Origin: a bacterium
Lineage (GTDB): Bacteria; Patescibacteriota; Patescibacteriia; Veblenbacterales; UBA10138
Length of the DNA: 64,000 nt
NCBI GenBank assembly: GCA_020057885.1
Contig: JAGVEX010000006.1
Coordinates: 23,850-87,849 of the forward strand
Direction of reading: 5' to 3'
Made by a program: the position numbers and the translations under genes. Within the stretch, counting starts at the first letter, position 1, and each line of letters starts with the position of its first letter. This document shows positions 1 to 64,000 of the stretch, in pieces. A model generated the notes under the pieces. The model worked only from the letters and a program-made list of their open reading frames with translations, ran no database searches and was not told the DNA's origin.

Positions 1-2
1 TT

Positions 3-668
3 TTGGACGTTAAATTTAAAGACCAAGATTTATTGCGGCAGTCTTTGGTGCATCGTTCTTATTTAAATGAGAATCCTGGTTTTCCCTTACCCCATAATGA
101 AAGATTGGAATTTTTAGGTGACGCTGTACTGGAATTAGTAGTTACAGAATATTTATATCAACATTATCCTAATCCCGAAGGCGAGCTTACCAACTGGCGT
201 GCGGCTTTGGTAAACGCCATTATGCTTTCCGGCATCGCCGCTGGTTTGGGGCTGGAGGATTATCTTTATTTATCCCGCGGTGAGGCTAAAGATAGCGGTA
301 GTAAAGCGCGACAGTACATTTTAGCTAATGCCATAGAAGCTGTGATAGGCGCTATCTATTTAGATCAGGGCATGGCGGCAACTGCCAAGTTTATTCATCA
401 GTGCGTAATTTCCAAATTTCCCGAGGTGTTAAAACAAAAATCTTATCTTGATCCTAAAAGCCGTTTTCAGGAATTGGCGCAGGAGATTTATGGCATTACC
501 CCGAGCTATTTGGTGCTAGATGAGCACGGGCCGGATCACGCTAAAGAATTTAAAGTCGGGCTTTATTTGGGTGAGGAATTAGTGACTGAGGGAGTGGGAT
601 CTTCTAAGCAAGAGGCCCAAGTAGCCGCCGCCGCCGAAGGCTTGAAAGTGAAAAAGTGGAATAATTAG
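3..668 (+). CDS. rnc: Ribonuclease III, N-terminally truncated by window edge
   Basis: RNase III signature ERLEFLGDAVLELVVTEYLY and C-terminal dsRBD-like segment; ORF open at window start. Confidence 0.85.
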   Translation: MDVKFKDQDLLRQSLVHRSYLNENPGFPLPHNERLEFLGDAVLELVVTEYLYQHYPNPEGELTNWRAALVNAIMLSGIAAGLGLEDYLYLSRGEAKDSGSKARQYILANAIEAVIGAIYLDQGMAATAKFIHQCVISKFPEVLKQKSYLDPKSRFQELAQEIYGITPSYLVLDEHGPDHAKEFKVGLYLGEELVTEGVGSSKQEAQVAAAAEGLKVKKWNN

Positions 669-792
669 AGAAATATAGTTTTTAAAAAATATTAGCGTCT
701 TGGACCATCTAATAAGGGTGGTTTTTGGGTAAATAAAAAAGCCCATCTTTTTAATGAAAATGGGCCGGATGAATCGCTACTTTATTATTTTT

Positions 793-1191
793 TTATGGCT
801 CAAATAAAGTACCATCTTTTAATCCTTGCGCAACACCGACGATTGAATAAATGATTACCCACCATACCAGGCTCAATACCACAGTCACAAATCCTTGATA
901 TAATATTGCTTTCCAGAAAAACCCTAATTCCATATTGGTCCACGTAAGGGCAATTATTATTACCCCAATAATATATGAAAGAAGTGAATAGAGAGCAGCA
1001 GAAGTATATTTTTTTAGGTAGGTAAGTAGTATAACAAGCATTGTTGGCCAGATTATTAATGCTAGGATATGGTATTTTATTTTTGTTTTTTTGTGAATTA
1101 GTCCACCATCTTTGACTGTGTTTGAGATGTAAAAATGGCCAATGATTTGAGAGATAATTACAGTGATAAATATAGTAATTATGGTTTTCAT
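793..1191 (-). CDS. Hypothetical integral membrane protein (4 predicted TM helices)
   Basis: Hydrophobic segments throughout; native AT-rich codon usage; flanked by hairpin terminator near 735-770. Confidence 0.4.
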   Translation of the reverse strand: MKTIITIFITVIISQIIGHFYISNTVKDGGLIHKKTKIKYHILALIIWPTMLVILLTYLKKYTSAALYSLLSYIIGVIIIALTWTNMELGFFWKAILYQGFVTVVLSLVWWVIIYSIVGVAQGLKDGTLFEP

Positions 1192-1356
1192 GATTTTAAC
1201 CCTCTTTTTTGTTTAACATTAGTTCACTATTTATTTGCTCAAACCTTACAGTAAATGATTATATTTGTCAATCGTTTGTGTTGGCAGAAAATTGGCTTTT
1301 GTTTATTTTTTCGTGTAAACTTAAGTAGTATCTGATTATATCTTTTTTATAGTTTC

Positions 1357-3951
1357 ATGTATCTTCAGAAATTAGAAATCCAAGGTTTTAAATCGTTTGC
1401 CAGTAAAACCACTTTAGAATTCAATCGCCAACTAACGGCGGTGGTTGGCCCCAATGGCTCAGGCAAGTCCAACATTGCCGATGCTATACGCTGGGTACTG
1501 GGTGAGCAATCTTTAAAACTTTTGCGTGGTAAGCGAGCGGAGGATGTAATTTTTGCCGGGAGCGATTTAAAGAGCCGTTTGGGCATGGCGGAAGTTTCGC
1601 TTTATTTAAATAATGAAGATGGCCAAGCGCCCATTGATTTTTCTGAAATTGTGGTGACTAGGCGGATATTCCGCGATGGTCAAAGTGAATATTTATTAAA
1701 CCAATCGCCTATTAGATTGCAGGATATTCAATTGCTTTTGGCGCGGGCGCATTTTGGTCAAAAAACTTATAGCGTTATTGGGCAGGGAATGATAGATTCC
1801 ATTCTTTTGGCCAGCCCAGCCGAACGCAAAGAATTTTTTGAAGAGGCCACTGGGGTTAAACAGTATCAAATCAAGCGCGACCAAGCTATTCAAAAACTTA
1901 CTACCACTTACGAAAATTTAGAGCAAGCCGAAGCAGTAGTGCAAGAAATTGAACCACGTTTGCGTGCCTTAACCAGGCAGGTAAAACGTTTGGAGCGTCG
2001 CGAAGAATTAGAGCGAGAGCTTAGGGAGATGCAAAAGCTTTATTTTAGAGCGCGTTTTTTTGAGCTCGAAGGCAGGCGGCAAGAAGTTAAAATTAAGACA
2101 GATGAACACAGCGAACAATTAGTTAAACAAAAAAAAGTTACTCGTGAGCTTGAATCTAAATTAAAAGAATTAGAGGGCGCTGAGCTTGTCTCAAAACATT
2201 GGCATGAGCTGCAAGCCAAACAGACCGAATTGAGAAACAAATTATCACGTTTAGTTAAAGAGCAGGCCGTGGCGCAGGCTGAGGAAGAGGTTGGTCATAT
2301 AAAACGAGGTGAGGGCGAAGTAGCTTGGATTAAACAGCGTTTGGCCGAAATTGAGGTTGAGCAAAAAAATTTGGAGGCACGCGCTAAAGCTATTGCTGGC
2401 GAGTTAACTAACAAGCAAGATTCTTTGCAAAATAAATTGGCTGAGCAAGCTAAGGTAGTGGAAGGTTTTGACCGCTTAACAGGCGAAAGCGGCGATAAAT
2501 GGTTAATAAAGGAAATTAATAGTTTGGCGCAGGAGCAAAGTGAATTTCGTCGCCATTTGGTTCAAATAAAAAATTTAACAGAAGTGCAAAGTATGGCTGA
2601 ACGCGCTTCGACTATTGAAGATAGGCTACGCAGCCTGCTTAAACGTTTGGAGCAAGGGGGAAGGCTTTCCACTGAAGAACTTAATCGGGCTTTGTTAGAG
2701 CGTGATACTTTGGTTAATGAAGTAGCTAGCTTGCAGGCCGGCCTTAAATCATTACAACACGAGCAAATTAATTTAATTGAATCACAAAATCGCCTTAAAG
2801 AAACCAGGGTAAAAATAGAGCATTCACTTAGTGGTACAGCCAAGTCAAACAGTTCGCACTTGCCAGAAATTTCAAAAAATATTATTGAGGCTGAGAAAGA
2901 GCTTAATCAAACAGAGCACGAGCTAAATTCTTTTCAAGCGCAAGCCGAAACTCGCAAAGCGGAATTTTTTAGTATTCAGCGCGAACTTACCGCCACCACT
3001 GGTGCCGAACGCCGATTGGAGCAGGAGACGCACGAAATAACAGTCGAACTTGCTCGCTTAGAAACAAAATTAGAAGATTTAGAGCGCGAAATGGCACAGG
3101 AAGTGCCCTCTGAATTGGTGCACGAAATTAAGACCCCAGGAACCGTTACCGCCATTGATGAAGGTGGTGTGGCGCTGGAGCTCCAAAAACTTAAACACCA
3201 ATTAGAGTTAACTGGTGGTATTGAACCTGAGGTGGTAACAGAGTATCAGCAAACCAAAACACGCTATGATTTTATTAATAACCAGCTGACAGATTTAAAA
3301 ACAGCCATCGGCTCGTTGGAAAGTGTTATTCGAGATTTAGATGAAACTATTCAGAAGAAATTTTTATTGAGTTTTAAAGCAATTAATGAAAAGTTTAGTA
3401 AATATTTCCAGCTTTTATTTAGCGGTGGCAAGGCGCAGTTGGTACTGCAAAAAGAGGAGCCTAAAAAAGAACCGGAAGAAGTTGAGGAGGGGGCGGAGTT
3501 GGCTGAAGACGAAGAAGTGCCTAAACTTGGTATAAAAGATAAGTTTTTGCAACAAGAGCGGCTGAGAGCCTCGCTTTTTTCCGGAGTGGAAATGAGCGCT
3601 ACGCCGCCAGGCAAAAAACTTTCTTCTATTAACGCTCTTTCGGGCGGCGAAAAAGCCCTTACTTCTATTGCGCTTATTTGTTCAATTATTTCTAATAACC
3701 CTTCACCTTTTGTTGCGCTGGATGAAGTTGATGCCGCTTTAGACGAAGCTAACTCCGAACGTTTTGCCGCTATTTTAGATTCATTAATGAGTGAAACGCA
3801 ATTTATTACTATTACCCATAACCGAGCTACTATGAAAAAAGCCGCTATTCTTTATGGTGTAACTATGGGCGAAGATGGCGTTTCTAAACTTTTGTCAGTT
3901 AAATTGGACGAAGCCAAAGAAATGGTGGGTACTTCAAAAAAACGCGTTTAG
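1357..3951 (+). CDS. smc: Chromosome segregation SMC-family ATPase (short, 864 aa)
   Basis: N-terminal Walker A FKSFA..VVGPNGSGKSNIADAIRWVLGEQS; long coiled-coil; C-terminal ABC signature LSGGEKALTSIAL and Walker B ALDEVDAALD. Confidence 0.8.
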   Translation: MYLQKLEIQGFKSFASKTTLEFNRQLTAVVGPNGSGKSNIADAIRWVLGEQSLKLLRGKRAEDVIFAGSDLKSRLGMAEVSLYLNNEDGQAPIDFSEIVVTRRIFRDGQSEYLLNQSPIRLQDIQLLLARAHFGQKTYSVIGQGMIDSILLASPAERKEFFEEATGVKQYQIKRDQAIQKLTTTYENLEQAEAVVQEIEPRLRALTRQVKRLERREELERELREMQKLYFRARFFELEGRRQEVKIKTDEHSEQLVKQKKVTRELESKLKELEGAELVSKHWHELQAKQTELRNKLSRLVKEQAVAQAEEEVGHIKRGEGEVAWIKQRLAEIEVEQKNLEARAKAIAGELTNKQDSLQNKLAEQAKVVEGFDRLTGESGDKWLIKEINSLAQEQSEFRRHLVQIKNLTEVQSMAERASTIEDRLRSLLKRLEQGGRLSTEELNRALLERDTLVNEVASLQAGLKSLQHEQINLIESQNRLKETRVKIEHSLSGTAKSNSSHLPEISKNIIEAEKELNQTEHELNSFQAQAETRKAEFFSIQRELTATTGAERRLEQETHEITVELARLETKLEDLEREMAQEVPSELVHEIKTPGTVTAIDEGGVALELQKLKHQLELTGGIEPEVVTEYQQTKTRYDFINNQLTDLKTAIGSLESVIRDLDETIQKKFLLSFKAINEKFSKYFQLLFSGGKAQLVLQKEEPKKEPEEVEEGAELAEDEEVPKLGIKDKFLQQERLRASLFSGVEMSATPPGKKLSSINALSGGEKALTSIALICSIISNNPSPFVALDEVDAALDEANSERFAAILDSLMSETQFITITHNRATMKKAAILYGVTMGEDGVSKLLSVKLDEAKEMVGTSKKRV

Positions 3952-3974
3952 TTTTTAATAAGGAATAACCGCAT

Positions 3975-4301
3975 ATGGATATAAATAAACTTGAGATTGT
4001 TGTACGCCGTTCGCGAAAATTGTTTGTAATCAGTCTAGTATTGATGTTTTTAACCCTTCTTATCGCAGTAGTAGCGAATTCTATTTCATTGCCACCACCA
4101 GGCAATGAGCCGGCTTCATCTCAGTTCTATCAGATGGTTAGTGGTATTAGTTCCAGTGTAACGATTATACTTTATGTGAGCATTGTTTGTACGGCAGTAT
4201 TTTTCGTTGTTCTTGTTTCTAGTAGTATGATTTTAGGTTCTAGACGTAAGAAGCAACACCCAATGCAACCACCTACACCACCTTCCTCGTCCAATATTTA
4301 G
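3975..4301 (+). CDS. Hypothetical small membrane protein with Pro-rich tail
   Basis: Two hydrophobic segments; no recognisable family; sits between smc and the rpsP promoter. Confidence 0.3.
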   Translation: MDINKLEIVVRRSRKLFVISLVLMFLTLLIAVVANSISLPPPGNEPASSQFYQMVSGISSSVTIILYVSIVCTAVFFVVLVSSSMILGSRRKKQHPMQPPTPPSSSNI

Positions 4302-4314
4302 TTTTAACAATCCC

Positions 4315-4343
4315 TTGACATAAATTTATTTTCGAGTTAATAT
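4315..4343 (+). promoter_or_regulatory. Sigma70-like promoter TTGACA-17-TAATAT upstream of rpsP
   Basis: Exact -35 hexamer and 17-nt spacer read directly from sequence. Confidence 0.4.
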
Positions 4344-4385
4344 CATTTTACGTTTTAATTAGTATTTATTCTATCCAATATTGTT

Positions 4386-4715
4386 ATGTTAGTTATCCGT
4401 TTAGCACGTATCGGTAAAAAGAAACAGGCTTATTTCCGCTTGATTGTATCGGAAAAAACCAAAGATACTCAAGGTGATTATTTGGAATTATTAGGCCAAG
4501 TAAATCCACACACCAATCCCCGCCAAATTACTTTAAAGGCGGATCGGATAAAGTATTGGTTAGAGCACGGAGCCACAGTTTCGCCCTCAGTGCATAATAT
4601 TTTAATTGAGCAAGGTGTATTAAAGGGCGATAAATTACGCGTGTGGAAGGCAAAAAAAGTTGAGAAAACAGAAGTCGCGGCGCAACCTGCCGCACCAGCT
4701 ACGCCAGCCGCTTAA
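4386..4715 (+). CDS. rpsP: 30S ribosomal protein S16
   Basis: MLVIRLARIGKKKQAYFRLIVSEKTKDTQGDYLELLGQVNPHTNP is the canonical S16 N-terminus; Ala/Pro-rich C-terminal extension. Confidence 0.9.
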   Translation: MLVIRLARIGKKKQAYFRLIVSEKTKDTQGDYLELLGQVNPHTNPRQITLKADRIKYWLEHGATVSPSVHNILIEQGVLKGDKLRVWKAKKVEKTEVAAQPAAPATPAA

Positions 4716-4903
4716 TGAATTTTTAGGGGCGCGGTTAGTGTATTAACATTTAACGTTTAACTAACAGGAACAGTTGTAAGTAATTAATTACTTTTGCGGA
4801 CAAAAGGTCGAGCACATTAACATTCTTCGCAAAATCATAAAACTTAAAACTATTTTCCTATTAGAAACGAAATTATCACAGTTAATTATTTATTACCACA
4901 CAC

Positions 4904-5263
4904 ATGAGCGAATCTATACCGAAGGACCAAGAGTTCATTGACTACGTCGTGAAAGCTTTGGTCGATCATTCAGATGATGTAAAAACCGAACGCACGGTTG
5001 ACGAAATGGGAGTACTTATTACTCTACACGTCAATCCGGAAGACATGGGTCAGGTAATTGGCCGCTCTGGTCAAACCGCCCGCAGTTTAAGAACATTACT
5101 ACGCGTCGTTGGTGCGAAGAACAATGCTCGCGTGAACTTGAAGATTTACGAACCAGAAGGAAGCCAAGGCCCTCGTCGCCCACGCTTTGAGCGTGAGTCT
5201 ATGCATGGCACTGGTCCTGTCGGTACTGCCGACACCTCCATGGTAGATGATCTCAAGATATAA
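4904..5263 (+). CDS. KH-domain RNA-binding protein (YlqC/UPF0109-like) with C-terminal extension
   Basis: VKALVDHSDDV...GVLITLHVNPEDMGQVIGRSGQTARSLRTLLRVVG matches the KH fold protein usually encoded after rpsP; C-ending-rich codons atypical for this genome. Confidence 0.7.
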   Translation: MSESIPKDQEFIDYVVKALVDHSDDVKTERTVDEMGVLITLHVNPEDMGQVIGRSGQTARSLRTLLRVVGAKNNARVNLKIYEPEGSQGPRRPRFERESMHGTGPVGTADTSMVDDLKI

Positions 5264-5273
5264 TATCTAAAAT

Positions 5274-5307
5274 TAAAACCACCCCGCCATTCGGCGGGGT
5301 GATTTTG
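5274..5307. terminator. Bidirectional rho-independent terminator hairpin between convergent genes
   Basis: AAAACCACCCCGCC-attc-GGCGGGGTGATTTTG; near-identical hairpin sequence recurs at 16063-16096. Confidence 0.5.
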
Positions 5308-5314
5308 TATTCGT

Positions 5315-6154
5315 TTATTTTTGTAAATGGAAGAATTTGTGGCAGAATTTTTTATATGCTTCTGCTCTAGTTTGATTATGTGAGATGGTAATTCTTACTC
5401 GATGGTTCTGTTTGAGAATGACTGTAAGGCGCGCATTAGCTTCACTATTCCATAGGGCGATCCGTTGATAAAAATTATCAATTGCATTCGACATTTTTTT
5501 ATCGAGCCAGACTTCAATCAACACATTGCCGAATACATTCAGATAATAGTTATTATTTTTAAAGCGTGGCTGTGAAAGTGGGTGATACTGACTGCATTCG
5601 CCGTCAAAGTATTGGCGTACATGTCGGTCGAGTGGAGTATTATGACCAGCGAGTAGTAAAAATTGTTTTCCTCGGGATGTTATTGTTCGAATGACTTCTG
5701 TTTCATTCTCATGTCGTGCCAGCAGAAACCATTCATGAGGATTGTAAAGGTACACCGGTTCTGAAGCAGGAGCGTGTTCAGCGAGCAAATAGAATGCATG
5801 GGTCCAAAATACATCGGCCTTTAACGGGTTTGCAAAATGGTATGTAATGCGGTCGCCAGGGGAAAGGTTAGTAACATCGTCTCCAGCAACTTCACCACCC
5901 GCATAGTTGCGCTTGGCGTTAACAATAAACCGTGTGAGTCGATTAAGCCAGGTGGCGTTTAGGGCCGCGGTACCTTTGTACATCACAACTTCCTCACGAG
6001 ATTTTTGCTGCCTGAGTGCAGAATACACCGCCTGTTTTGTAGTATGGCGCCGTAAATGCTGAATTTCCTCTACTAGCTTAATGGCTAGTAGGGGGCCTTT
6101 TGCTAGTCGCTCAACTATTAAATCCTCAATTTTTCTTGGTTTGAGTAGTGACAT
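5315..6154 (-). CDS. Hypothetical protein with N-terminal winged-helix-like domain and about 200 aa C-terminal domain of unknown family
   Basis: 279-aa ORF, Trp/His-rich, codon usage (CTA, CTC, ACA, CGA, TAC) unlike neighbouring core genes; N-terminal 60 aa resemble a wHTH; no family recognised by eye. Confidence 0.5.
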   Translation of the reverse strand: MSLLKPRKIEDLIVERLAKGPLLAIKLVEEIQHLRRHTTKQAVYSALRQQKSREEVVMYKGTAALNATWLNRLTRFIVNAKRNYAGGEVAGDDVTNLSPGDRITYHFANPLKADVFWTHAFYLLAEHAPASEPVYLYNPHEWFLLARHENETEVIRTITSRGKQFLLLAGHNTPLDRHVRQYFDGECSQYHPLSQPRFKNNNYYLNVFGNVLIEVWLDKKMSNAIDNFYQRIALWNSEANARLTVILKQNHRVRITISHNQTRAEAYKKFCHKFFHLQK

Positions 6155-6292
6155 AGTATAGTATTCCAGTAAAATATTTTTTTACTAATAAACCAATTAT
6201 AGCGTATTTATTGCCATTTGTCCAGCCCCAAAGTAGCCTGCATGGTTAAAACAAAAATAACTATCTTTAAAAAATTAATAAAGGAGAATACA

Positions 6293-7090
6293 GTGAAAAG
6301 ACTCATAATTATTAATGGCGTCACAGGCGCCTTGGGCAGCGCCTGCCTTGCTCTCTGCAGTCGCAATCCAGAAAATACAATTTATGGATGGAGTCGTAAA
6401 GGATTGCCCTATATGGATTTCCTAGTGTCAGGAATTATGCCCGATGTAACTTTAATTTGTTCCGTAGGCAAAGAAGATTTGAAAGGTTATCACATGCTCT
6501 TGGATAGAATTAATTTCTCGTTGTATGAGAAAGTAATCTATATCCATGCCCTAGGAGTATATCCCTTTGAAATTAGTCCAGAAGGAACAATTACGGTTAC
6601 TGACGACCACGATAAGGATGGTATCAATGACCTTGTCACTAAACTGTCCCACGACTTTTTCTTGAGCGTGCTGAATAAGCTTATTAAGAAAAGTGCCAGG
6701 GTGCAGGCTTTGATTTTCGGTGGACTGGTTGATAAGCATGAGCCGTTAGTTCATCAATCATGGTGGAAAACCATGAAGAAAATTAAGGCGCGATGTATTG
6801 AGGTTGTGTCTAAAAACAAAAAAGTTAGCGTTATGGTGCTTAATATCAGTAGTGTTATTTGTCCTAATGAGCTGATCACTCGGCCATTCGTCTTTAGGGA
6901 TACCGACGCTAAGTCTTGTTTTTGGCTAATGCCGCACGAGGTCGCGGAAGAGGTAGATCGTCTGACCACTGGTGACTCTCAAGGTTTTTACGAGTGCGAG
7001 TTATTTCATCCATCAGGGTACTATCGACCAGGGTACTATGCGGATGAAAATTTCACTGTGCGAAAAAAACGGGAGCTGGGTATTCTATAG
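6293..7090 (+). CDS. Hypothetical Rossmann-like (SDR-like) protein
   Basis: GTG start 6 nt after AAGGAG; N-terminal KRLIIINGVTGALGSACLAL resembles a dinucleotide-binding glycine motif; atypical codon usage; the ORF track extends upstream to 6218. Confidence 0.5.
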   Translation: MKRLIIINGVTGALGSACLALCSRNPENTIYGWSRKGLPYMDFLVSGIMPDVTLICSVGKEDLKGYHMLLDRINFSLYEKVIYIHALGVYPFEISPEGTITVTDDHDKDGINDLVTKLSHDFFLSVLNKLIKKSARVQALIFGGLVDKHEPLVHQSWWKTMKKIKARCIEVVSKNKKVSVMVLNISSVICPNELITRPFVFRDTDAKSCFWLMPHEVAEEVDRLTTGDSQGFYECELFHPSGYYRPGYYADENFTVRKKRELGIL

Positions 7091-7275
7091 GAAAAATCCA
7101 AACAAAGTGTGCTGAAAAATAGTAGCGCCTCTGGTTAGGTGGGTTGCTTCCCGCCTGAAACTGAAAACTGTCGTGAGATAGTCAATAAGCAAAAAATAAA
7201 AGTCAGTCGCTATAATCGTAACTGACTTTTTTATTATTGAAAAAATTACTACTATGTGTTAACGTATTAATGTTT

Positions 7276-7974
7276 ATGAAACATTTTGATATTATTTCCA
7301 TTTTTCCAAATTCGCTTGATTCGTACTTTAGTACGAGTATTTTAAAGCGCGCGCAAGAAAAGAAACTTATTAAAATTCAAACACATGATTTGCGGAAATA
7401 TTCCACTGATAAGCACCACAAAGTTGACGACCGTGTGTATGGCGGTGGGGCGGGAATGGTGATGAAAGTTGAACCTATCGTTCGTGCGTTGCACGAAATC
7501 AAATTTAAAAATCCCTGCCTTGCCGGCAGGCAGGAAAAATCAAAAATTAAAATTAAAGAACGAATTATTTTACTTGCGGCGAATGGGAAGCAATTTACCC
7601 AAAAAGACGCCAAGCGGCTAGCCAAGTATGAACGTTTAATTTTTATCTGCGGTCGGTACGAAGGCGTGGATGCACGCGTGGAAAAATTTATTGATGAAAA
7701 AATTTCAATAGGTAATTATGTCGTAACCGGCGGTGAACTTCCAGCGGCAATTATTATTGATGCCGTGTCACGCATGATCCCTGGCGTGGTAGGCAAAGAA
7801 GAGTCGGTGCAGAACGAATCTTTTTCTGAAGGAGTTAATTTGGAGCATCCGCAGTATACTCGCCCTGAGGTTTTTGTGGCAGGTAAAAAAAAGCTAATAG
7901 TCCCCAAAGTTTTACTAGGTGGAAATCACAGGAATATAGCCGTCTGGCGAGCAAAGAAATCAAAAGGTAAATAA
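7276..7974 (+). CDS. trmD: tRNA (guanine37-N1)-methyltransferase
   Basis: MKHFDIISIFP...VDDRVYGGGAGMVMKVEPI...LLAANGKQF...IFICGRYEGVDARV...GNYVVTGGELPAAIIIDAVSR: TrmD motifs; the ORF track starts at an upstream TTG, and ATG 7276 is more likely. Confidence 0.85.
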   Translation: MKHFDIISIFPNSLDSYFSTSILKRAQEKKLIKIQTHDLRKYSTDKHHKVDDRVYGGGAGMVMKVEPIVRALHEIKFKNPCLAGRQEKSKIKIKERIILLAANGKQFTQKDAKRLAKYERLIFICGRYEGVDARVEKFIDEKISIGNYVVTGGELPAAIIIDAVSRMIPGVVGKEESVQNESFSEGVNLEHPQYTRPEVFVAGKKKLIVPKVLLGGNHRNIAVWRAKKSKGK

Positions 7975-8023
7975 TAAAGGCGTATCGTAATTGATGCGCC
8001 TTTTTCTGTAATGTAAGTTTGGA

Positions 8024-8524
8024 TTAATTTTTATGAAATCCGATGTGTTCCAAAAGTTGATATAATCTTTCGAGCCGATCATCTTTCTCACCCCTAAAAA
8101 CCCTTTGTAACGTCAATTGACCTCGTGCTAACACTTCAAAATTTATGGGTTTGATATTATTTTTTTGATTTTGACTTACTTTTGATAGATAAAGAGTAGC
8201 TTCTTCTACATACCAGCGAGTTACACCAGAGACATTTTCTTTGTATAGTTTGGCTTTTATTAATAATGAGGGGGAAAGAGCCTTGCCATAACCAAACCTG
8301 GTGGTTTTTATTATAACCGTGCGGTATGTGTAGTCTAATGTAGAATTATCATCCTCCTCTATATTGGGTAGAGTATAAAAATCAATTTCTCCTTCGTGAT
8401 TTGGCCAACATAAATTTGGAAGTTTATTTTCATTGAATTTATGTATAGCTAAATCTATTGAAGTTACAGTTTGAATAACAGCAACTGTAAAACTGTGTAT
8501 TTCTACTTTTTTATTTTTAGGCAT
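8024..8524 (-). CDS. Hypothetical protein
   Basis: ORF with plausible start MPKNKK after AGGGA; no recognisable family; lies between trmD and the rRNA promoter where rplS would be expected. Confidence 0.4.
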   Translation of the reverse strand: MPKNKKVEIHSFTVAVIQTVTSIDLAIHKFNENKLPNLCWPNHEGEIDFYTLPNIEEDDNSTLDYTYRTVIIKTTRFGYGKALSPSLLIKAKLYKENVSGVTRWYVEEATLYLSKVSQNQKNNIKPINFEVLARGQLTLQRVFRGEKDDRLERLYQLLEHIGFHKN

Positions 8525-8739
8525 AAACTTATCCCTGTTCCGCAAGCATCGCGCTTGCAATGTTGGTTTGACATCGCCGCCCTCACGGTGGCTATTTAGT
8601 TTTTTAGGTACTACTTTTGATTTTATATTAACTTAGTCCAAACTATAGTTTTTGTCAACAGAATGAGTGGTTGTTTGGAGGCAAAAAACCTCTAAAAAAG
8701 CGAAGATTTAAGCATGTTGTTAAGTTGTGGGTTAACCTC

Positions 8740-8768
8740 TTGACAAACCTAAACCCGGGGGTTATACT
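8740..8768 (+). promoter_or_regulatory. rRNA promoter TTGACA-17-TATACT about 330 nt upstream of 16S
   Basis: Perfect consensus -35 and near-perfect -10 with 17-nt spacer. Confidence 0.5.
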
Positions 8769-8918
8769 ACAGGAGCTTACTTTATAAGTAACTTTCAAAA
8801 CTGGCACATAAAATACTTCTCTATCAATTCGTTCGGAGGAGAAAAAACAGTGGTACTTGAGCTCAAAGCTCTCTAGTATCTCTGTTTTTTCTACGCCATA
8901 AATAGTGTAGAGAAAATT

Positions 8919-8931
8919 TGTTCTTTAATAA
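8919..8931 (+). promoter_or_regulatory. boxA-like antitermination element in rRNA leader
   Basis: TGTTCTTTAATAA versus the boxA consensus TGCTCTTTAACAA (2 mismatches), located in the leader between promoter and 16S. Confidence 0.3.
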
Positions 8932-9090
8932 GTGATAGGAAGAACCAAGTACGTCAGTTTCTATCTATGCGAATTTATTTTTGCATAAGATGATTGGTTT
9001 TAGGTTCTAGCAACACTTGCTGTGTTGCCTGTAACCTGGCTGTCCAATTTAAAAAACAGCCGAATTTATAGAGCCTTCAATACTCTAAAA

Positions 9091-10596
<1,506 letters not shown>

Positions 10597-10934
10597 AGGG
10601 AGTTTTCTCTAGGGTGGTTATACACTACCTTTAATTTTATTAAAGATGTCGTATGATCACTATAGGTCGTTTTATTCCATTTTTTGGGATAACTCCGGAA
10701 TTGACACCTCATTACCCGTAAGGGTTTATGTAGGTAGTATGAATTTCTTCCTCTCACTTATTAGAGAACAAAATAAAATCCAGCTTATTAAAAAGCTGGA
10801 TTTTGTATAATAGACTTGATTTACAAAATCTATTTTGCTACTATACGGGAGCGATTTTGGCTCGTATATAAATGGTAGTATTATTAAGCAGTTAGACTGC
10901 TTGCCATAAACTATTAGCCATTTGCTAAATTAGG

Positions 10935-11011
10935 GGGTGTGTAGCTCAGCTGGTTAGAGCACTTCACTGATAATGAAGAGGCCGATGGTTCGAGTCCATC
11001 CACACCCACCA
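10935..11011 (+). tRNA. tRNA-Ile (anticodon GAT) including encoded CCA
   Basis: GGGTGTGTAGCTCAGCTGGTTAGAGCACTTCACTGATAATGAAGAGGCCGATGGTTCGAGTCCATCCACACCCACCA folds as a cloverleaf; 7-bp acceptor stem GGGTGTG/CACACCC; anticodon loop CTGATAA. Confidence 0.9.
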
Positions 11012-11202
11012 GAGCTCTGCTCGCGTAATCTGCGGGAAGAGCTCTGGTTTTGTTTAGGGGACGAGAAGGGCGCGAGAGAAAGCGAGCGAGCATAGCTTTC
11101 GGTGCGCAGCGCCCAGGTGCCCGAGTCGGAGCGAGGGAGAGTCCCTGCCTACCGGATTTCGGCGAGCTCAATCGAGTCGCAGGCAGGCATCCACACCCAC
11201 CA
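11012..11202. repeat. GC-rich 176-nt insert followed by a 15-nt perfect direct repeat (CATCCACACCCACCA) of the tRNA-Ile 3' end
   Basis: The 15-mer occurs at 10997-11011 and again at 11188-11202; the insert holds the palindrome CCTGCCT..AGGCAGG and a 50-nt core shared with 43326-43384. Confidence 0.55.
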
Positions 11203-11390
11203 CTCGACTCGCTTCACGTTTCGCGCTGAGCTCAACATTGAAGCCTCGCTCGTGGTAAACCAAAAAGCGAGGCGAGTGCCCTGAGTTAATCGAAGGGCAA
11301 CAAAATGATTTAATATGACCCACAGGGTCGTTTTTTATTGTTTTGAAAAAAGTGTTAGAATTAAGGTAGTTAATTATTAAATAAACATTT

Positions 11391-12956
11391 ATGATAACCG
11401 ATCAATTGCGGGATTATGTTAAACAGCAACTTGCTTTGGGTGTTACCAAGGATGATGTTAAAGCCAGACTTGTGGCTCGCGGCTGGGTTCAAAATGATAT
11501 TGAAGCTGTTTTAGCTCCCTCTGTTCAAGGTACGGCCCCATCTCAACCTAGTGTACAATCACAACCATTATCACCGTTTCAAGCTTTAGCACAACAACCA
11601 AATCCCGAAGCTAATACACAGCCAACTGTGTCTACTCAGCAGGTTTCACCGCTTAAGCCAGTTTCGACTCCTACTGTTATGCCACAAGTTTCTTTGCAGG
11701 CGGCTATGAGCGCTTCGCCTACTTTTGCACAAAATTCTAAGTCTAGTAAAAAAATATGGCTAGCAGCTGGTTTGGCAGTGGTGGTTTTATTATTAGCCGG
11801 TGGAGCGTGGGCTTATTATACTTATTATTTGCAGGCACCAGAAAGAGTTTTAGTAAAAATGCTCGATAAATTAGCCGAGGTGAAGTCGAGCGAATATTCA
11901 GGTGAAATAAAAATTGAAACAGATTTTAGTAAATATAATTCTTATTCGCTTTTACCTTCCAATAATAAAGATAATCAGGCTCAAACTGGAAAATTAACAA
12001 TTAAGTTTAATGGTATTTCAGAAACGCAAGTACAGGATTTAAATGATTTAAAAATGGCTGCCTCAATTACAGCTGTTCCAGAAAATATGGCCGAGCTTAA
12101 TAGTAATTTAGGTATTGAACTTAGGATGTTGGGTAAAATTATGTTTATTAAATTAACCGAAGTTCCTAACTTAGGGTTAGTTGATTTGAGTACCATTAAA
12201 GATCAGTGGATAAGATTTGATTTTGATGCTATGGCCAAACAATTTGGTGCGGCAGAAAAAGTTCAAGAGTTTGAAACACAACAGAAAGCAGTTTTAGATA
12301 AATTTTCCCAGTTGCGCCAAGCCGTTATAACTTCTGGTTTATTTAAGGTAGCCGAAAAACTATCAGGGGAGACAATCGATGGCGTTTCTACCTATCATTA
12401 TAAAATTATTTTAGATAAAGATGGTTTGCAAAATTTCTTCACCCAAGTTAATAAAATTATTAATGAATCCGAACTTACCACAGATCAACAAACTGAGCTT
12501 GAGACTAATTTAAGCAAGTTAGCGAGCTTACCGGCAGGAGAAATTTGGATTGGTAAAAAGGATTATTTACCCCGTAAAATTTATTTTGAAAATACTACGC
12601 CAGCCGATGAATCAACTTCTTCCACCAAAATCACCGTTACTTATTTTATGTCCAAATTTAATGAGCCAGTGCAGGTTGATATTCCAGAACAATCAAAATC
12701 AATTGAGGAGCTTGTTGCTGGTATAATGGGTGATTTAAATACGGAGTCCAATATTCCTACACCAGATTTAAACAAAGATTCAGATAATGACGGTTTGTCA
12801 GATTATCTGGAAAGTTATTATGGCACTAATCCTAACAATCCAGATACAGATGGTGATGGCTACAAAGATGGCGATGAAGTTAAAAATGGATATAATCCTA
12901 ATGGTTCGGGTAAGGAAATTTTACCGCCACCCCAGCCCGCTACTCTTCCTGAATGA
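11391..12956 (+). CDS. Hypothetical membrane-anchored surface protein with C-terminal Asp-rich calcium-binding-like repeats
   Basis: Pro/Gln-rich N-terminus, one TM helix (IWLAAGLAVVVLLLAGGAWAYY), C-terminal DSDNDGLSDY..NPDTDGDGYKDGDE (thrombospondin-type-3-like DxDxDG). Confidence 0.6.
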   Translation: MITDQLRDYVKQQLALGVTKDDVKARLVARGWVQNDIEAVLAPSVQGTAPSQPSVQSQPLSPFQALAQQPNPEANTQPTVSTQQVSPLKPVSTPTVMPQVSLQAAMSASPTFAQNSKSSKKIWLAAGLAVVVLLLAGGAWAYYTYYLQAPERVLVKMLDKLAEVKSSEYSGEIKIETDFSKYNSYSLLPSNNKDNQAQTGKLTIKFNGISETQVQDLNDLKMAASITAVPENMAELNSNLGIELRMLGKIMFIKLTEVPNLGLVDLSTIKDQWIRFDFDAMAKQFGAAEKVQEFETQQKAVLDKFSQLRQAVITSGLFKVAEKLSGETIDGVSTYHYKIILDKDGLQNFFTQVNKIINESELTTDQQTELETNLSKLASLPAGEIWIGKKDYLPRKIYFENTTPADESTSSTKITVTYFMSKFNEPVQVDIPEQSKSIEELVAGIMGDLNTESNIPTPDLNKDSDNDGLSDYLESYYGTNPNNPDTDGDGYKDGDEVKNGYNPNGSGKEILPPPQPATLPE

Positions 12957-12990
12957 AATAATTAAGTAGATTTCACTAAAAATAAACATT

Positions 12991-13018
12991 AAAATCCGCC
13001 TCTTGGGGGCGGATTTTA
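12991..13018. terminator. Bidirectional terminator hairpin between convergent genes
   Basis: AAAATCCGCCTCTTGGGGGCGGATTTTAG. Confidence 0.5.
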
Positions 13019-13465
13019 GTTTATATTCCAACTGATTATTCTTTCGTTTTCATGTTTACCATGCTGGAATTGTATATTTATTATTTTTTTACCTTTTATT
13101 TTTAATTTATCTGCCCATTCAATAGCGACTATAGTAGAGGGTTCGTTTAAATGATCATTTAAGCCTATTTTTGAAAATTCAATTCTTGGTAGGCGGTAAC
13201 AATCCACATGTACCAATTGTTTAATGCGGCCATGTTTAACAGTATATACTTTCATTAGCACAAAAGTCGGACTGGTGATTGTTTGTTTAACACCGAGCCT
13301 TTTAGCTAACCCTTTAAGAAAAGTGGTTTTGCCCCCACCTAAATTGCCATTAAGTGTTAGTATTTCCCCACCTCTTAATTGTTGGGCAATTTTTTGTCCC
13401 AACCTTTCAGTTTCTTGCGTACTGTGGGAGATGATTTTATTCTTGATTCTTGATTCTTGATTCAT
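13016..13465 (-). CDS. tsaE: tRNA threonylcarbamoyladenosine biosynthesis protein TsaE (P-loop ATPase)
   Basis: LKGGEILTLNGNLGGGKTTFLKGLAKRLGV...ITSPTFVLMKVY...VHVDCYRL; start chosen at MNQES, while the ORF track begins further upstream. Confidence 0.8.
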   Translation of the reverse strand: MNQESRIKNKIISHSTQETERLGQKIAQQLRGGEILTLNGNLGGGKTTFLKGLAKRLGVKQTITSPTFVLMKVYTVKHGRIKQLVHVDCYRLPRIEFSKIGLNDHLNEPSTIVAIEWADKLKIKGKKIINIQFQHGKHENERIISWNIN

Positions 13466-13475
13466 AATTCTTGTT

Positions 13476-14537
13476 TTAATTCCACAGTTCCCAATTAGCA
13501 TTGGCTTGTAGTTTTTGCCAACTTTTAATAAGTTTATTCGGCTTGAAATTTTTAATCTTTATGGCCGCCGCTAGGGCAATCATGGCAGCATTGTCACCAG
13601 TAAAACTTAATTCCGGAAAGAATAATTTTACATTTGGCATATCTATTTTAACTTGTTTAGTGAGTTCTTGGCGCAAAGCTTGGTTGGCAGAAACCCCGCC
13701 GCTTACTATTATACTGCGCGCTTTATATTGTTTAGCCGCCCGTAAAGTTTTATTTATTAAAACATCTAAACTAGCCTGTTGAAACGAAGCGCAAATATCA
13801 GCCTTTAGTTTAGTTGTAATTTGCGCGGTTTGGTATTTTTGCAAAGTGTAAAGTACGGCTGTTTTAAGTCCAGAAAAACTAAAATTATAATCATTATTTT
13901 TTAACAGTGGTCGGGGAAAAGTAAAGGCCTGTTTATTGCCTTGTAAAGCTAGTTTGGCAACTTGTGGCCCGCCGGGATATGGCAGTTTTAACATTTTAGC
14001 TACCTTGTCAAAAGCTTCACCGGCGGCGTCATCTAAAGTTTTGCCTAAAAATTTGCGTTGCCCCAATGAACGCATTAAATAAAGTTCAGTATGTCCGCCT
14101 GAAATTACCAAAGCTACTGCTGGCCAAGTAGATGCTTTGGAGACTAGTGGCCAATTGGTTGGCGAGAGAAACGGACTAACCAAGTGTCCCTCGATATGAT
14201 TTATGCCAAGCAGAGGCTTGTGCCACGCCGCCGCCAGGGTTTTAGCAGTTTCTACACCTACTTGTAGTGCCGTAATAAGCCCCGGGCCAGAGGTTACAGC
14301 CATAAGATCAATCTGTGACGGTTTAACTTTTGCCTGGTTAAGCGCGTCGTGGAGTAGGGGAACAATAGTTTCATTGTGACGTCTGGCTGCTAACTCCGGT
14401 ACCACTCCGCCCAAACGAGCGTGCAATTTGGTTTGTGAAGAAATAATAATTGATTCAATTTTAAGCTTGCCCCTGTTCAGGTTTAATAAAGCAAGTGAGG
14501 TTTCGTCGCAAGAGGTTTCAATACCAAGTATTCGCAT
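13476..14537 (-). CDS. tsaD: tRNA N6-adenosine threonylcarbamoyltransferase TsaD (Kae1/YgjD family)
   Basis: MRILGIETSCDETSLALL...GINHIEGH...ISGGHTEL...SGGVSANQ; metal-binding His pair conserved. Confidence 0.9.
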   Translation of the reverse strand: MRILGIETSCDETSLALLNLNRGKLKIESIIISSQTKLHARLGGVVPELAARRHNETIVPLLHDALNQAKVKPSQIDLMAVTSGPGLITALQVGVETAKTLAAAWHKPLLGINHIEGHLVSPFLSPTNWPLVSKASTWPAVALVISGGHTELYLMRSLGQRKFLGKTLDDAAGEAFDKVAKMLKLPYPGGPQVAKLALQGNKQAFTFPRPLLKNNDYNFSFSGLKTAVLYTLQKYQTAQITTKLKADICASFQQASLDVLINKTLRAAKQYKARSIIVSGGVSANQALRQELTKQVKIDMPNVKLFFPELSFTGDNAAMIALAAAIKIKNFKPNKLIKSWQKLQANANWELWN

Positions 14538-14668
14538 ATAGTTTATCAATAATGAAAATTTGAGCTTTAGCTTATTTAGCTTATCAAGTTAACTGATTTT
14601 TTGCTATACTAGGGTCGTTTTATAAAATTTATTTTATAAGTACAATTTTTTCTTTTTTATCCCAACCC

Positions 14669-14697
14669 TTGACAGAATTATACTATAGTGCTATACT
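14669..14697 (+). promoter_or_regulatory. Sigma70-like promoter TTGACA-17-TATACT
   Basis: Perfect hexamers 27 nt upstream of the 14724 ORF. Confidence 0.4.
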
Positions 14698-14723
14698 GAT
14701 TTGTTCTTAAATGAACGTTATTT

Positions 14724-16037
14724 ATGAAACTATATTTAACTAAGAAATTATGTTTAATAGGTGTTTTTACCATCCTAATGTTGGGTTGGCCTAGTTTTGT
14801 TTGGGCGGATGAATTAATAATAAACAGAATGACTGTTGAGGAAGTTAAGCCTGAAATAGGAATTAAAGTATCTGGAATTATAATGAAAATTAGTTGGTTT
14901 ACAAACAAGGAGGCGGATGGAAGAGTTAATTATGGTCCTAATAGTGGTTATGGCTACAACGTTGGTTCTTCCATAGTAGGTTTGTATCATGAGGTTACAT
15001 TGGCTGGCCTCAAAGGCGAAACTGTTTATCATTTTAAAATTACTTCTAAAGCCACTACTGGCCAACTAATGCAATCTTTTGATCAAACCTTTAAAACACC
15101 TAAATTTACAGATATAGGGGATCCTCCAATTATTTCTGATGTTAGAGTTTCTTATGTCCGCGGAACATATTTTTTAGTAACCTGGTATACAGATAAACCC
15201 ACTGATGCTGCGGTGGAATATGCCACTGAGCCAACCTTAGCACGTACAAGCCGGTCTGGTGGTTCTCGCAATGTTACAACTCATGAAGTACTGGTTCGTA
15301 GTTTAAAATTAAATACTACTTATTATTTCCGCGTGCGCTCAATTGATAATAATGGTAATAAACAAGTGCGTGGCGGTTTTAAAGTTACTACCGCTTCCAG
15401 TAATTCAGCGGAAAAAGAACCGTTGGCCATTAGTCAGATTTCTCCGATTTCGTGGCCCGATCCTCTTATTACTGATACAGCTATAACTTTCCGTTGGCAC
15501 ACTAATCATCCCACTCGTGGTCGTGTGGAGATTGCTCGACAAAAAGTGGCTGAAACTGGATTTTTGGAAACTGAACATGAACTTACTGTAAAAAATCTTA
15601 AGCCAAATACAACTTATGTGGCTAAAATTTATGCTGATACAGTGTGGCGTTTAAGCGCCCAGACTGGCGAAATAACTCTAATGACTTCTACGACTTATGT
15701 GCCAACAGCACCATTGCCTGATTATTCTGGTCGGGTAGCAGGTGATGCAACTTGTGTAAATTATAGTGCTTATGGTATTACTTGCCGTGATTTGGCAGCT
15801 GAGCGTAAAGCCGCTACAGAAATAAAGGATGCACTTTATAAGAAATATCGTGGGCGTACACCCAGTGGTGCGGCTCGCAATTGGTTTACTCTAGTACGCG
15901 CTCGTGCTTATGGCGGTTATCCAATTAATGCCATTGTGCAAACCGTAAGGTTTGGAGGCAAAACCGTTCACCCCTCTATTCCTTGGAGTAGCTGGAAAAA
16001 TTCTAAGGATTACAAGACTTATATAAATAAAAATTAA
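14724..16037 (+). CDS. Secreted protein with three Fn3-like (purple-acid-phosphatase N-terminal type) repeats and a C-terminal domain
   Basis: Signal peptide; three repeats of the pattern W(F/Y)T(N/D)KP..G.VEY....L......T.HEV.L.GLKPNTTY.F.V. Confidence 0.55.
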   Translation: MKLYLTKKLCLIGVFTILMLGWPSFVWADELIINRMTVEEVKPEIGIKVSGIIMKISWFTNKEADGRVNYGPNSGYGYNVGSSIVGLYHEVTLAGLKGETVYHFKITSKATTGQLMQSFDQTFKTPKFTDIGDPPIISDVRVSYVRGTYFLVTWYTDKPTDAAVEYATEPTLARTSRSGGSRNVTTHEVLVRSLKLNTTYYFRVRSIDNNGNKQVRGGFKVTTASSNSAEKEPLAISQISPISWPDPLITDTAITFRWHTNHPTRGRVEIARQKVAETGFLETEHELTVKNLKPNTTYVAKIYADTVWRLSAQTGEITLMTSTTYVPTAPLPDYSGRVAGDATCVNYSAYGITCRDLAAERKAATEIKDALYKKYRGRTPSGAARNWFTLVRARAYGGYPINAIVQTVRFGGKTVHPSIPWSSWKNSKDYKTYINKN

Positions 16038-16062
16038 TTTTTAAAATTAGAATGTATATTTA

Positions 16063-16096
16063 AAAATCACCCCCGCCATGGCGAGGGTGATTTTAG
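16063..16096. terminator. Bidirectional terminator hairpin
   Basis: AAAATCACCCCCGCC-atg-GCGAGGGTGATTTTAG; same sequence family as 5274-5307. Confidence 0.5.
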
Positions 16097-16111
16097 TTTT
16101 TAGCACAAGTA

Positions 16112-17206
16112 TTAATTAAGAGAACGTTCGCCTAAAATAGCGTTTAAATATATTTCCGTACCATTACGTAGGATTTTTAATTTTATCTCTTGGTTTGCTT
16201 GGTAACGGGAAATAATATTAGATAATGAATTTTGTATAGTTGGTTTTTCGCCATTAATATCTAGAATAATATCTCCCAGTTTTATACCAGATTTATCAGC
16301 TGGACCATCGGGCAATACCCCAGGTTCTCCCTCGCTAGTTTTGATTAATACGTAAGCGCCTTGGTTGTAAGGTAGATTGTAAGCTCGCGCTACAGTGCGA
16401 TTAAGCATTACATAGCGCACGCCCAAAAAGGCTCGCGTTAATTTTCCAGTTTTACGGAAAATTTGTAAAGCTTGTTTGGCGCGATTAATTGGAATAGCAA
16501 AACCTAAGGCTTCACCCGAACGATTAATAGCCGTATTAATACCAACTACTTCACCGCGCAAGTTAATTAATGGCCCGCCTGAATTACCTGGATTAATAGA
16601 GGCATCGGTTTGAATAGTGCCCTCGAGAGTCTCCGTTATGCCACCACCCGAGGCAGTAATGGTGCGGCCAATACCAGATATAATACCGCGCGTTAAAGTA
16701 TTGCGAAATTCGGCGAGCACATTGCCAATCGCTAAAGCGGTTTGGCCAATGCGTATTTTATCAGAATCACCAAGCTTAGCAGGTTTGAAGCCACTGCCTT
16801 CAACTTTTACAATAGCAACATCAAATAAAGGGTCGCGTGCCAACACCGAGGCCGTATATTCTTTGCCATCGCTTGTCATGACAGTGTAGTCAACATTATC
16901 GTTAGCAACTACATGTTTATTGGTAATAATATAACCATCAGTGGAAACAAAGAATCCAGTACCGCCGCCAGTATCCTGCTTAGAAACTCCACCGACCAAG
17001 TTGGCCACCTCTTCGCTGATAATTATACTAACTACCGAAGGTAGGGTATTTTCATAAGCGCGAATTACGGCCTCTTCTTCGGGCACGGTAATATTTTGTT
17101 GAACAGCAGTTGGTTTTGTTATAGTTTTAGTAGTACCTACACTAGCCGCTAAAGCCAATTGAGGTATTAAAGTAACTATTAATAAGAGAGAAAAGTATTT
17201 TTTCAT
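16112..17206 (-). CDS. htrA: Periplasmic serine endoprotease HtrA/DegP family (trypsin domain plus PDZ)
   Basis: GTGFFVSTDGYIITNKHVV (His), D in DPLFDVAIVKV, GNSGGPLINLRGEVVGINTA (Ser), C-terminal PDZ-like GIKLGDIILDINGEKP. Confidence 0.85.
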   Translation of the reverse strand: MKKYFSLLLIVTLIPQLALAASVGTTKTITKPTAVQQNITVPEEEAVIRAYENTLPSVVSIIISEEVANLVGGVSKQDTGGGTGFFVSTDGYIITNKHVVANDNVDYTVMTSDGKEYTASVLARDPLFDVAIVKVEGSGFKPAKLGDSDKIRIGQTALAIGNVLAEFRNTLTRGIISGIGRTITASGGGITETLEGTIQTDASINPGNSGGPLINLRGEVVGINTAINRSGEALGFAIPINRAKQALQIFRKTGKLTRAFLGVRYVMLNRTVARAYNLPYNQGAYVLIKTSEGEPGVLPDGPADKSGIKLGDIILDINGEKPTIQNSLSNIISRYQANQEIKLKILRNGTEIYLNAILGERSLN

Positions 17207-17260
17207 AAATTAAAAATTAATTATTACATTATAAGTAATACGTAAATGTAGTTATATTTC

Positions 17261-18598
17261 TTACACAATTAACGGTAGTTGCTCCACTTCTAATTTTTTA
17301 CCAGTAATAAGGCTTTCAATACGATAAGCCCCATGTGTGGGGGCTTCAATAAAACCACTCCAAGCTACGCGCGCTAAGCCACCAGAATTTGCCCAATCAA
17401 ACAGCCATTCATTAACATAACGCGGATCGTTTTGAGTAATACCGCCGCCTACCGTATGGAGCCACAAACGGTTGAATTGTTCCTGTGAGCCTATGGGAGG
17501 GGCTATTATAATAGGTAGGCCTAAACCGGTATAAAAAGATAATTCTGAAGGTTTGGTCCAAAGCACATCCGTAGTGTGCAGTACTTCACTGAATTTTTTA
17601 AAATAACTATCTCTGTTTTCGTTGTGAATAATATTAATTCCGTTTCCTAAATATTTTTTAAGCCCCAAGTCTTTTACACCCTGTTGATAATAAGACAAAG
17701 CGTCATGATGTGTTCCAGTAAGCAGATTCAAACGTATTTTCCCCTGGCTTATTTTAGTGTTTAAACTTTCGGCTATCTGCAAACCAATATTTTTTTGCGC
17801 GCCAGCTCCGCCCAAAGAAAAAGTAAGAGTAAAAGGATGTTTGTGATTAAGTTTTCGCCAATTGCGGCCCAAGTATCTTGTTAGGGCATGGTCGTATTTA
17901 TCAGCAAAGATTCCTTGTGGATCTAAGTTTTGCAAACGACGCGAAAGATCTCGTTTAAGTATTGGCATACGCGCTCCACCAATAAGCTCTTTGGGTAGCG
18001 GAAAGCCGGTAAGAAAAATATTTTCGTGCCTAACTCCATAAAGCTTTAGGCGTTCTACCACACGGCCGTTGGGCGCTAAATATTTAATGCGACTAGCGCG
18101 CGGGTCTAGGGGCGCCCAGGTGCGGCTACAATCAGCATCACAAATAACACAATAGATATCTCCCGGGTAATTGTACTCTTCAGCTGCAAAAGCAGCTTGG
18201 AAAAAAGTGGCTATTATGGGCAAGGGCTTTTTTTTCATTAAATCAACCAAATGCTTCCCCAAACCCTTATGCAACAAACTATAAGTTTCCTTAAGTTGCA
18301 TATTAGGTTCAGATAGATCGCGTCGCGGATAAAAAGGTTCAATCTGCTGAAACTGATCCATCGCATCAAAAAGCAGGTTGCCGATTAGGGGAAAGGTTTT
18401 TAAACGTGAGACGGTTTCATAAAGCTTTCTAAGTTGTACCCAATGCTTGCGCTCGTTTTGGGGAATACCCGGGTATTTGTTAGCTATTAGTACCTGGCCG
18501 CCATAGGCAAGCTCACGCAGGCCATAGGCCGCGCGTTCGTGACCGTAACCCATATCTACGGCTATTACCCAAGCTTTGGGAGAATGTGATATTTTCAT
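17261..18598 (-). CDS. Putative GT-B glycosyltransferase, MGDG-synthase/MurG-like (GT28-like)
   Basis: N-terminal AWVIAVDMGYGHERAAYGL fits the G-x-G-H-xx-AA pattern of MGDG-synthase/UgtP N-termini; C-terminal GLGLPIIIAPPIGSQEQFNRLWL resembles a GT-B C-terminal sugar-donor motif. Confidence 0.4.
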   Translation of the reverse strand: MKISHSPKAWVIAVDMGYGHERAAYGLRELAYGGQVLIANKYPGIPQNERKHWVQLRKLYETVSRLKTFPLIGNLLFDAMDQFQQIEPFYPRRDLSEPNMQLKETYSLLHKGLGKHLVDLMKKKPLPIIATFFQAAFAAEEYNYPGDIYCVICDADCSRTWAPLDPRASRIKYLAPNGRVVERLKLYGVRHENIFLTGFPLPKELIGGARMPILKRDLSRRLQNLDPQGIFADKYDHALTRYLGRNWRKLNHKHPFTLTFSLGGAGAQKNIGLQIAESLNTKISQGKIRLNLLTGTHHDALSYYQQGVKDLGLKKYLGNGINIIHNENRDSYFKKFSEVLHTTDVLWTKPSELSFYTGLGLPIIIAPPIGSQEQFNRLWLHTVGGGITQNDPRYVNEWLFDWANSGGLARVAWSGFIEAPTHGAYRIESLITGKKLEVEQLPLIV

Positions 18599-18730
18599 AC
18601 ATTTTTATTATATCAAAAAATACCAATTTGTGGTGGTGTATGATATTTGGACTATTGACTGATTAATTATTTGGATGTAAGGTGTGGCAAAAGGATAAGT
18701 AAATAAAAATATAAATAAAAAGGAATTAAC

Positions 18731-19369
18731 ATGCGTAAATTAATAATTAGCACTAGCATAGCGTTAGTTTTTTTGTTTGCCCGAGCGCAACCTGTTGATT
18801 CATCCCGATATCACTTTAGTTTAATGAGTAGCTACAAATTAAAGGCTACCGCGGCTTTTTTATCTCTAACTGGGCAATGGATTTTTTGGGGCGGAGCGCC
18901 TGACAGCTTTATTTTGCACGAAGAGATAGATTTAGTTAATAAAACAGAAAATTTTTCTATTTTATTAATAGATGACGAAGGGGTTAACTGGGTTAAGCTT
19001 TACAGCGATACAACTAAACATTCAATAGTAAAATTACCGACGCAGTCTGTTAAAATTATGGGGACAGACGGTATTAAATTTATTGGATCCTTATTTCGAT
19101 TATTTGTCGATACAGCATTACACTATGTTTCTGGTAAAGTTACTTTGGGTGATAGCTTGTTTGTTGCTGAAGCAACTGAATCGGGATGTCTAACCAATAA
19201 CACTAGGCGCTTTACGGTTAGTACCAAGGACAAAAATAGCACTTATATCGAAGGTGAAGTGCTAATTGAATACAAAGATGATGTTTTGATTTATCGTGAG
19301 ATAGATGTTTCCCTAAAGCGCAGTAAATTACAAATGAAGCTCACGCTTCTAAACACCCAAATTAAATAA
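18731..19369 (+). CDS. Hypothetical secreted protein
   Basis: N-terminal signal peptide ISTSIALVFLFARAQ; no recognisable family. Confidence 0.45.
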   Translation: MRKLIISTSIALVFLFARAQPVDSSRYHFSLMSSYKLKATAAFLSLTGQWIFWGGAPDSFILHEEIDLVNKTENFSILLIDDEGVNWVKLYSDTTKHSIVKLPTQSVKIMGTDGIKFIGSLFRLFVDTALHYVSGKVTLGDSLFVAEATESGCLTNNTRRFTVSTKDKNSTYIEGEVLIEYKDDVLIYREIDVSLKRSKLQMKLTLLNTQIK

Positions 19370-19478
19370 TATTAATATCTTTACACGAAAGGCTTTACTA
19401 CTTAAAGGTAAAGCCTTTTTAATTTGGTGGGGGTGCTTTAAACGAGTGGGGGTTAGAGCATTGTTATAGTCAACAGAA

Positions 19479-20456
19479 TCAAAGTATTAATGAGTAAATG
19501 TAACCAAGTAAAATAATAGCCACTGTTACTACACCATAGAATATAGTAATGAGTTTGCCTGTCATTACCTTTTTCAGCATCACTGCCGAAGGAATAGATA
19601 GACCAACCGCCGCCATCATAAAAGCTAATACGGCGCCTAATGGTATACCCTTATCCACGAGTACCTGCGCTATTGGTAATATACCAGCAGCATTGGCGTA
19701 TAATGGCACCGCTACAATCACAGCAATCGGCACAGCTATCAGGCTATTAATATTCAGATAAGTCTCAAAAAAACTAACAGGAACAAACCCATGAATAAAG
19801 GCACCAATGCCAACTCCTAAGACTACATATAAACCGACGGTTTTTATAATATCCAGAGACTCACCAAAGGCAATTTTTATTTTTTCAGTAAAATTTTTAT
19901 TCGTTTGAGGCGTAATATTATTATCAGTTTGTGCTGTGGATTTTAACACCCATGGCGATAGATATTTCTCAAGGGACATTTTTCCCAGTATGTAACCAGC
20001 GATTAAGGATACAATTATTCCACTTATTACATATATGATGGTTGTTTTGATGCCAAACACACCCATAAGCATGGCAATAACCACCGAATCAACCAAGGGT
20101 GAGCTAATAAGAAAAGTTAGCGTAACGCCTAAGGGAATACCTCCGCGCACAAATCCTATAAAAAGCGGTACTGAAGAACATGAGCAGAATGGTGTAATAG
20201 TGCCAAAGAGTGCAGCTAGTAAATAATCTGCTCCATATAATTTTTTGGTGGTAAGGTATGTTCGAACTTTTTCTACAGGAAAGTATGCATTTACTAACCC
20301 CATAACCGAGGCAATGACAAAAAGAAGAATAAATATCTTTAGTGTGTCATAAATAAAAAAGCTACTACTTTCGCCCAATTGGCTTGTCTTATCTATTAAA
20401 AAAATACTATAAGTGACCCAGTTGGCGAATAGTTGCAGTGGGTAGAAGATATCCAT
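19479..20456 (-). CDS. Predicted permease (COG0701/DUF318-like, multi-TM)
   Basis: About 8-10 hydrophobic helices with a Cys-rich segment FCSCSSVPL; the family is typically paired with a redox-active disulfide protein, as it is here. Confidence 0.6.
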   Translation of the reverse strand: MDIFYPLQLFANWVTYSIFLIDKTSQLGESSSFFIYDTLKIFILLFVIASVMGLVNAYFPVEKVRTYLTTKKLYGADYLLAALFGTITPFCSCSSVPLFIGFVRGGIPLGVTLTFLISSPLVDSVVIAMLMGVFGIKTTIIYVISGIIVSLIAGYILGKMSLEKYLSPWVLKSTAQTDNNITPQTNKNFTEKIKIAFGESLDIIKTVGLYVVLGVGIGAFIHGFVPVSFFETYLNINSLIAVPIAVIVAVPLYANAAGILPIAQVLVDKGIPLGAVLAFMMAAVGLSIPSAVMLKKVMTGKLITIFYGVVTVAIILLGYIYSLIL

Positions 20457-20457
20457 A

Positions 20458-20697
20458 CTAAATAGCTTGTTTGAGTAGTGTTGTTATTTCATCAGTACTA
20501 TGCAATTGGCCAACCATAATAGCTTTGCCGTTTACCATTAAAATAGGACTTTGGATAAAACCCATAGCGATTATTTTTTCTACATCGGTTATGTAATCAA
20601 CTGTAACCTCAAGGCCAAGAGTTTTTACAGCCTCCTGAGTACGGTCAAATAATTTTTTACACTTAGGGCAACCACTACCCATAACTTCAATTTTCAT
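20458..20697 (-). CDS. Thioredoxin-fold redox-active disulfide protein 2-like
   Basis: MKIEVMGSGCPKCKKL CxxC motif at N-terminus, about 79 aa, matches the small TM0979/MTH895-type family. Confidence 0.7.
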   Translation of the reverse strand: MKIEVMGSGCPKCKKLFDRTQEAVKTLGLEVTVDYITDVEKIIAMGFIQSPILMVNGKAIMVGQLHSTDEITTLLKQAI

Positions 20698-20742
20698 AAT
20701 TTAATTATATCACCAAACTAAAAAACCACCCTCACCAGGTGG

Positions 20743-20960
20743 CTCTAGAATTTTTAGCCAAGCATGCCCCGTACCGTCCGCCCGTGGCGGATTGGTACGT
20801 GAGTGGGAGTGAGGTGACTGTCCGCCGTAGTTTTAGCGAAGGAGGAGAACCCCTAGTTCTAGAACTTAGGGAGTGGTGGAAGCTGGGGAAGATGGTTAAA
20901 GAGGGGCAACTTAGCCCTATAGATGTTATATAGACCCTAGGTTGAGGTACTGCCAAGAGG
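20743..20960 (-). ncRNA. Candidate structured ncRNA or structured 3' UTR (GC-rich island), terminated by the hairpin at 20720-20742
   Basis: About 220-nt GC-rich segment with multiple stable helices (for example GTACCGTCCGCC-cgt-GGCGGATTGGTAC) between two AT-rich genes; the ORFs predicted here overlap on both strands. Confidence 0.25.
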
Positions 20961-21021
20961 GAGTAGAATATATCTATTAAAAAACATTAAATATATTTGT
21001 ATACTATTATTAGTTAATTAT

Positions 21022-21702
21022 TTATGGCTGTTCAGGCGCTTTGTACATTTCACTATTATAAGCATTTTCACATAATGCACGTTCCTCTGCTTCGTTTATT
21101 TTTGGGCAGATCGTGTCATTCACTTTAGCACAAGCTATCCATTTAGCTTGAGCGTCAGCAGAATTATCTGAATTATATTTTTCAGTACATGGTTTATCTA
21201 ATTCACCATCTCTAAAATTTCTATAACAGCTAGCTTTTTCTAGAATATTATCTTGTTTACTACATAAACCCAATAAAGAATAATTTTTATTCTGTGCCGC
21301 ATAGGTATATACATTTCTGATACACTCCTTAGTACTTCTTTCTACCCATTTTTGTTTATCTAATTCGGGTAAATTATTGTCGAATCCTTCCCCCCTTGTT
21401 GTTTGTAATTTACAAATATTTATATCGCCTTTAATAATGGCTACCTGACTCACGCAATAATTATAAAATCGCACTGCTGTACTGTTAAGTAACTCATCAC
21501 ATTGTTCTAATCCTCTTCCTTTGTCATAAGCAAAGCCAGCAAGGTTACTTACTGATAATATTTTATCTTTATCTACAGGTATCTCAATTTTATCTTTAGA
21601 CTCCACATATTGCGATGAAGTATTATTTTTGGATAAAGAACAACTCGCTCCCAACAGAATTAAGAATCCAGATAAAATTAAAAAGGTATAATATTTTCTC
21701 AT
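21022..21702 (-). CDS. Hypothetical Cys-rich lipoprotein
   Basis: Lipobox LLGASC; 14 Cys; no family recognised. Confidence 0.5.
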   Translation of the reverse strand: MRKYYTFLILSGFLILLGASCSLSKNNTSSQYVESKDKIEIPVDKDKILSVSNLAGFAYDKGRGLEQCDELLNSTAVRFYNYCVSQVAIIKGDINICKLQTTRGEGFDNNLPELDKQKWVERSTKECIRNVYTYAAQNKNYSLLGLCSKQDNILEKASCYRNFRDGELDKPCTEKYNSDNSADAQAKWIACAKVNDTICPKINEAEERALCENAYNSEMYKAPEQP

Positions 21703-21740
21703 ATATTTAAGTTAATAATGATGATTTAATTATATCACTA

Positions 21741-21768
21741 AAACAAAAAACCACCCTCATCAGGTGGT
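21741..21768 (-). terminator. Rho-independent terminator after tRNA-Glu (minus strand)
   Basis: Minus-strand CCACCTGATGAGGGTGG followed by TTTTTTGTTTT. Confidence 0.5.
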
Positions 21769-21777
21769 TGAAAGTGT

Positions 21778-21852
21778 TGGTAGCCCCACCGGGAATCGAA
21801 CCCGAATTCCCACATTGAAAGCGTGGTGTCCTAACCATTAGACGATGGGGCC
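21778..21852 (-). tRNA. tRNA-Glu (anticodon TTC) with encoded CCA
   Basis: Minus-strand GGCCCCATCGTCTAATGGTTAGGACACCACGCTTTCAATGTGGGAATTCGGGTTCGATTCCCGGTGGGGCTACCA; anticodon loop CTTTCAA; Glu-type D-loop. Confidence 0.85.
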
Positions 21853-21858
21853 AAATTT

Positions 21859-21975
21859 TGGTGGGCCGGTTAAAAAGCGTGGTGCTTGCCCTGTACTTCT
21901 GCCTCAGCGGATAGTGTTGTACCCTAACCATTACCCGTCTCCGCTTGAAGCTACGACGGGCAGGGACGATTGGGC
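21859..21975 (-). other. tRNA-like remnant or unresolved structured RNA upstream of tRNA-Glu
   Basis: Minus strand shares TAATGGTTAGG and CACCACGCTTT blocks with tRNA-Glu and ends GGCCCACCA 6 nt before tRNA-Glu, but no complete cloverleaf could be folded by eye. Confidence 0.2.
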
Positions 21976-22049
21976 CACAGTGTTGCTTATTGTAGTGTGA
22001 TATAAATTTTACGTCAAGGTGTACACTTGGTATACTAATTATATCATTT

Positions 22050-22496
22050 ATGTCCTCTATTTCACTTTTGAAACCAGACGGTGATTCGCCTCAGGAAATT
22101 TATTTATCAAACAACCCTAGTAATGTACCAGGGGTAGAGTGGTATTCGGGCGAGTACGAGGGGCAACTATCGGTTGACGTTTATCAAACCAAAGAAGCTT
22201 TGGTTATAAAATCAACTATTGCTGGCGTAAAGCTGGAGGATTTAGAAATAACGCTTAATAATGACGTGGTAACTATTCGTGGGAAACGTTACCAAGAAAC
22301 AGCAGTGGCACCGGAGGATTATTTTTACCAAGAGTGTTACTGGGGCGGTTTTTCGCGTTCCATTGTTTTGCCAGTGGAGGTAAAATCAGAAAAGGCGCAG
22401 GCGGCTCTTAAAAATGGCGTGCTCACTATAATTTTACCTAAAGCGGCTAAAGCCAAAATCGTATCAGTAAAAGTGCGAAATGAAGAGGAGGTTTAG
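22050..22496 (+). CDS. Hsp20/alpha-crystallin family small heat shock protein
   Basis: Alpha-crystallin-domain pattern: ...VDVYQTKEALVIKSTIAGVKLEDLEITLNNDVVTIRGKR...FSRSIVLPVEV...NGVLTIILPK. Confidence 0.85.
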   Translation: MSSISLLKPDGDSPQEIYLSNNPSNVPGVEWYSGEYEGQLSVDVYQTKEALVIKSTIAGVKLEDLEITLNNDVVTIRGKRYQETAVAPEDYFYQECYWGGFSRSIVLPVEVKSEKAQAALKNGVLTIILPKAAKAKIVSVKVRNEEEV

Positions 22497-22501
22497 GTTT
22501 T

Positions 22502-22723
22502 ATGTCAGCCAGCGTTTTAATAGTTACTATAGATAGGTTTGAGGGCGACAAAGCGGTTTTACATTTTGATGACGGGCAAGAGTTAGTAGTAGAGCGTAAT
22601 TTATTACCTCCACAAACACACGAAGGTGCTAAGTTATTTTTAGAGTTAAAAAATAATAATCTTGAATCTGATAAACGAGTAGAGGCTAGAAATTTATTAA
22701 TGGAGATTCTTCAAGGTAAATAA
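22502..22723 (+). CDS. DUF3006-like small protein
   Basis: 73 aa; IDRFEGDKAVLHFDDGQEL matches the DUF3006 signature. Confidence 0.5.
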   Translation: MSASVLIVTIDRFEGDKAVLHFDDGQELVVERNLLPPQTHEGAKLFLELKNNNLESDKRVEARNLLMEILQGK

Positions 22724-22726
22724 TTT

Positions 22727-24598
22727 ATGCTGTCTAAATCTAAGCACCAGAAAAAAAGATGGCTCTGGTGGCCTATTATAGTTATAGCGGCTTTGATTGT
22801 ATTAAGCGGCAGTGCTTTTATTTATCGCACTATTTATAATGGTAAAATTTTTCCTGGGGTTAAGGTTGGCGATGTATCTTTGGCTGGACTAACACCTTTA
22901 AAAGCGGAAGAAAATTTGCAATCTGCTTGGGATAAATTTGCTGAGGCAGGAATATTACTATCTGCTGACAAACAAAATATTATTTTAAAACCTATTATAG
23001 CCCCTGCTACCAATCCCGATTTAAGTTATGAGTTAGCTAGTTTTAAAGCAACTGATTCTGCCCAAGAGGCTTATGGGGTTGGCCGTCAGGGAAATTGGCT
23101 AAGACAATTAGTGGAACCGATTGCTGTGGCAGTTTATGGCAAAGAACTAAACCCTAAATTAGATATAGAGTTTGAACGCATTTGGCAATATTTGCGAGAA
23201 AGTTTATCTAGTTTTGGCAAGCAGGCCCAATCTGCGCGTTTGGTAATAGATGAAGCAGATAATATTAATGTTGAACCGGAAACTAATGGCTTGAGTATTA
23301 ATCGTGAAAAATTAAAAACTGAACTCGTACAAAGTTTTAATTCTTTGAGTGTGGCCAAACAGCCTATTGTGTTGGAGCTTAAAACAGCCAAACCGAGTCT
23401 CACAGAAAAAGAAGTTTTAAAAGTTTTGCCCCAAGCACGTGAACTACTTAAGGACCAAACCTTAGTTTTTAAATTTGAAGATTATAGCTGGAAAGCTGGT
23501 CCGGCCATATGGCATAAATGGTTAGAGGCGCGCGCAATGAATGGTGGTGTGGAAGTTGGTTTATCAATTGCTTTGTCGGAGGAATTTTTTGTTCCCATAT
23601 TAACTGCTATTAATCAGTCGGCACAGGATGCACGCTTTGAGTTAAAAGACGGGGTAGCAACTACTTTTGAACCAAGTCAGCCCGGTCGCGATGTAGACGA
23701 ATTAGCAACACTGAAAGCGGCTGAAGCCATAATACGAAGCGGTGGCAATGATTCTATTCCAATTACAGTTGCTATTACCGAACCTAAAATTAAAACTTCC
23801 GATGTTAATGATCTCGGGATTAAAGAAATTATCGGCGTGGGAAAGTCTAATTTTGCTGGTAGCCCTAAAAATCGTCGCCATAATATAAAAACGGGTGCCG
23901 ACAGACTTAATGGTGTGCTTATTCAACCAGATGAAGAATTTTCCCTTATTACAACTTTGGGCGAGATAGATGCCGAATCTGGTTATTTGCAAGAATTGGT
24001 TATTAAAGACAATAAAACTATTCCGGAGTTTGGCGGAGGTTTGTGCCAGATTGGTACCACTACTTTCCGAGTTGCTTTGGCTTCAGGTTTGCCTATTTTA
24101 GAACGTCGAAATCATTCTTACCGCGTGGTTTATTATGAGCCAGCCGGGACCGACGCTACTATTTATGATCCCAAGCCAGATTTGCGTTTTAAAAACGACA
24201 CTGGTAACGCTATTTTAATTAAGACTAAAATAAAGGGAGATGATTTGATTTTTGAATTTTGGGGCACTAAAGACGGTCGTGTAGTTGAACAAACTAAGCC
24301 ACAAATTTCTAATATTAAATCACCACCGCCAGGCAAAATAGTGGAAACAGAAAATCTAAAACCGGGTGAGAAAAAGTGTACCGAGAAAGCTCACAATGGT
24401 GCAGACGCGGAATTTACTTATACTGTAACTTATGTAGACGGTCGTCGCGTAGAGGAAGTATTTAAAAGTCATTATGTACCTTGGCAGGAAGTGTGTTTGG
24501 TAGGGGTGCCAAAGGGCACACTTCAACCTAGTAATGTTACAGGAGATGGTTCAGTAATTTTGCCTTTGCCTAATACATCCGTTCCAGTAGGAAATTAA
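22727..24598 (+). CDS. VanW-family protein (N-terminal TM anchor, VanW domain, C-terminal extension)
   Basis: GGGLCQIGTTTFRVALASGLPILERRNHSY is the VanW core motif. Confidence 0.7.
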   Translation: MLSKSKHQKKRWLWWPIIVIAALIVLSGSAFIYRTIYNGKIFPGVKVGDVSLAGLTPLKAEENLQSAWDKFAEAGILLSADKQNIILKPIIAPATNPDLSYELASFKATDSAQEAYGVGRQGNWLRQLVEPIAVAVYGKELNPKLDIEFERIWQYLRESLSSFGKQAQSARLVIDEADNINVEPETNGLSINREKLKTELVQSFNSLSVAKQPIVLELKTAKPSLTEKEVLKVLPQARELLKDQTLVFKFEDYSWKAGPAIWHKWLEARAMNGGVEVGLSIALSEEFFVPILTAINQSAQDARFELKDGVATTFEPSQPGRDVDELATLKAAEAIIRSGGNDSIPITVAITEPKIKTSDVNDLGIKEIIGVGKSNFAGSPKNRRHNIKTGADRLNGVLIQPDEEFSLITTLGEIDAESGYLQELVIKDNKTIPEFGGGLCQIGTTTFRVALASGLPILERRNHSYRVVYYEPAGTDATIYDPKPDLRFKNDTGNAILIKTKIKGDDLIFEFWGTKDGRVVEQTKPQISNIKSPPPGKIVETENLKPGEKKCTEKAHNGADAEFTYTVTYVDGRRVEEVFKSHYVPWQEVCLVGVPKGTLQPSNVTGDGSVILPLPNTSVPVGN

Positions 24599-24635
24599 TT
24601 ACATTTATTATCAGGAAAGATAATTATTAAAATTA

Positions 24636-24704
24636 GGGAAAAATAAGCAACCCCGCATAATCCGCCTTTGACGGATATCACGGGGCAAGTCGCTTATTTT
24701 TCCC
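24636..24704. terminator. Nested triple hairpin (13-bp outer stem) between convergent genes
   Basis: GGGAAAAATAAGC...GCTTATTTTTCCC outer stem enclosing CCCCG/CGGGG and ATCCG/CGGAT stems. Confidence 0.4.
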
Positions 24705-24784
24705 CTAATGTAGTATTTGGATAGAAAATAAAAAATAAAAAAGCCAACCATTTATACAGTTGGCTTTTATTGCGATGGAGATTT

Positions 24785-25207
24785 TTATATATGTGATCTT
24801 GCTCTTGGCCGCCTGGAGTTTGTTCGTGGCTTGTTGATTATTTTATAACTAATACTACTGCCATCTTGCCATATTCGTCGAAGTTTCATTTTTTCTTTAG
24901 GAAACAGGTTTAACAATATTTCTTCGAGTTCTATTTCTGGTGGTGGCCACTTTTCTATACTATGAAGAATAGTTTCTTGAGGATTTGCAAGATCATCTAC
25001 AAATAAAAATTTTGTAGGTATATCATGGCTCATAATGGCCATGGTTAAAAGTGTGGTTTTAGGAGAATCGGTTTCTCCTATAATTAACACACCGCCGTTG
25101 GGTGGTTTTTTTATATCTTGCTCGCCGTACCGGATAATTAATTCCTCTGGTTTTATTGATATTTTTTTATTGTTTGAATTAATAAAGAACCCATTTTTTG
25201 TTGGCAT
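24785..25207 (-). CDS. Hypothetical P-loop protein (HprK C-terminal-domain-like)
   Basis: GGVLIIGETDSPKTTLLTMAI P-loop resembling the HPr kinase C-terminal domain; about 140 aa. Confidence 0.4.
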   Translation of the reverse strand: MPTKNGFFINSNNKKISIKPEELIIRYGEQDIKKPPNGGVLIIGETDSPKTTLLTMAIMSHDIPTKFLFVDDLANPQETILHSIEKWPPPEIELEEILLNLFPKEKMKLRRIWQDGSSISYKIINKPRTNSRRPRARSHI

Positions 25208-25629
25208 TTTGTACTCCGTTTTGTTTAATTATGTTTACTTAGTTTTTAAGAGCTTAGCAAATAGTAGTTAATTGTCAAATTAAACTAAAATTAATTACCA
25301 AAGAATCAACCACCTCTTAGTAAGAGGTGGTTGAGTAATAAATTTTAATTAATTATACTTGTTGTGTAGTTACACCAAGAGGGGGTGGCAAGAAAATCTA
25401 TTCAGGATTATCCGAGCCTAAGCCAAGATATCCTATATTAGATTCCCATGCTTGTCGTGCCACCTCCTCTTGGGGTACCTAAACTCTTTATAAATAGCTT
25501 TTTAAATAGTAGTTATTTTTAGCTTGTTTCGCAGGGTTTAAGCAACCCTTAGTACGAAACATATAACATTAGCACAGGTTAAAAAACTTGTCAAGAGGTT
25601 GCTTAGAATGGTAGGCTAAGTGTGTATTT

Positions 25630-26667
25630 ATGCCTGAAATTACTAATAAATCAGCCCGTCTAATAACAAGTGAGGAGCAAGTTGAAGATAAGCAACTTGA
25701 TACCCAATTACGCCCCAAAACACTGTTGGAGTATGTTGGTCAAGAGCAGGTAAAGTCTAACTTACATATTTTTTTAGAAGCGGCACGACAACGTAAAGAG
25801 TCAATTGAGCATGTTCTTTTGTATGGTCCGCCTGGTTTAGGTAAAACAACTTTAGCGCACATTATTGCTCACGAAATGCACGCGCCAATTAAAGTAACTT
25901 CTGGTCCGGCTATTGAACGGGCGGGAGACTTGGCAGCTATTCTTACCAATCTCGAACCAGGGTGTATTTTATTTATTGATGAAATTCATCGCCTTAATAA
26001 AGTGATAGAAGAAGTGCTTTATCCGGCGATGGAGGAATATGCACTTGATTTGGTAATTGGCAAAGGTCCATCGGCGCGCACACTTCGTTTGGAGCTGCCG
26101 CGTTTTACTTTAATTGGTGCTACTACACGTTATCATTTGCTGTCGGGGCCACTTAGGAATCGTTTTGGTGCAACTTACAGATTAAATTTTTATAATCCAG
26201 CAGAAATGGCTCAAATTGTGGCCCGCTCAGCCAAACTTTTAAATTTGCCGCTGGATGAAGGCGCTACCAAGGAAATAGCTATTCGTTCGCGCGCTACACC
26301 TAGAGTTGCCAATCGGCTACTAAAGCGCGTGCGTGATTATGTGCAGGTAAAAGGCGGAGGTAAAGTTACAGCTGAGCTTGCCAAAGCCGCACTTGATCAA
26401 TTGGCAGTTGATCCAGTTGGTTTGGATGATTTGGATAGGCAAATTTTGCGTGTAATAATTGAGAAATTTAAAGGCGGTCCAGTAGGATTAAATTCCGTGG
26501 CGGCGGCTTTGCAGGAGGAAATGGGTACAATTGAAGAAATTTATGAGCCATTTTTAATGCAATTAGGCTTTTTGGCCCGCACACCGCGCGGTCGCGTAGT
26601 TACCGAAGCGGCTTATGAGCATTTAGGTATGAAGCCGCCGATTCAAAAACAAACCAGTTTGGTGTAA
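25630..26667 (+). CDS. ruvB: Holliday junction branch migration ATPase RuvB
   Basis: [16 protein letters not shown]...[23 protein letters not shown]...[12 protein letters not shown]+ motifs plus C-terminal winged helix. Confidence 0.9.
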
Positions 26668-26759
26668 TGTATTATTTTTCATTTGGTTGCTTTAGCAACC
26701 ACCCCGCTTATAAGCGGGGTCAAAGTCAAACTTTGATTTTTGCATTTTACATTTGAAAC

Positions 26760-27011
26760 ATGCCCATTCCATTTATTGCTTTTTTAGGACTTTATTTAAT
26801 AGCAGTTTTTATAGTGTTACTTTTTGGTATTTCTAGTTTGTATCATTTGTTGCGTTTTGGTTTTTTTTCGCCCACCTCTATTACCATGACTTTTATTATG
26901 CTCGCCGGTACCGCCTTGCTAATGTTTATTTCCTATCGTTTACTAATAGTGTTTGATTGGAGCCAATCATTTGACGTGTGGGTATTTATTATTAGCCTTA
27001 AACCTTTTTAA
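26760..27011 (+). CDS. Hypothetical small membrane protein (2-3 TM)
   Basis: Hydrophobic; located immediately upstream of a bPH_2-type protein (YdbS/YdbT-like pairing). Confidence 0.4.
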   Translation: MPIPFIAFLGLYLIAVFIVLLFGISSLYHLLRFGFFSPTSITMTFIMLAGTALLMFISYRLLIVFDWSQSFDVWVFIISLKPF

Positions 27012-27014
27012 TTT

Positions 27015-27575
27015 ATGTGGCTTGGTCGTGTTTTGCCTTCACCATTACCTAATGAGCGCATAGTATTTATTTTGCGCCGCCATTGGTTTGTGTTTGCCCA
27101 AAAAGTAATTTGGTATGTTATTTTGTTTGCTTGGCCAATTTTAGCGCGCTACGTTATTTTAAATTTTTTCCCGCAAATTTTAGAAAAGATTTTTAGCGGC
27201 GGCGTACTTGAAGCCTTAATGCGGCTCGGGGTTAGTTTGTATTATTTGGCGATTTGGTTGTTTTTTTGGAGTGCCTGGACAGATTATTACTTAGACGTCT
27301 GGGTAGTTACCACCGAGCGTATTGTTTCTTTGGAACAGCGCGGATTGTTTAATCGCGAGGTAGCTGAGCTTAGGCTCTCGCGCGTACAAAACGTTTCTGC
27401 CAAAGTTCGCGGTTTGGTTAACACAATGTTAGATTTTGGCGAAGTGGAAATAGAAACAGCCGGCGAACAATCAGAAACGCTTTTTGGTTTTCATCAAATA
27501 CCACATCCTTACCAAATTTCCGAAAAGATTATGCATTTAACTGATGATTGGCGGCACACACACCAACAAGTTTAG
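27015..27575 (+). CDS. Bacterial PH-domain (bPH_2/DUF304-like) membrane protein
   Basis: ERIVFILRRHWFVF followed by two TM helices and a PH-like C-terminal domain. Confidence 0.5.
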   Translation: MWLGRVLPSPLPNERIVFILRRHWFVFAQKVIWYVILFAWPILARYVILNFFPQILEKIFSGGVLEALMRLGVSLYYLAIWLFFWSAWTDYYLDVWVVTTERIVSLEQRGLFNREVAELRLSRVQNVSAKVRGLVNTMLDFGEVEIETAGEQSETLFGFHQIPHPYQISEKIMHLTDDWRHTHQQV

Positions 27576-27599
27576 AGTTAAATTTTGCACCGCCACCCC

Positions 27600-27666
27600 T
27601 TGACACAAAACCTCGTTAGTGCTAACATATTCAAGTTAAAAACCCTCAAATTTGAGGGTTTTTTGT
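27600..27666 (+). promoter_or_regulatory. Promoter-like TTGACA-17-TAACAT followed 12 nt later by a terminator hairpin
   Basis: AAACCCTCAAATTTGAGGGTTTTTT hairpin directly downstream of the promoter-like element. Confidence 0.3.
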
Positions 27667-27679
27667 TAAAGAAATTACT

Positions 27680-28153
27680 ATGTTTTATAAGCTCAAATTC
27701 AATTATCTTAAGCATTTAAAGAATTTATTATTTGTTGCCTCGCTTTGTTTGGTGGTGGAAGCCATGTTCCCTCAAATAGTTTTGGCACAAACAATAATGT
27801 CCTATGTTAACAGTGATGCCGTAAATATGGTTGACCGTTTTCCAGTTGCGGAAAAGCGTTCAGCGCGTTATTTTACGCACGTACCAACAACCGCTTACTC
27901 TTCTACTCCCGACCAGACAGATGATACACCTTTCATTACTGCCAGCGGAACCACTGTACGGGCTGGCGTAGTGGCGGCTAATTTTTTGCCGATTGGCACC
28001 CGCTTGCGGATTCCCGATTATTATGGTGATACAATTTTTGTGGTGGAGGATCGTATGAACGAACGCTATGACAAAAGACTTGATATTTGGATGGAGACAC
28101 GTGAACAGGCCATAATCTGGGGTCTGAGATATGTAGCAATTGAAGTATTGTAA
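27680..28153 (+). CDS. 3D-domain (MltA-like, Asp-rich) cell-wall-associated protein
   Basis: Signal peptide; C-terminal GTTVRAGVVAANFLPIGTRLRIPDYYGDTIFVVEDRMNERYDKRLDIWM fits the 3D domain. Confidence 0.6.
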   Translation: MFYKLKFNYLKHLKNLLFVASLCLVVEAMFPQIVLAQTIMSYVNSDAVNMVDRFPVAEKRSARYFTHVPTTAYSSTPDQTDDTPFITASGTTVRAGVVAANFLPIGTRLRIPDYYGDTIFVVEDRMNERYDKRLDIWMETREQAIIWGLRYVAIEVL

Positions 28154-28199
28154 CGTTATGTTTTCCCCTCCGTCGTATTAGTACAGGAGGGGAAAATTT

Positions 28200-28568
28200 A
28201 TGCCAATACTTCTCTACAATTCATCAACGTTACTGTCAAGCTTACTAATGCTGGTGGTTTTATTAAAGATGGCAACCACAGAAGTTTCCAATATATTAAA
28301 ATATCAAGATGTAACATTTGATTTGTCACCTGAGCGTGTTATTACAAATTTAATACAGATAACCAAGGCTGAGAAGGTAGAGCACGAAAGAGAAAAACGT
28401 GAATATGATACGCACACTGAAGAAGTTAAATTGATAGCTGAGTGGCGTACTTATAAAATTACCCCGACAATTATCTTTCGTGGCCAGCGGGGGGAGAATA
28501 GAAACTTTAACTTAGCTCATTCTTGGTCTCACCGTATGTATAATTATCAACCGTTAAATATTATTTAG
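28200..28568 (+). CDS. Hypothetical protein with N-terminal TM segment
   Basis: ORF only; no family recognised. Confidence 0.35.
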   Translation: MPILLYNSSTLLSSLLMLVVLLKMATTEVSNILKYQDVTFDLSPERVITNLIQITKAEKVEHEREKREYDTHTEEVKLIAEWRTYKITPTIIFRGQRGENRNFNLAHSWSHRMYNYQPLNII

Positions 28569-28726
28569 TGATTAATATAACCCCGCGGCCGTGGGGTGGC
28601 TGGAATCGGGAAGGTAAACACAGAACACAAACTGGGCAAGAGCCCAGTTTGTGTTATTTGCCCTGAGGGCTATTTTTTGGTAGAGTATTGTTTGCTATAA
28701 TCTACTATAATAAATATAAGTGGCCT

Positions 28727-28823
28727 GGTAGCTCATCACTCCGCGAGACCTAGCGTAGCTACGGCAAGCAGTAAGGCAGAGGTCTGTCCCGCTACGCGGG
28801 ATCTGGCGTAGCCATGACAAAAC
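28727..28823. repeat. Two tandem units (type A then type B) of a roughly 45-nt two-hairpin repeat, upstream of the GIY-YIG ORF
   Basis: U1 tcactccgcgagacc-TAGCgtaGCTA-cggcaa; U2 ggtctgtcccgctacgcgggatc-TGGCgtaGCCA-tgacaaaac; related units occur at 29166-29265. Confidence 0.6.
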
Positions 28824-28831
28824 TATTGTTT

Positions 28832-29086
28832 ATGAAGTATTACGTCTACATTTTAGTTAGTCTGGCAAATGATGATATTTATGTAGGTAGTACAGCCGAT
28901 GTTCAAGTTCGCCTTCACTTACATAATCAAGGTAAGGTAAAATCTACTAAAGGATATCGCCCTTGGCGTTTATTGGAGTATTATGAGTATATAACACGTG
29001 CTGAAGCAGTTAAAGCTGAACGGTTTTATAAATCTCATCACCAAAAAGAAATATTAAAAAATAAATATGGCCATGTGGTGAAGTAG
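28832..29086 (+). CDS. GIY-YIG nuclease family protein (small standalone, UPF0213/YhbQ-like)
   Basis: MKYYVYILVSLANDDIYVGSTADVQVRLHLHNQGK...RPW.L: GIY-YIG motifs; the ORF 3' end (last 18 nt including the stop) overlaps the 5' end of tRNA-Cys; the ORF track starts at 28814. Confidence 0.7.
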   Translation: MKYYVYILVSLANDDIYVGSTADVQVRLHLHNQGKVKSTKGYRPWRLLEYYEYITRAEAVKAERFYKSHHQKEILKNKYGHVVK

Positions 29087-29145
29087 TCTAACACGGCGGT
29101 CTGCAAAACCGCTATTCGCGGGTGCGAATCCCGCCATGGCCTCCA
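29069..29145 (+). tRNA. tRNA-Cys (anticodon GCA) with encoded CCA
   Basis: GGCCATGTGGTGAAGTAGTCTAACACGGCGGTCTGCAAAACCGCTATTCGCGGGTGCGAATCCCGCCATGGCCTCCA; acceptor GGCCATG/CATGGCC; anticodon stem GCGGT/ACCGC with loop CTGCAAA; T-arm GCGGG/CCCGC. Confidence 0.85.
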
Positions 29146-29165
29146 AGTAGTTAAAAATAATAGAT

Positions 29166-29265
29166 GGTCTGTCCCGCTACGTGGGATCTCCCGTAGGGAC
29201 GACAAAACCTCTATACATGGGTGTCTCACTCCGCGAGATCTGGCGTAGCCACGACAATTTTCTTG
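29166..29265. repeat. Two further units (type B then type A) of the two-hairpin repeat, downstream of tRNA-Cys
   Basis: U3 ggtctgtcccgctacgtgggatc-TCCCgtaGGGA-cgacaaaacc; U4 tctcactccgcgagatc-TGGCgtaGCCA-cgacaatttt; the 4-bp stem of the GTA-loop hairpin varies with compensatory changes. Confidence 0.6.
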
Positions 29266-29349
29266 TCTGACGAGGCCAGATGCCCAGGCCTCCATTACGT
29301 TACAATTGCCATCCGCCACTGGTGGGTGGTTTTATGATAAACTAATATT

Positions 29350-32109
29350 ATGCCCAGTATTCCCAAATTGGTTATTTTTGACGGCAATGCGTTATTACAT
29401 CGCGCTTTTCATGCCCTTCCGCCATTCACTACCCGTGACGGCATGTTAGTAAATGCGGTGTATGGATTTACTACGATTTTTTTACGCGTGTTAAAAGAAC
29501 TAAAGCCGGAATATGTGGCAGTAACTTTTGATAGAAAAGAAGCAACCTTTCGCCACGAGGCTTTTAAGGAGTATAAAGCTCAGCGCGTTAAACAACCACA
29601 GGAACTTTATGACCAAATTCCCTGGATAAAAAAAATCATATCGGCTTTTCGTTTGCCAGTTTTTGAGATGGCAGGGTTTGAAGCAGATGATGTTATAGGT
29701 ACTATTGCTGAAAAAGTTGGACATACTACCGCGCCCATAGAAACTATTATTGTTACAGGTGATTTAGATACCCTACAATTAATTGATGATCATACTAAAG
29801 TTTATACTTTGAAACGGGGTATGAACGATACCATAATTTATGATGAGGCGGCGGTTAAAGAACGCTATGGTTTGCAGCCCGCACAATTAATTGATTTTAA
29901 AGCTTTACGAGGCGATCCCTCGGATAATATTCCAGGCGTTAAAGGCATTGGAGAAAAAACCGCTTTAGAGCTTATAAAAGAGTTTAACAGTATAAAAGGA
30001 ATTTATACCGCTTTGCATAAAAGTGATAGCGCATTTGAAAATTTTTCCGTCAAAGTAGTGGAACTACTAAAGAATTTTGAACCAGAGGCCGAGCTTTCCC
30101 AAAAACTTGTCACTATTGTAAGAAATGTTGAGTTTGATTTTAATTTGGATAGCTGTAAATTACAGGCTTTTGATAACGCTAAATTAGTGGAACTTTTTCA
30201 GCGTTTAGAATTTAAATCTCTACTGTCTAAAATTCCTGAGTTACAACAAAAATTAGAACTTAAATCTCCCAATGAATCCGGTGTCACAGCAGTTGGTCGG
30301 CCGAATCATGGAAAATATCATTTGATTGAATCAGAAACTGAACTGGGGGAGTTAGTAAATAAAATTAAGCACGCGGGTGAATTTACTTTTGATACCGAAA
30401 CCACTGCGCTTGATCCTTGGCAGAGTGAATTAGTGGGTATTAGCATAGCTGTTAAAGCTGGTGAAGCTTATTTTATTAAAAAATCATTAGTTATTTTAAA
30501 GAGTAAGGCTTGGGCAGAATTAGCAGCTTTATTTAATGATAAAAAAATATCCAAAATCGCTCATAATGCCAAATTTGATCTAGAGGTATTAAGAGCCGCC
30601 GGGCAAGAAGTGAGTGGTGTTTACTTTGATACTTTAATAGCGGCTTATTTAATAAAATCCGGTGAGCGCGTGCTTGATTTAAAATCACTTGTTTTTCAGG
30701 AACTGGGCGTGGAAATGCAAACTATTGAGGAATTGATTGGTAAAAAAGGCAAAGGGCAAAAAAATATGTCCGAAGTGCCTATAGCAGAAGTTACTCAATA
30801 TGCTTGCGCGGACGCTGATTTTACCTTGCGTTTGAAAGATAAACTAGAACCAGAACTTAAGTCTGCTAAATTATTGGAATTGTTTAATGAGGTAGAAATG
30901 CCTTTAGTGCCGGTACTGGCGCAAATAGAAGAAGCTGGTATAAAGATAAATACATCTTACTTAGCGGTGATGGAGAAAGAATTAAAAAACGAATTAGCTT
31001 CTTTAGAAAAACAAATACATAAACACGCTGGCCGAGAATTTAATATCAATTCTCCCAAACAACTTAAAGAGATTCTTTTTGACGAGCTTAAAATTTCTCC
31101 AGAAGGTTTGCGGCATACCAAAACAGGTGTTTCTACCGCGGCGGCGGAGTTAGAAAAAATGCGAGGACTTCATCCAGTAATTGAGTTGTTGTTTGGTTGG
31201 CGCGAACTTTCCAAATTACTTTCCACCTACGTGGAAGCTTTGCCCGAGTTGGTAAATAAAAAAACCGGCCGGGTGCACACAAGTTTTAATCAGACAGTCA
31301 CTGCTACCGGCAGGCTTTCATCTTCTGATCCTAATTTACAAAATATTCCTATTCGAGGCGATTGGGGCAAACGTTTGCGGCAGGCTTTTATAGCGGAAGC
31401 AGGATTTAAATTACTCTCAGCTGATTATTCGCAAATTGAACTGAGAATAGCCGCCCATTTAGCGCAGGATAAAAGGATGATTCAAATATTCAAAAATGGG
31501 GAGGATATTCACACTTCCACAGCCGCTTTTATATTTGGCATAGAGCCATCTCAAATTACACCAGACCAACGCCGTAGTGCCAAAGAAGTTAATTTTGGCG
31601 TGCTTTATGGCATGGGTGTATGGGGACTTTCGGAGCGCACCGGTATTTCACGCAGTGAGGCTAGCAGTTTTATTGATAGATATTTTAAAGCTTTTTCCGG
31701 AGTAGCCAAGTGGATTGAAGAAATTAAAATAAGCACGCGGGAGCAAGGATTTGTTACCACACTTTTGGGCAGAAAACGCAATTTACCGGAAATTAATTCA
31801 GGTATGCAGCAAGTGAGGTCGGCAGCTGAACGTATGGCTGTAAATTTGCCTATTCAAGGCACGGCCGCTGATCTTTTGAAAGTCGCTATGGTTAAGGTGG
31901 CTAAAAAATTGCCAGAAATATCCAAAAAAACTAGAATGATACTTCAAGTGCACGATGAATTAGTTTTTGAGGTGCCACAAAAGGATGTGGCCAAAGTTGC
32001 CAAGTTGGTTAAACGCGAAATGGAGCAGGCCATAAAACTCTCCGTGCCAATTGTGGTGGATGTTAAGGCGGGAGATAATTGGGGTGAGATGGAAGGCATA
32101 GCCTTGTAA
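29350..32109 (+). CDS. polA: DNA polymerase I (5'-3' exonuclease, 3'-5' exonuclease and polymerase domains)
   Basis: N-terminal LVIFDGNALLHRAFHAL; exonuclease motif FTFDTETTALDP; polymerase motifs RRSAKEVNFGVLYGMG and ILQVHDELVFEV. Confidence 0.9.
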   Translation: MPSIPKLVIFDGNALLHRAFHALPPFTTRDGMLVNAVYGFTTIFLRVLKELKPEYVAVTFDRKEATFRHEAFKEYKAQRVKQPQELYDQIPWIKKIISAFRLPVFEMAGFEADDVIGTIAEKVGHTTAPIETIIVTGDLDTLQLIDDHTKVYTLKRGMNDTIIYDEAAVKERYGLQPAQLIDFKALRGDPSDNIPGVKGIGEKTALELIKEFNSIKGIYTALHKSDSAFENFSVKVVELLKNFEPEAELSQKLVTIVRNVEFDFNLDSCKLQAFDNAKLVELFQRLEFKSLLSKIPELQQKLELKSPNESGVTAVGRPNHGKYHLIESETELGELVNKIKHAGEFTFDTETTALDPWQSELVGISIAVKAGEAYFIKKSLVILKSKAWAELAALFNDKKISKIAHNAKFDLEVLRAAGQEVSGVYFDTLIAAYLIKSGERVLDLKSLVFQELGVEMQTIEELIGKKGKGQKNMSEVPIAEVTQYACADADFTLRLKDKLEPELKSAKLLELFNEVEMPLVPVLAQIEEAGIKINTSYLAVMEKELKNELASLEKQIHKHAGREFNINSPKQLKEILFDELKISPEGLRHTKTGVSTAAAELEKMRGLHPVIELLFGWRELSKLLSTYVEALPELVNKKTGRVHTSFNQTVTATGRLSSSDPNLQNIPIRGDWGKRLRQAFIAEAGFKLLSADYSQIELRIAAHLAQDKRMIQIFKNGEDIHTSTAAFIFGIEPSQITPDQRRSAKEVNFGVLYGMGVWGLSERTGISRSEASSFIDRYFKAFSGVAKWIEEIKISTREQGFVTTLLGRKRNLPEINSGMQQVRSAAERMAVNLPIQGTAADLLKVAMVKVAKKLPEISKKTRMILQVHDELVFEVPQKDVAKVAKLVKREMEQAIKLSVPIVVDVKAGDNWGEMEGIAL

Positions 32110-32199
32110 TTTGTATGACAAAAATTTTAAAAGTGTTTATATTACAAATAAAAAAGGTAAACCCTGTGGTTTACCCCTACTAAAGTTTTATTCATTTGT

Positions 32200-32511
32200 T
32201 TAGGTTGATTTGTGGGTTGCTATTAGGCTAAATAATATAGCTATGTTAACTGAAAACAGCATCAGCATTATTAAGCCGGTATAAATTAGTGTAACAATAT
32301 CTGGTTCCAAGGAACTCAGTATAATTTGTTCTTTGGAAAATAGTGATATTATTAAAGGTGCGTGAGTGGACAACAACAATGTGGTTGTAAGTATGATACC
32401 GACAAAAGAAAATGCATAAGCCTCTGCTCTACTTTTACGCCAGAGACAAAAACCTCCACAAATTACAAAAATAAAATCTAGCACGAGCAACCATCTTATT
32501 AAATCAGACAT
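32200..32511 (-). CDS. Hypothetical small membrane protein (3 TM)
   Basis: Hydrophobic ORF; no family recognised. Confidence 0.4.
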   Translation of the reverse strand: MSDLIRWLLVLDFIFVICGGFCLWRKSRAEAYAFSFVGIILTTTLLLSTHAPLIISLFSKEQIILSSLEPDIVTLIYTGLIMLMLFSVNIAILFSLIATHKST

Positions 32512-32611
32512 GTGAATACCTCTTATTTTGTGAAAGAAAATTGTTTTATTTTTTTAGATTGTTTAGGCTTTAATATATCTTACCATTATTGTCAATATTG
32601 AGAGATAATTT

Positions 32612-33646
32612 ATGGCTAAAAAAGAGACATCATCAATTCAAAAGAAATTAGCCCCGATTCAGCTTTGGTATGGGGAAAATCAATCGCTATTAGCGCTTGA
32701 GGTGGCGCGCTGGCAGGCAGAATTTCGCAAGCGGCATCCGCAGGCCACGATTACGCGGCTGGAGTACACTTTGGGCAAGGCTAAGGAATTTGTGGCGAGT
32801 TTACATAGTGCGGTTTATGGCGGCGGTTTATTTACCGAAAAAAGATTAGTGATTATTTATGATGTTTTACAGGCCGAAGCAAAAAGCGAAACAGCTGATT
32901 TAATTAAAACTTTGTCCGCAATGCCGCCAGCAGGAGTATTTATTTTATTAATAGAAACTGAAAAAGTCAGCTGGTCAAAACCGTTTCCTTCGGCTATTCG
33001 TAAATTGGCCGAAGAAAAAATAATCACGCGCGAGTTTAGCAACTTAACGCCCCCCGAGTTAGAAAAATGGATTATAGCGCGCGCTAAGGTAGAGGGCGGC
33101 AATATGCCGCCAAGCGCCGCTCGTTTATTGGCCGCTTTGGTGGAAAATGATTTTTTTAAACTGTCGCAAGAAGTTGCTAAGTTGGTGGCTTATCGGGGAA
33201 AGGGTGAAATTAAAGCGGCTGATTTGGATTTATTAGTAACCTCAACCCTGCAGGACGACGTGTTTGTTTTTGTGGAAGCAGTAGGTAAGCGTGATTTTAA
33301 AGCGGCGAGCGCGGCACTAGCACGCCAGTTTGAGCAGGGCGTTACAGCGCAAAGTTTGGTGGGGCTTTTGGCCTGGCACTTGCGCGTATTAACTTCAGTG
33401 CGCTTAGCGCTTGATGAGGCTAAAACAAAATTATCGCCGCGAGAAATTGCGGGAGAGTTAGGTTTGCATCCCTATGTAGTTACTAAAGCCTTGCAGCAAA
33501 TTCCTTATTATTCGCAAGATCGTTTGCTTTGGCTTTATAGCGAACTTTCTGAGTTAGATGTACAACTAAAAACAAGCCGCACAGCACCGGAGGTTTTGTT
33601 TGGCTTGTTTTTGAGTAAACTAGCGACTTTAAAGCTGGCTAAGTAA
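32612..33646 (+). CDS. holA: DNA polymerase III delta subunit-like (HolA family)
   Basis: Size, position next to polA, and clamp-loader delta-like N-terminal pattern (LVIIYDVLQAEAK...LLIETEKV); assignment by overall pattern only. Confidence 0.5.
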   Translation: MAKKETSSIQKKLAPIQLWYGENQSLLALEVARWQAEFRKRHPQATITRLEYTLGKAKEFVASLHSAVYGGGLFTEKRLVIIYDVLQAEAKSETADLIKTLSAMPPAGVFILLIETEKVSWSKPFPSAIRKLAEEKIITREFSNLTPPELEKWIIARAKVEGGNMPPSAARLLAALVENDFFKLSQEVAKLVAYRGKGEIKAADLDLLVTSTLQDDVFVFVEAVGKRDFKAASAALARQFEQGVTAQSLVGLLAWHLRVLTSVRLALDEAKTKLSPREIAGELGLHPYVVTKALQQIPYYSQDRLLWLYSELSELDVQLKTSRTAPEVLFGLFLSKLATLKLAK

Positions 33647-33686
33647 AATTTAAGTTAGAAAATCGTCGCCTATTTCAAACAGTGAT

Positions 33687-33956
33687 TTAGGATTTTGAAT
33701 TTTTACCACGCAACGCTTTCATTAAGCGGGATTTTTTACGTGCGGCGGTATTGGCTTTTATAATGCCCTTTTGAGCGGCTTTATCCAAAGCCTTAATAAT
33801 ATTTTTTACACTTGTAGCCGCCTCTTTAGTATTGGCGGTGATGGCACGACGAGCTAATCTTGTTAAAACTTCTAATTGGGAAAGCACCGCACGGTTATGG
33901 GCAGTATGCTTTTTGGTTTGGCGTAACGCCTTAACAGCGGCTTGTTTATTTGGCAT
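33687..33956 (-). CDS. rpsT: 30S ribosomal protein S20
   Basis: MPNKQAAVKALRQTKKHTAHNRAVLSQLEVLTRLARRAI...; the ORF track starts 16 codons upstream. Confidence 0.85.
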   Translation of the reverse strand: MPNKQAAVKALRQTKKHTAHNRAVLSQLEVLTRLARRAITANTKEAATSVKNIIKALDKAAQKGIIKANTAARKKSRLMKALRGKNSKS

Positions 33957-34020
33957 AGAATTATTTAAGTAATAGTGAAGAGTAAGTGTAAGAGTAAAGT
34001 ACACGGTCTTAACAAAGTTG

Positions 34021-34470
34021 TCAACTTGTGGCCTTAACTTTATTCACCATTAAACTACTTTTATAAAGATGCGGCTTGTAAGCCCCAAGTCGTATAACTT
34101 TGGTTTTAAGACCAAAACGCTTTAAATCAGCCTTTAAATTTCTAGTTAAATATTTTTGATCGTACCCTAAACAAATAATGTCAGGGTTTATTTTTATTAT
34201 AACATCATAACGTTTTTTAAGATTGAGCGCTCCCAATTGAGCGCGGGTTACATAAGGCAAGGCACGAATACTTTTCAAACGCACTTTTTCAGTTTGTTGC
34301 GGCTGGTGCGATTTTTGTTTATCTACGTTTTTATCTCGCGCCACAATAACATAAAGTTTGGGGCCTAATTTTTTCGCCTGACTCAAAAACCAGCGGTGGC
34401 CAGGGTGAAGCATATCAAACACGCCGAAAACTAAGACTTTTTTGTGTTTTATGGGAGGGCCTTGACGCAT
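34021..34470 (-). CDS. Cytidylyltransferase-fold nucleotidyltransferase, RibL-like (FAD synthase-like)
   Basis: KKVLVFGVFDMLHPGHRWFLSQAKKLG...LYVIVARDKNV: HxGH motif and strong overall resemblance to archaeal-type RibL and glycerol-3-phosphate cytidylyltransferase. Confidence 0.6.
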   Translation of the reverse strand: MRQGPPIKHKKVLVFGVFDMLHPGHRWFLSQAKKLGPKLYVIVARDKNVDKQKSHQPQQTEKVRLKSIRALPYVTRAQLGALNLKKRYDVIIKINPDIICLGYDQKYLTRNLKADLKRFGLKTKVIRLGAYKPHLYKSSLMVNKVKATS

Positions 34471-34559
34471 ATTGGATTATCAGTTAAGGTGTCTTAATAA
34501 AATAAACTGAAAATAAAATTGCTATTTATCATTATATCTTTTTGAAAGGTTAAAACAAA

Positions 34560-35225
34560 ATGTCTAAAACTAAGAAGCTAGAAAAGACGATCCCCCGTGG
34601 TCGTATAGTTGTTATTAAAGGGAAGCCATATTGGTTTGTTACTGAGTCTCAAGAACGGCAGTTAATGAGTAGGGCAATAAACGATTTATTGACCAGTGGC
34701 TATGACCCGCATGCTGTTATAGCTATTACTAAAGGTGGCAACTTTGGTATGGATTTAGCTGATGATGTTCTTAATGTTCCTTATGCCTGTATCGCCTCCA
34801 AACATTATAAGAAGGGCAAAAAAGGACAGTTGGCTAAACAGGTGAATAAAAGAGTGAAACTGGCAGAGCATTTCTCAACAGTATCTAATCTTTTGAAGTT
34901 ACTTGAGGTTGGCAAAAGAGTTCGTTTACTTATCGTGGACGATTTGACGGATTGGGGTGATACTTATGTAAAACTGGAGTTTAAGCTCCGCCAACAATTT
35001 GGTCATCGTTTTGAGATGAGAACCTTATGTTTATGGAAAAAGGATCGCTCTACATTTCGCGCTGATTTTGTCGGCAAAGTTATTCACCGTCATAGGGCAA
35101 CTGGTAAATATCCTTGGATTATTACTACCGAAGATCAGCTTTTTGCTAATGCTGTTAAAGGTGTTGACCAAGGTTTACTCCGTCGTTACAATCGTCGGCG
35201 CAAAAAACACCAAATAATTATGTAA
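34560..35225 (+). CDS. Phosphoribosyltransferase-fold protein (type I PRTase-like)
   Basis: VIAITKGGNFGMDLADDV and LLIVDDLTDWGDT resemble the PRPP-binding motif. Confidence 0.5.
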   Translation: MSKTKKLEKTIPRGRIVVIKGKPYWFVTESQERQLMSRAINDLLTSGYDPHAVIAITKGGNFGMDLADDVLNVPYACIASKHYKKGKKGQLAKQVNKRVKLAEHFSTVSNLLKLLEVGKRVRLLIVDDLTDWGDTYVKLEFKLRQQFGHRFEMRTLCLWKKDRSTFRADFVGKVIHRHRATGKYPWIITTEDQLFANAVKGVDQGLLRRYNRRRKKHQIIM

Positions 35226-35264
35226 TATATTTTCAAAAAATGAGAACACAGGGGAGAGTTACTT

Positions 35265-37280
35265 TTATTTTCTAGTATCTCCCCTTTTATTTTTTTCAGA
35301 TAATTTTTTAATTTCTGTAATCTGATCGCGCAAAGCCACGGCGTGTTCAAACTCCAAATTTTGAGCCGCCAGTTCCATTTGGTTTTCCAAATCTTTTACC
35401 AAATGCGCTAATTCTTCGCGCGGTAGTTTATTAATAGATAAATCTTTTACCAAGGATACAATTTCTGGCACCTTAGCTCCGCCTGCTAAGCGATCACTGG
35501 AAATAGTTTTAATAATGGTGCTGGGAGTAATACCATGTTTTTTATTATAATCTTGCTGTATTTTGCGGCGTCTGTCAGTTTCTGTAATAGCTTGGCGCAT
35601 TGATTTAGTAATTTTATCAGCGTACATAATAATATGCCCCTCGCTGTGCCGAGCGGCTCGGCCCATAGTTTGTATAAGAGCGGTGGCTGATCTTAAATAG
35701 CCTTCTTTATCAGCATCTAATATAGCTATTAGTGAAACTTCGGGCAGATCAAGGCCTTCACGCAATAGATTTATCCCCACTATTACGTCATATTTTCCCA
35801 AACGTAAGTCGCGTAAAATTTCCAACCTGTCAAAAGTATCAACTTCCGAATGCAGATATTGCACTTTAATACCCTCATCTTGTAAATAATCAGTCAAATC
35901 TTCAGACATGCGCTTAGTTAAAGTGGTAATTAACACGCGCTGTTTTTTAGCCACCCGTTTTTCCACCTGCGTTACCAAATCATCCACTTGATGTTTGGTT
36001 GGTTTTATTTCAATAGTTGGATCAAGTAGTCCAGTTGGCCTGATAATTTGTTCTACTATATTTTGGGATATTTGACGCTCGTAGTCCGCTGGTGTAGCAG
36101 AAACATATATTAATTGATTCATTCTTTTATTAAATTCCCCAAAGGTAAGCGGACGGTTATCAAGCGCCGCGGGCAAGCGAAAACCATAGTTAACCAATGT
36201 TTCTTTGCGCGCTCGGTCGCCTGCTGACATGCCTGTTATTTGTGGTATGGTCATATGCGATTCGTCTATAAATACCAGAGCGTCTTTGGGCAAGTAATCA
36301 ATGAGAGTGTAGGGCGGTTCGCTTTTTTGGCGGCCGTCAAAGTAGCGTGAATAATTTTCAATGCCATTGCAATAGCCAACCGTACGTAGCATTTCCAAAT
36401 CAAAGTTTGTGCGTTCGCTTAAACGTTGCGCCTCTAATAATTTTTTAGCCTTGGTAAATTTTTTGACTTCCGTAGCCAAATCTTTTTCAATTTGTTTTAA
36501 AGATGGTTCAAATCGTTCGGCTGAGGCTACGTAGTGGCTGGCTGGATATACATCAATTTGGGGGAGGGCAGTTATTACTTCACTGCTTAAGATTTCACAT
36601 TCTTCAATTCGTTCAACTTGGTCTCCGGTATAGCGTAGGCGTAAATAACGATCTAATGAATCAGCTGGAAAAATATCCACTATTTCGCCTTTGACGCGAA
36701 AAGTGCCGCGGTGAAAATCAATATCATTTCTTTTATATTGCAGGGAGGTTAATTTGCGTAGTAATTTTTGGCGCGGCCATACTTCTCCGTTTTTTATGGT
36801 TAAGCGCACACGCGCGTATTCCTCCGGACTACCCAAGCCGTAAATACAAGAAACAGAGGCCACAATAATAGTGTCACGCCGTGAAAGTATGCTTTGGGTG
36901 GCGGCGTGACGCAGGCGATCTATTTCCTCATTTATCTGAGTTTCCTTTTCTATGTAAGTATCCGAGACGGGCAAATAAGCCTCAGGCTGGTAGTAATCAT
37001 AATAAGAAACAAAATAGTGTACAGCATTTTCAGGAAAGAATTGTTTAAATTCGTTGGCAAGCTGAGCCGCCAAGGTTTTATTATGAGAAATTATTAAAGT
37101 AGGTTTTTCCAATTCGGCAATAACATTGGCCATGGTAAAAGTTTTACCAGAGCCAGTAACGCCAAGCAGGGTTTGGTGGTGTAGATTATTCTTTAGCCCT
37201 TTTATCAAATTAGCTATAGCCTGCGGCTGGTCCCCGGTGGGCTTGAAAGATGATTTTAAGATAAAGCTTGCTTTGCTCAT
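35265..37280 (-). CDS. uvrB: Excinuclease ABC subunit B
   Basis: LLGVTGSGKTFTMANVI Walker A, helicase motifs, and C-terminal UVR domain ALRDQITEIKKL. Confidence 0.95.
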   Translation of the reverse strand: MSKASFILKSSFKPTGDQPQAIANLIKGLKNNLHHQTLLGVTGSGKTFTMANVIAELEKPTLIISHNKTLAAQLANEFKQFFPENAVHYFVSYYDYYQPEAYLPVSDTYIEKETQINEEIDRLRHAATQSILSRRDTIIVASVSCIYGLGSPEEYARVRLTIKNGEVWPRQKLLRKLTSLQYKRNDIDFHRGTFRVKGEIVDIFPADSLDRYLRLRYTGDQVERIEECEILSSEVITALPQIDVYPASHYVASAERFEPSLKQIEKDLATEVKKFTKAKKLLEAQRLSERTNFDLEMLRTVGYCNGIENYSRYFDGRQKSEPPYTLIDYLPKDALVFIDESHMTIPQITGMSAGDRARKETLVNYGFRLPAALDNRPLTFGEFNKRMNQLIYVSATPADYERQISQNIVEQIIRPTGLLDPTIEIKPTKHQVDDLVTQVEKRVAKKQRVLITTLTKRMSEDLTDYLQDEGIKVQYLHSEVDTFDRLEILRDLRLGKYDVIVGINLLREGLDLPEVSLIAILDADKEGYLRSATALIQTMGRAARHSEGHIIMYADKITKSMRQAITETDRRRKIQQDYNKKHGITPSTIIKTISSDRLAGGAKVPEIVSLVKDLSINKLPREELAHLVKDLENQMELAAQNLEFEHAVALRDQITEIKKLSEKNKRGDTRK

Positions 37281-37295
37281 AAGTTTTTTATAGCT

Positions 37296-37375
37296 CGTCC
37301 CTGCCTGCCGGTAGGCAGGTCGCCCCGTATAGTCCCGCCTGTGGCAGGACTTGTTCGGGGTCGCCAGTTGGTTTG
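37296..37375. repeat. GC-rich palindromic repeat (CCCTGCCTGCCGGTAGGCAGG plus second hairpin) in the uvrB/ruvA divergent intergenic region
   Basis: CCTGCCT/AGGCAGG stem; same motif family as 11143, 43283, 43328 and 43435. Confidence 0.5.
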
Positions 37376-37779
37376 AAGGGTGATTTTAGTTTGAAATTCA
37401 TATCTTCAGTATAGACTGTATTTTAAATTAAAAAAGCCGATATCTATATTATACAGATTTCGGCTTAGACTGTTTTGATAATTGTGGCGATCTTCATGAT
37501 TTTTTAAAAATAAATGAGAAAATAAATGACCAAATTCCACTACCAGATACAAATACAAGTGGATAGGACAACGATCGATCTATCCTTTCTTTTTTTGATT
37601 TAAAGGCTACAATGTAGATCGCTACACACAAAACAAGTACAATTATTGAGATTAAAGTCCAGGAGGACATATATTACCTCATAAGTGTTTAGTTTTTTAG
37701 GAACTCTGTTAGTTATATTTACAATTTAGTTCGTAGCTTCAGCTTTGTCAATAATTTAAAAACGAATTATAATTAGCTT

Positions 37780-38346
37780 ATGATAGCTCAAATTGCAGGT
37801 AAAGTAGTGGCCAAAACTATACGTTCGGTAGTGATAGATACCGGCGGGGTTGGTTATGAGGTTTTTTGCACCAAAGATTTAATAGCCCGCTTAGTTGATG
37901 GTACGACAGTTGGTCTTTTTACTTATCTTAATGTGCGGGAAGATTTGATGGAGCTTTATGGTTTTATCAGCCAAGCTGATTTGTTATTTTTTAAATTACT
38001 TTTAACTGTTTCCGGCGTAGGCCCTAAATCAGCTCTTAATATTTTAGAGGTAGCTAAACCAGAGGATATTCGGCGGGCAGTGGCGGCGCAGGATGCCAGC
38101 ATTTTGCATGCGGTGCATGGCTTGGGTAAAAAAACAGCAGAGAAACTAGTAATTGAATTAAAGGATAAATTAGAGGCCATAGAGCCACAAAGCGGATACA
38201 GCGACGATCAGGCAGTGCTAGAGGCGATTGTTACTTTGGGTTACTCTACTTCTGAAGCGAGAAATGCTTTGCAAGCTATTAAAGGTAAGGGCGATACCCT
38301 GGAAGAAAAAGTAAGAGCGGCGCTTAAGGCGCTCTCGCGCACTTAA
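37780..38346 (+). CDS. ruvA: Holliday junction DNA helicase RuvA
   Basis: MIAQIAGKV...VVIDTGGVGYEV...LLTVSGVGPKSALNIL...HGLGKKTAEKL helix-hairpin-helix motifs. Confidence 0.85.
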   Translation: MIAQIAGKVVAKTIRSVVIDTGGVGYEVFCTKDLIARLVDGTTVGLFTYLNVREDLMELYGFISQADLLFFKLLLTVSGVGPKSALNILEVAKPEDIRRAVAAQDASILHAVHGLGKKTAEKLVIELKDKLEAIEPQSGYSDDQAVLEAIVTLGYSTSEARNALQAIKGKGDTLEEKVRAALKALSRT

Positions 38347-38350
38347 AATT

Positions 38351-39382
38351 ATGGAGTTAAGAAATATTACAGCCGCCGAGCTGTCCAAGTTTATATTGGA
38401 ATATCCGCCATCGGGCGGTTTATTTTTGCAAACTCCCGCTTGGGCTAAATTAGAAAATAATTCCGGCGGCCAGACTGATTTTTTAGGTTTGTATGAAGGT
38501 GATTTTTTGGTGGGAATAGCCTCGATAATTTTTCGTAAGCTACCGGGTGGTTTTAAATATATTTATATTTCACGTGGTCCGGTAGTAAAAGAAAAAAAGT
38601 GTTTAAAATTATTTTTAGAATTGTTAGTAAAATATTATAAGGACAAAGGTTTTTTGTTTTTGAGAGTTGAGCCAGTTTGGCATAGTCATGAATTACACAT
38701 AGAGAATAATGATTTTGGGGAAAAAGATTTTGGTTTTAAAAAAGTGTCCGATGTTCAGCCCCGCGCCACAGTAATTTTGGATTTGACACATCCCGAAGAA
38801 AGATTACTCTCAGCTATGCATGAAAAAACTCGTTACAACATTAGGTTGGCATTAAAAAAAGGTTTGGAAACTAGTTTGATTGGCAGAGAGGGGTTAGCTG
38901 ATTTTTGGAACTTGCTTAAAACTACAGCTGGTCGCGATGGTTTTGCCACCCATCCTAAGAGTCATTACGAGGCCTTGCTTGTTAACTTTGGCGCTGAGCC
39001 GCTAGTGCAAGGTGAGCTAGCAGTTCGTTTAGTTGAAGTGCGTTGGCAAGGCAAACTTTTAGCTAGCAATATGTTGGCTTTTTCCAACGGCGTCGTGACT
39101 TACTTGCACGGCGCTTCGTCTAATGAACACCGTGAGCTTATGCCAACTTACTTTTTGCATTGGCGCACCATACAGCAGGCCCAAGGACTTAATTTTAAAT
39201 TTTATGATTTGTGGGGTGTGGCACCAAGTGATGGCTCTAAAAGTTCTTGGCAGGGCATTACGCGTTTTAAGCTTGGTTGGGGCGGTAAGAGAGTTGAATA
39301 TTCGGGCACTTTTGATTTTCCCTATAAAAATACTACCTATTATTTATATCGTCTTGTTAATAAACTGCGCAGATTATTTTAA
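38351..39382 (+). CDS. FemAB-family peptidoglycan aminoacyltransferase
   Basis: Two GNAT-like halves; GFKYIYISRGPVV and LHGASSNEHRELMPTYFLHW resemble FemX/MurM family. Confidence 0.65.
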   Translation: MELRNITAAELSKFILEYPPSGGLFLQTPAWAKLENNSGGQTDFLGLYEGDFLVGIASIIFRKLPGGFKYIYISRGPVVKEKKCLKLFLELLVKYYKDKGFLFLRVEPVWHSHELHIENNDFGEKDFGFKKVSDVQPRATVILDLTHPEERLLSAMHEKTRYNIRLALKKGLETSLIGREGLADFWNLLKTTAGRDGFATHPKSHYEALLVNFGAEPLVQGELAVRLVEVRWQGKLLASNMLAFSNGVVTYLHGASSNEHRELMPTYFLHWRTIQQAQGLNFKFYDLWGVAPSDGSKSSWQGITRFKLGWGGKRVEYSGTFDFPYKNTTYYLYRLVNKLRRLF

Positions 39383-39391
39383 GATTTAATT

Positions 39392-40327
39392 ATGTCACCT
39401 TTAGAGCGGGCTATTTTAAGAACATTAACTTGGTTTGATATTTCTAGTTATCCATTAACTGCTTTTGAGTGTTGGCAGTATCTCTATACAGAAAGTGAAA
39501 AAATTGATAATTATAGTATTAGTCAGGTAATAAATACTCTAGAGAAATTAACAAAGGAGGGGATGATAAAAAATGAAAATGGTTTTTGGCAATTAGCTAG
39601 TTCGCCCTCGCATTTTTTTAACCGCCAACAACAAGCTCGTTGGGCGTTACCAAAAAGGAAGCGTGCCCAAAAGGGCGCCAGACTTCTTTCTTATTTACCT
39701 TTTGTACGTTTTGTTGGCTTAGCCAACACCATGGCTTTTGACGCGCCGCGGCAAGCAAATAGTGATATTGATTTTTTTATAGTTTTAGGTAGTAACAGGC
39801 TTTTTATTGGCCGTTTGTTTGTGACTTTAATAGTACACTTATTTGGCTGGCGTCGTTATGGAGAACGAGTGCACAATCGTTTATGTTTAAGCTTTTACAT
39901 TACAGAAAATAATTTAAACTTAGAACAATTTTCTAAAAAAGATGATCCATATTTGCGCTTTTGGGTAGCCAGTCTAGTGCCTTTATTTGATAGAGGCATT
40001 TATGATCGCTTGATAAAAGCAAATGCTTGGGTGACAAAGGATTTACCCAATTGGCAAAAAATTTATTCAAGTTATATAAACAAAAATAAAAAAAGTTTAC
40101 CAAGTATTATACAGCGTATTTTAGAACTATTGTTTGGCGGAGCTTGGGGAAATTGGTGTGAAAAAGTTTTTTATAAATTTCAAATGAAACATATTTTACC
40201 CTATGTGGCTGATCATTTAAATAATGGAACAACTGACGTGGTTATTTCGGAAAAAGTTGTTAAAATGCATACTAATGATCGCCGCGTAGAATTGGCAGCC
40301 GCTTTTCGCAAACGTTTGCTTGGTTAG
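39392..40327 (+). CDS. Hypothetical protein
   Basis: ORF with native composition; possible nucleotidyltransferase-like core (DIDFFIVLG), weak. Confidence 0.4.
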   Translation: MSPLERAILRTLTWFDISSYPLTAFECWQYLYTESEKIDNYSISQVINTLEKLTKEGMIKNENGFWQLASSPSHFFNRQQQARWALPKRKRAQKGARLLSYLPFVRFVGLANTMAFDAPRQANSDIDFFIVLGSNRLFIGRLFVTLIVHLFGWRRYGERVHNRLCLSFYITENNLNLEQFSKKDDPYLRFWVASLVPLFDRGIYDRLIKANAWVTKDLPNWQKIYSSYINKNKKSLPSIIQRILELLFGGAWGNWCEKVFYKFQMKHILPYVADHLNNGTTDVVISEKVVKMHTNDRRVELAAAFRKRLLG

Positions 40328-40461
40328 TAGATAAATAAAGTAGTTTGGCCCCTGTAGTTTCCTCCTACGCTCTCGTTGCACTTGAGCTCCGGCGGACAAG
40401 TAATACTAAACAAAGTATTACTCGCTCATCGAAGCTCTGGTGCTAGCCAGAGCATGGTTTG

Positions 40462-40536
40462 GCCCCCGTCGTTTAATGGATAGGACACGAGATTCCGGAT
40501 CTCGTAATAGAGGTTCGATTCCTCTCGGGGGCACCA
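40462..40536 (+). tRNA. tRNA-Arg (anticodon CCG) with encoded CCA
   Basis: GCCCCCGTCGTTTAATGGATAGGACACGAGATTCCGGATCTCGTAATAGAGGTTCGATTCCTCTCGGGGGCACCA; acceptor GCCCCCG/CGGGGGC; anticodon loop TTCCGGA. Confidence 0.85.
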
Positions 40537-40620
40537 CGTAAAACTCATTTCATTCGCCACGTGGTAAAAAGATTGGACACTCGCGTCTCGTCCCGTGACG
40601 AGTATCAGCGAGTTATACGA

Positions 40621-40642
40621 GATTCGATTCCTCTCGGGGGCA
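40621..40642 (+). repeat. 22-nt direct repeat of the tRNA-Arg T-arm/3' acceptor end, 85 nt downstream of the tRNA
   Basis: GATTCGATTCCTCTCGGGGGCA versus tRNA GGTTCGATTCCTCTCGGGGGCA; an additional 18-nt copy of the tRNA 5' end plus upstream flank sits at 40344-40360. Confidence 0.55.
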
Positions 40643-40801
40643 TAGATGATGGTAGACGGGTGAAGTAGCTTATAAAAGGTTGTAATAAAGTTGTAATATT
40701 GAAGGCTTGTTTGCTGGTTATGGTAAATTATACTATAATAAACAATATCTTATCACTTTCCCTCGAATTTTCGAGGTTAATAATTAACCCATATAATATT
40801 T

Positions 40802-43204
40802 ATGGACTTTGCCCAAGCTGTGGCTGATACTTTTATGCCCTCACACACCAACCCAGTGGTTAAATACCTGGATTTGGTTTTGGATTGGGGGTTAAAAATT
40901 TTAATAGCCTTAGTCCCCTTAACATTTTTACCGTGGACATATGAGATTTTTGAATTTAATAAACAGTTTTTGTTATTAGGCTTGGGTGTAATTTTATTGG
41001 CTGTCTGGGTAACCAAGTCAGTTATTTCGCGTGAGGCCAAGCTGGTTAAATCGCCTTTAAATTGGGTAGTTTTGGCGTTTTTGGCGGCGGCAGTATTAAG
41101 TGTGGTATTTTCAGTTGATCAAATTACTTCAATTTTAGGTTTTTACGGCAGATTTAATGGTGGCTTGGTGAGCATAGTTGGTTACCTTATATTTTATTTT
41201 TTGGTTTTACAACTAAGCCAGCGTGAAAATGCTAAGCGTCAATTTTTTGGTTATTGGCTTGGTGGAGTAGGGCTTGGTGCTTTGGTTTTATTACTGCAGA
41301 TTTTAGGAGTGCGTTTTTTTAGCTTTCCAGCTGCGCAAGCAATTAATTTCTCGCCCTTGGGTAGTTCACTGAATTCTGTTGTATTAATATTAACCGCCAG
41401 TTTACCATTAGCTTTGTTCTTTGCTAAAGATAGCCGCCAGGCATTAACGCGTTGGCTAAGTTTAGGCTTTGTTATTCTTACCTTAGTACTCGTTTTTTTG
41501 ATTGATTATCAGTTGGGTTGGATTGGATTATTAATAAGTTCAGCAGTGTGGTTAGCTCTAATATTTTGGAAAAATGAGATAGTTGGTTTTAAATGGACAA
41601 TTTTGCCTTCACTTGCCTTGCTTTTGGCGGTAGTTGGTTGGCCGTTAATTACTACTAAACTTACGCGGCTTAATGTGCCAGTAGAAGTAAACCTTTCTAT
41701 GTCAGCTAGTTGGAAAATTGCTTGGGAAAATATTAAGCTGAATCCTGTTTTAGGCACTGGGCCAGAAACATTTATTTACGGTTTTTCCAAATATAAACCA
41801 ACCAATTTTAATGACTCTGATTTTTGGGCTTTCCGTTTTGACAAAGCCTCTTCTGAATTTGCCCAAATGTTTGGTACTGTTGGTTTTTTGGGTTTGGCTG
41901 CTTATTTGTCCTTATTTATATTAGCTTTGTATTTGAGCTGGCGCTTACTAAAAAATCAGGGTAGTTCAGAATGGTATATATCGGGCGCTATTATTACCTC
42001 ATTCTTAGTTTTGTTGGTGGGAAATATATTTTATTTTTCCAATACTACGCTAGCTATGTTTATGTGGTTTATATTGGCGCTGTTGGCCTCTTGGAGTTCA
42101 AAGGGTACGCGTAGTTGGTCGCTTAAAGGTTCACCACGAATGTCTTTCTTATTCTCTTTTGGTTTGGCAGTAGTGGTTTTGTTGGCTGTTGGCGTTTGGT
42201 TTGGTATTGGCCGTTTGTGGGCGGCTGATAATGCTTATATGCAGGCGCAAATTAAGGGTAATAATGTAAATACTTTGGAGCAGGCACAGGTTGATATGAC
42301 CAAAGCGGTTAATCTTAATCCATGGCGCGATATTTATCGTATTGGTTTGGCGCAGGTTGATTTGGCCTTGGCCAACAGAGTGGCCAAACAAACAGCTGGC
42401 AAAACCGAAGCCGAACGCCAAGCACAAATTACAAAATTGCAACAGTATATTGCCGATTCAATTGCGGCTGCTAAATCGGCCACTGAATTATCCAAAGAGA
42501 GCGTGTCTAATTGGGAAGCACTTGGCTCTATTTATCGTGGTACAGTGTTATTTGCACGCGATGCCGAAAGTTGGGTAATAGATTCTTTCCAAAAAGCTAT
42601 TAAACTCGAGCCTTCTAATCCAGCACTTTATACCGAGCTTGGTAAGGCTTATTTAATTGCTGGCAATCGTCAGCAACAACAAGCCTCTGGTTCCACCACC
42701 GATGAAGCTGCTAAAGCTAAATTGGCCGGCGAAGCTACTATTAATATTAATAAGGCTATAGAACAATTCGAGTTGGCTATTAAACTTAAGAGCAATTATA
42801 CCCCAGCTCACTTTAACGAAGCGCTGGCTTATGAGTTGCAAGGCAAGATTGATCAGGCGATTGATAAACTAGAGCGCATTCGTTCTTATAATCAAACAGA
42901 TGTAGATGTGCTTTATGAGCTTGGTAGTTTGTATTATGGCAAAGCAGTGTATGATAAAGCGGCCACAGTATTTAAATCCGTTACTAGTTTAGTGCCTAAC
43001 CATGCCAATGCTCATTACGGACTTTCGTTGGTCTACCAAAAAACTGGCGTGTTAGATAAAGCAATTGAGGAAATGCAAAAAGTGTTGGATCTAAATCCTG
43101 GCAATCAGCAAATTCAACAGCAACTTGATGCTTTGAAAAAAGGCGAAACACAAAATCCGGTAACACCAACGCCGTCTACCAACACCCCAGCACCTAAAAA
43201 GTAG
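40802..43204 (+). CDS. O-antigen ligase-like (Wzy_C) polytopic membrane protein fused to C-terminal TPR repeats
   Basis: About 12 TM helices in the N-terminal 450 aa; C-terminal region with repeated TPR-like A..Y..G/A..Y.....A...F..A pattern. Confidence 0.6.
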   Translation: MDFAQAVADTFMPSHTNPVVKYLDLVLDWGLKILIALVPLTFLPWTYEIFEFNKQFLLLGLGVILLAVWVTKSVISREAKLVKSPLNWVVLAFLAAAVLSVVFSVDQITSILGFYGRFNGGLVSIVGYLIFYFLVLQLSQRENAKRQFFGYWLGGVGLGALVLLLQILGVRFFSFPAAQAINFSPLGSSLNSVVLILTASLPLALFFAKDSRQALTRWLSLGFVILTLVLVFLIDYQLGWIGLLISSAVWLALIFWKNEIVGFKWTILPSLALLLAVVGWPLITTKLTRLNVPVEVNLSMSASWKIAWENIKLNPVLGTGPETFIYGFSKYKPTNFNDSDFWAFRFDKASSEFAQMFGTVGFLGLAAYLSLFILALYLSWRLLKNQGSSEWYISGAIITSFLVLLVGNIFYFSNTTLAMFMWFILALLASWSSKGTRSWSLKGSPRMSFLFSFGLAVVVLLAVGVWFGIGRLWAADNAYMQAQIKGNNVNTLEQAQVDMTKAVNLNPWRDIYRIGLAQVDLALANRVAKQTAGKTEAERQAQITKLQQYIADSIAAAKSATELSKESVSNWEALGSIYRGTVLFARDAESWVIDSFQKAIKLEPSNPALYTELGKAYLIAGNRQQQQASGSTTDEAAKAKLAGEATININKAIEQFELAIKLKSNYTPAHFNEALAYELQGKIDQAIDKLERIRSYNQTDVDVLYELGSLYYGKAVYDKAATVFKSVTSLVPNHANAHYGLSLVYQKTGVLDKAIEEMQKVLDLNPGNQQIQQQLDALKKGETQNPVTPTPSTNTPAPKK

Positions 43205-43282
43205 CGCGGGTAACGGTTAAGAAATTTAAAAGTACCCCCAAAGCGGGGGTACTTTTGATTTAATGAAGCTCGCATGGGTTTA

Positions 43283-43454
43283 CTTGCCTGCCGATAGGGC
43301 AGGCGTTTAGTTATTTTTTTGCGGAATCCCTGCCTTGCCGGATTTCGGCGAGCCCAATCGAGTCGCAGGCAGGCACCGAAGCAATCATTTCAACTGCGAG
43401 GGCTGAACATTTATAACTTAACGGCCAAGGCTTTCCCTGCCTGCGGTAGGCAGG
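43283..43454. repeat. Three GC-rich palindromic repeat copies in one 280-nt intergenic region
   Basis: TTGCCTGCC-gatag-GGCAGGCG; CCCTGCCTTGCCGGATTTCGGCGAGCCCAATCGAGTCGCAGGCAGG (50-nt core shared with 11143-11187); CCCTGCCTGCGGTAGGCAGG. Confidence 0.55.
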
Positions 43455-43487
43455 TGCAAAGGTGGATAAACTTGCTATACTAGCTTT

Positions 43488-44825
43488 ATGCGACTTAAGA
43501 CTTTTATTCGTTCTTTAGCGCCCCAGTGGCTTTTGAGTTTGTATCATTTTAAGCGGTCGGTTTTGGCGGCGATAATTTATGGTTTTCCGGCCAAGCGTTT
43601 GATTATTATTGGCGTAACCGGCACTAAAGGAAAAACCACTACCAGTGCTATGATATGGTATTTATTGCAAGCCGCTGGGCACAAAGCTGGGCTTATTTCT
43701 ACTGCGCAAATTTCTATTGGCGCCGAGACCAAATTAAATGATTTAAAAATGACCATGCCCAGTCCGTTTGTTTTGCAGAGATTATTGCGTCGTATGGTAA
43801 AAGTTGGTTGCAAATACGCTGTGGTAGAAACTTCGTCCGAAGGCTTGGCGCAATGGCGACACCTAGGGATCAATTACGACATAGCGGTTTTTACCAATCT
43901 TGATCCGGAACACTTGGAAACACATGGCAGTTATGAAAATTATCGCGCGGCTAAGGGTAAATTGTTTAAGGTTTTAGTGAAGAGTAAAATTAAAAAAATT
44001 CCTACTCTTGCCGCAGTTATAAAAACTTCAATTATTAATATTGATGATAGGGAATCAGCTTACTTTTTACAGTTTCCAGTGGCGCGTAAAATAGGTTTTA
44101 CAATAGAGGGCAAGGTGGTACCCAATTTAGCTACTGTTTATTCGGCTGATATTAAAGATGTAACACCACATCACTCAAGCTTTACAGTTAATAACAAGGA
44201 AGTATTTTTGCCCGTGGGCGGGAATTTTAATATAGCGAACGCCACAGCGGCTTTAGCAGTAGTGGCAACTTTGGGCGTGCCGCTGGCGAGAGCGGCAGAT
44301 AGTCTAGCGGATTTTTCAGGCACACCAGGTAGGTTAGAATTTGTAATTGCCAAACCATTTAGTGTGGTGGTTGATTATGCGCACACCCCAGAGTCGCTCG
44401 AGGCCGTTTACAAGACTTTAAAAGGTACAGATGGGCGTTTGCTCGCTGTACTTGGTTCTTGCGGTGGCGGGCGCGATAAAGCCAAACGCGAAGTTTTGGG
44501 GCGGCTCGCTGGCAAGTATGCGGATTTGGTTTTTGTGACAAACGAAGATCCTTATGACGAAGATCCACATATAATTATTGGCGCAGTGGCGCGCGGCGCC
44601 CGTACGGCTGGTAAAAAAGACGGCGAGAATTTGTGGGTTAATCTAGACAGGCGTTCAGCAATTGCCCAAGCGTTGAAAGTGGCTAAACCAGGCGATACCG
44701 TGGTTATTACCGGCAAAGGCGCGGAACAGTGGCTTTGTGTGGCAGGAGGTAAAAAAACTCCATGGGATGATAGGAGAGTTGTGAGAGAGGAGTTTGATAA
44801 ATTGAATAGTGAAACTAATTTATAG
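43488..44825 (+). CDS. murE: Mur ligase family enzyme, MurE-like (UDP-MurNAc-tripeptide synthetase)
   Basis: IIGVTGTKGKTTTSAMI P-loop, VVVDYAHTPESLEAVYKTL (MurE-type DYAHTP motif), C-terminal Mur ligase domain; short (445 aa), so family-level call. Confidence 0.6.
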   Translation: MRLKTFIRSLAPQWLLSLYHFKRSVLAAIIYGFPAKRLIIIGVTGTKGKTTTSAMIWYLLQAAGHKAGLISTAQISIGAETKLNDLKMTMPSPFVLQRLLRRMVKVGCKYAVVETSSEGLAQWRHLGINYDIAVFTNLDPEHLETHGSYENYRAAKGKLFKVLVKSKIKKIPTLAAVIKTSIINIDDRESAYFLQFPVARKIGFTIEGKVVPNLATVYSADIKDVTPHHSSFTVNNKEVFLPVGGNFNIANATAALAVVATLGVPLARAADSLADFSGTPGRLEFVIAKPFSVVVDYAHTPESLEAVYKTLKGTDGRLLAVLGSCGGGRDKAKREVLGRLAGKYADLVFVTNEDPYDEDPHIIIGAVARGARTAGKKDGENLWVNLDRRSAIAQALKVAKPGDTVVITGKGAEQWLCVAGGKKTPWDDRRVVREEFDKLNSETNL

Positions 44826-44921
44826 AATTTAGTTTTAATATTGCGCACAACAGAGAGTAATAATTTAAATAATTTGATTCCTAATACTTCTGAATCTAAA
44901 ATCGTCCTTTTTGGATAGTTT

Positions 44922-46115
44922 TTGGTATACTATAGATATATGTTTTTTAGAAAAACATTCACAGAAGAATGGTCACAAAAGAATGCGCCAGTATTTTGGG
45001 TTGAGATGATCCACCGAGGTGACGTAGTTGAAATGCCAAAATTGTTTGGTTTTTCTTTTGGCGAGCATTGTTTTATTAGTCGTAATCAAACCACAACATT
45101 CTATGCCAATAATCGTACCCAACAACGCGCGTTAAAGTGGGGTAAGTTGTGGTACAACAAAACACGCAATCTGTCGCGGCTTTTGCATTTAACTGTAATT
45201 GCAGACAGACATTTATGTAGTGTACTGAAAAATTTACGTAAGTTAGATTTAAAAAATGCTAGTACACATCAACTTTACAGTAGATTAGAAAAAATATTTA
45301 TAGCTTACGCGCGATTTATAGCGGTATATCGTTTTACTCGTCCTAGTTTTTATAACGACCTTGTTTTAAGTCTTCAGTTGCTTATTCCAAAGCCTACAGA
45401 ACAGAATTTAAGTAAGTTACTCTCCAGTAGACCACGTTCACTTCAATCTCGTGTACCAACTAAGATGTGGAAGTTGACAGGGCAATTAAAGAAAGTCGGA
45501 GAACGCAGACTTGCGATGCATACGACTTATATGGATAGTTTTAAAAAAGTATACCCATTGTTTGTTGCGATTGGTCGTAAGTTGGGTGTAAGTAGTAGCT
45601 CGATACAAAATACTACACTGGATGAACTGAGAGCATGTTTACTTGATGACAAGCCATTTCCACGACGCGCAGCAGAGGCACGCTTATTTGGTTATAAATT
45701 TATCTATCGCAGAAGATCTTTTTTTATTTCAATTAGGTACACATCTATTGGACGAGCTAGTTTTCGTGATTCAACTCCAGTCAAGTTGGTTGGGCAAGTA
45801 GCATGCACTGGTCATATTCAAGGAAGAGTGAGGGTTATTGAGCAGTCCTTAAGGGGTATAACATATAAGGAAGCACAACATATGAGACATGGAGAAATAT
45901 TGGTAACCTCCAGCACCTCACCTGATATGATGCTAGCGATAAATAAAGCCAGTGCTATTGTGACTGATGTTGGTGGGCAATTATCCCATGCCGCCATAGT
46001 ATCACGGGAGCTTAGGATACCTTGTGTGATAGGGACTATGCGTGCTAGTAAAGTTTTTCATGATGGTGATTTTATAGAAGTTGATGCTTATAAAGGGATA
46101 GTTAGGAAATTATAG
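44922..46115 (+). CDS. Protein with C-terminal PEP-utilising enzyme mobile domain
   Basis: GEILVTSSTSPDMMLAINKASAIVTDVGGQLSHAAIVSRELRIPCVIG is the phospho-histidine mobile domain; N-terminal 280 aa unassigned. Confidence 0.55.
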   Translation: MVYYRYMFFRKTFTEEWSQKNAPVFWVEMIHRGDVVEMPKLFGFSFGEHCFISRNQTTTFYANNRTQQRALKWGKLWYNKTRNLSRLLHLTVIADRHLCSVLKNLRKLDLKNASTHQLYSRLEKIFIAYARFIAVYRFTRPSFYNDLVLSLQLLIPKPTEQNLSKLLSSRPRSLQSRVPTKMWKLTGQLKKVGERRLAMHTTYMDSFKKVYPLFVAIGRKLGVSSSSIQNTTLDELRACLLDDKPFPRRAAEARLFGYKFIYRRRSFFISIRYTSIGRASFRDSTPVKLVGQVACTGHIQGRVRVIEQSLRGITYKEAQHMRHGEILVTSSTSPDMMLAINKASAIVTDVGGQLSHAAIVSRELRIPCVIGTMRASKVFHDGDFIEVDAYKGIVRKL

Positions 46116-46430
46116 TTAGTACATATTATTAGGCTGTGGATAACTTTAATTAATTTATCCATATTTTACGCAAAAAGTAGCATTTTCCCTTTAAAATAGA
46201 GATTTTGGCTAAAATAGGCACTTTTCCACACTTGACAACTTGACATAGAACACTCAACTTGATAAACTCGAACTACTTAGTTATAGCTTTTAGGACCATT
46301 TGATGGGTCTAATTAAGGACTTTATTTTTGGCGCACGCTTCATGCGTCTTAGATTTCTTGCCTAGTTTGCAAGAACGAAACATCTCATTCCCTAATAATT
46401 AAGAGGGATAAAGGGAACGAGTGCTTTTTT

Positions 46431-49400
46431 ATGTCTGCCAATTTAACGGCCCCACATCTTTTGCGCGAAAGGAAAACTTTCACGCCTATAAAAGACGCTA
46501 TTTCCTTGCCTGATCTCATTGAGATTCAGAAGTCTTCTTATCAATGGTTTTTTGATGAAGGCTTAAAGGAGCTTTTTGACGAGATTTCTCCAATTCATGA
46601 TTTTATTGGTCGTGATTTGGAGCTTTATTTTTTGGATTATTATTTAGACGAGCCTAAATTTGACGAAGTGACAGCACGAGCCAAGAACACCAGTTACGAA
46701 GCGGCCTTGCGCGTAAAAATTAGGTTGGTTAACAAAAAAACCGGTGAAATAAAAGAGCAGCAAGTTTACCTAGGCGATTTTCCGAGCATGACACCGCGTG
46801 GCACTTTTGTGGTAAACGGCATTGAGCGCGTGGTAGTATCACAACTTATTCGTTCCGCTGGAGTATTTTTTACTTCCGAATTTTTGCGTGGCCGCCGTTA
46901 TTATGGCGCTAAGATAATTCCCAATCGCGGGGCCTGGCTGGAGTTTGAAACTGATTTAAATAATGTCTTGTGGGTAAAAATAGATCGCAAGCGTAAAGTG
47001 GCCGCTACTTCACTCTTGCGCGCTTTTGGTTTTGGCGCGGAGGAAGAAATTAAGGCGCAGTTTACCGATGTTGATACTCATTCAGAAAACCATTATATCA
47101 ATTCTACTTTAATAAAAGATTCGGCTAAGAATGAGGCAGAAGGTTTAATAGAAGTTTATAAGCGTATTCGTCCAGGTGATTTAGCGACCGTGGATAATGC
47201 CAAACAACTTATTCATAACATGTTTTTTAATTTTGCGCGTTATGATTTTGGTCGCGTGGGACGCTATAAATTAAATCAACGTTTTGGTTTTAAAATTGAG
47301 AACACCAAAGAGAACAGAGTACTACGGCCAGAAGATTTGGTAATGATTATTAAAGAAATTATTAGGCTTAATAATACTCAAGAACAACCAGATGACATTG
47401 ACCATTTGGGCAACAGGCGCGTGCGCGCGGTGGGCGAATTAGTGCAGAACAAATTCCGTGTTGGTTTGGCGCGCTTGGAGCGTATTATTAAAGACCGTAT
47501 GTCCACTTTGGATATTGCCACTTTAACTCCCAACCAATTGGTAAACGCGAGGCCTATTATTGGCGCCATTAAGGAATTTTTTATGTCCTCGCAGCTTTCC
47601 CAATTCATGGATCAAACCAATCCATTGGCGGAGCTTGAGCATAAGCGTCGGCTTTCGGCTATGGGTCCGGGTGGACTTTCGCGCGAACGTGCTGGCTTTG
47701 ATGTGCGCGATGTACACCGTACTCACTATGGTCGTATTTGTCCTATTGCTACCCCCGAAGGTCCTAACATTGGTTTGGTAGGGCACTTGGCTTCTTATGC
47801 GCGAGTGAATAGTTATGGTTTTATAGAAACACCTTTCCGTCGCGTGGTGCATGATTTAGCCAACGACAGCGTTTCGGCTGTTGGTGAAAAATTGCGTCAA
47901 GACGTAGTGGATATTAATGGAAAAATATTAGGCAAGAAAGATGATTCTATAACATCGGAATTAGCTCGTAAATTAAAAGACAGTGGTGCTAAAACAGTGC
48001 CGATTGTTCCACACGTTACCACTGAGATTTTGTGGCTAGACGCTTTTGAAGAAGAGAGAAATGTTACTACTGCCGCCACTACTCCAATTAACGAACAAGG
48101 ATATTTTAAAAACGAACGAGCTGAGGTTCGTGAACATGGCGAACCAACTATTGATTGGGTTTGGAAAATTGATTACATGGATGTTTCCCCCAAGCAAATT
48201 GTTTCAATAACTACAGCTTTAATTCCTTTCTTGGAACATGATGACGCCGTGCGTGCTTTAATGGGTACAAATATGCAACGCCAAGCCGTACCTTGTATTA
48301 AGCCGCAGGCGCCAGTGGTTGGTACTGGAGCCGAGGCCAAAGCCGCGCAAGATTCAGGCCAGGCGGTAGTGGCGCAACAAGAGGGTGAAGTAGTAGTAGT
48401 GCAATCTGATCGCGTAGAAATTAAAGATAGCAAAGGCCAAGTTCATATTTATAATTTAGGAAAATTTGTACGCTCCAACGCTTCTACTTGTATGAATCAA
48501 AAGCCAATTGTGGAAAAGGGGCAGAAAGTTAACAAGGGTGATGTGCTGGCCGATGGTGCTGCGACTGATAACGGCGAATTAGCTATTGGGCAAAATGTAT
48601 TGGTAGCTTATATGCCTTGGGAAGGTGGCAATTATGAGGATGCAATACTTATTTCGGAACGTTTGGTAAAAGATGATCGTTATACCTCTATTCATATTGA
48701 GGACTACACTATTGATGTGCGCGACACTAAACTTGGTCCGGAAATTGTCACGCGCGATATTCCCAACGTGGGCGAAGAGAAATTAAAAGATTTGGATGAA
48801 GAGGGGGTTGTGCGTGTGGGCGCGGAAGTTTCTTCGGGTGATATTTTAGTTGGTAAAATTACTCCCAAAGGCGAAACTGAGCTTTCGGCCGAGGAAAAAC
48901 TTTTACGCGCTATTTTTGGCGAAAAAGCCAAGGACGTGCGCGATTCTTCACTTTATTTGGAGCATGGCGAACACGGCAAGGTGGTGGGTATAAAAATATT
49001 CTCGCGTGAAAACGGCGACAGGTTGTCTTCTGGTGTTATTAAATCAATTCAGGTTTCCATTGCTCAACTGCGCAAGATTCAAGTAGGCGATAAAATGGCC
49101 GGCCGCCACGGTAATAAAGGCGTAATTTCTAAAATTGTACCGGTAGAGGATCTACCTTTCTTGGCCGACGGTACGCCAATAGATATTATTTTAAATCCCT
49201 TGGGTGTAGCCTCTCGTATGAACATTGGTCAGATTTTGGAAACTCATTTAGGTTTGGCCGCTTGGAGTTTGGGTTATCACGTAGCTACTCCAGCGCTCGA
49301 TGGCGTGCCGGAAGAAATTATTAAACAACAATTAGTAAAAGCTAAGTTTCCAGCGGATGGTAAAATAACACTTTATCATGGTCGCACGGGTGAGCCGTTT

Positions 49401-49817
49401 GATAACCAAATAACTGTTGGTATTACTTACATGCTTAAGTTAAATCATTTGGTAGAAGATAAAATTCACCAGCGTTCTATAGGTCCTTATTCTTTGGTCA
49501 CCCAGCAGCCTCTTGGTGGTAAGGCACAATTCGGCGGTCAACGTTTCGGTGAAATGGAAGTGTGGGCACTTGAGGCTTATGGTGCCGCCCATACTCTGCA
49601 AGAAATTTTAACGATTAAATCCGATGACGTGCCGGGTCGCTCCAAAGCCTATGAGTCGATTATTAAGGGCGAGCCGATTAAAAAACTTAACGTGCCAGAG
49701 TCATTCAATGTACTTATTAGAGAACTTAAAGGTTTGGCACTCGATGTTGAATTATTGAAAGATGGTCGAGTAATTAAAACAGATCAACCAGAACAAAAGC
49801 CTACGGTCGAGGCCTAG
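46431..49817 (+). CDS. rpoB: DNA-directed RNA polymerase subunit beta
   Basis: Conserved blocks [16 protein letters not shown], rifampicin-cluster region, [37 protein letters not shown]. Confidence 0.97.
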
Positions 49818-49834
49818 GGTTAATTATATTTATT

Positions 49835-52800
49835 ATGTTTCCTGAACGCGATTATTTAAACGTAAATGACTTTGATTCTATTAGGCTTAAATTAGCCTCG
49901 CCAGAAGGGATTTTGGATTGGTCTTTTGGTGAAGTAACAAAGCCTGAAACTATTAACTACCGCACGCAAAAGCCGGAAAAAGACGGTTTGTTTGATGAGC
50001 GAATTTTTGGTCCGACCAAAGATTGGGAATGTTATTGTGGCAAATATAAACGCATTCGTTATCGTGGCATTGTTTGTGACAAATGTGGTGTGGAAGTTAC
50101 TCGTTCAGTAGTGCGTCGTGAGCGTTTTGGCCATATTCGTTTGGCCTCACCCGTTTCTCATATTTGGTTTTTGCGCGGTGTACCTTCTAAAATTGGTTTG
50201 GTACTCGGGCTTTCAGTACAAGAATTGGAGAAAGTAGTTTACTTTGCTTCATTTATTATTATTTCAGTTGATGAGGTAAAAAAACAGGCGCTCTTAGACC
50301 AAGTAACAAATGAATACAAAACTAAGCGCAAAACCATTGAAAGCGAGGCCCAGCGTCAGGTTGTTGAAGCGGGCAAAAAATTTCAAGGTAAGGATTTGGA
50401 AGCCGAACGTAAATCGCTGGAAGCCTTGAAAAATGAAAAAGTAAAGAAATTAGAAGAGGCTTTTGAAATCGCCCGCCGCGAGCTTAAAGAGTTGCGCGTA
50501 ATGCAAATTATTTCAGAGAGTCAGTATCAAGATCTTTCCTTAAAATATGGTCAAGTATTTGAAGCGTCCATTGGCGCGGAGGCTTTGCGTGAGCTTTTGG
50601 AGCGCGTTAAATTAGAGAATGAAATTAAATTGATTGAATCGGGTCCAGATAAAAATTTACCAGCGAAGCAGAAAAAAATTACTCGTCGCTTAAAATTATT
50701 AAAGAGTTTATTGGCAGTTGGTTTGCGGCCAGAGTGGATGGTATTAACGGTTTTGCCCGTTATTCCGCCAGATTTACGACCAATGGTGCAGCTCGACGGC
50801 GGCCGTTTTGCCACTTCCGATTTAAATGATCTTTATCGCCGTGTGATTAATCGTAATAATCGCCTCAAGCGTCTTTTAGAGTTGAATGCGCCAGAAGTTA
50901 TCTGCCGCAATGAAAAGCGTATGTTACAGGAGGCGGTAGATGCTTTAATTGATAATAGCGCTCGCCACGGCAAAACTGTTACAGCTTCTACAGGTCAGCG
51001 TCGTATGCTTAAATCAATCGCTGATATTCTAAAGGGTAAGCAAGGGCGTTTCCGTCAAAATCTTTTGGGTAAGCGTATTGATTATTCTGGCCGTAGCGTA
51101 ATTGTGGTTGGACCAAAACTTGAATTGCATCAATGCGGTCTGCCCAAGCGTATGGCTTTGGAATTATTTAAACCTTTTATTATTTCCAAACTTATTAAGC
51201 GTGAATTAGTGCATAATGTGAGAAGCGCTAATCGCTTTATTGAATCGGGCCGCAGTGAGGTTTGGGATATTTTGGAAGAAATTATTAAAGGCGCTTATGT
51301 GTTGTTAAACCGCGCGCCTACTTTACACCGTCTTGGTATTCAAGCTTTTCAACCGATTTTGATTGAAGGTAAAGCCATTCAGGTTCATCCACTTGTTTGT
51401 CCGGCTTTTAATGCTGATTTCGATGGCGACCAAATGGCTGTGCATGTCCCGTTAACAGAAGAAGCCAAGTGGGAAGCAGCCAATATTATGCTTTCCTCAA
51501 AAAATCTTTTAAAACCAGCCACTGGTGAGCCAGTATCTACCCCAGCACAAGATATTGTACTTGGCTGTTATTACATGACTAATCAAGCCAAAGTACCAGA
51601 GAGTGCTAAGCCTAAACTTTTTGCTAATAAAAACGAGGCTATTTTGGCTTATCAGAGTGAATATATAAAGTTACAAGAGGCTATTTTGGTGCATTTAAAT
51701 AATGAAAAAACAGAAACCTGCGTAGGACGGATTTTATTTAATGAAATTTTGCCGCCCGAACTTGGCTTTGTCAACAAAACGGTGGATAAAAAAGCCCTTA
51801 AGAATTTAGTGTCCGAATCATTACTTCATTTGGGTATTCCCATTACTGCTAAATTTCTTGATCGATTAAAAGAAATTGGTTTTGATTATCTTACTCGCTC
51901 GGGGCTTTCTTGGGGGATGTCCGATTTGCCGGGATTACCGGAGCGTGAAGAAATTTATAATGAAGCCGAAAACCAAGTGGCAGAAATTAACGACCAATAT
52001 CAACAAGGTTTGCTGACTGAAGAAGAGCGTCATGTTAAAGTAATTGAAATTTGGGCGCAGGTAAAAGAGCGCGTTACAGAGTTTTCTCGACGCGCGTTGC
52101 CTTCGCATGGTTCTGTTTATTCAATGATTGAATCAGGTGCTCGTGGTTCTTGGGGGCAAATTACTCAAATGATGGGTATGAAAGGTTTGGTAACTAACCC
52201 AGGTGGCGAAACCATTGAGTTGCCGGTTAAGGGTAATTTTAAAGAAGGTTTTGATGTACTGGAATATTTTATTTCCACCCACGGCGCCCGTAAAGGTTTA
52301 ACCGATATTGCTTTGCGTACCGCTAACGCTGGTTACCTAACACGTCGTTTGGTAGATGTAGCTCACGATATTGTGGTGGTAGAGGAGGATTGTGGTGATA
52401 AAGAGGGTGTTGTATTAACAGCGGCCGAGAGTGAAGAAATGGGTGATACGTTAGGCGCAAGAGTGGTGGGAAGATTCTTATTTCAAGAAGTTAAGGATCC
52501 TGCGAGCGCTAAAGTGGTGGTAAAAAAGAATGAGTTGGTAAATCTTGAACAAGGTAAATTAATTACTAAAATTAATCCCACCGAACTTAAGGTACGGTCA
52601 GCTTTGTCTTGTAAAACTAAACGTGGTATTTGCCAAAAATGTTATGGCAGTGATTTAGGTTGCAATGCTTTAGTTGAAATTGGTACGGCTGTTGGTATTA
52701 TAGCGGCGCAATCAATTGGTGAGCCAGGCACACAGCTAACTATGCGTACGTTCCATACTGGTGGTGTGGCCTCAGCTGAAGATATTACACAAGGTTTGCC

Positions 52801-53830
52801 GCGCGTGGAAGAAATATTTGAAGCGCGACCAGTTAAGCGCCCAGCTTTATTGTCTCTTGGTCAAGGTCAGGTTAAGGTGGAGAGCCGCGGCCGACAGAAA
52901 TTTATTAAACTTACTTATATGGATAAGGCGGAAGAAAAATTTGTCTTAGCCAAATATCCGGATTGTAAAGTGTTAGTTAAAAAGGGTGCCAAATTAAAGC
53001 CCGGCAACCCGGTATTGAAAATGGGAGAAACTATTGTGCCAACGGTGCATGGGGGTGTAGTTAATCAAGTCGACAATGAGGTGGTGGTTGCTGGTTTTAT
53101 GGAGACTACTAAAGAGTTTGCCGTGCCTATTGGTATGGCGTTGTGGGTTAAAGATGGAGATTTAGTTACGCGTGGCCAACAGCTTACCGAAGGCAGTCTT
53201 GATTTGCATGAACTTTATGCACTTAAAGATAAAGAGGCAGTGCAAAAGTATATTCTTAAAGAAATTCAATACATTTATTCTTCGCAAGGCCAAAAGCTTA
53301 ATGATAAACATATTGAAGTAATAATTCGTCAAATATTCTCTCGCCTTTATATTACTGAACCGGGCGATACCGAACTTTTGCCAGGTGAAGTTGTAACCGT
53401 AGCGCAATTTGGCGAAGCTAACGAGGCCTTGCCCGAAGGTGCCACACCAGCTCAAGGAGATAATTTACTGCTTGGTATTACCAAGTCATCTCTTTCAACC
53501 GACAGTTTCCTTTCAGCCGCCTCGTTCCAAGAAACAGCCCGCGTGCTTATTGATGCCGCGGTTACCGGCAAGGTTGATAAATTGCGTGGGTTAAAAGAAA
53601 ATGTAATTATCGGCCGTTTAATACCAGCAGGTACTGGCTTGGGACCACAAAAGGGTCGTTTGCAGGTTGCTATGGACGAAGTTGAGCATCAGCAGGCCAT
53701 TGCGCGCGTTGCCGCTGCAGCCGCTGCTTCTCAAGCGGCTCAGGAGGCCGCCCAAGCCGCTTTGCTGGCGGAGCAAGCACTGATAGATGGAACCCCAGAG
53801 GAACCTAAAGTTGAGTCCACTCAAATTTAG
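49835..53830 (+). CDS. rpoC: DNA-directed RNA polymerase subunit beta prime
   Basis: Zn finger [16 protein letters not shown], catalytic [12 protein letters not shown], trigger loop and C-terminal clamp. Confidence 0.97.
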
Positions 53831-53899
53831 AATTTCTACCTACCCTATATTACAATCAGGACGGCGAGTAAACACGACAGAAAAATGTAACTTTTTAAA

Positions 53900-53922
53900 C
53901 CACCTGATAAGGGTGGTTTTTG
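53900..53922 (+). terminator. Rho-independent terminator after rpoC
   Basis: CCACCTGATAAGGGTGG+TTTTT; reverse complement nearly identical to the hairpins at 20726 and 21751. Confidence 0.55.
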
Positions 53923-53990
53923 GTATAAAAAGAGGACTCGCATTTTATACTAAAGATGCGAGTCCCTATTATTGCACTTATTATGGAGTG

Positions 53991-55805
53991 CTATTTATTA
54001 AACAAAGAGTCAATTTCTTTATCGCTCATATGTTTAATTTTGTCCCTTATTGTTTGGACATTTTTTGTGGCTTGTGTCTCTGATGTTCTGATTTCCACTC
54101 TAGATTTAAGCTCACCTTGAGCAGTGGATTTGCTCAATACGATATTTTTATTATCGAATTGAACTACTGGTATAACATCTTCCGGAGTATCGACATATTT
54201 CAGAAAAATGGCGTCACCAGATTTTGTAATAGGTAATTTAGGCGAAAGACCCGCTCCGCATATGAATATATGTGCAAGTGCATTATTGTAAATGTAGTAA
54301 TTACCTTCACGTGGTTCGTATGAAATACGATCTGCAGTTATGGTAATAGTTACTTCATTATGTTTGAACTCCGGGGCAATTTGTTGACCACTGGCTTGTA
54401 ACTGCTTTTGGTAGTCGCGATATGCCTCAAGTTCGTTTTTACCTTCTGCTACAAGCATGTTATTTACATCACAAATGGCGACTTCTTGGAATGTATGATT
54501 CTCACCAAGAACTGGTACGATATATGCCATTGTGCCATATATGTTGTAAAGTACTGGAGAGGATCCGTGCCATTTTTTATAAGACACTTTATTATTTACA
54601 GCAGTTAGTACACCTGTTTCAGTACTTCCTTGCGAACGGTAGTAGAATGTCTCTCCCGTACGGCTATCGATATAGTATAACCCGACCATTGAGTTCTCCA
54701 CACCGTTCGTCGAAGTGATTGCCATGACCCAGTAGGGTTGATGGTCAGCACCGTAGACCAAAGTAGCAGATTCGGGTTGCGTAACATTTTTCTGTGCGAA
54801 TATACTATTCCAGAATCCGCCGGACAACGATCCATGTTGAGTCACGTAGTCTTTGGCAAAACTGGCTGGTACGCAGCGATCAATCCATTTGGGTATGGAT
54901 CCTAAAGCGTGGAAGGTGATTTCACCGGAAGTTGGATTAACAACAGCTACACCGATGGCTTTTTCGCCCCACCAAGAAATTGTTGGTTCGTACACACTGA
55001 CAACCCACCAGGGATTCAGATCTTCGTCCAGCTCGAGCGAAATATCAGTTAGTCCTTTGGACATGTATCCGTTGTACCACAGATGCCGCATCAGATTTTT
55101 GTCGAAGTACGCACCAGGCGTGTACATGAATTTTTTGTCTGATACTACTTTGACCGGGGCATACGGATCGCAGCCATGAACCATGACATATCCTGGAGCA
55201 ACATCGGCGTTCCACCATTTGAAAATATCAATGAAGTCGAGTGGCGCTACATACCACAATTCACCGTGGATGACTTGAAGTGCCATACAATCTTCATCAA
55301 CTTTGAATTGGCTACCTATCACTCCGCCTTGAGCTGACCCGAGTTGTTTATCAGCCAGGAAATTAGCGGCTTCGTTTGAGACCAGTCTAATGTTCTTTGG
55401 GTCTTTGGGTTGGACGTCCTGCGTCCATTGTCGTTCTTGGAATTGACCAATCAAATTAGCATAGTCGTTGGAACGTAGTAATGTGCAGCCGCTGCAACCA
55501 GAGACGAAGAGACTAAATATTCCGATTACTGGAAGCGCCCAAGTTAGCACCATATTGGCATCAGATGATCTATACCCGATAGGAACTGTGCCGGCAATTG
55601 CAGATATAATCGTCCAGACTATTGTGAAGATTGTAACCAGACCACCGAGTGGCCAGACCAACGAGGGTACTATGCAGTAGAAAAGCAGCCACGAGAGGAG
55701 GAAGTACACTGCAGCCAGAATAGCTGCGACGGTCCATCTTTTTGAAAATAGGACCGGTACCGTTCCTATTGCTGCCGATAACAGCGCAAACAAGAAGAAT
55801 AACAT
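53991..55805 (-). CDS. Hypothetical membrane-anchored protein (3 N-terminal TM helices plus about 480-aa Trp/Tyr-rich extracytoplasmic domain)
   Basis: 604-aa ORF; codon usage (TTC, CTC, GTC, TAC, ACA, ATA rich) clearly different from flanking rpoC and ftsK; no family recognised. Confidence 0.55.
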   Translation of the reverse strand: MLFFLFALLSAAIGTVPVLFSKRWTVAAILAAVYFLLSWLLFYCIVPSLVWPLGGLVTIFTIVWTIISAIAGTVPIGYRSSDANMVLTWALPVIGIFSLFVSGCSGCTLLRSNDYANLIGQFQERQWTQDVQPKDPKNIRLVSNEAANFLADKQLGSAQGGVIGSQFKVDEDCMALQVIHGELWYVAPLDFIDIFKWWNADVAPGYVMVHGCDPYAPVKVVSDKKFMYTPGAYFDKNLMRHLWYNGYMSKGLTDISLELDEDLNPWWVVSVYEPTISWWGEKAIGVAVVNPTSGEITFHALGSIPKWIDRCVPASFAKDYVTQHGSLSGGFWNSIFAQKNVTQPESATLVYGADHQPYWVMAITSTNGVENSMVGLYYIDSRTGETFYYRSQGSTETGVLTAVNNKVSYKKWHGSSPVLYNIYGTMAYIVPVLGENHTFQEVAICDVNNMLVAEGKNELEAYRDYQKQLQASGQQIAPEFKHNEVTITITADRISYEPREGNYYIYNNALAHIFICGAGLSPKLPITKSGDAIFLKYVDTPEDVIPVVQFDNKNIVLSKSTAQGELKSRVEIRTSETQATKNVQTIRDKIKHMSDKEIDSLFNK

Positions 55806-56044
55806 GATTTTACCTTTCAGTTATTTATAGATGGTTGTGATTTGTGATTTATTTTTATAGTTTATAGTTCTCTTCTAGACGCTATAAAAAGTGCCCAAAA
55901 GAGAACCATAAACGTTTGTTAAAGAACAAGGTAGTATGGCCTATCTAGGTACTTTTGTCAAGAGTAATCTTTTCTGGCGGATAAATTTGCTTGTTTGCCC
56001 AGTTAATTATATTAGCTTTTTTGCCTAAAATTAGCTATGATTAA

Positions 56045-58273
56045 ATGGTATTATTTATGGCTAAACCTAATTTTGATAACGAAAAAGGTAGGTTCAAGAA
56101 TGGCTCAGGTGCTAATTTATCATCTGCCACAAAACATGGTTTGGTAGTGGTTTTTTTATTTGCCATCACTATAATAATCACTCTATCTTTTTTTAACTTA
56201 GCCGGTGTAGTAGGCGAGTCTATTAAATACAGTTTAAAAATTCTTTTAGGTTGGGGAGCTTATGGCGTACCATTATTACTTTTAGGTGTGGCGTATTCTT
56301 TACTTCCTGGCGAGCGCACTTGGCACTGGCTTCATGGTTTAGGGTTACTTTTAATGGTGATAGGTATAACCGGTTTGTTTCACTCCACTTTGCCTGTAGC
56401 TGATCGTTTAATAGCCGCGCATAAGGGGAGTGGGGGCGGATATTTGGGGTGGGCAAGCTTAACTCCATTAGCTAGGTTTTTGGGTTTTTGGGGTGCGATT
56501 GTTTTTTTATTAGCTTTAGTGCTAGCCGGAATTTTACTTTTATTTGAAACATCTTTACAGAGTTTGTATGAACGTTTGCGTAAAATTGCCCAAGGCTTTC
56601 GTGGCCGCGCTAAATTACCGCAGGTTAATTTTCCGGAAATTCCTAAATCCCAAAGTTCTTCAGTGGTGGAAGAAACTTCTTTATCATCGTTTAAAAAAGT
56701 TTTTCAAAGTCGTAGTCTGGCGGAAAAAGGACCAGTGCAACCTCCACTTTTGGAAATAAGATCAACTAAATCTCGCGCCCCAAAACTTTCCCTCGATTTG
56801 TTAGAAGATCGTGTGGGCAAGCCAACCTCTGGCGACATTGAGGCTAATATGGAAAAAATTCGCAAGACTTTGCAGAATTTTGGTATTGAAGTGGAAATGG
56901 GAACTGTTAATGTTGGGCCTACAGTTACGCAATACACTCTAGCGCCAGCCGAAGGGGTTAAGCTTTCTCAAATTACAGCGTTAGCTAACGATTTAGCTTT
57001 AGCGCTGGCGGCTCACCCTATACGTATTGAAGCGCCTATTCCTGGGAAATCATTAGTTGGTATTGAGGTACCCAATCAAGTGGTAGCTACAGTGGGGCTT
57101 AAAGAAATTTTGCAGTCGGAGGTTTTTAAAAAGCGCGCTTCTAACCTAACAGTGGCCATTGGTAAAGATGTTGCTGGCTCAGCTTTTGTGGCTGATATTG
57201 ATAGAATGCCTCACCTTTTAATTGCCGGTGCCACCGGTTCTGGTAAATCTGTTTGTATTAATTCAATAATTGTTTCTTTGTTGTATACTAACTCGCCTGA
57301 TGATTTGAAATTTATTATTATTGATCCCAAACGGGTGGAGTTGGCTTCTTATAATGATATTCCCCATCTCTTAACTCCAGTAGTAACAGATGTTAATAAA
57401 ACTATTAATGCACTCAAATGGGTAGTAGCGGAAATGGACAGGCGTTATCAAATACTTTCGGTGAGTGGTAAGCGTAATTTATATTCACATAATCAAGAGG
57501 CTGAAGAACGAATTCCATATTTGTTGGTAGTAATAGACGAATTGGCCGATTTAATGGCGGTAGCCGCGGCTGATGTGGAAACAGCTATTATCCGTTTAGC
57601 GCAAATGGCCCGTGCCGTTGGCATTCATTTGATAGTAGCCACACAGCGGCCTTCAGTGGATGTTATCACCGGACTCATTAAGGCTAACATTACTTCGCGT
57701 ATAGCGTTCGCCGTGGCTTCGGGAACTGATTCTAGAACTATTTTAGACACCAGTGGAGCGGAAAAATTATTGGGCCGGGGTGATTGTTTGTTTGTATCGG
57801 CCGAACTTTCTAAACCAAAACGTTTGCAGGCCGCCTTTATTGGTGATGCGGAAATTGAGCGTGTAACTGCAACTCTTAAAGAAACCGATCAACCGGATTA
57901 TAACCCAGAAGTTGTTTCTAAAACTCAATTTTCAAATGGCGTGGCCTCTGCGGGCAGTAGTGGCGATGACGAACTTTTAAGTGAAGCCAAACTAGTTGTA
58001 GTACGAGCCGGTAAAGCTTCAGCCTCATTACTACAACGTCGTTTAAGAGTTGGTTACGCGCGAGCCGCCAGGCTTTTAGATTTATTAGAGGAGCAAGGAA
58101 TAATTGGTCCAGGCGATGGTGCTAAGCCTCGCAATGTGTTAGTTAACAGAAACGATATAGAACAAGATTTTACCACTATGCCAGAAGAAACAGGTGAAGA
58201 AGTGACGACCGACGAAGAGATTGTTGAATCAGATAATAACGATGAAACACCAGAAGATGATAAAATTCAATAA
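56045..58273 (+). CDS. ftsK: DNA translocase FtsK/SpoIIIE
   Basis: N-terminal TM segments, motor domain HLLIAGATGSGKSVCINSII, C-terminal winged-helix gamma domain LLQRRLRVGYARAARLLDLLEEQGIIGP. Confidence 0.9.
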   Translation: MVLFMAKPNFDNEKGRFKNGSGANLSSATKHGLVVVFLFAITIIITLSFFNLAGVVGESIKYSLKILLGWGAYGVPLLLLGVAYSLLPGERTWHWLHGLGLLLMVIGITGLFHSTLPVADRLIAAHKGSGGGYLGWASLTPLARFLGFWGAIVFLLALVLAGILLLFETSLQSLYERLRKIAQGFRGRAKLPQVNFPEIPKSQSSSVVEETSLSSFKKVFQSRSLAEKGPVQPPLLEIRSTKSRAPKLSLDLLEDRVGKPTSGDIEANMEKIRKTLQNFGIEVEMGTVNVGPTVTQYTLAPAEGVKLSQITALANDLALALAAHPIRIEAPIPGKSLVGIEVPNQVVATVGLKEILQSEVFKKRASNLTVAIGKDVAGSAFVADIDRMPHLLIAGATGSGKSVCINSIIVSLLYTNSPDDLKFIIIDPKRVELASYNDIPHLLTPVVTDVNKTINALKWVVAEMDRRYQILSVSGKRNLYSHNQEAEERIPYLLVVIDELADLMAVAAADVETAIIRLAQMARAVGIHLIVATQRPSVDVITGLIKANITSRIAFAVASGTDSRTILDTSGAEKLLGRGDCLFVSAELSKPKRLQAAFIGDAEIERVTATLKETDQPDYNPEVVSKTQFSNGVASAGSSGDDELLSEAKLVVVRAGKASASLLQRRLRVGYARAARLLDLLEEQGIIGPGDGAKPRNVLVNRNDIEQDFTTMPEETGEEVTTDEEIVESDNNDETPEDDKIQ

Positions 58274-58287
58274 TATTTAAAAGTTGT

Positions 58288-58983
58288 ATGGGGCGATTTT
58301 CTATACACCAAATATCGTCAGTAAGTGGGGGCGTGGAGACATTACGGGCAACGCGTGAAAAAAAAGGTTTTAAATTAGCACAAGTGGCCAAGCTTTTAAA
58401 ATTACCTGTTAAATATTTGGAGGCTTTGGAAGCGGGCGAGTGGTATGAGTTGCCGCACGGTAATTACGCCCGTTATTTTTTACGCGCTTACGCTAATTTT
58501 TTAGGTATAGCGCCAGAGCCGTTGTTACAAGAATTGGAACAGGTGGTAGAGCAGAAAGATTTACCAACAACAACCGTTTCTACTATTAAAGGAAAACATT
58601 TAAATAAACCACTCACTCATCCTTTTCGTCGCTTACTTTTAATTTTAGTAGTTTTGGGCATATTAGTTTATTTGGGTTTGGTGGCTTGGCGTACTTTTTT
58701 GCCGCCTTCGCTTAATATAATTAGTCCAGCCATTGATTTTACTACCAGCTCGTCTATTGTAGTAGTGAGTGGAATAACTAAACCAGGCGTGCAAATAACT
58801 ATTAATACTGAAGCAGTACAAGTTAATAACGAAGGTCGGTTTAGTATACCAGTTTCCTTAATCCCGGGGCTTAATACAATTGTTGTGACAGCTCAAAAAA
58901 CTTATAGTCAGCCAGTTATAGTGTCAAGACAAGTTCTCTATACGCCAATAGTTGGCGAGAGCAATAGCTCTGTGGTACCATAA
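58288..58983 (+). CDS. RodZ-like HTH (XRE-type) domain protein with TM segment
   Basis: N-terminal HTH LRATREKKGFKLAQVAKLLKLPVKYLEALE.G.W..LP then a TM helix and extracellular domain. Confidence 0.5.
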   Translation: MGRFSIHQISSVSGGVETLRATREKKGFKLAQVAKLLKLPVKYLEALEAGEWYELPHGNYARYFLRAYANFLGIAPEPLLQELEQVVEQKDLPTTTVSTIKGKHLNKPLTHPFRRLLLILVVLGILVYLGLVAWRTFLPPSLNIISPAIDFTTSSSIVVVSGITKPGVQITINTEAVQVNNEGRFSIPVSLIPGLNTIVVTAQKTYSQPVIVSRQVLYTPIVGESNSSVVP

Positions 58984-59016
58984 ATAAAGAGATATTAATT
59001 TTTTAAAGATTATCTT

Positions 59017-60063
59017 ATGCCACCAGTAAAAAAAGATAACATTAAAAAAACTACACCAGAACTTAGTGAACGCGGCAAGGCGGCTCAGCTTGCTATAGAT
59101 CAGATTAAAGAACGTTTTGGTGAGGGCGCCATTATGAAATTAGGTGAGGCGCACGCTATGGCAGTAGATTCTATTCCCACTGGTTGTTTAACCCTTGATC
59201 TGGCTTTGGGCGTGGGCGGTATGCCAAGGGGACGTGTGGTGGAAATTTATGGTCCAGAGGCTTCTGGCAAAACCACTCTTACACTTCATGTGATTGCCGA
59301 AGTACAAAAACTTGGCGGTTTAGCCGCTTTTGTGGATGCAGAGCATGCACTTGATCCAGTTTATGCTAAAAAAATTGGCGTGAATATTGATGAACTTTTT
59401 ATTTCTCAACCGGATACTGGCGAGCAGGCTTTGGATATTGTGGATACTTTGGTTCGTTCCAACGGGGTGGATGTAATTGTAATTGATTCGGTGGCCGCCC
59501 TAACGCCCAAAGCAGAAATCGAAGGTGATATGGGAGATTCACATATGGGGTTGCAGGCTCGGTTAATGAGTCAGGCTTTGCGCAAGTTAACTGCCATTAT
59601 TTCTAAATCTAAAACCGTGGTTATTTTCTTAAACCAAACTCGCATGAAAATCGGCGTATTTTTTGGCAACCCCGAGACCACTACCGGTGGTATGGCGCTT
59701 AAATTTTATTCTTCGGTGCGTTTGGAAATTCGGCGGATTGGCCAGCTTAAACAAGGCGAGCAAATGATAGGCAATCGCGTACGCGTGAAAGTAGTTAAGA
59801 ATAAGGTGGCGCCGCCATTTCAAGTAGCCGAGTTTGATATTATGTATAATGAAGGCATTTCCTTAAGTGGTGATTTGGTTGATGCTGGTGTTCAACATGA
59901 AATAGTAAAAAAGCTTGGCAATACGATTTCTTTTGGCGAAACTAAATTAGGCGTTGGCAGGGAACAGGCTAAACAATTTTTGCGTGAAAATCCTAAAGTA
60001 GCCAAAGAAATTAGAGAAGCAGTGTGGCAAAAGGTGAAGCAGGCCAGAGCCGCAGAAAAGTAA
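59017..60063 (+). CDS. recA: Recombinase RecA
   Basis: [20 protein letters not shown] Walker [15 protein letters not shown]2 loop region. Confidence 0.95.
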
Positions 60064-60257
60064 AGAGATTAAATGTAGTTTGAACAATAGTATTTAGTAT
60101 GATTTGACTTGTCTGTCGCGGAATCCCGTAGTGGGCTTGGCTATACTATGGGATAAAAACCCAACGCGCGGTAGAGAAATAGTTTTGATAACAATTATAA
60201 TATTAAAAAAGAGTTTCCGTTTTAGGAAACTCTTTTATGTTGGTGGTTATTTTAATT

Positions 60258-60860
60258 CTAATCCATGATTTTTCTTCGAAATGGAATGTCTGGAGAAGAA
60301 TCACCTTCTTTTCGTGCCTCTAATCCCATAGGGCCAGTACATCTTTTTAGCATATCTTTGCCGCCGGTGATTAATTTATCAAGCAAGCTTAAGAATTGCA
60401 TGACCACAGCCATAGTTATTGATGGTATTTCAATTGGTTCATTTAGGTTGGGCATGCAAAGCTCGAGTGTCTTTGGTTCATTTTCGTCAATTTTTTTGTA
60501 TACCAACCTGATTACGGCGGCGTCCAAACCACTAGATTTTTCAATAATGTGTAGTGGCAACTTTTCAAGAAAGAAAGAATATAGTTCTAATTTCATATAG
60601 TTGCCATTATTCAAAATACTAAGTACTAGTGTGAGTGGTACATTATTATTTATTTTCATTTTACCAAGTATGGTGTATTCTGGTGATTCATTTTTGGTTT
60701 TTAAATAAATCGAATCAGTGCCAATCAAGCAATGAAACATTTTCATTATTACGTCCTTTAATCGTATATTGGTAAAACGATTAATTATTTGTTCCACTAA
60801 TTTATAATCAGTTTGTATAAATAATTCTGATTCTATTACAAGGTCCGATGTTGAGTTCAT
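60258..60860 (-). CDS. Hypothetical protein (AT-rich, no family recognised)
   Basis: 200-aa ORF with strong terminator hairpin downstream (60208-60235); composition more AT-rich than neighbours. Confidence 0.4.
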   Translation of the reverse strand: MNSTSDLVIESELFIQTDYKLVEQIINRFTNIRLKDVIMKMFHCLIGTDSIYLKTKNESPEYTILGKMKINNNVPLTLVLSILNNGNYMKLELYSFFLEKLPLHIIEKSSGLDAAVIRLVYKKIDENEPKTLELCMPNLNEPIEIPSITMAVVMQFLSLLDKLITGGKDMLKRCTGPMGLEARKEGDSSPDIPFRRKIMD

Positions 60861-61003
60861 TTTAATTATCCTTTTTATTAGTTTATATTTATTTTTTATG
60901 TTTAGATTTTTTAAAACTTTAACACATATAGTAATTTTGTCAACTATTTGTTAACAAAACAACGCCATTTTAATGGCGTTGTTTATAGTACAATTTATTA
61001 TAA

Positions 61004-61570
61004 TTAAGCCCTTTCTACATATTGGCCTGTTTCGGTGTTTATCATTAACATTTCGTCATTCTTAATAAATAGAGGTACATTTACCGTTAAACCAGTTTCT
61101 AATTTAGCTTGTTTAAATCCGCCGGTGGCAGTGTCGCCACGTACGCCAGGAGCCGTTTCTATAACCTTAAGTGATACTTTATTAGGAAGCTCCACGGTAA
61201 TTGGCAGGTTGTTGAAATTTAAAATGTTAACTTCCAAACCGTCTTTAAGGTAGTTTATTTGTTCGCCCAGTATTTCTCTGGGAAAATCAAATTGTTCAAA
61301 AGTTTCCTGATTCATAAAATGGCAGTGCGTATCGTCGGCGTAAAGAAAGTTAGCTTTGGTGCGTGACATATCAGCCTCTTCCACTTTGTCACCCGGCTTA
61401 AAACTTTGTTCCAGCACGCGGCCAGTGAAAAGATGACGAAGTTTAGTGCGCATTACTGGTTTGCGCTGTGCGGTACGCATAAAAGAAGCCTCTAGCACTT
61501 GATAAGGCTCGCTGTTCACTAATATATTTAAGCCAACTTTAATTGAATTTAAGGATGGAAGAACCGGCAT
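61004..61570 (-). CDS. efp: Elongation factor P
   Basis: VGLNILVNSEPYQVLEASFMRTAQRKPVMRTKLRHLFTGRV matches the EF-P N-terminal domain including the conserved K-loop region. Confidence 0.9.
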   Translation of the reverse strand: MPVLPSLNSIKVGLNILVNSEPYQVLEASFMRTAQRKPVMRTKLRHLFTGRVLEQSFKPGDKVEEADMSRTKANFLYADDTHCHFMNQETFEQFDFPREILGEQINYLKDGLEVNILNFNNLPITVELPNKVSLKVIETAPGVRGDTATGGFKQAKLETGLTVNVPLFIKNDEMLMINTETGQYVERA

Positions 61571-61592
61571 AAAATAATAACAACTCGTGTGC

Positions 61593-61832
61593 CTATTGCA
61601 CCATAAATGGCACTAGCGCCATAATGCGTGCGCGTTTTACCGCCATAGCAAACTTGCGTTGATGTTTTAAACAGGTACCAGTGCGGCGACGAGGGAGTAA
61701 TTTACCGTGACTGGATAAAAATTTTTGTAAAATACGCGTATCTTTGTAATCTATCTCATTAAGACCGTTGATACAAAAGTAGCAAACACGTATTTTGGGA
61801 GCTTGAGTTGTTCTCTTATATTGTTGTGGCAT
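61593..61832 (-). CDS. rpsR: 30S ribosomal protein S18
   Basis: CYFC...[48 protein letters not shown]. Confidence 0.85.
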
Positions 61833-61886
61833 AGAGAGTAATTAAAATCAGATATTTTTTAGGATTTAGGATTTCGAATTTAGGAT

Positions 61887-62318
61887 TTAAAATGGTATAT
61901 CCTCTACATTAACAGGTGTTTCTTCAATTGGTGAAGTTTGTTGTACTTCAGTTTCGTTATTGTTTGGTGTATCGGTTGAACCGCCATTTTTATCTCGGCT
62001 TAGCATAATCATATTGTCGGTAATAACTTCGGTACGCCAGTGTTTTTGACCTTGGGCATCGTCCCAAGAACGAGTTTGCAGGCGACCTTCTACATAAATT
62101 TTCATTCCCCGTTTTAAATATTGCGCGCAAATATCAGCCAATTTTCGCCAAGCTACAATATTGTGGAATTCGGCTTTTTCTTGTTTTTCGCCAGCGGCAT
62201 TAGTCCAGCGTAGGTTAGTTGCGATGCTAAAAGTAGCCACATTAGCACCTTGGGGTGTAGTGCGTACTTCGGGGTCGCGCGTTAAATTGCCAATAAGCAT
62301 TACTTTGTTGAGGTCCAT
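61887..62318 (-). CDS. ssb: Single-stranded DNA-binding protein
   Basis: MDLNKVMLIGNLTRDPEVRTTPQGANVATFSIATN...FHNIVAWRKLADI...KIYVEGRLQTRSWDD OB-fold; acidic C-terminal tip EDIPF; the ORF track starts 13 codons upstream. Confidence 0.85.
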   Translation of the reverse strand: MDLNKVMLIGNLTRDPEVRTTPQGANVATFSIATNLRWTNAAGEKQEKAEFHNIVAWRKLADICAQYLKRGMKIYVEGRLQTRSWDDAQGQKHWRTEVITDNMIMLSRDKNGGSTDTPNNNETEVQQTSPIEETPVNVEDIPF

Positions 62319-62388
62319 AAAGGTATTCCTCGTAAGATTAGCTATTGCTCGAGGCAAATAGCAACCTATTAATTAGTAAAATTAATTA

Positions 62389-62880
62389 TTATTTAACAAC
62401 TTTTTCTTCTAAAATTTGTTCTAATTTTTTATCTAAATCATCCAAATCAACTTTTACTTTACTTACCGCTTCTTTTTTCTCCTTAATTTCTTCTTGTTTA
62501 ATTGGAGTTGGTTTAACCACTTCTTCAGCTTTGGCGTGTAGGCGAGCTAGTTTTTCTTGGAAAGTTCGTTCACGCTCCATTTGTTCGGGAGATTTGAGTT
62601 GTTTTGCTACAATTTGTGCGCGCAATATTTCAGGCGACATACGGAACCAATCATTTAAGTTTTTAACTTTAGTTGGCTCTAAATTACATTCTATTACCAC
62701 ATAGGAGCCGTGGCGTATATGTTTAATAGGGTAGGCTAACTTGCGTTTGCCCATTTCTATCTCATTAGTAATTTTAGCGCCTTCACTTTGTAGCATAGTG
62801 CGCACTTTTTCTTGAACAGTAGTTGTTTCATCACTTCCTACTTTAAGAGGAATGATGTACATAATTTCGTAGTGGTTCAT
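62389..62880 (-). CDS. rpsF: 30S ribosomal protein S6 with Lys/Glu-rich C-terminal extension
   Basis: MNHYEIMYIIPLKVGSDETTTVQEKVRTMLQSEGAKITNEIEMGKRKLAYPIKH..GSYVVIECN. Confidence 0.85.
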   Translation of the reverse strand: MNHYEIMYIIPLKVGSDETTTVQEKVRTMLQSEGAKITNEIEMGKRKLAYPIKHIRHGSYVVIECNLEPTKVKNLNDWFRMSPEILRAQIVAKQLKSPEQMERERTFQEKLARLHAKAEEVVKPTPIKQEEIKEKKEAVSKVKVDLDDLDKKLEQILEEKVVK

Positions 62881-63031
62881 ACCCGTTTTAATTAAAGGAT
62901 AATAAAAAACGCCCGAAATAGGCCCCTAAAAGTAAAACCCCTCTAACTTTTAGGGATCCCCCGAAAGGAGGATATGGAGCGCTTGAGAGCGCTTATGGGC
63001 GAATATTAGCATAGGCTTTTAAACTTGGCAA
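62881..63031 (-). promoter_or_regulatory. rpsF promoter (TTGCCA-17-TAATAT on minus strand) and about 115-nt structured leader
   Basis: Minus-strand -35 at 63026-63031 and -10 at 63003-63008; leader contains 10-bp stem CCCTAAAAGT/ACTTTTAGGG and AGCGC/GCGCT hairpin. Confidence 0.35.
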
Positions 63032-63095
63032 GCCCTTAAAAGGATAGTATATTTAAGTGATATTAATTAAATAGTGGTATACTAAAATTACCTTA

Positions 63096-64000
63096 TGTCA
63101 GAATACATTTTTATACTTGGTCGCGAGCCGGAGTTTAGCATAGCTGAGCTGGTGGCTGTGGCCGCGCGCGCCAAAATAAGTTTGCAATTCAGTGTTATTA
63201 CAAATTTTTATGCCGTGGCGCAAGCAGAATTATCGCCTGACTTTTTGTCTGAACTAGCAGGCTTAGTTAAAGTGGCGCAGGTGCTAAAACCAATCCCAGC
63301 GCAAAAAGACGAGTTAGTTAACTTAGCCAGAGAAACCTTAGTAACAACTAAAAATAAATCCTGGTATTTTGGCTTTAGTTGGTATGGACAAAAACCAAAT
63401 TGGTTTAAAGAAGTCGGGATGACATTAAAACATGAGGCGCGCGAAGAGAATAGGCGAGCGCGTTTGGTTGTTTCACGTGACCCAACCTTGTCGTCGGTAG
63501 TGGTGGCCAAAAATAAACTTTTGCCACCAACTGGTTGTGAATTTATTATTGTGCCGCAAGACAAAGGAAGAGTATTAGTAGGCAGAACTATTTTTGTGCA
63601 AGCTTTTGAGGAATGGAGTGAACGTGATTATGGTCGGCCAGAGCGCGAAGCGCGCGTTGGTATGTTGCCGCCTAAACTCGCGCGGATGATGATTAATTTG
63701 GCAGGAAATTCGTCCGCTGGCTCATTGTTGGACCCTTTTTGTGGTTCTGGCACAGTTTTGCAAGAAGCCGTTTTATTGGGTTATAAAGATTTGTGGGGTT
63801 TTGATGTAGATGCCGCTGGTATTACGCGCACTCAAGTTAATTTAAAATGGCTTAAAGAAAAATATCCCAAGTTAGAATTTAAATTACAAGTGGCCCGAGC
63901 GCCAATTGAGCAATTATCAAATCAATTAAAAGATAAGCGCTTAGACTCTATTGTTACCGAGCCTTATTTAGGTCCGCCGCTTAATGGTCGTGAGGATGAA
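63096..64000 (+). CDS. THUMP-like/SAM-dependent RNA (guanine-N2 type) methyltransferase, 3' end beyond window
   Basis: ATG at 63096 preceded by TATACT; translation contains ARMMINLAG and motif I DPFCGSGTVLQEAVLLG typical of Trm11/RlmL-class N2-G methyltransferases; frame is open to the window end; not in the supplied ORF track. Confidence 0.7.

Follow-up and report, generated by a model that had tools for sequence, protein, structure and literature searches.

In Escherichia coli, the rpsP, rimM, trmD, and rplS genes form one operon, and in many other bacteria the order is rpsP-KH-rimM-trmD-rplS, with a KH-domain gene in second position. RimM has been reported missing in most genomes of the CPR bacteria, or Patescibacteria (PMC6744442, PMC12641178). 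Horizontal gene transfer among Patescibacteria has been documented, together with competence and recombination genes (PMC12455944). It includes islets at conserved sites, in which accessory genes placed between core genes display presence/absence polymorphism, atypical codons, and discordant divergence; exchange takes place within the phylum, and the cargo includes a transcriptional regulator.

The locus described here shares these properties. It is part of a 64-kb stretch of patescibacterial DNA, the whole of which is referred to as the window. The order rpsP, KH, trmD of the canonical operon is kept, but rimM and rplS are absent, and the series is interrupted by a two-gene cassette and two terminators. 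It is likely that this segment (5308..7245) is a small accessory islet inserted in the KH-trmD junction, that it was exchanged between lineages after their divergence, and that it constitutes a self-contained regulatory cassette. Unlike the islets of PMC12455944, it measures 1.9 kb, has no integrase, tRNA, or repeats, and splits rpsP-KH-trmD. The evidence for exchange is also of a different kind, being derived from synonymous-site discordance and a mosaic interior in lineages with about 90% 16S identity rather than from an island-prediction program.

Gene order and occupancy of the KH-trmD junction

The left flank consists of rpsP (4386..4715, plus strand; ribosomal protein S16, Pfam PF00886, E = 3.3e-15) and, after a spacer of 188 nt, a KH-domain gene of the KhpA type (khpA, 4904..5263, plus strand; PF13083, E = 2.7e-21). 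The right flank is trmD (7282..7974, plus strand; tRNA m1G37 methyltransferase, PF01746, E = 6e-52), for which an alignment indicates that ATG 7282 rather than TTG 7237 is probably the true start. Between KH and trmD lie two divergent genes, ORF-A (5315..6154, minus strand, 279 aa) and ORF-B (6293..7090, plus strand, 265 aa). Spacing and gene order, including trmD as the next gene, are as given in the initial annotation, as is the succession downstream of trmD of an uncharacterized ORF (8024-8560, minus strand) and the 16S rRNA gene. The local absence of rimM and rplS was confirmed, since E. coli RimM and L19 queries are without a match in the 64-kb window, although a Patescibacteria L19 in another locus, L078, is picked up by that L19 query.

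Each end of the islet is marked by a hairpin. A strong, bidirectional intrinsic terminator (5275..5306), with a 14-bp stem and a T-run on both strands, separates the convergent KH gene and ORF-A, in agreement with the terminator first annotated there. At the right end, a hairpin followed by a T-run (7203..7235, plus strand), recognized by sequence and fold, is conserved in the two other carriers of the islet, L006 and L009. This hairpin had been annotated together with a promoter as belonging to trmD. The hairpin is present, but as an intrinsic terminator it ends the ORF-B/RNA transcript, closing the 3′ RNA element of the insert, and a consensus scan predicts no plus-strand promoter for trmD at this position. 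As the two terminators part trmD from the rpsP-KH transcript, trmD must be transcribed either from a promoter of its own or by read-through out of the cassette. This essential tRNA methyltransferase gene is split from its usual upstream transcript, and its mode of expression becomes a question in itself.

Related genomes show that the junction is polymorphic. Among the trmD matches listed in a metagenome TrmD search, which was used solely for general gene order (best match listed, 57% identical), KH is found directly upstream of trmD without an insert in 22 related metagenomic loci, with gaps of mostly −19 to 171 bp. Among the loci compared, the insert occupies the KH-trmD junction in the window, L006, and L009 only; two of these three carriers are short metagenomic contigs, and L006 shares 90.7% 16S identity with the window. 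The carrier sequences are the 90-kb contig of the window, Ga0265296_1007518, and CAZMMW010000030. In L086, KH and trmD are adjacent and a copy of ORF-A is located 5.5 kb away. The same site is empty in some relatives and filled in others.

The empty sites also separate the insert from the missing operon genes, which the initial annotation had associated with it. No rimM lies between KH and trmD in the 22 related loci listed, and rplS is absent in all 16 related loci, among the matches listed, that have sufficient downstream sequence. The canonical rpsP-KH-rimM-trmD-rplS order occurs in more distant bacteria (17 metagenomic loci among the matches listed). On this comparative evidence, the lack of rimM and rplS is a trait of the CPR/Patescibacteria lineage, unrelated to the insert. 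The comparison corrects a tempting misreading, in which the loss of these genes would be damage caused by the insertion.

Discordant divergence and mosaic structure

The islet and its flanks differ sharply in their divergence from L006 and L009 (five flanking genes, short flanks, and three genomes were compared). Synonymous sites of the flanking genes are saturated or nearly so, with third-position identities of 0.40–0.51 (KH, 0.44–0.51 to both; rpsP, 0.41 to L009 and saturated) and a dS of 2.7–3.3 for trmD. Proportions of synonymous differences (pS) from the window are 0.67–0.78 for rnc, SMC, rpsP, KH, and trmD. For ORF-A and ORF-B, by comparison, third-position identity is 0.60–0.76, pS is 0.34–0.58, and dS is 0.45–1.13.

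The change occurs at precise borders. DNA identity to L006 and L009 is 80–85% within the islet, locally 93–98%, and 40–65% beyond its ends. On the left, identity rises from about 65% to 82–97% at approximately position 5308, immediately 3′ of the hairpin, the sequence of which differs among all three genomes. On the right, identity falls from 87–93% to about 40% past approximately 7245. These steps coincide with the two hairpins first named as the limits of the cargo, confirming its placement in the KH-trmD junction. The left limit of 4720 proposed at the same time is too far left: the KH gene and the rpsP-KH spacer are resident, and KH, which had been included in the island, matches trmD in synonymous-site divergence.

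The interior of the islet is a mosaic. The 427 informative sites fall into 200 runs, where 278 ± 9.6 are expected (z = −8.2), and the minimum among 5000 permutations was 242 runs. The copies of ORF-A and ORF-B in L009 are pseudogenes, disrupted by frameshifts, nonsense codons, and a deletion of 72 bp, although the flanking genes are intact; their dS values (0.45–0.50) are among the lowest. Relative to L006, the genes are under purifying selection (dN/dS 0.09–0.14). By both pS discordance and mosaicism, the islet has a history at odds with that of the flanking core genes.

A single ancient insertion with vertical descent ever since would also account for a position and two borders that are identical in three genomes, and for the lack of mobility genes. 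The low synonymous divergence would then reflect nucleotide constraint or a low local rate of mutation, and the strong purifying selection on ORF-A (dN/dS 0.09) could be taken in the same sense. However, constraint is implausible across 1.9 kb that include the two L009 pseudogenes, the insert genes favor rare codons over preferred ones, and blockwise changes in the topology of site patterns cannot be produced by vertical descent. We consider this explanation unlikely. Later exchange accommodates an early insertion equally: had the common ancestor carried the insert already, the low dS would require subsequent exchange of alleles rather than a first acquisition. We favor a scenario in which the islet, or its alleles, would have been exchanged among related lineages well after their divergence, with continuing recombination with other copies.

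Composition, codon use, and source of the islet

The initial annotation described the region as compositionally foreign. This does not apply to bulk composition: the GC content of the insert is 0.40–0.45 against a window mean of 0.40, and the strand-symmetric tetranucleotide distance (1-kb windows) stays at z < 1 across the greater part of it, reaching 2.35 only at 4751-5750, a value comparable to that of the SMC gene. Most of the insert thus shows nothing foreign in GC or tetranucleotides; these measures were counted neither for transfer nor against it, and a per-gene codon likelihood was used in their place. By this measure, the unusual codon use that had been pointed out (CTA, ACA, and CGA, less so in KH) was upheld. 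ORF-A and ORF-B have synonymous-codon likelihood z values of −5.8 and −5.9, ranking second and third most atypical of the 51 genes, and KH has a z of −3.05. In ORF-A, CTA makes up 8/31, CGA 7/21, and ACA 7/15 of the respective synonymous codons, compared with 8.6%, 9.5%, and 24.7% in the window.

These data also bear on whether anything was inserted at all. The same gene order in three assemblies, GC and tetranucleotide values inside the range of the window, and a loss of rimM and rplS typical of the lineage would be in keeping with an ordinary lineage-specific arrangement, its compositional signal being noise. Such a reading is extremely improbable given the empty KH-trmD site in the 22 related loci listed, the discordant dS, the sharp borders, codon z values near −6, and the occurrence of the ORF-A/ORF-B pair in many other neighborhoods. 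The pair is found in divergent orientation in 28 of 74 GTDB species loci, in unrelated surroundings.

All contigs in which either protein family was found are labeled as, or look like, Patescibacteria. Judging by this distribution, the source of the cargo is within Patescibacteria, and is not foreign to the phylum. The original view of acquired cargo therefore stands insofar as accessory genes with a history unlike that of the flanks have been inserted, but not as to an origin outside the phylum.

No integrase or transposase is encoded in or beside the insert, so that it lacks the mobility genes of a genomic island; nothing above chance-level short matches was found at the borders in the way of flanking direct or inverted repeats or target duplications, and the closest tRNA gene is located at 10935. 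Given this lack of a recombinase, repeats, and a tRNA, the route of transfer would most likely be DNA uptake followed by homologous recombination between islet copies. Viral carriage was considered and rejected, as neither the two protein profiles nor the RNA pattern had a match in IMG/VR. The absence of mobility genes is in keeping with the view that reduced genomes innovate largely through DNA uptake and recombination, and the locus probably offers a clean sequence-level case of gene flow between deeply diverged CPR bacteria.

Neither ORF-A nor ORF-B has a match in Pfam, NCBIfam, or PADLOC, and profile searches against PDB sequences yielded noise only. By the PADLOC search, which had been suggested when the genes were first annotated, the pair is not a known anti-phage defense system, and the ORF at 8024-8560 likewise has no match. 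As a separate observation, L006 carries an additional NTase/HEPN-like pair that matches the PADLOC candidates PDC-M05A/B.

ORF-A and the divergent control region

ORF-A is predicted to be a DNA-binding regulator, comprising an N-terminal winged helix, a long helix, and a C-terminal PLD-like domain. This succession of winged helix, helix, and PLD-like effector domain is the architecture of the TrmB family of sugar-sensing regulators (PF01978 HTH and PF11495 C-terminal domains; structures 3qph, 2f5t, and 5bpd), to which ORF-A is similar by fold only. Neither PF01978 nor PF11495 matches ORF-A at E ≤ 0.1, and aligning the ORF-A profile with two PF01978-positive proteins from the same loci gives an hhalign probability below 1%. 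Homology to TrmB was dropped because of the hhalign result, and a TrmB-like architecture is claimed here, not family membership. In contrast to TrmB, the ORF-A family seems restricted to Patescibacteria-type contigs.

The PLD-like domain also departs from the nucleases and phospholipases of the PLD superfamily. The catalytic HxK(x)4D (HKD) motif is missing, and in its place is an invariant H140-E-W-F-L-L-A-R147 segment in which the His is kept and the Lys and Asp are replaced. The domain may act as a non-catalytic, ligand-binding sensor.

ORF-A and ORF-B share a control region (6155..6292) that is 80–93% identical in the three genomes. A consensus promoter scan identifies promoter-like sites for ORF-A (TGGACA-17-TATAAT, 6224 to 6196, minus strand) and for ORF-B (GTGACA-16-TAAAAT, 6148-6175). 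Overlapping the −10 element of the latter is a palindromic operator candidate, AGTAAAA-N5-TTTTACT (6168..6186), which has one match in the window against 0.09 expected and is present in 10 of 16 ORF-A/ORF-B intergenic regions of distant Patescibacteria. A dimer of ORF-A may bind this palindrome across the back-to-back promoters, and could thereby control both its own gene and the divergent one. With approximately 1700 cluster representatives, ORF-A belongs to a large uncharacterized family of predicted regulators, now with a predicted operator.

ORF-B, an atypical SDR fold

ORF-B starts with GTG, preceded by AAGGAG, and the start agrees with that of 46 homologs. The protein is predicted to adopt an atypical short-chain dehydrogenase/reductase (SDR) fold, a Rossmann-type fold with a glycine-rich nucleotide-binding motif, TGAxGSA. 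The Ser...Tyr-x-x-x-Lys signature is missing; there is no YxxxK, nor any invariant Tyr or Lys in the strand-5/helix-5 region, where the invariant residues are instead D147, P151, H154, and S156. An invariant acidic DxDxDG(I/V)(D/N)D loop is inserted after strand 4. ORF-B thus differs from classical SDRs (PF00106/PF13561) in having no Pfam match, no Ser-Tyr-Lys triad, and an extra acidic loop. It may be an NAD(P)-binding enzyme or sensor, the chemistry of which would depend on a non-canonical active site. Together with the regulator family and the RNA described next, it is one of three testable objects in the cassette.

A conserved structured RNA downstream of ORF-B

A conserved structured RNA (7087..7190, plus strand) begins at the stop codon of ORF-B. 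Three hairpins separate conserved single-stranded blocks, GGAAAAAYCCAAAYAAAG, CYCUGGUUAGG, and CCUGAAACUGAA. The minimum free energy z score is −5.4, and 14 of 24 pairs display compensatory changes, with 89% of cells paired compared with 33–45% in slid controls; none of 500 shuffles reached the observed level of covariation. Homologs were identified in L006, L009, L169, L084, L022, L015, L071, and L035. In the different genomes the element starts 0–17 nt past the stop codon of the preceding gene, which is of four kinds: ORF-B, a PLP enzyme, two uncharacterized ORFs, and a small Cys-rich ORF.

Several other identities were considered for this element and rejected. A trmD leader is contradicted by its absence from 80 other trmD loci among the matches listed. 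It does not correspond to a known Rfam family, as the Rfam search with the window element gave no match at E ≤ 10 except terminator look-alikes. Coding read-through past the ORF-B stop codon, suggested by GAAAAAYCCAAACAAAG in frame after TAG in several loci, was rejected, since the frame is soon closed by a stop codon in L084 and downstream variation in the hairpins is compensatory. Supported by covariation and absent from Rfam, the RNA is, on the sequence evidence, the most novel piece of the locus.

The position of the element and its fold also invite comparison with the ends of mobile DNA. The 3′ hairpin module (7087-7235) could be an attC-like or IS200/IS605-type end of a site-specific element, mobilized by a recombinase acting in trans. 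The islet borders are precise, identical, and each located at a hairpin; the module follows the stop codon closely behind four kinds of upstream gene; GTTAGGT in the window element fits the attC core GTTRRRY; and compensatory changes are likewise expected of structured single-stranded DNA. Nevertheless, no tyrosine recombinase or transposase occurs in or beside the islet, L084, L022, and L071 have lost the GTTRRRY-like core, and the left border has no matching element. The 64-kb window contains a single copy of the element and no cassette array, and in L035 fusion to a hammerhead ribozyme points to a role at the RNA level. A mobile element of this kind is very unlikely, and we retain recombination between islet copies as the most likely route of exchange.

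As to function, several unrelated cargo genes precede the RNA, and in one relative a hammerhead takes its place or extends it. The regulator, the divergent cargo gene, and the three-hairpin RNA may form a modular exchanged cassette, with the RNA a new class of self-cleaving ribozyme or ligand- or protein-responsive attenuator that gates read-through into the essential trmD gene; we put this forward as speculation, and a rather doubtful one. Like many self-cleaving ribozymes, the element is located between genes of one transcription unit. In the L035 variant, a canonical type III hammerhead (46 bits, E = 2.7e-9) comes directly after the conserved 5′ half. The CUGANGA...GAAA core of this family (RF00008) is present in L035 only, the window element being without it.

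A further conserved element is found outside the islet, in the resident left flank. The rest of the rpsP-KH spacer is unalignable among the window, L006, and L009, its sole conserved block being a motif of approximately 29 nt (GGTCGAGCACATTAACATTCTTCGC, 4803..4831, plus strand) that is conserved in these three genomes, the only ones in which nhmmer finds a match.

Gene order and the empty site

Gene order, coordinates and both hairpins of the initial annotation are correct. The rnc gene (3-668) and SMC (1357-3951) are followed by a small membrane ORF, rpsP (4386-4715) and a KhpA-type KH gene (4904-5263). Between KH and trmD lie two unknown genes, ORF-A (5315-6154, minus strand) and ORF-B (6293-7090, plus strand). 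ORF-B begins at GTG 6293 with AAGGAG ahead of it, and this N-terminus agrees with 46 homologs; the most likely trmD start is ATG 7282. KH and ORF-A converge on a bidirectional terminator with a 14-bp stem (5275-5306), and another hairpin, at 7203-7235, is followed by a T-run. Between trmD and the 16S rRNA gene (9092-10594) is a minus-strand ORF of 178 residues (8024-8560; GC3 low, 0.26) with no Pfam, NCBIfam or PADLOC match; L006, a relative carrying the same insert, has a different 117-residue ORF at this position. The 16S gene is followed by tRNA-Ile and, downstream, by a gene for a protein with bacterial TSP3 repeats (11391-12956). The rRNA genes are unlinked, since no 23S or 5S rRNA was detected across the 64-kb window.

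The insert had been thought to displace rimM and rplS, and searches of the window with E. coli RimM and L19 indeed gave no match. The comparison set of at least 80 metagenomic trmD loci among the matches listed falls into two classes of gene order. The loci nearest the window among those listed (at least 22) are arranged (rnc-SMC-)rpsP-KH-trmD; KH immediately precedes trmD in them, the gaps being mostly of -19 to 171 bp. These loci lack the insert, yet rimM is absent from all of them, and rplS is absent in 16 of the 16 listed KH-trmD loci with enough downstream sequence. More distant listed loci retain the canonical rpsP-KH-rimM-trmD-rplS order (at least 17 with rimM; rplS in 12 of 13). Two papers report that RimM is missing in most CPR genomes (PMC6744442, PMC12641178). 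Loss of rimM and rplS is thus a lineage trait rather than a displacement. A 16S gene likewise follows trmD in four other loci (L095, L097, L150 and L006). What is unusual in the window is only the 1.9 kb separating KH from trmD.

Divergence of the islet

The ORF-A/ORF-B pair lies between KH and trmD only in the window, L006 (an 8.1-kb JGI contig) and L009 (a 9.9-kb MAG contig). The 16S genes of L006 and the window are 90.7% identical. Compared with the window, rnc, SMC, rpsP, KH and trmD have third-position identities of 0.40-0.51 (pS 0.67-0.78; dS at least 1.65 and often undefined), whereas ORF-A and ORF-B reach 0.60-0.76 (pS 0.34-0.58; dS 0.45-1.13). In sliding comparisons, identity steps up at ~5308, just past the KH terminator, and collapses beyond ~7245. 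The terminator hairpin sequence itself differs in each of the three loci. A motif of ~29 nt in the rpsP-KH spacer (4803-4831; GGTCGAGCACATTAACATTCTTCGC) is kept in all three, the rest of the spacer being unalignable; it may be a promoter or leader element of KH.

Relative to L006, ORF-A and ORF-B are under purifying selection (dN/dS 0.09-0.14). In L009, both genes are pseudogenes (stops at Arg/Trp codons, a 72-bp deletion and frameshifts) between intact flanks. Decayed though they are, these copies rank with those nearest to the window in synonymous positions, which speaks against constraint as the reason for the low dS. The relationships also change along the islet. Informative sites at 5308-5607 pair L006 with L009 (54 sites vs 3 and 18 for the other groupings), those at 5608-5907 and 6358-6957 pair the window with L009, and those at the right end favor the window with L006. 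The informative sites form 200 runs, 278 +/- 9.6 being expected (runs test, z = -8.2). We conclude that the islet or alleles of it passed between lineages that had already diverged, and that its copies recombine.

The discordant dS and the borders at ~5308 and ~7245 bear out the proposal of acquired cargo that sits in the rpsP-KH-trmD cluster and has the two hairpins as its limits. KH, formerly assigned to the island, groups with the flanks. Nor is the cargo foreign to the phylum: homologs occur in Patescibacteria-type contigs (ORF-A, 74; ORF-B, 124), placing its source inside it. The description "compositionally foreign" is half true. Synonymous-codon likelihood is low for ORF-A (z = -5.8) and ORF-B (z = -5.9), with KH at z = -3.05, and only one of 51 genes is more atypical than ORF-A and ORF-B. 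CTA (8/31), CGA (7/21) and ACA (7/15) are enriched in ORF-A over the window (8.6%, 9.5% and 24.7%), as had been noted. Bulk composition, however, is ordinary: GC over the insert region is 0.40-0.45 in 1-kb windows (window mean 0.40, range 0.32-0.51), and tetranucleotide distance stays at z < 1 over most of the insert, reaching 2.35 only at 4751-5750, similar to the SMC gene.

The gene more atypical in codon use (z = -13) is a minus-strand ORF of 604 residues at 53991-55805, by far the most compositionally atypical of the window. Tetranucleotide z is ~5 for 54251-55750 within it, and it has no Pfam or NCBIfam match. As candidate foreign DNA, it is more convincing than the region originally flagged.

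Probable route of exchange and consequences for trmD

DNA uptake and homologous recombination between islet copies would be the most economical route, because no recombinase, repeats, tRNA or viral carrier were found for the islet, and Patescibacteria are reported to possess genes for competence and recombination and to swap genes mostly with one another (PMC12455944). If crossovers were restricted to the only stretch of DNA that is similar enough, the sharpness of the borders would follow as well.

L006 carries extra accessory DNA between islet and trmD (locus coordinates 2487-5376). It comprises an HATPase_c_2/DUF4325 gene, a 73-bp duplicate of the trmD 5' end, and an NTase/HEPN-like pair matching the PADLOC candidates PDC-M05A/B. 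At the same place L009 (1305-2009) has only a truncated DUF4325-type ORF, a remnant. The junction between KH and trmD behaves like a hotspot for insertions.

In empty-site genomes, the KH-trmD spacing is small enough for co-transcription. In the window, KH and trmD are split by two terminators (one bidirectional) and a convergent gene, so trmD would need either a promoter in the 37-46 bp past the islet or read-through of the cassette terminator. A consensus scan found no plus-strand promoter in those 37-46 bp.

ORF-A and ORF-B families

The islet is a fresh example of an already known phenomenon; worth following are the regulator family with its predicted operator and, above all, an unannotated structured RNA. 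The ORF-A family (predicted winged-helix regulators) numbers 1722 representatives at E <= 1e-3. Its homologs were found in 80 GTDB species loci, and an ORF-B-family gene is divergent from ORF-A in 28 of the 74 with upstream sequence; other neighbors are unrelated between loci. In L172, an 81% identical ORF-A (dS ~2) adjoins a PRC-barrel gene and a putative YidC-like ORF, not KH. The palindrome AGTAAAA-N5-TTTTACT (6168-6186) overlaps the -10 of the ORF-B promoter-like site, and the window has a single match to it where 0.09 would be expected. Of 16 A/B intergenic regions, from species with an ORF-A only ~45-50% identical to that of the window, 10 contain it. As a predicted operator, it supports a putative DNA-binding role for ORF-A.

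Adjacent 277-residue regulator-like genes lie beside an ORF-B homolog in L170 (5977-6810 and 6951-7784). One belongs to the ORF-A family; the other barely exceeds the Pfam TrmB (PF01978) threshold (25.8 vs 25.6 bits) and has no relation to ORF-A detectable by hhalign. Unlike usual SDR proteins, ORF-B is without the Ser-Tyr-Lys catalytic residues. An invariant acidic loop, DxDxDG(I/V)(D/N)D, is inserted in its SDR fold at residues ~90-113, and its sequence resembles the calcium-binding DxDxDG motif.

A structured RNA beside the right border

The stretch of 155 nt from ORF-B to the right border equals the genes in conservation and folds far better than shuffles (z = -5.4). The core (7087-7190) begins at the ORF-B stop codon and forms three hairpins, followed by the terminator (7203-7235); the hairpins lie between conserved single-stranded blocks, namely GGAAAAAYCCAAAYAAAG, CYCUGGUUAGG and CCUGAAACUGAA. 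Further copies are found in L006 (5535-5638, minus), L009 (2063-2158, minus), L169 (4277-4390, minus), L084 (3274-3381, plus) and L022 (4985-5093, minus), with weaker matches in L015 (30-136, minus), L071 (15151-15245, minus) and L035 (3430-3579, minus). For eight sequences, in an alignment fitted to the model, 89% of cells are paired vs 33-45% with slid partners, compensatory changes are seen in 14 of 24 pairs, and none of 500 shuffles equals these values. RNAalifold, applied independently to six sequences, found compensatory changes in 9 of 24 pairs.

The element has no Rfam match. It is absent from the other trmD loci listed (at least 80) and thus belongs to the cassette, not to trmD. The motif begins 0-17 nt past the stop codon of the gene ahead of it; usually a gene for a TrmB-like regulator lies no more than ~1-2 kb away, with the motif on the divergent strand relative to it. 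The L169 copy adjoins a 60%-identical ORF-A, but the genes preceding it are two different small ones. In L084 and L022, the gene ahead of the element encodes a PLP enzyme and diverges from a bona fide TrmB regulator (PF01978, 55 bits).

In L035, the motif's conserved 5' half leads directly into a type III hammerhead (3455-3510, minus; 46 bits, E = 2.7e-9), which has a small Cys-rich ORF on one side and an ORF-B homolog on the other. A second hammerhead-like match, also type III, lies in L039 (954-1008, plus; 37.8 bits); both are in Patescibacteria loci and score just under the Rfam gathering score. The element may serve as a processed 3' end, act as an attenuator for the gene that follows, or be a ribozyme. 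The Cys-rich protein of 80-93 residues immediately ahead of the motif in L035 (3592-3831, minus) and L071 (15253-15534, minus) has the common motifs KYxRNQE and C.C..C...R...K.RL..KH.

Follow-up and report, generated by a model that had tools for sequence, protein, structure and literature searches.

[quoted passage not shown] PLD folds of this HKD-less kind, among them those of TrmB, TrmBL2 and FAM83, are non-catalytic. Patescibacteria (CPR) are mostly uncultured, their small genomes contain few recognisable regulators, and to our knowledge almost nothing is known of transcription control in this phylum. A literature search found no paper on TrmB-like or wHTH-PLD regulators in Patescibacteria/CPR, nor on the family described here. 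Known TrmB operators are palindromes based on TACT and AGTA, located at the promoter or start site, and Tyr50 of the TrmB recognition helix is critical for operator binding (PMC4158304).

We analysed a 64-kb stretch of patescibacterial DNA (64,000 nucleotides, hereafter the window) around a gene at 5315-6154 on the minus strand. Its product, here called the regulator, is probably a dimeric TrmB/TrmBL2-like repressor that acts sequence-specifically on its own promoter through a 19-bp palindrome. The protein is unsurprising in kind, and it provides a concrete regulatory element for a poorly understood phylum.

The regulator gene and its family

The regulator open reading frame encodes 279 amino acids, from an ATG start to a stop codon at 5315-5317, and it is real and conserved. 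A word-indexed search returned 74 homologue clusters at E <= 1e-3, nearly all of 275-285 aa. An exhaustive profile search covering 1.84 billion representatives at 50% identity returned 1703 members at E <= 1e-3 and 347 at E <= 1e-30. All 74 clusters were unnamed or 'hypothetical' and carried no Pfam domain. Labelled homologues in the word-indexed search came exclusively from Patescibacteria (Kerfeldbacteria, Moranbacteria or 'Patescibacteria group'). When one genome per GTDB species was scanned, a relative was present in at least 91 species, including Paceibacterota, Nomura-, Morani-, Kerfeld-, Uhr-, Wolfe-, Adler- and Komeilibacteria; none was found on the viral contigs scanned. The protein showed no significant match to Pfam, NCBIfam, PADLOC or PHROGs, nor to PDB sequences by phmmer or by hmmsearch with three alignments, and no curated model covers the family. 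The family is unannotated, widespread and vertically conserved within a single phylum, the Patescibacteria.

An earlier note on this DNA had described the C-terminal domain as Trp/His-rich and the codon usage as atypical. Histidine enrichment was evident in the protein (5.0% compared to 1.8% for the window's ORFs), while tryptophan enrichment was marginal. The codon-usage claim is weakly true at best: synonymous codon usage fell in the lower tail for both the regulator (z -1.9) and its divergent neighbour (z -1.8), and the G+C content of the regulator gene was normal (z 0.8).

Two loci showed unusual copies of the gene. One (L037) contained two regulator paralogues, at 5998-6840 and 8594-9421. 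In an 83%-identical relative (L014, 2088-3855) the regulator gene and the neighbouring gene were both fragmented and the operator palindrome was not found; these fragments are either pseudogenes or assembly errors.

Domain architecture and kinship to TrmB and TrmBL2

AlphaFold2, run with the family alignment, produced a confident model of the regulator (mean pLDDT 87.3). Residues 1-66 (5957-6154, minus strand) form a canonical winged helix in this model, with helices at 9-17, 24-34 and 40-52 and wing strands at 56-59 and 62-65, in agreement with the N-terminal winged helix of about 60 residues proposed in the earlier note. The recognition helix, TTKQAVYSALR, occupies roughly residues 38-52 (5999-6043, minus strand). 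Across the family it reads TTKQAVYxALR, with Q41 conserved and Y44 invariant. A long amphipathic helix follows at residues 67-84 (5903-5956, minus strand); its W69 is 98% conserved, and the sequence itself shows a hydrophobic spacing, W69-L73-F76-A80. This is presumed to be a dimerisation (coiled-coil) helix by analogy with TrmB and TrmBL2 (PMC4158304, PMC4877046). Beyond a low-confidence linker (residues 85-100), residues 101-279 (5318-5854, minus strand) form an alpha/beta domain of PLD fold without the HKD motif, which we presume binds an effector. The predicted protein has the wHTH, long amphipathic helix and HKD-less PLD-like domain of the TrmB/TrmBL2 superfamily, in that order. The earlier note could not place the C-terminal domain, and sequence families do not place it either, as it has no Pfam match; the predicted fold is that of the PLD domain in TrmB and TrmBL2.

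Structural comparison of the C-terminal domain supported the PLD alpha/beta fold. The fold matches, with entry and the two match values in brackets, were the nucleases NucT (6ehi; 10.6, 128) and Nuc (1bys; 10.2, 128), FAM83B (5lzk; 10.0, 125) and Zucchini (4ggj; 9.4, 127). TrmBL2 (5bpd; 10.3, 136) and TrmB (3qph; 9.0, 151) matched with the same overall layout, and the TrmB effector domain alone also matched (2f5t; 8.9, 116). Foldseek agreed on the PLD fold (NucT, E 3.3e-4; Nuc, E 2.3e-3).

That the best fold matches are nucleases fits a different reading, in which the protein is mainly an enzyme, or a bifunctional enzyme-repressor, and the PLD fold keeps a non-HKD His/Asp/Glu active site. Such a protein could, for example, be a metal-dependent hydrolase or phosphodiesterase whose substrate is nucleic acid or a small molecule, with the wHTH targeting it or providing autoregulation, as in BirA. 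The most conserved polar residues of the domain (D114, H119, H140, E151, D176 and Y204) are at least 92% conserved among 205 members, beyond what would be expected of most sensor pockets; the same level of conservation is seen for W69, F107, W117, W142, F143 and F275. The family motifs of the domain are FWTHA, YNPHEWF, NNYYLN and IEVWLD. In the model, the conserved residues appear to lie at strand ends and helix starts, the usual places for alpha/beta active sites, and the His-rich composition would suit an enzyme as well. However, the catalytic HxKx4D signature of PLD enzymes is absent, occurring in only 4 of 205 members and at inconsistent positions. The beta-hairpin at its expected site, located from hairpin position and hhalign register, reads NNYYLNvFGnvLIEVWLD, and the domain has no conserved Lys except K263. 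The precedent of the non-catalytic TrmB, TrmBL2 and FAM83 folds also argues against catalysis, and we regard an enzyme as an improbable explanation compared with a TrmB/TrmBL2-like repressor.

Kinship to TrmB was difficult to detect from sequence. At E <= 1, neither PF01978, the TrmB-type wHTH, nor PF11495, Regulator_TrmB, matched the window protein or any of 49 family members, and by Pfam criteria the regulator would not be classed as a TrmB family member. Canonical TrmB-like neighbours of about 253 aa scored E 1.6e-17 to PF01978, and a profile built from such ORFs matched TrmBL2 over its full length (E 9.4e-15). In hhalign, the TrmB signal appeared only with deeper regulator alignments. Comparison with a single TrmB-like sequence was not significant (probability 0.3%), nor was comparison with a shallow 49-sequence regulator alignment (15%). 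Against the TrmB-like profile, a 136-sequence alignment reached a probability of 75% (E 2.5e-5, 198 columns) and a 205-sequence alignment 91% (E 9.2e-7, 203 collinear columns). When domains were compared separately, the DNA-binding domain carried the signal (E 1.5e-6), and the C-terminal domain by itself gave P = 0.03, compared to 0.12 and 0.22 for mismatched controls. These profile comparisons identify the DNA-binding domain as a putative remote TrmB-type wHTH. For the C-terminal domain, kinship is suggested by the predicted fold and by collinearity. We read the regulator as a Patescibacteria-specific family distantly related to TrmB/TrmBL2, a divergent bacterial branch.

Of about 83 loci, 24 had a canonical TrmB/TrmBL2-like gene (about 253 aa, with PF01978) no more than 6 kb from the regulator, including L019 (7047-7808), L021, L023, L033, L039, L043 and L046; in nine of the 24 it lay within about 1 kb downstream. 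The density of such genes near the regulator, about 1 per 31 kb, far exceeds anything that a genome of about 1 Mb could sustain, which suggests clustering of paralogous regulators. No canonical TrmB-like gene was present in the 64-kb window.

A conserved palindrome at the regulator promoter

Between the promoter of the regulator gene and its start codon lies a 19-bp operator-like palindrome, AGTAAAATATTTTTTTACT (AGTAAA-N7-TTTACT), at 6168-6186, the only perfect match in the window. The predicted sigma-70-type promoter (6196-6224, minus strand) consists of TGGACA (6224-6219), a 17-nt spacer and TATAAT (6201-6196), 11 of 12 positions matching the consensus. Given the usual distance from -10 box to start site, the palindrome would span about +3 to +21, a classic repressor position.

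An alignment of 82 non-redundant loci covered the 220 bp before the start codon. The palindrome was perfect in 47 loci, present with at most one mismatch in 69 and with at most two in 76. Its usual position is immediately behind -10-like boxes, with 23-30 nt left to the ATG; about 30 nt upstream of the palindrome there is a conserved TTGTCA/TTGACA box, and similar -35 and -10 boxes recur across loci. Across the 891,202 bp of locus sequence, every one of the 47 perfect copies was upstream of a regulator gene. Eight one-mismatch sites occurred elsewhere in the locus sequence, one at a truncated regulator copy and one in L067.

Within the window there were no further copies beyond chance. The sole one-mismatch site, at 20277-20295 (AGGAAAGTATGCATTTACT), is at chance level (0.81 expected). 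A search for second target sites in the 6-kb flanks on either side of 84 loci gave one candidate, in L067, where the operator variant of that locus (ATTAAAC..ATTTACT) occurs a second time at 1922-1940, about 600 bp upstream of the regulator and before a 168-aa ORF. It is the only candidate for an additional regulon site seen.

Half-site sequence varied together with the recognition helix. Residue 48, four residues after the invariant Tyr44, was Arg in 66 loci, and half-site base 4 was A in 66 of these 66. Residue 48 was Lys, Gln or Thr in nine loci, and seven of the nine carried AGTCAA and/or TTGACT. The association was significant by Fisher's exact test (p = 1.8e-8, with loci taken as independent of phylogeny). 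The variant loci differ visibly in their recognition helices and flanks, suggesting several independent lineages. This co-variation appears to link the recognition helix directly to the palindrome. The specificity, conservation and co-variation of the palindrome together form a pattern that points to sequence-specific binding. The conserved palindrome at the promoter, the co-variation and the invariant Y44 would all be consistent with a dimer on a palindromic operator.

The same evidence bears on two other explanations. The palindrome could be an RNA element, acting as a 5'-UTR hairpin on stability or translation independently of the protein. It falls within the predicted 5' UTR, changes in its arms are symmetric, and it can fold as a weak hairpin (mean MFE -4.2 kcal/mol compared to -0.6 for shuffled sequences). 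However, the arms are conserved in sequence and not just in complementarity (positions 1-6 and 14-19 at 67-75 of 75), the stem is A/U-rich and weak, the A to C arm change tracks the amino-acid change in the recognition helix, and no Rfam family matches the region. An RNA element is therefore highly improbable. Alternatively, the regulator could be a nucleoid-associated chromatin protein that, like TrmBL2, covers DNA with little regard to sequence. The palindrome is highly specific, conserved family-wide, found only at the regulator gene and co-varies with the recognition helix, which makes this very unlikely, if slightly less so than the RNA element.

Under the preferred reading, a self-acting TrmB/TrmBL2-like repressor, the long helix at 67-84 would dimerise the protein, and the dimer would occupy the palindrome overlapping the transcription start and repress its own gene. 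The PLD-like domain, in which a His/Asp/Glu/Tyr cluster is nearly invariant, may bind an effector that releases or strengthens DNA binding. This effector part is less certain than the regulator-operator core. In a more speculative extension, which we consider unlikely though less so than the enzyme reading above, the nearly invariant His/Asp/Glu/Tyr site of the HKD-less PLD domain would be new: it would either bind a metal or central metabolite or be catalytic in its own right, and it would be coupled to the protein encoded by the neighbouring gene. If so, a metal or metabolite site would represent a mode of sensing by the PLD fold not described for TrmB proteins; coupling to a neighbour without the catalytic Tyr could, for example, serve to sense NAD(P)(H) or the product of that neighbour; and a catalytic site would make the regulator a bifunctional enzyme-repressor. 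The regulator, its conserved predicted operator and the amino acid-base co-variation form a directly testable regulator-DNA pair, which, if the reading is true, would be among the first phylum-wide transcription factor-operator pairs defined for Patescibacteria.

The divergent neighbour, genomic context and known systems

The gene at 6293-7090 (plus strand) encodes a 265-aa protein of short-chain dehydrogenase/reductase (SDR) fold; the earlier note had correctly described a Rossmann-like gene divergent from the regulator. It starts at a GTG (6293) preceded by an AAGGAG ribosome-binding site. Its family is likewise Patescibacteria-specific and 'hypothetical'. The protein has a TGxxGxxG dinucleotide-binding motif, and the site of the catalytic Tyr of YxxxK, by its probable placement, holds Trp or Phe (SWWKTMK, or SFCEAK in the other subfamily). 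D147, H154 and S156 are invariant. The neighbour is perhaps an NAD(P)-binding protein of a non-canonical or non-catalytic kind.

The earlier note had suggested checking whether the two genes co-occur in other genomes. Among the roughly 82 loci whose upstream sequence was usable, 33 had an SDR-fold homologue upstream of the regulator, in every case on the opposite strand; about 60% had none. In 24 of the 33 the genes were immediately adjacent by our own gene calls, and for one pair (WC523_07635 and WC523_07640) the NCBI locus tags bear this out. Other upstream genes were heterogeneous, nearly always divergent, with gaps of 100-190 bp; no recurrent partner other than the SDR gene was found, the remaining ORFs being singletons or clusters of at most five. 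The pairing is frequent and not obligatory. Where present, the SDR-fold gene shares the control region and may be functionally linked to the regulator. With the palindrome some 105 bp ahead of the SDR start codon, a poor position for repression, direct control of that gene by repression is not evident.

In the window, the regulator is flanked on one side by khpA (4904-5263, PF13083) and on the other by the SDR gene followed by trmD (7237-7974, PF01746). A bidirectional hairpin resembling an intrinsic terminator, with terminator-like sites on both strands, lies at 5275-5306 and is common to the regulator and the convergent khpA. The rpsP-khpA...trmD cluster (4386-7974) has no rimM between khpA and trmD; this gap holds only the regulator/SDR pair. 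In an 89%-identical relative (L094, 1918-7250) the pair again adjoins khpA, and extra genes precede trmD: a HATPase_c_2/DUF4325 gene, and an NTP_transf_2 gene with a 133-aa ORF, possibly an MNT/HEPN-like pair. These extra genes suggest that the khpA-trmD gap is a variable slot in this lineage. Gene context differs between lineages, with no fixed syntenic site. The earlier note had held that ubiquity at a syntenic site would count against its reading; the family is indeed widespread in Patescibacteria, and the fixed site was not found.

Further along the window, a 178-aa ORF of low G+C (33%) lies between trmD and the 16S gene (8024-8560, minus strand), without a match in Pfam, NCBIfam or PADLOC. 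The next gene after 16S rRNA (9092-10594) and tRNA-Ile (10935-11011) codes for a protein (11391-12956) and is not 23S rRNA, which indicates an unlinked rRNA operon. Several listed ORFs within 9092-11011 are artefacts.

The earlier note had tentatively likened the protein's architecture to antitoxin/regulator families such as AbiEi; on this reading the regulator would be an antitoxin of a toxin-antitoxin or abortive-infection module, paired with its neighbour. AbiEi antitoxins share with the regulator an N-terminal wHTH and likely negative autoregulation, and an unassigned C-terminal domain, a divergent two-gene arrangement and mildly atypical codon usage in both genes would fit. However, no AbiEi or AbiEii was among the Pfam matches listed for 49 members (first 25 of 35 families), there was no PADLOC or PHROGs match, and no viral relatives were found. 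The adjacent gene has an SDR fold and is not an AbiEii (DUF1814) nucleotidyltransferase, and neighbours are heterogeneous in the roughly 60% of loci that lack the SDR gene. The family is vertically conserved across one phylum, and the sequence gives no indication of phage or defence origin. The SDR-fold neighbour, the PLD-like fold, the missing family and defence matches and the frequent lack of the partner effectively refute an AbiEi-type antitoxin, the least probable of the explanations considered, and the toxin-antitoxin/defence lead is removed as false. Compared to AbiEi, the regulator has a different C-terminal fold and no AbiEii partner; it matches no family or defence database, and its gene is neither mobile nor associated with phages.

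The PLD nucleases Nuc and NucT (1bys, 6ehi) share the C-terminal fold at 9-11% sequence identity. They possess the HKD motif, which the regulator lacks, and have no wHTH.

TrmB, TrmBL1 and VNG1451C (PF01978 and PF11495; 3qph, 2f5t) are sugar-responsive, whereas the regulator lacks the C-terminal beta-sheet sugar-binding subdomain. Half-sites also differ in order and spacing: AGTAAA-N7-TTTACT for the regulator, and TACT-N3-AGTA or TACT-N7-8-GAGTA for the TrmB group. In contrast to that group, the regulator family is bacterial and restricted to Patescibacteria.

The closest resemblance is to TrmBL2 of Pyrococcus and Thermococcus (5bpd) and bacterial TrmBL2-like proteins of about 253 aa, which have the same domain order and size. 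TrmBL2, like the regulator, has a single PLD-like C-terminal domain without a sugar-binding subdomain, and profile-profile similarity to patescibacterial TrmBL2-like proteins ranged from E 1e-6 to 2.5e-5. Unlike TrmBL2, the regulator has no PF01978 match, its C-terminal sequence alone shows no detectable relation, and it carries a family-specific set of His/Asp/Glu motifs. TrmBL2 binds broadly in coding and intergenic regions, whereas the operator predicted for the regulator is highly specific. The regulator would extend the TrmB/TrmBL2 architecture to a divergent branch in bacteria whose conserved pocket is a different one.

Follow-up and report, generated by a model that had tools for sequence, protein, structure and literature searches.

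A duplicated tRNA-Ile 3' end brackets a gene-less module of ~132 nt in a Patescibacteria genome

Introduction

What places a second copy of a tRNA 3' end shortly behind an intact tRNA gene, and what is the DNA that lies between the two copies? A tRNA-Ile locus raises this question in a 64-kb stretch of DNA (the whole of which we call the window) from a Patescibacteria (CPR) bacterium, an A+T-rich sequence of 40% G+C. Partial tRNA genes produced by integrating elements have been documented (PMC9897764), and Patescibacteria are known for group I introns in their tRNAs (PMC13011429). An earlier note on this locus regarded the duplication as a footprint of the tyrosine-integrase type and took the insert for a decayed remnant or a MITE-like non-autonomous element. 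Tyrosine-integrase elements that enter tRNA genes at the T-loop sublocation reportedly leave attL/attR repeats, as Williams is said to have set out in 2002. We compared the locus with syntenic loci, located through homologues of the downstream protein and of TsaD and designated here by L numbers, and scanned 72 tRNA genes in 290 kb (the window plus the fetched loci) for duplicates of tRNA ends.

Results

The tRNA-Ile gene and its duplicated end

The 16S rRNA gene of the window (9092 to 10594) is followed by no 23S gene. Upstream of the tRNA-Ile unit stands a promoter-like TTGATT-17 nt-TACTAT (10816 to 10844, plus strand); it falls under the threshold of the consensus scan, and its reading as a promoter comes from conservation alone, the same motif occupying the same place in L019, L027, and L029. 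The tRNA-Ile (GAT) itself (10935 to 11011, plus strand) is intact, with an encoded CCA, and was called by ARAGORN and by the Rfam tRNA model (77 bits). Its 5' end is preceded by a leader (...AAATTAG) kept in relatives, and its 3' end is also present in contigs labelled Candidatus Uhrbacteria, Candidatus Saccharibacteria, Patescibacteria group, and several uncultured Gammaproteobacteria.

As the earlier note had reported, the 15-mer that closes the gene, CATCCACACCCACCA (10997 to 11011), recurs perfectly at 11188 to 11202. The chance expectation for such a match is 0.01, and the window holds no further match, even when 2 mismatches are allowed. The 176 nt that separate the two copies are indeed G+C-rich (62%, against 40% for the whole window). 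The true repeat is 20 nt rather than 15, because L019 carries an uninterrupted 20-mer, GAGTCCATCCACACCCACCA (GAGTC followed by CATCCACACCCACCA), twice, with 127 nt between the copies. This 20-mer runs from T-loop position 57 to the CCA (tRNA positions 57 to 76). Its proximal copy in the window lies at 10992 to 11011 on the plus strand; the distal copy, on the same strand, is split between 11143 and 11188 by a 44-nt palindromic core, so that its first 5 nt (GAGTC) lie at 11139 to 11143, by alignment with L019, and its last 15 nt at 11188 to 11202, by exact match search. Read against L019, the 176-nt insert is a composite of a ~132-nt module and a later, independent 44-nt insertion, rather than the single element for which it had been taken.

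Past the distal repeat, the window and L019 cannot be aligned at all. Here the window has a lineage-specific, G+C-rich segment B (11203 to 11300, plus strand) with hairpins at 11243 to 11273 and 11278 to 11298, in place of which L019 has about 219 nt of A+T-richer sequence. Shortly past the distal repeat, segment B contains CTTCACG (11212 to 11218), which resembles the post-tRNA sequence of L018 and L027. The intrinsic terminator found by our terminator scan at 11315 to 11340 (plus strand), the ancestral end of the tRNA-Ile unit, is common to all relatives and conserved in L018 and L019, and the promoter and gene start of a TSP3-repeat protein follow from 11391. Because of the conserved 5' leader and the likeness of the CTTCACG trailer, the distal repeat copy looks like the original end of the gene; the proximal copy, the hairpin, and segment A would then look like the incoming DNA.

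The ~132-nt module

The 20-nt repeats bracket a module that consists of a hairpin and an 88-nt, GCGAG-rich segment A. The terminator-like hairpin (11009 to 11055, plus strand; hairpin proper 11009 to 11047) is predicted by folding to have a 16-pair stem that includes the CCA of the tRNA. The stem is followed by TTTTGTTT in the window and by TCTTGTTT in L019, and the consensus terminator scan did not call it. Between the window and L019, 7 of 44 hairpin positions differ, yet all 16 predicted pairs are kept, with one pair altered on both sides and two G-U pairs replaced by A-U.

Segment A (11056 to 11138, plus strand) is purine-rich and GCGAG-rich, with 67% G+C. Together with the next 5 nt (to 11143), it is 97% identical (85/88) between the two species, compared with 87 to 91% for the flanking spacers and 77% for the DNA of the neighbouring gene. 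Statistically, this extra conservation is no more than suggestive and of marginal significance (binomial p = 0.018; Fisher p = 0.06 when the flanks are the reference and 0.016 when the hairpin is). Positions 11012 to 11300 hold 10 occurrences of GCGAG/CTCGC, fourfold over the 2.4 expected, and the window has no other cluster of this kind. The description of the insert as highly structured holds for the hairpin at 11009 to 11047 and for the core, both of which fold well, but not for the 88-nt middle, where folding shows no excess over shuffled sequence (z about 0); for 11012 to 11300 as a whole, z is -2.4.

Several familiar kinds of sequence were sought in the insert. Rfam 15, at gathering and at permissive thresholds, finds the tRNA as its sole match in 10600 to 11400, with E up to 10. 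No ORF in 11012 to 11300 is conserved with L019, and a candidate small ORF, a 59-codon frame at 11050 to 11229, does not survive comparison with L019, because the 44-nt core breaks it. ARAGORN finds no tmRNA or tRNA-like gene, and the distal repeat has no acceptor strand to pair with. A group I intron would not fit into so short an insert and has no Rfam match here, and the tRNA is already intact. Reading the module ends (GAGCTCTG... and ...GAGGGA) by eye, we saw no terminal inverted repeats and no short target-site duplication of the MITE type; a casposon or a MITE was rejected for want of terminal inverted repeats. Nor did reading by eye reveal a second core-binding arm, that is, a T-stem-like sequence, upstream of the distal repeat. 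BLAST found no trace of tRNA positions 1 to 56 inside the insert, and no old 5' fragment was found upstream of the window's tRNA-Ile.

Relatives with and without the module

At L019, an independent assembly from a different sample whose TsaD is 86% identical to that of the window, the order is tRNA-Ile, hairpin, segment A, and directly GAGTCCATCCACACCCACCA, the core being absent. L018 is by protein identity the sister of L019 (their TsaD proteins are 91% identical to each other, and 86% and 84% identical to that of the window for L019 and L018, respectively) and has no insert. In its tRNA-Ile, the T-arm and the acceptor are different, and the shared terminator lies about 48 nt past the tRNA; we read its lack of the insert as a probable secondary allele replacement rather than an ancestral empty site. 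The more distant L029 (TsaD 66%) matches the window exactly in its tRNA-Ile allele and lacks the insert. The 25-nt T-arm and acceptor end also occurs in 15 GTDB species, and a second copy is present in 0/15. Empty sites are the norm, because L029, L018, and these 15 species lack the module; it would most simply have been gained once, before the lineages of the window and L019 split.

These comparisons bear out the earlier note in that the duplicated tRNA end flanks inserted DNA and that orthologous tRNA-Ile loci reveal it, with empty sites in L029 and L018 and a core-less module in L019. The note's own counter-reading was a conserved spacer lacking empty sites and other copies; we found empty sites, and core copies occur elsewhere. 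The idea of a decayed remnant is not favoured, because two species share the module, with segment A at 97% identity and the hairpin pairing kept, while the sequence past the repeat is unalignable.

The same layout at other tRNA genes

Our scan found comparable arrangements at two further tRNA genes. The last 21 nt of the tRNA-Pro of L005 (from position 56) recur after a gap of 176 nt, and those of the tRNA-Phe of L013 (20 nt, from position 57) after a gap of about 125 nt. Both loci have the same layout: the tRNA, a terminator, 125 to 180 nt of G+C-rich DNA, and then the T-loop-to-CCA repeat. The breakpoint thus falls at T-loop position 56/57 in three independent cases (Ile, Pro, and Phe). At L013, a 34-nt terminator is duplicated along with the tRNA-Phe end to give a 54-nt repeat, and the insert starts with an inverted copy of tRNA positions 43 to 58. 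L014 has a 5'-truncated second tRNA-Pro 68 nt past the intact one. Alignment of the Ile, Pro, Phe, and Arg inserts revealed short motifs only and no convincing overall homology; one such motif, the 12-mer GGGACGAGAAGG, is found only in the module of the window and L019 and in the tRNA-Pro module of L005. None of the 72 tRNAs in 290 kb has a duplicate of its end more than 400 nt away from its own gene, and the small insert size therefore looks intrinsic rather than the residue of large islands.

The 44-nt palindromic core and its family

The core (11144 to 11187, plus strand), missing at the L019 site, is a G+C-rich palindrome in which folding predicts a 7-bp closing stem, CCTGCCT/AGGCAGG, around two small hairpins. 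Its insertion was precise: GAGTC and CATCC flank the core in the window and adjoin directly in L019 (GAGTCCATCC), with no target duplication. The earlier note had pointed to a recurrence of the core away from any tRNA, and a repeat search places this second long copy at 43329 to 43373 (plus strand), in the intergenic space between a TPR/O-antigen ligase gene and a Mur ligase gene (both by Pfam), with 35/36 identical positions across the shared block and no tRNA nearby.

A family scan of the window also found four short hairpin members: CCTGCCTTGCCGGCAGGCAGG at 7514 to 7534, which lies in frame inside trmD and occupies a variable loop of TrmD; CCTGCCTGCCGGTAGGCAGG at 37300 to 37319; CCTGCCGATAGGGCAGG at 43287 to 43303; and CCTGCCTGCGGTAGGCAGG at 43436 to 43454. 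The two long and four short copies of the window compare with 0 expected. L002, an unrelated metagenome contig of 53% G+C, has two long and two short copies, its long ones placed between what by eye look like type IV pilus genes. In the long copies of the window and L002, the closing stem surrounds an interior of 30 nt; in the short hairpins, which occur in the window, L002, L005, L009, and L025, it surrounds only a few nucleotides. L025 also has a core variant with a different interior. All four long copies are oriented the same way as their flanking genes, and the central 33 nt of the core are identical between the window and L002. Exact scans for the core matched contig L002 alone among metagenome sequences and gave no hit to viral contigs or to any of 185,579 reference genomes; Rfam 15 gave no credible match in 43150 to 43520.

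The core is very probably an independent insertion of REP/PATE-like character, separate from the module. Judged by its copies at other sites and in other genomes, it is a miniature mobile element. The 50-nt core recognized earlier is thus mobile; the module ends, read by eye, bear neither the inverted repeats nor the target duplication that a MITE would have.

Nested tRNA genes and GIY-YIG ORFs

Elsewhere, old tRNA fragments flank a complete new tRNA, as at the tRNA-Arg of the window and the tRNA-Ile of L025. In the window, the intact tRNA-Arg (40462 to 40536) has an old 5' fragment before it (40343 to 40360, by sequence comparison) and, 82 nt past it, an old 3' fragment without CCA (40619 to 40642, plus strand; 23/24 identical, BLAST E = 4e-5). 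The old 5' and 3' parts at L025 have complementary acceptor strands (GGGCGTG/CACGCCC) and are separated by a CCTGCC hairpin and the new tRNA-Ile, which is flanked by an 11-nt inverted repeat. At L027, the ancestral position is occupied by an old 5' fragment, about 135 nt upstream of the new gene.

At the tRNA-Gly loci L005 and L009, the insert holds a GIY-YIG ORF that continues into the new tRNA at the 5' end of the latter. Compared with L011, where a tRNA-Phe/tRNA-Gly arrangement is uninterrupted, the GIY-YIG ORF and new tRNA-Gly of L009 constitute an insertion at position 47/48 of an older tRNA-Gly, from which the new copy differs at position 45 (G45 against C45). Less certainly, nesting also occurs at the tRNA-Cys of the window, where the adjoining GIY-YIG ORF (28814 to 29086) continues into the new tRNA in the same way. 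All GIY-YIG ORFs in the 290 kb (4/4) lie within 250 nt of a tRNA gene. Palindromic hairpins sit inside old tRNA fragments in five cases: the core of the window, L005 and L009 (both at 31/32), L027 (at 12/13), and L025 (at 7/8).

Search for an enzyme or a parent element

Our Pfam scan covered 49 ORFs of the window (48 of at least 100 aa and the 90-aa GIY-YIG ORF) and left out TsaE, TsaD, two large ORFs at 46.4 to 53.8 kb, and four ORFs of at least 100 aa that overlap rRNA or larger genes. None of the 49 has a tyrosine or serine recombinase or a transposase domain, a Y1 (HUH) transposase or RAYT included, and, among the ORFs scanned, the tRNA-Ile insert and its surroundings hold no gene for a recombinase, a transposase, or a nuclease. 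The insert itself contains no endonuclease ORF, the GIY-YIG ORFs standing at other tRNAs only. Five ORFs scanned beside the L005 and L013 inserts likewise include no recombinase or transposase, and the tyrosine integrase of the earlier note thus finds no counterpart among the scanned ORFs of either set.

Neither the 20-mer nor segment A has a match in viral contigs, where we also found no relatives of the GIY-YIG protein, and a BLAST search of 11012 to 11300 against phage and plasmid collections gave no match. The search for copies of insert and core did return those of the core in the window and L002, but neither a target duplication nor an autonomous parent in the sequences searched; no parent element was found in the 290 kb of related sequence or in the viral, phage, and plasmid collections.

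Discussion

A candidate module that would regenerate the tRNA end

The explanation that we rank first, and to which we give about an even chance, is a miniature, att-like, non-autonomous module that would regenerate the end of the tRNA gene it enters. In the common ancestor of the window and L019, a gene-less module would have entered tRNA-Ile at T-loop position 56/57, bringing its own tRNA positions 57 to 76, a terminator-like hairpin, and the 88-nt GCGAG-rich segment. The tRNA-Ile would have been rebuilt from host positions 1 to 56 and the module's positions 57 to 76, and the host's original 3' end would have been displaced about 130 nt downstream, where it would stand before the original trailer and terminator. 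Later, and in the lineage of the window only, a 44-nt element of the CCTGCC...GGCAGG family would have inserted between GAGTC and CATCC. The geometry that results from the first of these two layers would be that of attL/attR after site-specific integration at the T-loop sublocation of a tRNA gene, and the earlier note was right that a repeat spanning the T-loop to the CCA is classic for integration into tRNA genes.

What the analysis shows is the repeat and its extent, the presence and absence of module and core in relatives, the layout at other tRNAs, and a window in which no recombinase gene was found among the scanned ORFs; the direction of events, a site-specific mechanism, and an enzyme acting in trans are what we infer. 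Site-specific insertion would fit because the breakpoint at 56/57 is common to several cases, the repeat runs exactly to the CCA, the gene is intact, and empty sites exist. Any mobility would need an enzyme supplied in trans, because the ~130-nt module encodes none. Several points count against this model: no recombinase was found among the scanned ORFs, no second core arm is recognisable, and the extra conservation of segment A is only marginal. Each module would also have to carry a matching tRNA end, because one recombinase does not normally serve Ile, Pro, and Phe. Since L018 lacks the insert and is nonetheless the sister of L019, secondary loss or allele replacement must be assumed. The inverted T-arm copy at L013, for its part, looks more like break repair than like conservative site-specific recombination.

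Such a module resembles the att scars of tyrosine integrases in that an intact tRNA-Ile marks its proximal junction and a displaced fragment its distal one, with empty sites in relatives. It differs from them in that about 130 nt make up the whole interior, which holds neither an integrase nor cargo; in that the small size recurs at Ile, Pro, and Phe; and in that an internal segment is apparently conserved, while no core-site arm is recognisable. CIMEs are cis-mobilisable, non-autonomous derivatives of integrative elements that are bounded by att sites and moved in trans; those known are kilobases long and derive from identifiable ICEs. Like them, the module is bounded by att-like repeats, lacks a recombinase of its own, and would depend on an enzyme encoded elsewhere; unlike them, it measures ~130 nt and has no parent element in the 290 kb or in the viral, phage, and plasmid collections.

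Alternative explanations

A tandem duplication of tRNA-Ile and its terminator, which we consider unlikely, would demand that the second copy has decayed, its 5' two-thirds overwritten by deletions and G+C-rich palindromes until its last 20 nt alone stayed recognisable. The terminator duplicated with the tRNA end in the 54-nt repeat of L013, the 5'-truncated tRNA-Pro 68 nt behind the intact gene of L014, and the palindromic hairpins that do insert in old tRNA fragments (in the window, L005, L009, L027, and L025) all speak for this account. Random decay, however, is not expected to break three times independently at the same position 56/57, or to leave the distal 20 nt perfect and everything upstream unrecognisable, with no BLAST trace of tRNA positions 1 to 56; segment A, moreover, appears conserved rather than decaying.

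Nuclease-driven replacement of tRNA genes strikes us as somewhat less probable again. A homing-type nuclease, for example a small GIY-YIG protein, would cut a tRNA gene, and repair would then copy in a cassette with a complete or partial replacement tRNA; from such a cassette the Ile module would descend, without an ORF. The GIY-YIG ORFs that adjoin tRNA-Cys in the window and tRNA-Gly in L005 and L009, the insertion of ORF and new tRNA-Gly at position 47/48 that emerges from L009 and L011, the nested old and new tRNAs of L025 (Ile) and the window (Arg and, tentatively, Cys), and the inverted T-arm copy of L013, which suggests break repair, all point this way. There is also a precedent: SegB of phage T4 is a free-standing GIY-YIG homing endonuclease in a tRNA gene cluster (PMC2330249). 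The likeness extends to a GIY-YIG gene among tRNA genes and, putatively here, to an inheritance of the tRNA region driven by cleavage of the rival allele. Unlike the T4 case, ours concerns a bacterial chromosome, old tRNA fragments flank a complete new tRNA, and the Ile insert has no ORF and thus no nuclease gene. The rebuilt tRNA-Ile is, besides, identical to the presumed target, which would leave the donor itself open to cleavage, and not every small GIY-YIG protein is a homing enzyme.

It is also improbable, and more so than either of these, that the module owes its retention to a putative function as a small RNA with a tRNA-derived end or as protein-binding DNA, for which segment A and the tRNA-like 3' tail would be kept; this proposal is compatible with the other origins. 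The identity of segment A (85/88, where the neighbouring gene reaches only 77% at the DNA level), the distal repeat that is perfect in both species, and the fourfold enrichment of GCGAG/CTCGC motifs are consistent with it. Yet the conservation statistics are weak, Rfam offers no match even with E up to 10, segment A folds no better than shuffled sequence and lies behind a terminator-like hairpin with no visible promoter, and a 44-nt insertion into the tail was tolerated. A chance repeat or an assembly artefact can practically be dismissed, given 0.01 expected matches and the same arrangement in the independent assembly of L019.

Known palindromes and the core

REP/PATE elements are palindromes related to IS200/IS605; a survey of REP sequences exists (PMC3733652). 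Like REP/PATE elements, the Rickettsia palindromic elements, and the GC clusters of yeast mitochondria, the core is a short, G+C-rich, imperfect palindrome in several, mostly intergenic copies, inserted precisely and without target duplication. The family member in frame inside a protein gene (trmD) recalls the Rickettsia elements, and the G+C islands that it forms in an A+T-rich genome recall the yeast GC clusters. Unlike REP/PATE elements, it has no GTAG/CGTC tag, and the window ORFs that were scanned include neither a Y1 transposase nor a RAYT. From palindromes of this type it differs in a 33-nt interior that is identical in genomes of 40% and 53% G+C and in four long copies that are all co-oriented with genes. 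This identity across genomes makes the 44-nt palindrome of interest in its own right.

Implications for tRNA turnover in Patescibacteria

Among the papers that our literature search brought up, there was no description of gene-less modules of ~130 nt bounded by T-loop-to-CCA repeats, of nested tRNA-in-tRNA loci, or of the CCTGCC palindrome family. The duplication of a tRNA end is textbook knowledge; here, it bounds a gene-less unit of ~130 nt common to two species instead of marking the scar of a large island, and the layout of that unit is mirrored at other tRNA genes in other Patescibacteria.

A broader scenario, speculative and in our own judgment unlikely, would have the tRNA genes of this lineage routinely overwritten by tiny, self-contained cassettes that insert inside a resident tRNA gene and replace the part they displace. 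What they bring may be a complete tRNA, in some cases joined at its 5' end to a GIY-YIG gene, or a T-loop-to-CCA end with a terminator. Nested old fragments would remain behind, and the process would amount to homing as gene replacement, without an intron or an integrase. Among these cassettes, the tRNA-Ile module would count as non-autonomous, and the CCTGCC palindromes would form a second mobile layer that prefers disabled fragments.

Taken together, the module, the nested loci, and the tRNA-fused GIY-YIG genes suggest a turnover of tRNA genes through small insertion cassettes in very small genomes. If true, such turnover would explain why close relatives have tRNA-Ile alleles with different acceptor stems, would bear on the annotation of tRNAs in the genomes of Patescibacteria, and would point to an enzyme that acts on the T-loop DNA of tRNA genes.

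Nested tRNA genes and their debris

In the window, a tRNA-Arg gene (40462-40536) lies nested between two fragments of an older one (40343-40642). The old 5' fragment, which together with 5 nt of leader reads gtttgGCCCCTGTAGTTT, lies upstream (40343-40360), and the old 3' fragment, GAGATTCGATTCCTCTCGGGGGCA, lies downstream (40619-40642), identical at 23 of 24 positions and without CCA. The inserts at this locus are G+C-rich, and it has a 17-mer, ACGAGTATCAGCGAGTT, in common with the comparison contig L025 (13670-13686), in opposite orientation. The tRNA-Ile locus of L025 (13230-13800, minus strand) contains debris in several layers: an element of the palindromic core family interrupts a GGGTGTG..TAGC fragment at position 7/8, a hairpin and a new tRNA-Ile flanked by CCCCGCCACCT and AGGTGGCGGGG split an old tRNA-Ile, and further T-arm- and acceptor-like pieces follow downstream.

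GIY-YIG open reading frames (ORFs) accompany tRNA-Cys and tRNA-Gly genes. At window 28720-29300, a 90-aa GIY-YIG ORF (28814-29086) extends into the 5' end of tRNA-Cys (29069-29145), and G+C-rich repeats arranged a-b...b-a (28736-28823 and 29166-29257) enclose the two. Farther out, GGCCTGGTAGCTCA (28722-28735) and CCAGGCCTCCA (about 29286-29296) form a pair that resembles both ends of an older tRNA gene. For tRNA-Gly, we compared L009 (3596-4060) and L005 (5600-5971) with L011 (6675-6825), which has a plain tRNA-Phe/tRNA-Gly pair. In L009 and L005, by contrast, tRNA-Phe is adjoined by the 5' part of an old tRNA-Gly (positions 1-47), into which a 20-nt hairpin of the CCTGCC family is inserted at position 31/32; after this old fragment comes a GIY-YIG ORF, with an entire new tRNA-Gly fused to it. 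The old fragment carries the L011-type G45, whereas the new copy carries C45.

Around tRNA-Glu in the window (21778-21852, minus strand), a tRNA-like 5' half (TAATGGTTAGG ... CACCACGCTTT; 21874-21933), broken by about 38 nt, lies upstream, and other G+C-rich islands occur at 20741-20831 and 21927-21986. A 54-nt direct repeat, 85% identical and containing the hairpin AAAAAACCACCCTCAYCAGGTGG, brackets an unannotated ORF (21022-21702) adjoining tRNA-Glu (copies at 20689-20742 and 21714-21767); hairpins like this one are also present at 686-728 and 53881-53923. Behind tRNA-Phe of L013 (6009-6153, minus strand) lies an insert whose first part repeats tRNA positions 43-58 exactly, in inverted orientation; this inverted copy forms a long hairpin with the direct CAGTTCGAT further on. 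Compared with shuffled sequence, the insert shows much stronger folding (z = -4.1).

The 16S rRNA gene and palindromic hairpins outside tRNA loci

In the region 8917-10804 of the window, the 16S rRNA gene has a 28-nt flanking processing stem (8917-8944/10745-10772) and a bidirectional terminator-like hairpin of its own (10775-10804), and no 23S gene follows it within the window. The tRNA-Ile appears to form a separate transcription unit.

Within a variable loop of TrmD, the hairpin CCCTGCCTTGCCGGCAGGCAGG (window 7513-7534) lies in frame, encodes NPCLAGRQ and has AAAAATC on either side; it is absent from the L029 TrmD, and the matching site of the L027 TrmD holds a (CACTCGC)x4 repeat. In L002 (4700-4800, 5560-5610 and 8940-9060), cores and short hairpins are nested within imperfect inverted repeats that are longer and A+T-rich (AAATCCTAAATTCGAA/TTAGAATTTCGGATTT), which suggests that they are part of a larger composite intergenic repeat.

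Follow-up and report, generated by a model that had tools for sequence, protein, structure and literature searches.

The GC-rich palindromes dispersed through a 64-kb stretch of Patescibacteria DNA (here called the window) probably represent solo copies of a short hairpin-forming DNA module, the cognate repeat of very small GIY-YIG nucleases that form a clade related to the Ssn enzymes. Comparison with relatives that carry empty sites shows that the palindrome module is inserted DNA and that its net length can preserve a reading frame. In loci from other genomes and metagenomes, the same palindrome is strongly associated with small GIY-YIG genes that lie directly upstream of tRNA genes.

Palindrome copies in the window are inserted DNA

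Six copies of the palindrome and one degenerate copy are present in the 64 kb, and three of these share one spacer (Table 1). The pattern CCTGCCT-N(2-30)-AGGCAGG has four matches in the window and the same pattern with N(30-60) has two, and neither was found in any of 100 dinucleotide shuffles. The five palindromes listed in the first-pass annotation are real, as 0 are expected in shuffles, and lie at the positions it gave (Table 1 has more precise bounds), but that list missed a sixth, perfect copy in trmD. Its description of all copies as intergenic fails at this site. The 37299 copy is located within the disrupted old 5' end of uvrB. The three copies upstream of murE do share a single spacer, as it had said (283 nt, between a Wzy/TPR ORF and the Mur ligase gene), and its GC contrast also holds, local GC being at least 65% at every palindrome site against a background of about 40%. 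The elements stand out, as it had remarked, in so small a Patescibacteria genome. Over stretches of 7.6 kb and 9.4 kb that include three of the listed palindrome sites and the trmD copy, the window is matched without a difference by two independent Logan assemblies of run SRR6489632.

Table 1. Palindromes, related hairpin modules, gene-end scars, and the GIY-YIG gene in the window
Feature	Positions	Strand	Remarks
trmD copy, CCCTGCCTTGCCGGCAGGCAGG	7513..7534	+	In frame, codes for PCLAGRQ; host gene Pfam tRNA_m1G_MT, 5e-52
Long-form palindrome	11143..11187	+	CCCTGCCTACCGG, 24-nt insert (11156-11179), CAGGCAGG
Duplicated last 15 nt of tRNA-Ile, CATCCACACCCACCA	11188..11202	+	Exact match to tRNA-Ile positions 63-77
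tRNA-Glu pseudo 5' copy	21874..21976	-	Two GC-rich modules interrupt it; the first module has 31 nt and begins CCTGCC
Hairpin modules, family TCCCGCTACGYGGGATCT..CGTAG..	28736..28823	+	5' of the GIY-YIG ORF, within old tRNA-Cys remnant
Single-domain GIY-YIG ORF, 84 aa	28832..29086	+	Pfam GIY-YIG, 3.5e-15; 3' end overlaps tRNA-Cys
Second old tRNA-Cys remnant	29166..29293	+	Downstream of new tRNA-Cys; three hairpin modules, one inside the anticodon
Palindrome, CCCTGCCTGCCGGTAGGCAGG	37299..37319	+	Reads A/CCTGCCTACCGGCAGGCAGG/G on the uvrB strand
Nested second hairpin	37320..37365	+	Outer stem CCCCG/CGGGG around GTCCCGCCTGTGGCAGGAC, a degenerate relative of the palindrome
uvrB pseudo 5' end, MNFKLKSPFKPTGD	37360..37401	-	Severed by hairpin block; matches UvrB N-terminus of relative L373
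Nested GC-rich hairpins and tRNA-Arg 3' remnant, ACGAGATTC/GATTCCTCTCGGGGGCA	40581..40642	+	Downstream of intact tRNA-Arg
Older degenerate palindrome, CTTGCCTGCCGATAGGGCAGGCG	43283..43305	+	Followed by T-run; sole copy of terminator-like form
Long-form palindrome	43328..43373	+	24-nt insert at 43342-43365
Palindrome, CCCTGCCTGCGGTAGGCAGG	43435..43454	+	19-nt core; pattern match

All perfect window copies have one strand orientation, that of most window ORFs. Both long forms consist of the short palindrome split behind its central CCGG by a common 24-nt insert, and the 38-nt core of the 11143-11187 long form is 97% identical to the copy at 43338-43375. The insert is not a widespread module, with one near match, in L061, and no match in viral contigs, and similarity of the GC-rich block 11057-11290 to the loci that we fetched is limited to the palindrome and a 23-mer of the insert. 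The 19-nt variant at 43435..43454 recurs in four other loci (L026, L029, L186, and L199). Predicted DNA hairpins are stable at 37299..37319 (-8.4 kcal/mol, z -3.2) and 43283-43305 (-9.2 kcal/mol, z -4.3), and the region 37294-37380 folds at -19 kcal/mol (z -3.1).

Filled and empty sites could be compared directly in several relatives (slashes mark the junctions). In trmD orthologues L168 and L169 the site is empty (TTTAAAAAT/AAAAAATCA); the window gene has gained 22 nt and lost one A, a net gain of 21 nt without target duplication, and the peptide PCLAGRQE is absent from 18 further aligned TrmD homologues. In the murE spacer, the second and third palindromes are missing, with exact junctions, from relatives whose MurE is 97% (L251) and 87% identical. 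The 43328..43373 site is empty in both L251 and L252 (GGAATC/CACCGAAGC), again an exact insertion without target duplication, and the 43435..43454 site in these relatives reads GGCCTTC/TGCGAAGG, a small hairpin (CCTTC-TGC-GAAGG) into whose stem-loop junction the window copy was inserted. The degenerate element at 43283-43305 is common to L251 and L252 and is absent from a third relative, L373, which also lacks the second hairpin at 37320..37365. The syntenic murE and uvrB spacers of L373 measure 81 and 86 nt, compared with 283 and 499 nt in the window, where the 499-nt spacer holds the 37299..37319 palindrome. Relative L169 lacks both tRNA-Ile and the GC-rich block 11057-11290. Three window copies, the one in trmD and two in the murE spacer, are thus simple recent insertions.

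Two other window copies mark junctions of duplicated or replaced gene ends. The right end of the 11143-11187 palindrome abuts the 15-nt duplicate of the tRNA-Ile 3' end, and the working uvrB starts at 37280 with an N-terminus that differs, in translation, from the severed pseudo 5' end. Scars of this kind were found in the window at tRNA-Ile, tRNA-Glu, tRNA-Cys, tRNA-Arg, and uvrB; the tRNA-Cys remnants were delimited block by block by comparison with the intact gene in L373, which also shows the native tRNA-Arg context (..GGGCA/TAGA..). A rule that solo copies always enter the loops of pre-existing hairpins was rejected, since predicted hairpin loops hold no significant excess of them (26% versus 21%, p=0.2), and the complementarity of their immediate flanks and their target-site duplications are at chance level.

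Small GIY-YIG genes, the palindrome, and tRNA genes

The only mobile-element-type nuclease in the window is a single-domain GIY-YIG ORF. Its gene has its own, different hairpin family on both sides, the nearest CCTGCC copy is 8 kb away, and no cassette-type GIY-YIG gene adjoins a CCTGCC palindrome anywhere in the 64-kb window; nor was a cognate nuclease gene for the palindrome found elsewhere in these 64 kb. A search seeded with this ORF identified small GIY-YIG ORFs 12 to 149 nt from the palindrome at four genome loci and, at one viral locus, 61 nt from it; the window protein is 35 to 38% identical to four of the five palindrome-adjacent proteins (L162, L018, L068, and L036) and 33% identical to an NTS-flanked Ssn-type protein (see below). 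Among the matches listed, about 4 of 119 genome loci selected by the palindrome have an adjacent GIY-YIG ORF, so that most copies are solo and action of the nuclease in trans has to be assumed. In the reciprocal test, a palindrome was present within 300 nt upstream in 49 of 75 metagenome loci picked solely by protein similarity, a 65% rate that holds for one subfamily only, because the four query proteins had themselves been found beside palindromes. This search used a narrow GIY-YIG alignment, a first and too diverse one having been dropped. Palindrome density was 32 per 100 kb in the nuclease loci versus 0.28 per 100 kb in control loci (1.09 Mb of NTS-selected loci containing 3 palindromes), a more than 100-fold enrichment beside these nuclease genes.

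A tRNA gene on the same strand lies directly downstream in 56 of the 74 protein-selected loci with sufficient downstream sequence, and upstream palindrome and downstream tRNA occur together in 44 protein-selected loci. In this cassette, the 5' part of the tRNA gene behind the nuclease ORF is duplicated, and the duplicate is cleanly split by the palindrome; the tRNA sequence resumes exactly past the palindrome at 27 of 35 mappable junctions. Most of the breaks fall at one or other end of the D-loop, at tRNA positions 14-15 (10 cases) or 20-23 (16 cases), and 3 more are at position 32; an A immediately precedes the palindrome in 31 of the 35. Where a protein-selected locus lacks this palindrome, other hairpin modules occupy loop positions of the tRNA. 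The cassette proteins are 79 to 95 aa long and single-domain, match only GIY-YIG in Pfam, and are 33 to 41% identical to NTS-flanked Ssn-type ORFs; their closest solved structures in the PDB are UPF0213 proteins and SLX1. Their small size and single domain, together with a score far below the cut-off of the NCBIfam group I intron endonuclease model, argue against a free-standing GIY-YIG homing endonuclease, in which the catalytic domain is joined to a separate DNA-binding domain and which cuts a specific double-stranded target in alleles without the gene. A tblastn search of cultured phage records with a cassette protein gave no match.

SegB, a free-standing GIY-YIG homing endonuclease, and its fellow Seg proteins are bigger, have two domains, and cleave double-stranded DNA, whereas the cassette proteins have one domain, and no palindromic repeat family is known to accompany the Seg enzymes. 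The likeness to SegB of phage T4 lies in a GIY-YIG gene situated among or beside tRNA genes, in presence/absence polymorphism, and in the replacement of neighbouring gene ends, which resembles co-conversion (PMC2330249). T4 SegB and fungal mitochondrial cases were the only literature that we found on small GIY-YIG proteins beside tRNA genes, and we found no prior description of the tRNA-cassette architecture.

The closest parallel is provided by the Ssn systems, single-stranded DNA (ssDNA) nucleases flanked by hairpin repeats, exemplified by SsnA of Neisseria meningitidis and its NTS/SRM repeats (Chenal et al. 2025, PMC11893778). Ssn proteins are single-domain GIY-YIG proteins of about 90 to 100 aa (CDD family cd10448) that bind ssDNA strand specifically and cleave it beside the hairpin, are inactive on double-stranded DNA or RNA, and are sequence specific for their own flanking hairpins (PMC11893778). 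The present system shares with them a tiny single-domain GIY-YIG gene flanked by hairpin repeats of 20 to 50 nt that are also scattered through the genome (upstream of the gene in the 49 loci above, and as the window gene's own repeats on both sides), a mostly intergenic placement of the repeats, and an occurrence in several phyla with enrichment in symbionts. It differs in the repeat, the cassette, and the protein. The master form CCTGCCTGCCGGCAGGCAGG is perfectly symmetric, whereas NTS (CGTCATTCCCGCG..CGCGGGAATC) is oriented and unrelated in motif, and the palindrome does not match the NTS/SRM consensus, in which the core ATTCCCGCG...CGCGGGAAT is preceded by an oriented 5' flank. A single 20-mer is conserved across phyla, the cassette gene is directly 5' of a tRNA gene whose duplicated 5' part is split by the repeat, and the C-terminal helix motif is REKYLKSGxG in the cassette proteins versus REKxIKKWxRxWK. 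Mobility of NTS is a hypothesis only, and tRNA, Patescibacteria, and Bacteroidota are unmentioned in that study (PMC11893778). Insertion of the palindrome, by comparison, is demonstrated by empty sites; the cassette proteins are predicted nucleases. The palindrome and its cassettes are best read as a putative new hairpin-repeat class of Ssn-like system.

By analogy with SsnA and the NTS hairpins, we infer that the nuclease would act on the palindrome, recognising the hairpin on ssDNA and cutting beside it. Repair of breaks in tRNA genes and other hairpin-forming sites might then leave the module at the junction, sometimes along with a replacement gene end, and this cycle of breakage and repair would spread both the module and the nuclease-tRNA cassette. 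A bolder and doubtful version holds that the 20-nt palindrome is itself a minimal mobile DNA. It would fold into a hairpin on ssDNA, be excised or copied at its base by the Ssn-like nuclease, and be re-joined at stem-loop junctions (tRNA D-loops, small hairpins, the centres of other palindromes), the cassette of nuclease gene and replacement tRNA end being driven into tRNA genes. The cassette would use no landing pad other than the universally conserved tRNA sequence, which would account for its reaching many phyla with the 20-mer unaltered.

The same junctions could also arise if self-annealing hairpin DNA were captured or copied as filler at any double-strand break or stalled fork, the GIY-YIG cassettes and tRNA genes being merely break hot-spots and the nuclease having no specificity for the palindrome. 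Such filler would fit the palindromes that lie precisely where partial gene duplications are joined, the many unrelated hairpin modules at the same kinds of site, the predominance of solo copies, and the blunt, duplication-free insertion junctions. We nevertheless consider it unlikely. Identical 20-nt boundaries in more than 100 independent events across many phyla argue that an enzyme or a template sets the ends, and filler would account poorly for the strong co-occurrence with one homologous protein clade (49 of 75 loci, more than 100-fold enrichment) or for the sequence specificity of related Ssn enzymes for their flanking hairpins (PMC11893778).

Breadth and sequence variation of the palindrome

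The master form is a perfect 20-nt palindrome, free of stop codons in all six frames. The 20-21-mer was found in at least 119 species genomes from a broad range of phyla, which among the matches listed include Patescibacteria, Omnitrophota, Bacteroidota, Planctomycetota, Proteobacteria, Chloroflexi, and others, and three of the genome records among the matches listed are not labelled as MAGs. Viral contigs contributed 47 loci with the palindrome. Allowing up to 3 mismatches to the consensus gives 272 copies, of which 128 are perfect, and only 21% of copies in the fetched 8-kb loci lie in long open frames, compared with 52% of random positions. Palindromes nest in one another and bear internal insertions, and the genes next to them share no function. 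A full-text literature search for the palindrome sequence found no paper containing it.

Covariation was not detected among these copies: 89.8% of cells were paired, versus 90.2% in shuffles, only 1 double change occurred among 48 distinct variants, and the covariation score was 0.074 versus 0.077 in shuffles. Variants look like the decay of one master sequence, which points to a DNA element and not an RNA family. Rfam gave no match at the window elements at the gathering threshold or even at E<=5, and nothing at the palindromes in a gathering-threshold scan of 19 cassette loci. The small structured RNA family suggested in the first-pass annotation thus finds no support. That annotation had let its reading turn on covariation and on further genomic instances; the former is absent and the latter are abundant, so that only half of its test went against it. 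The association with small GIY-YIG nuclease genes and tRNA genes was beyond its view.

A function at the RNA level, as a terminator, stabiliser, processing site, or 5'-untranslated-region regulator of murE, ruvA, or GIY-YIG mRNA, would suit the co-orientation of the perfect window copies with most ORFs, the stability of the hairpins, the presumed 5' leader position of the cassette palindrome, and the T-run and terminator-like score at 43283-43305. Only this one of seven elements has a T-run, however, and pairing is disrupted in the variants no less often than in shuffled controls; one copy lies in coding sequence and one in a dead gene fragment, Rfam matches are lacking, and close relatives have no elements at the same genes. 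We regard an RNA-level role as improbable, and intrinsic terminators as such, GC-rich stem-loops at gene ends with a T-run immediately behind, are rejected because every copy other than 43283-43305 lacks a T-run or lies upstream of or inside genes.

The first-pass annotation was right that this is a family of repeated, mostly extragenic hairpin palindromes; its likeness to REP/BIME elements is not supported. The palindromes are short and GC-rich and cluster like BIMEs, with three in one spacer, and, as in REP/BIME-RAYT systems, a dedicated nuclease gene has its own flanking repeats and action on single-stranded hairpins is plausible. REP superfamilies, though, have a GTAG or CGTC tetranucleotide conserved at one element end (Di Nocera 2013, PMC3733652), whereas the 128 perfect copies end in CCTG...CAGG, and GTAG occurs only internally and only in the T variant. 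The partner is a GIY-YIG nuclease and not an HUH/Y1 transposase, the sequence is common to several phyla instead of species or genus specific, and copy number per genome appears modest. The search for a RAYT-type transposase that the first-pass annotation recommended gave none in the window: Pfam found no Y1_Tnp/RAYT or any other transposase in 48 of 55 ORFs of at least 100 aa, the seven outside the scan being SMC, S16, and KH protein genes (from L170 gene calls) and four nested ORFs that lie inside larger genes or the 16S rRNA gene. Mobilisation of a classical REP/BIME by a RAYT (IS200-like Y1 transposase) encoded elsewhere in the genome is accordingly very improbable, and the palindromes are closer to the Ssn systems of nucleases and hairpin repeats than to classical REP elements.

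Rickettsia palindromic elements and mitochondrial GC clusters or repetitive hairpin elements are likewise GC-rich hairpin insertions in AT-rich, reduced genomes, and they too can land in frame in protein genes and also in RNA genes. Rickettsia palindromic elements are 100 to 150 bp long and lineage specific, whereas the palindrome has 20 to 22 nt and is common to several phyla. We know of no partner enzyme for either the Rickettsia elements or the mitochondrial GC clusters. Finally, a perfect palindrome with a central CCGG has the typical shape of a dimer site, yet operators for a conserved DNA-binding regulator are the least credible reading, given sites gained and lost between near-identical strains, sites inside trmD and pseudo-tRNAs, nesting and internal insertions, and neighbouring genes without a common function.

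Implications for tRNA genes and streamlined genomes

Ssn nucleases and their hairpin repeats were first described in 2025, and the palindrome represents a different repeat class that extends from Patescibacteria to Bacteroidota and viral contigs. The comparison of filled and empty sites shows that hairpin modules insert precisely, recently, and even in frame in an essential gene, and the recurrent architecture, with its D-loop breaks, links the nuclease gene to tRNA genes. Because the modules yield pseudo-tRNAs, pseudo gene starts, and small in-frame insertions, annotation pipelines will misread them. If the nuclease is specific for the palindrome, it would offer a novel and very short recognition element with which ssDNA could be cut programmably, and it would provide a mechanism for the turnover of tRNA genes and the growth of intergenic DNA in streamlined genomes.

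Copies in the window and across phyla

The first-pass annotation had described five GC-rich palindromes in the window, and this observation is confirmed and extended: all five sequences are present, with at least 65% GC at each site against about 40% for the window, and a sixth, perfect palindrome that had been overlooked lies in the interior of trmD (see the table). The patterns CCTGCCT-N(2-30)-AGGCAGG and CCTGCCT-N(30-60)-AGGCAGG gave 4 and 2 matches in the window, respectively, and each gave 0 in 100 dinucleotide-preserving shuffles. In the two long forms, a shared 24-nt insert splits the short palindrome after the central CCGG. Among the window elements, only the degenerate palindrome 1 of the murE spacer carries a terminator-like T-run. 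Two independent Logan assemblies of SRR6489632 are identical to the window across stretches spanning most palindrome sites. In the blocks flanking the long palindrome near tRNA-Ile, neither an ORF nor an Rfam match was found, and nothing in the fetched loci is similar to them.

Features of the window and fetched loci
Feature	Position	Strand	Remarks
Palindrome in trmD	7513-7534		perfect
16S rRNA gene, then tRNA-Ile	9092-11011
Terminator-like hairpin	11009-11048		after tRNA-Ile
Long palindrome	11143-11187		24-nt insert
GC-rich, CGAG/GCGAG-rich blocks	11049-11142, 11203-11300		either side of long palindrome
GC-rich intergenic block	20751-20960		holds hairpin GTACCGTCCGCC-CGT-GGCGGATTGGTAC
tRNA-Glu pseudo 5' copy	21874-21976		upstream; split by two GC-rich hairpin modules
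GIY-YIG ORF	28832-29086		84 aa; overlaps tRNA-Cys start
Palindrome, uvrB-ruvA spacer	37299-37319		
Dead copy, first 14 uvrB codons	37360-37401	-	upstream of working gene
tRNA-Arg 3' remnant	40581-40642		downstream; behind nested GC-rich hairpins
Palindrome 1, murE spacer	43283-43305		degenerate
Palindrome 2, murE spacer	43328-43373		long form, 24-nt insert
Palindrome 3, murE spacer	43435-43454
AAAACCACCC..GGGTGGTTTT hairpin	686-728, 5269-5306, 16063-16100, 20721-20753, 21743-21778, 53889-53924		terminator-like
Hairpin CCTCACCCC..CCCCTCTCC-loop-GGAGAGGGG..GGGGTGAGG			fetched loci L011, L055, L073, L076, L096, L097, L145, L146

The pattern CCCTGCCT-N(0-2)-CCGG-N(0-2)-AGGCAGG, run against a set with a single genome for each species, found the palindrome in at least 119 genome loci, the matches listed including Patescibacteria, Omnitrophota, Bacteroidota, Planctomycetota, Chloroflexi, and others, uncultured Gamma- and Deltaproteobacteria, and three records not labelled MAG. 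The flanks of these copies are mutually unrelated, and the family has the perfectly palindromic CCTGCCTGCC|GGCAGGCAGG as its consensus. On viral contigs, a symmetric pattern matched at 47 loci, some of them multi-copy. All fetched sequence together held 272 copies within three mismatches of the consensus (128 perfect), and long open frames were depleted of them (21%, versus 52% of random positions). A full-text literature search found no paper containing the palindrome sequence. Another cross-phylum hairpin, listed last in the table, often adjoins or surrounds the palindrome.

Insertion of the palindrome as DNA

The palindrome is inserted DNA. In two trmD orthologues (87% and 78% identical) the empty site reads TTT AAA AAT|AAA AAA TCA; in the window a 22-nt palindrome has come in and one A has gone, making the gene 21 nt longer overall with its frame intact, and the residues PCLAGRQE are absent from all 19 aligned TrmD homologues. 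Palindromes 2 and 3 are likewise absent from two relatives with 97% and 87% identical MurE, where the empty sites are GGAATC|CACCGAAGC for the long-form palindrome 2 and GGCCTTC|TGCGAAGG, a small hairpin, for palindrome 3, the insertion point of the latter being the stem-loop junction. Both insertions are exact, with no target duplication, and palindrome 1 is common to the window and both relatives. In L373, a more distant syntenic relative (RuvA 91% identical), the murE-side spacer is 81 nt (283 nt in the window) and the uvrB-ruvA spacer 86 nt (499 nt in the window).

The first-pass annotation had interpreted the palindromes either as REP/BIME-type repeats or as a small structured RNA family, an interpretation that was only partly right. 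The palindrome is a DNA element and not an RNA family. Across 48 distinct 20-mers, pairing was kept in 89.8% of cells, against 90.2% after shuffling, and a double change occurred in only one pair, so the variation represents one-sided decay from a master sequence rather than covariation; no Rfam match was located at the elements. The orthologue of palindrome 1 in L252, a murE-spacer relative (3664-3690), reads CTTGCTTGCCGACAAGCAAG. Compared with the canonical palindrome, both units of its left arm have C-to-T changes, matched by G-to-A changes on the right; this is the sole clear compensated change seen. Membership of the REP/RAYT system was rejected on end tag, on the lack of a transposase among the window ORFs scanned, and on species specificity.

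Association with a GIY-YIG protein and tRNA genes

With the GIY-YIG ORF of the window as the seed, a search for partners turned up small GIY-YIG ORFs close to a palindrome at four genome loci (12-149 nt away) and one viral locus (61 nt away). These loci have a common layout: a palindrome-split tRNA 5' copy, the ORF, and an intact tRNA. In a reciprocal test, metagenome loci were picked purely by similarity to four palindrome-adjacent proteins, and the best 80 of 492 relatives were kept (42-57% identical to the query, bar one identical copy). Of 75 usable loci, 49 had a palindrome with at most one mismatch within 300 nt upstream; a tRNA on the same strand followed directly in 56 of 74, and 44 loci had both; because the query proteins were originally found beside palindromes, this co-occurrence is valid for that subfamily only. 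Palindrome density per 100 kb was 32 in these loci, versus 0.28 in control loci totalling 1.09 Mb.

The tRNA sequence resumed at the exact next base in 27 of 35 mappable junctions, and A preceded the palindrome in 31 of the 35. Breaks clustered at both ends of the D-loop, 10 of them at positions 14-15 and 16 at positions 20-23; three more lay in the anticodon loop. At the centre of some palindromes there is an insert of between 24 and about 110 nt, and loci lacking the palindrome have different GC-rich hairpin modules at positions in tRNA loops. For solo copies, enrichment in predicted hairpin loops was not significant. Two viral contigs (L123, 8571-8680; L151, 2240-2350) have a palindrome in the variable loop of a tRNA-Met that is otherwise intact; there the result would simply be a long additional arm. 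In a Saccharibacteria MAG (L108, 4600-5250), a 23S rRNA gene has a small GIY-YIG ORF of this family inserted in it. In another viral contig (L162, 820-1420), a second tRNA copy downstream of the cassette ends in the anticodon arm, and an Rfam group I intron lies about 330 nt beyond it (1182-1416).

Scars in the window and relation to known systems

The nearest relatives of the window proteins are in Patescibacteria MAGs. Pfam searches of nearly all window ORFs of at least 100 aa found housekeeping genes and no transposase; the single mobile-element-type gene is the single-domain GIY-YIG ORF, and the cognate nuclease gene of the palindrome was not found within the 64-kb window. Since no tRNA-Ala follows 16S-tRNA-Ile and the window has no 23S rRNA gene, the rRNA genes are unlinked. 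A separate family of terminator-like hairpins, AAAACCACCC..GGGTGGTTTT, recurs at several gene ends.

A hairpin-module scar is seen at every tRNA gene of the window. Abutting the long palindrome at 11143 are 15 nt duplicated from the 3' end of tRNA-Ile. At 28700-29300, an older tRNA-Cys encloses the GIY-YIG ORF together with a new tRNA-Cys. Modules of a second hairpin family (TCCCGCTACGYGGGATCT..CGTAG..) interrupt the remnants of the older gene on both sides, and in both remnants one module is inserted inside the anticodon; at the fetched end of L373, the 3' part of the old tRNA-Cys (58 nt) is uninterrupted. On the uvrB strand, a nested hairpin and then A|CCTGCCTACCGGCAGGCAGG|G sever the old start MNFKLKSPFKPTGD, identical to the N-terminus in L373; 19 nt further on, the working gene begins anew, and its N-terminus is a different one. 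Here a gene caller could choose the wrong start.

The small GIY-YIG profile matched the UPF0213 structures 1zg2 and 1ywl, then SLX1. [quoted passage not shown] 2025, PMC11893778); that paper makes no mention of tRNA genes, the CCTGCC palindrome motif, or the phyla found here. Of the NTS-flanked Ssn-type ORFs taken from viral contigs, one was compared; it shares 41% identity with a cassette protein and 33% with the GIY-YIG ORF of the window. For the palindrome, the analysis shows insertion, occurrence across many phyla and association with small GIY-YIG genes; we infer the cleavage specificity of the nuclease and the mechanism of mobilisation. On the best-supported reading, the tRNA-linked cassette is an architecture of which we found no description in the literature, and the palindromes form a new class of hairpin repeat belonging to an Ssn-like GIY-YIG system.
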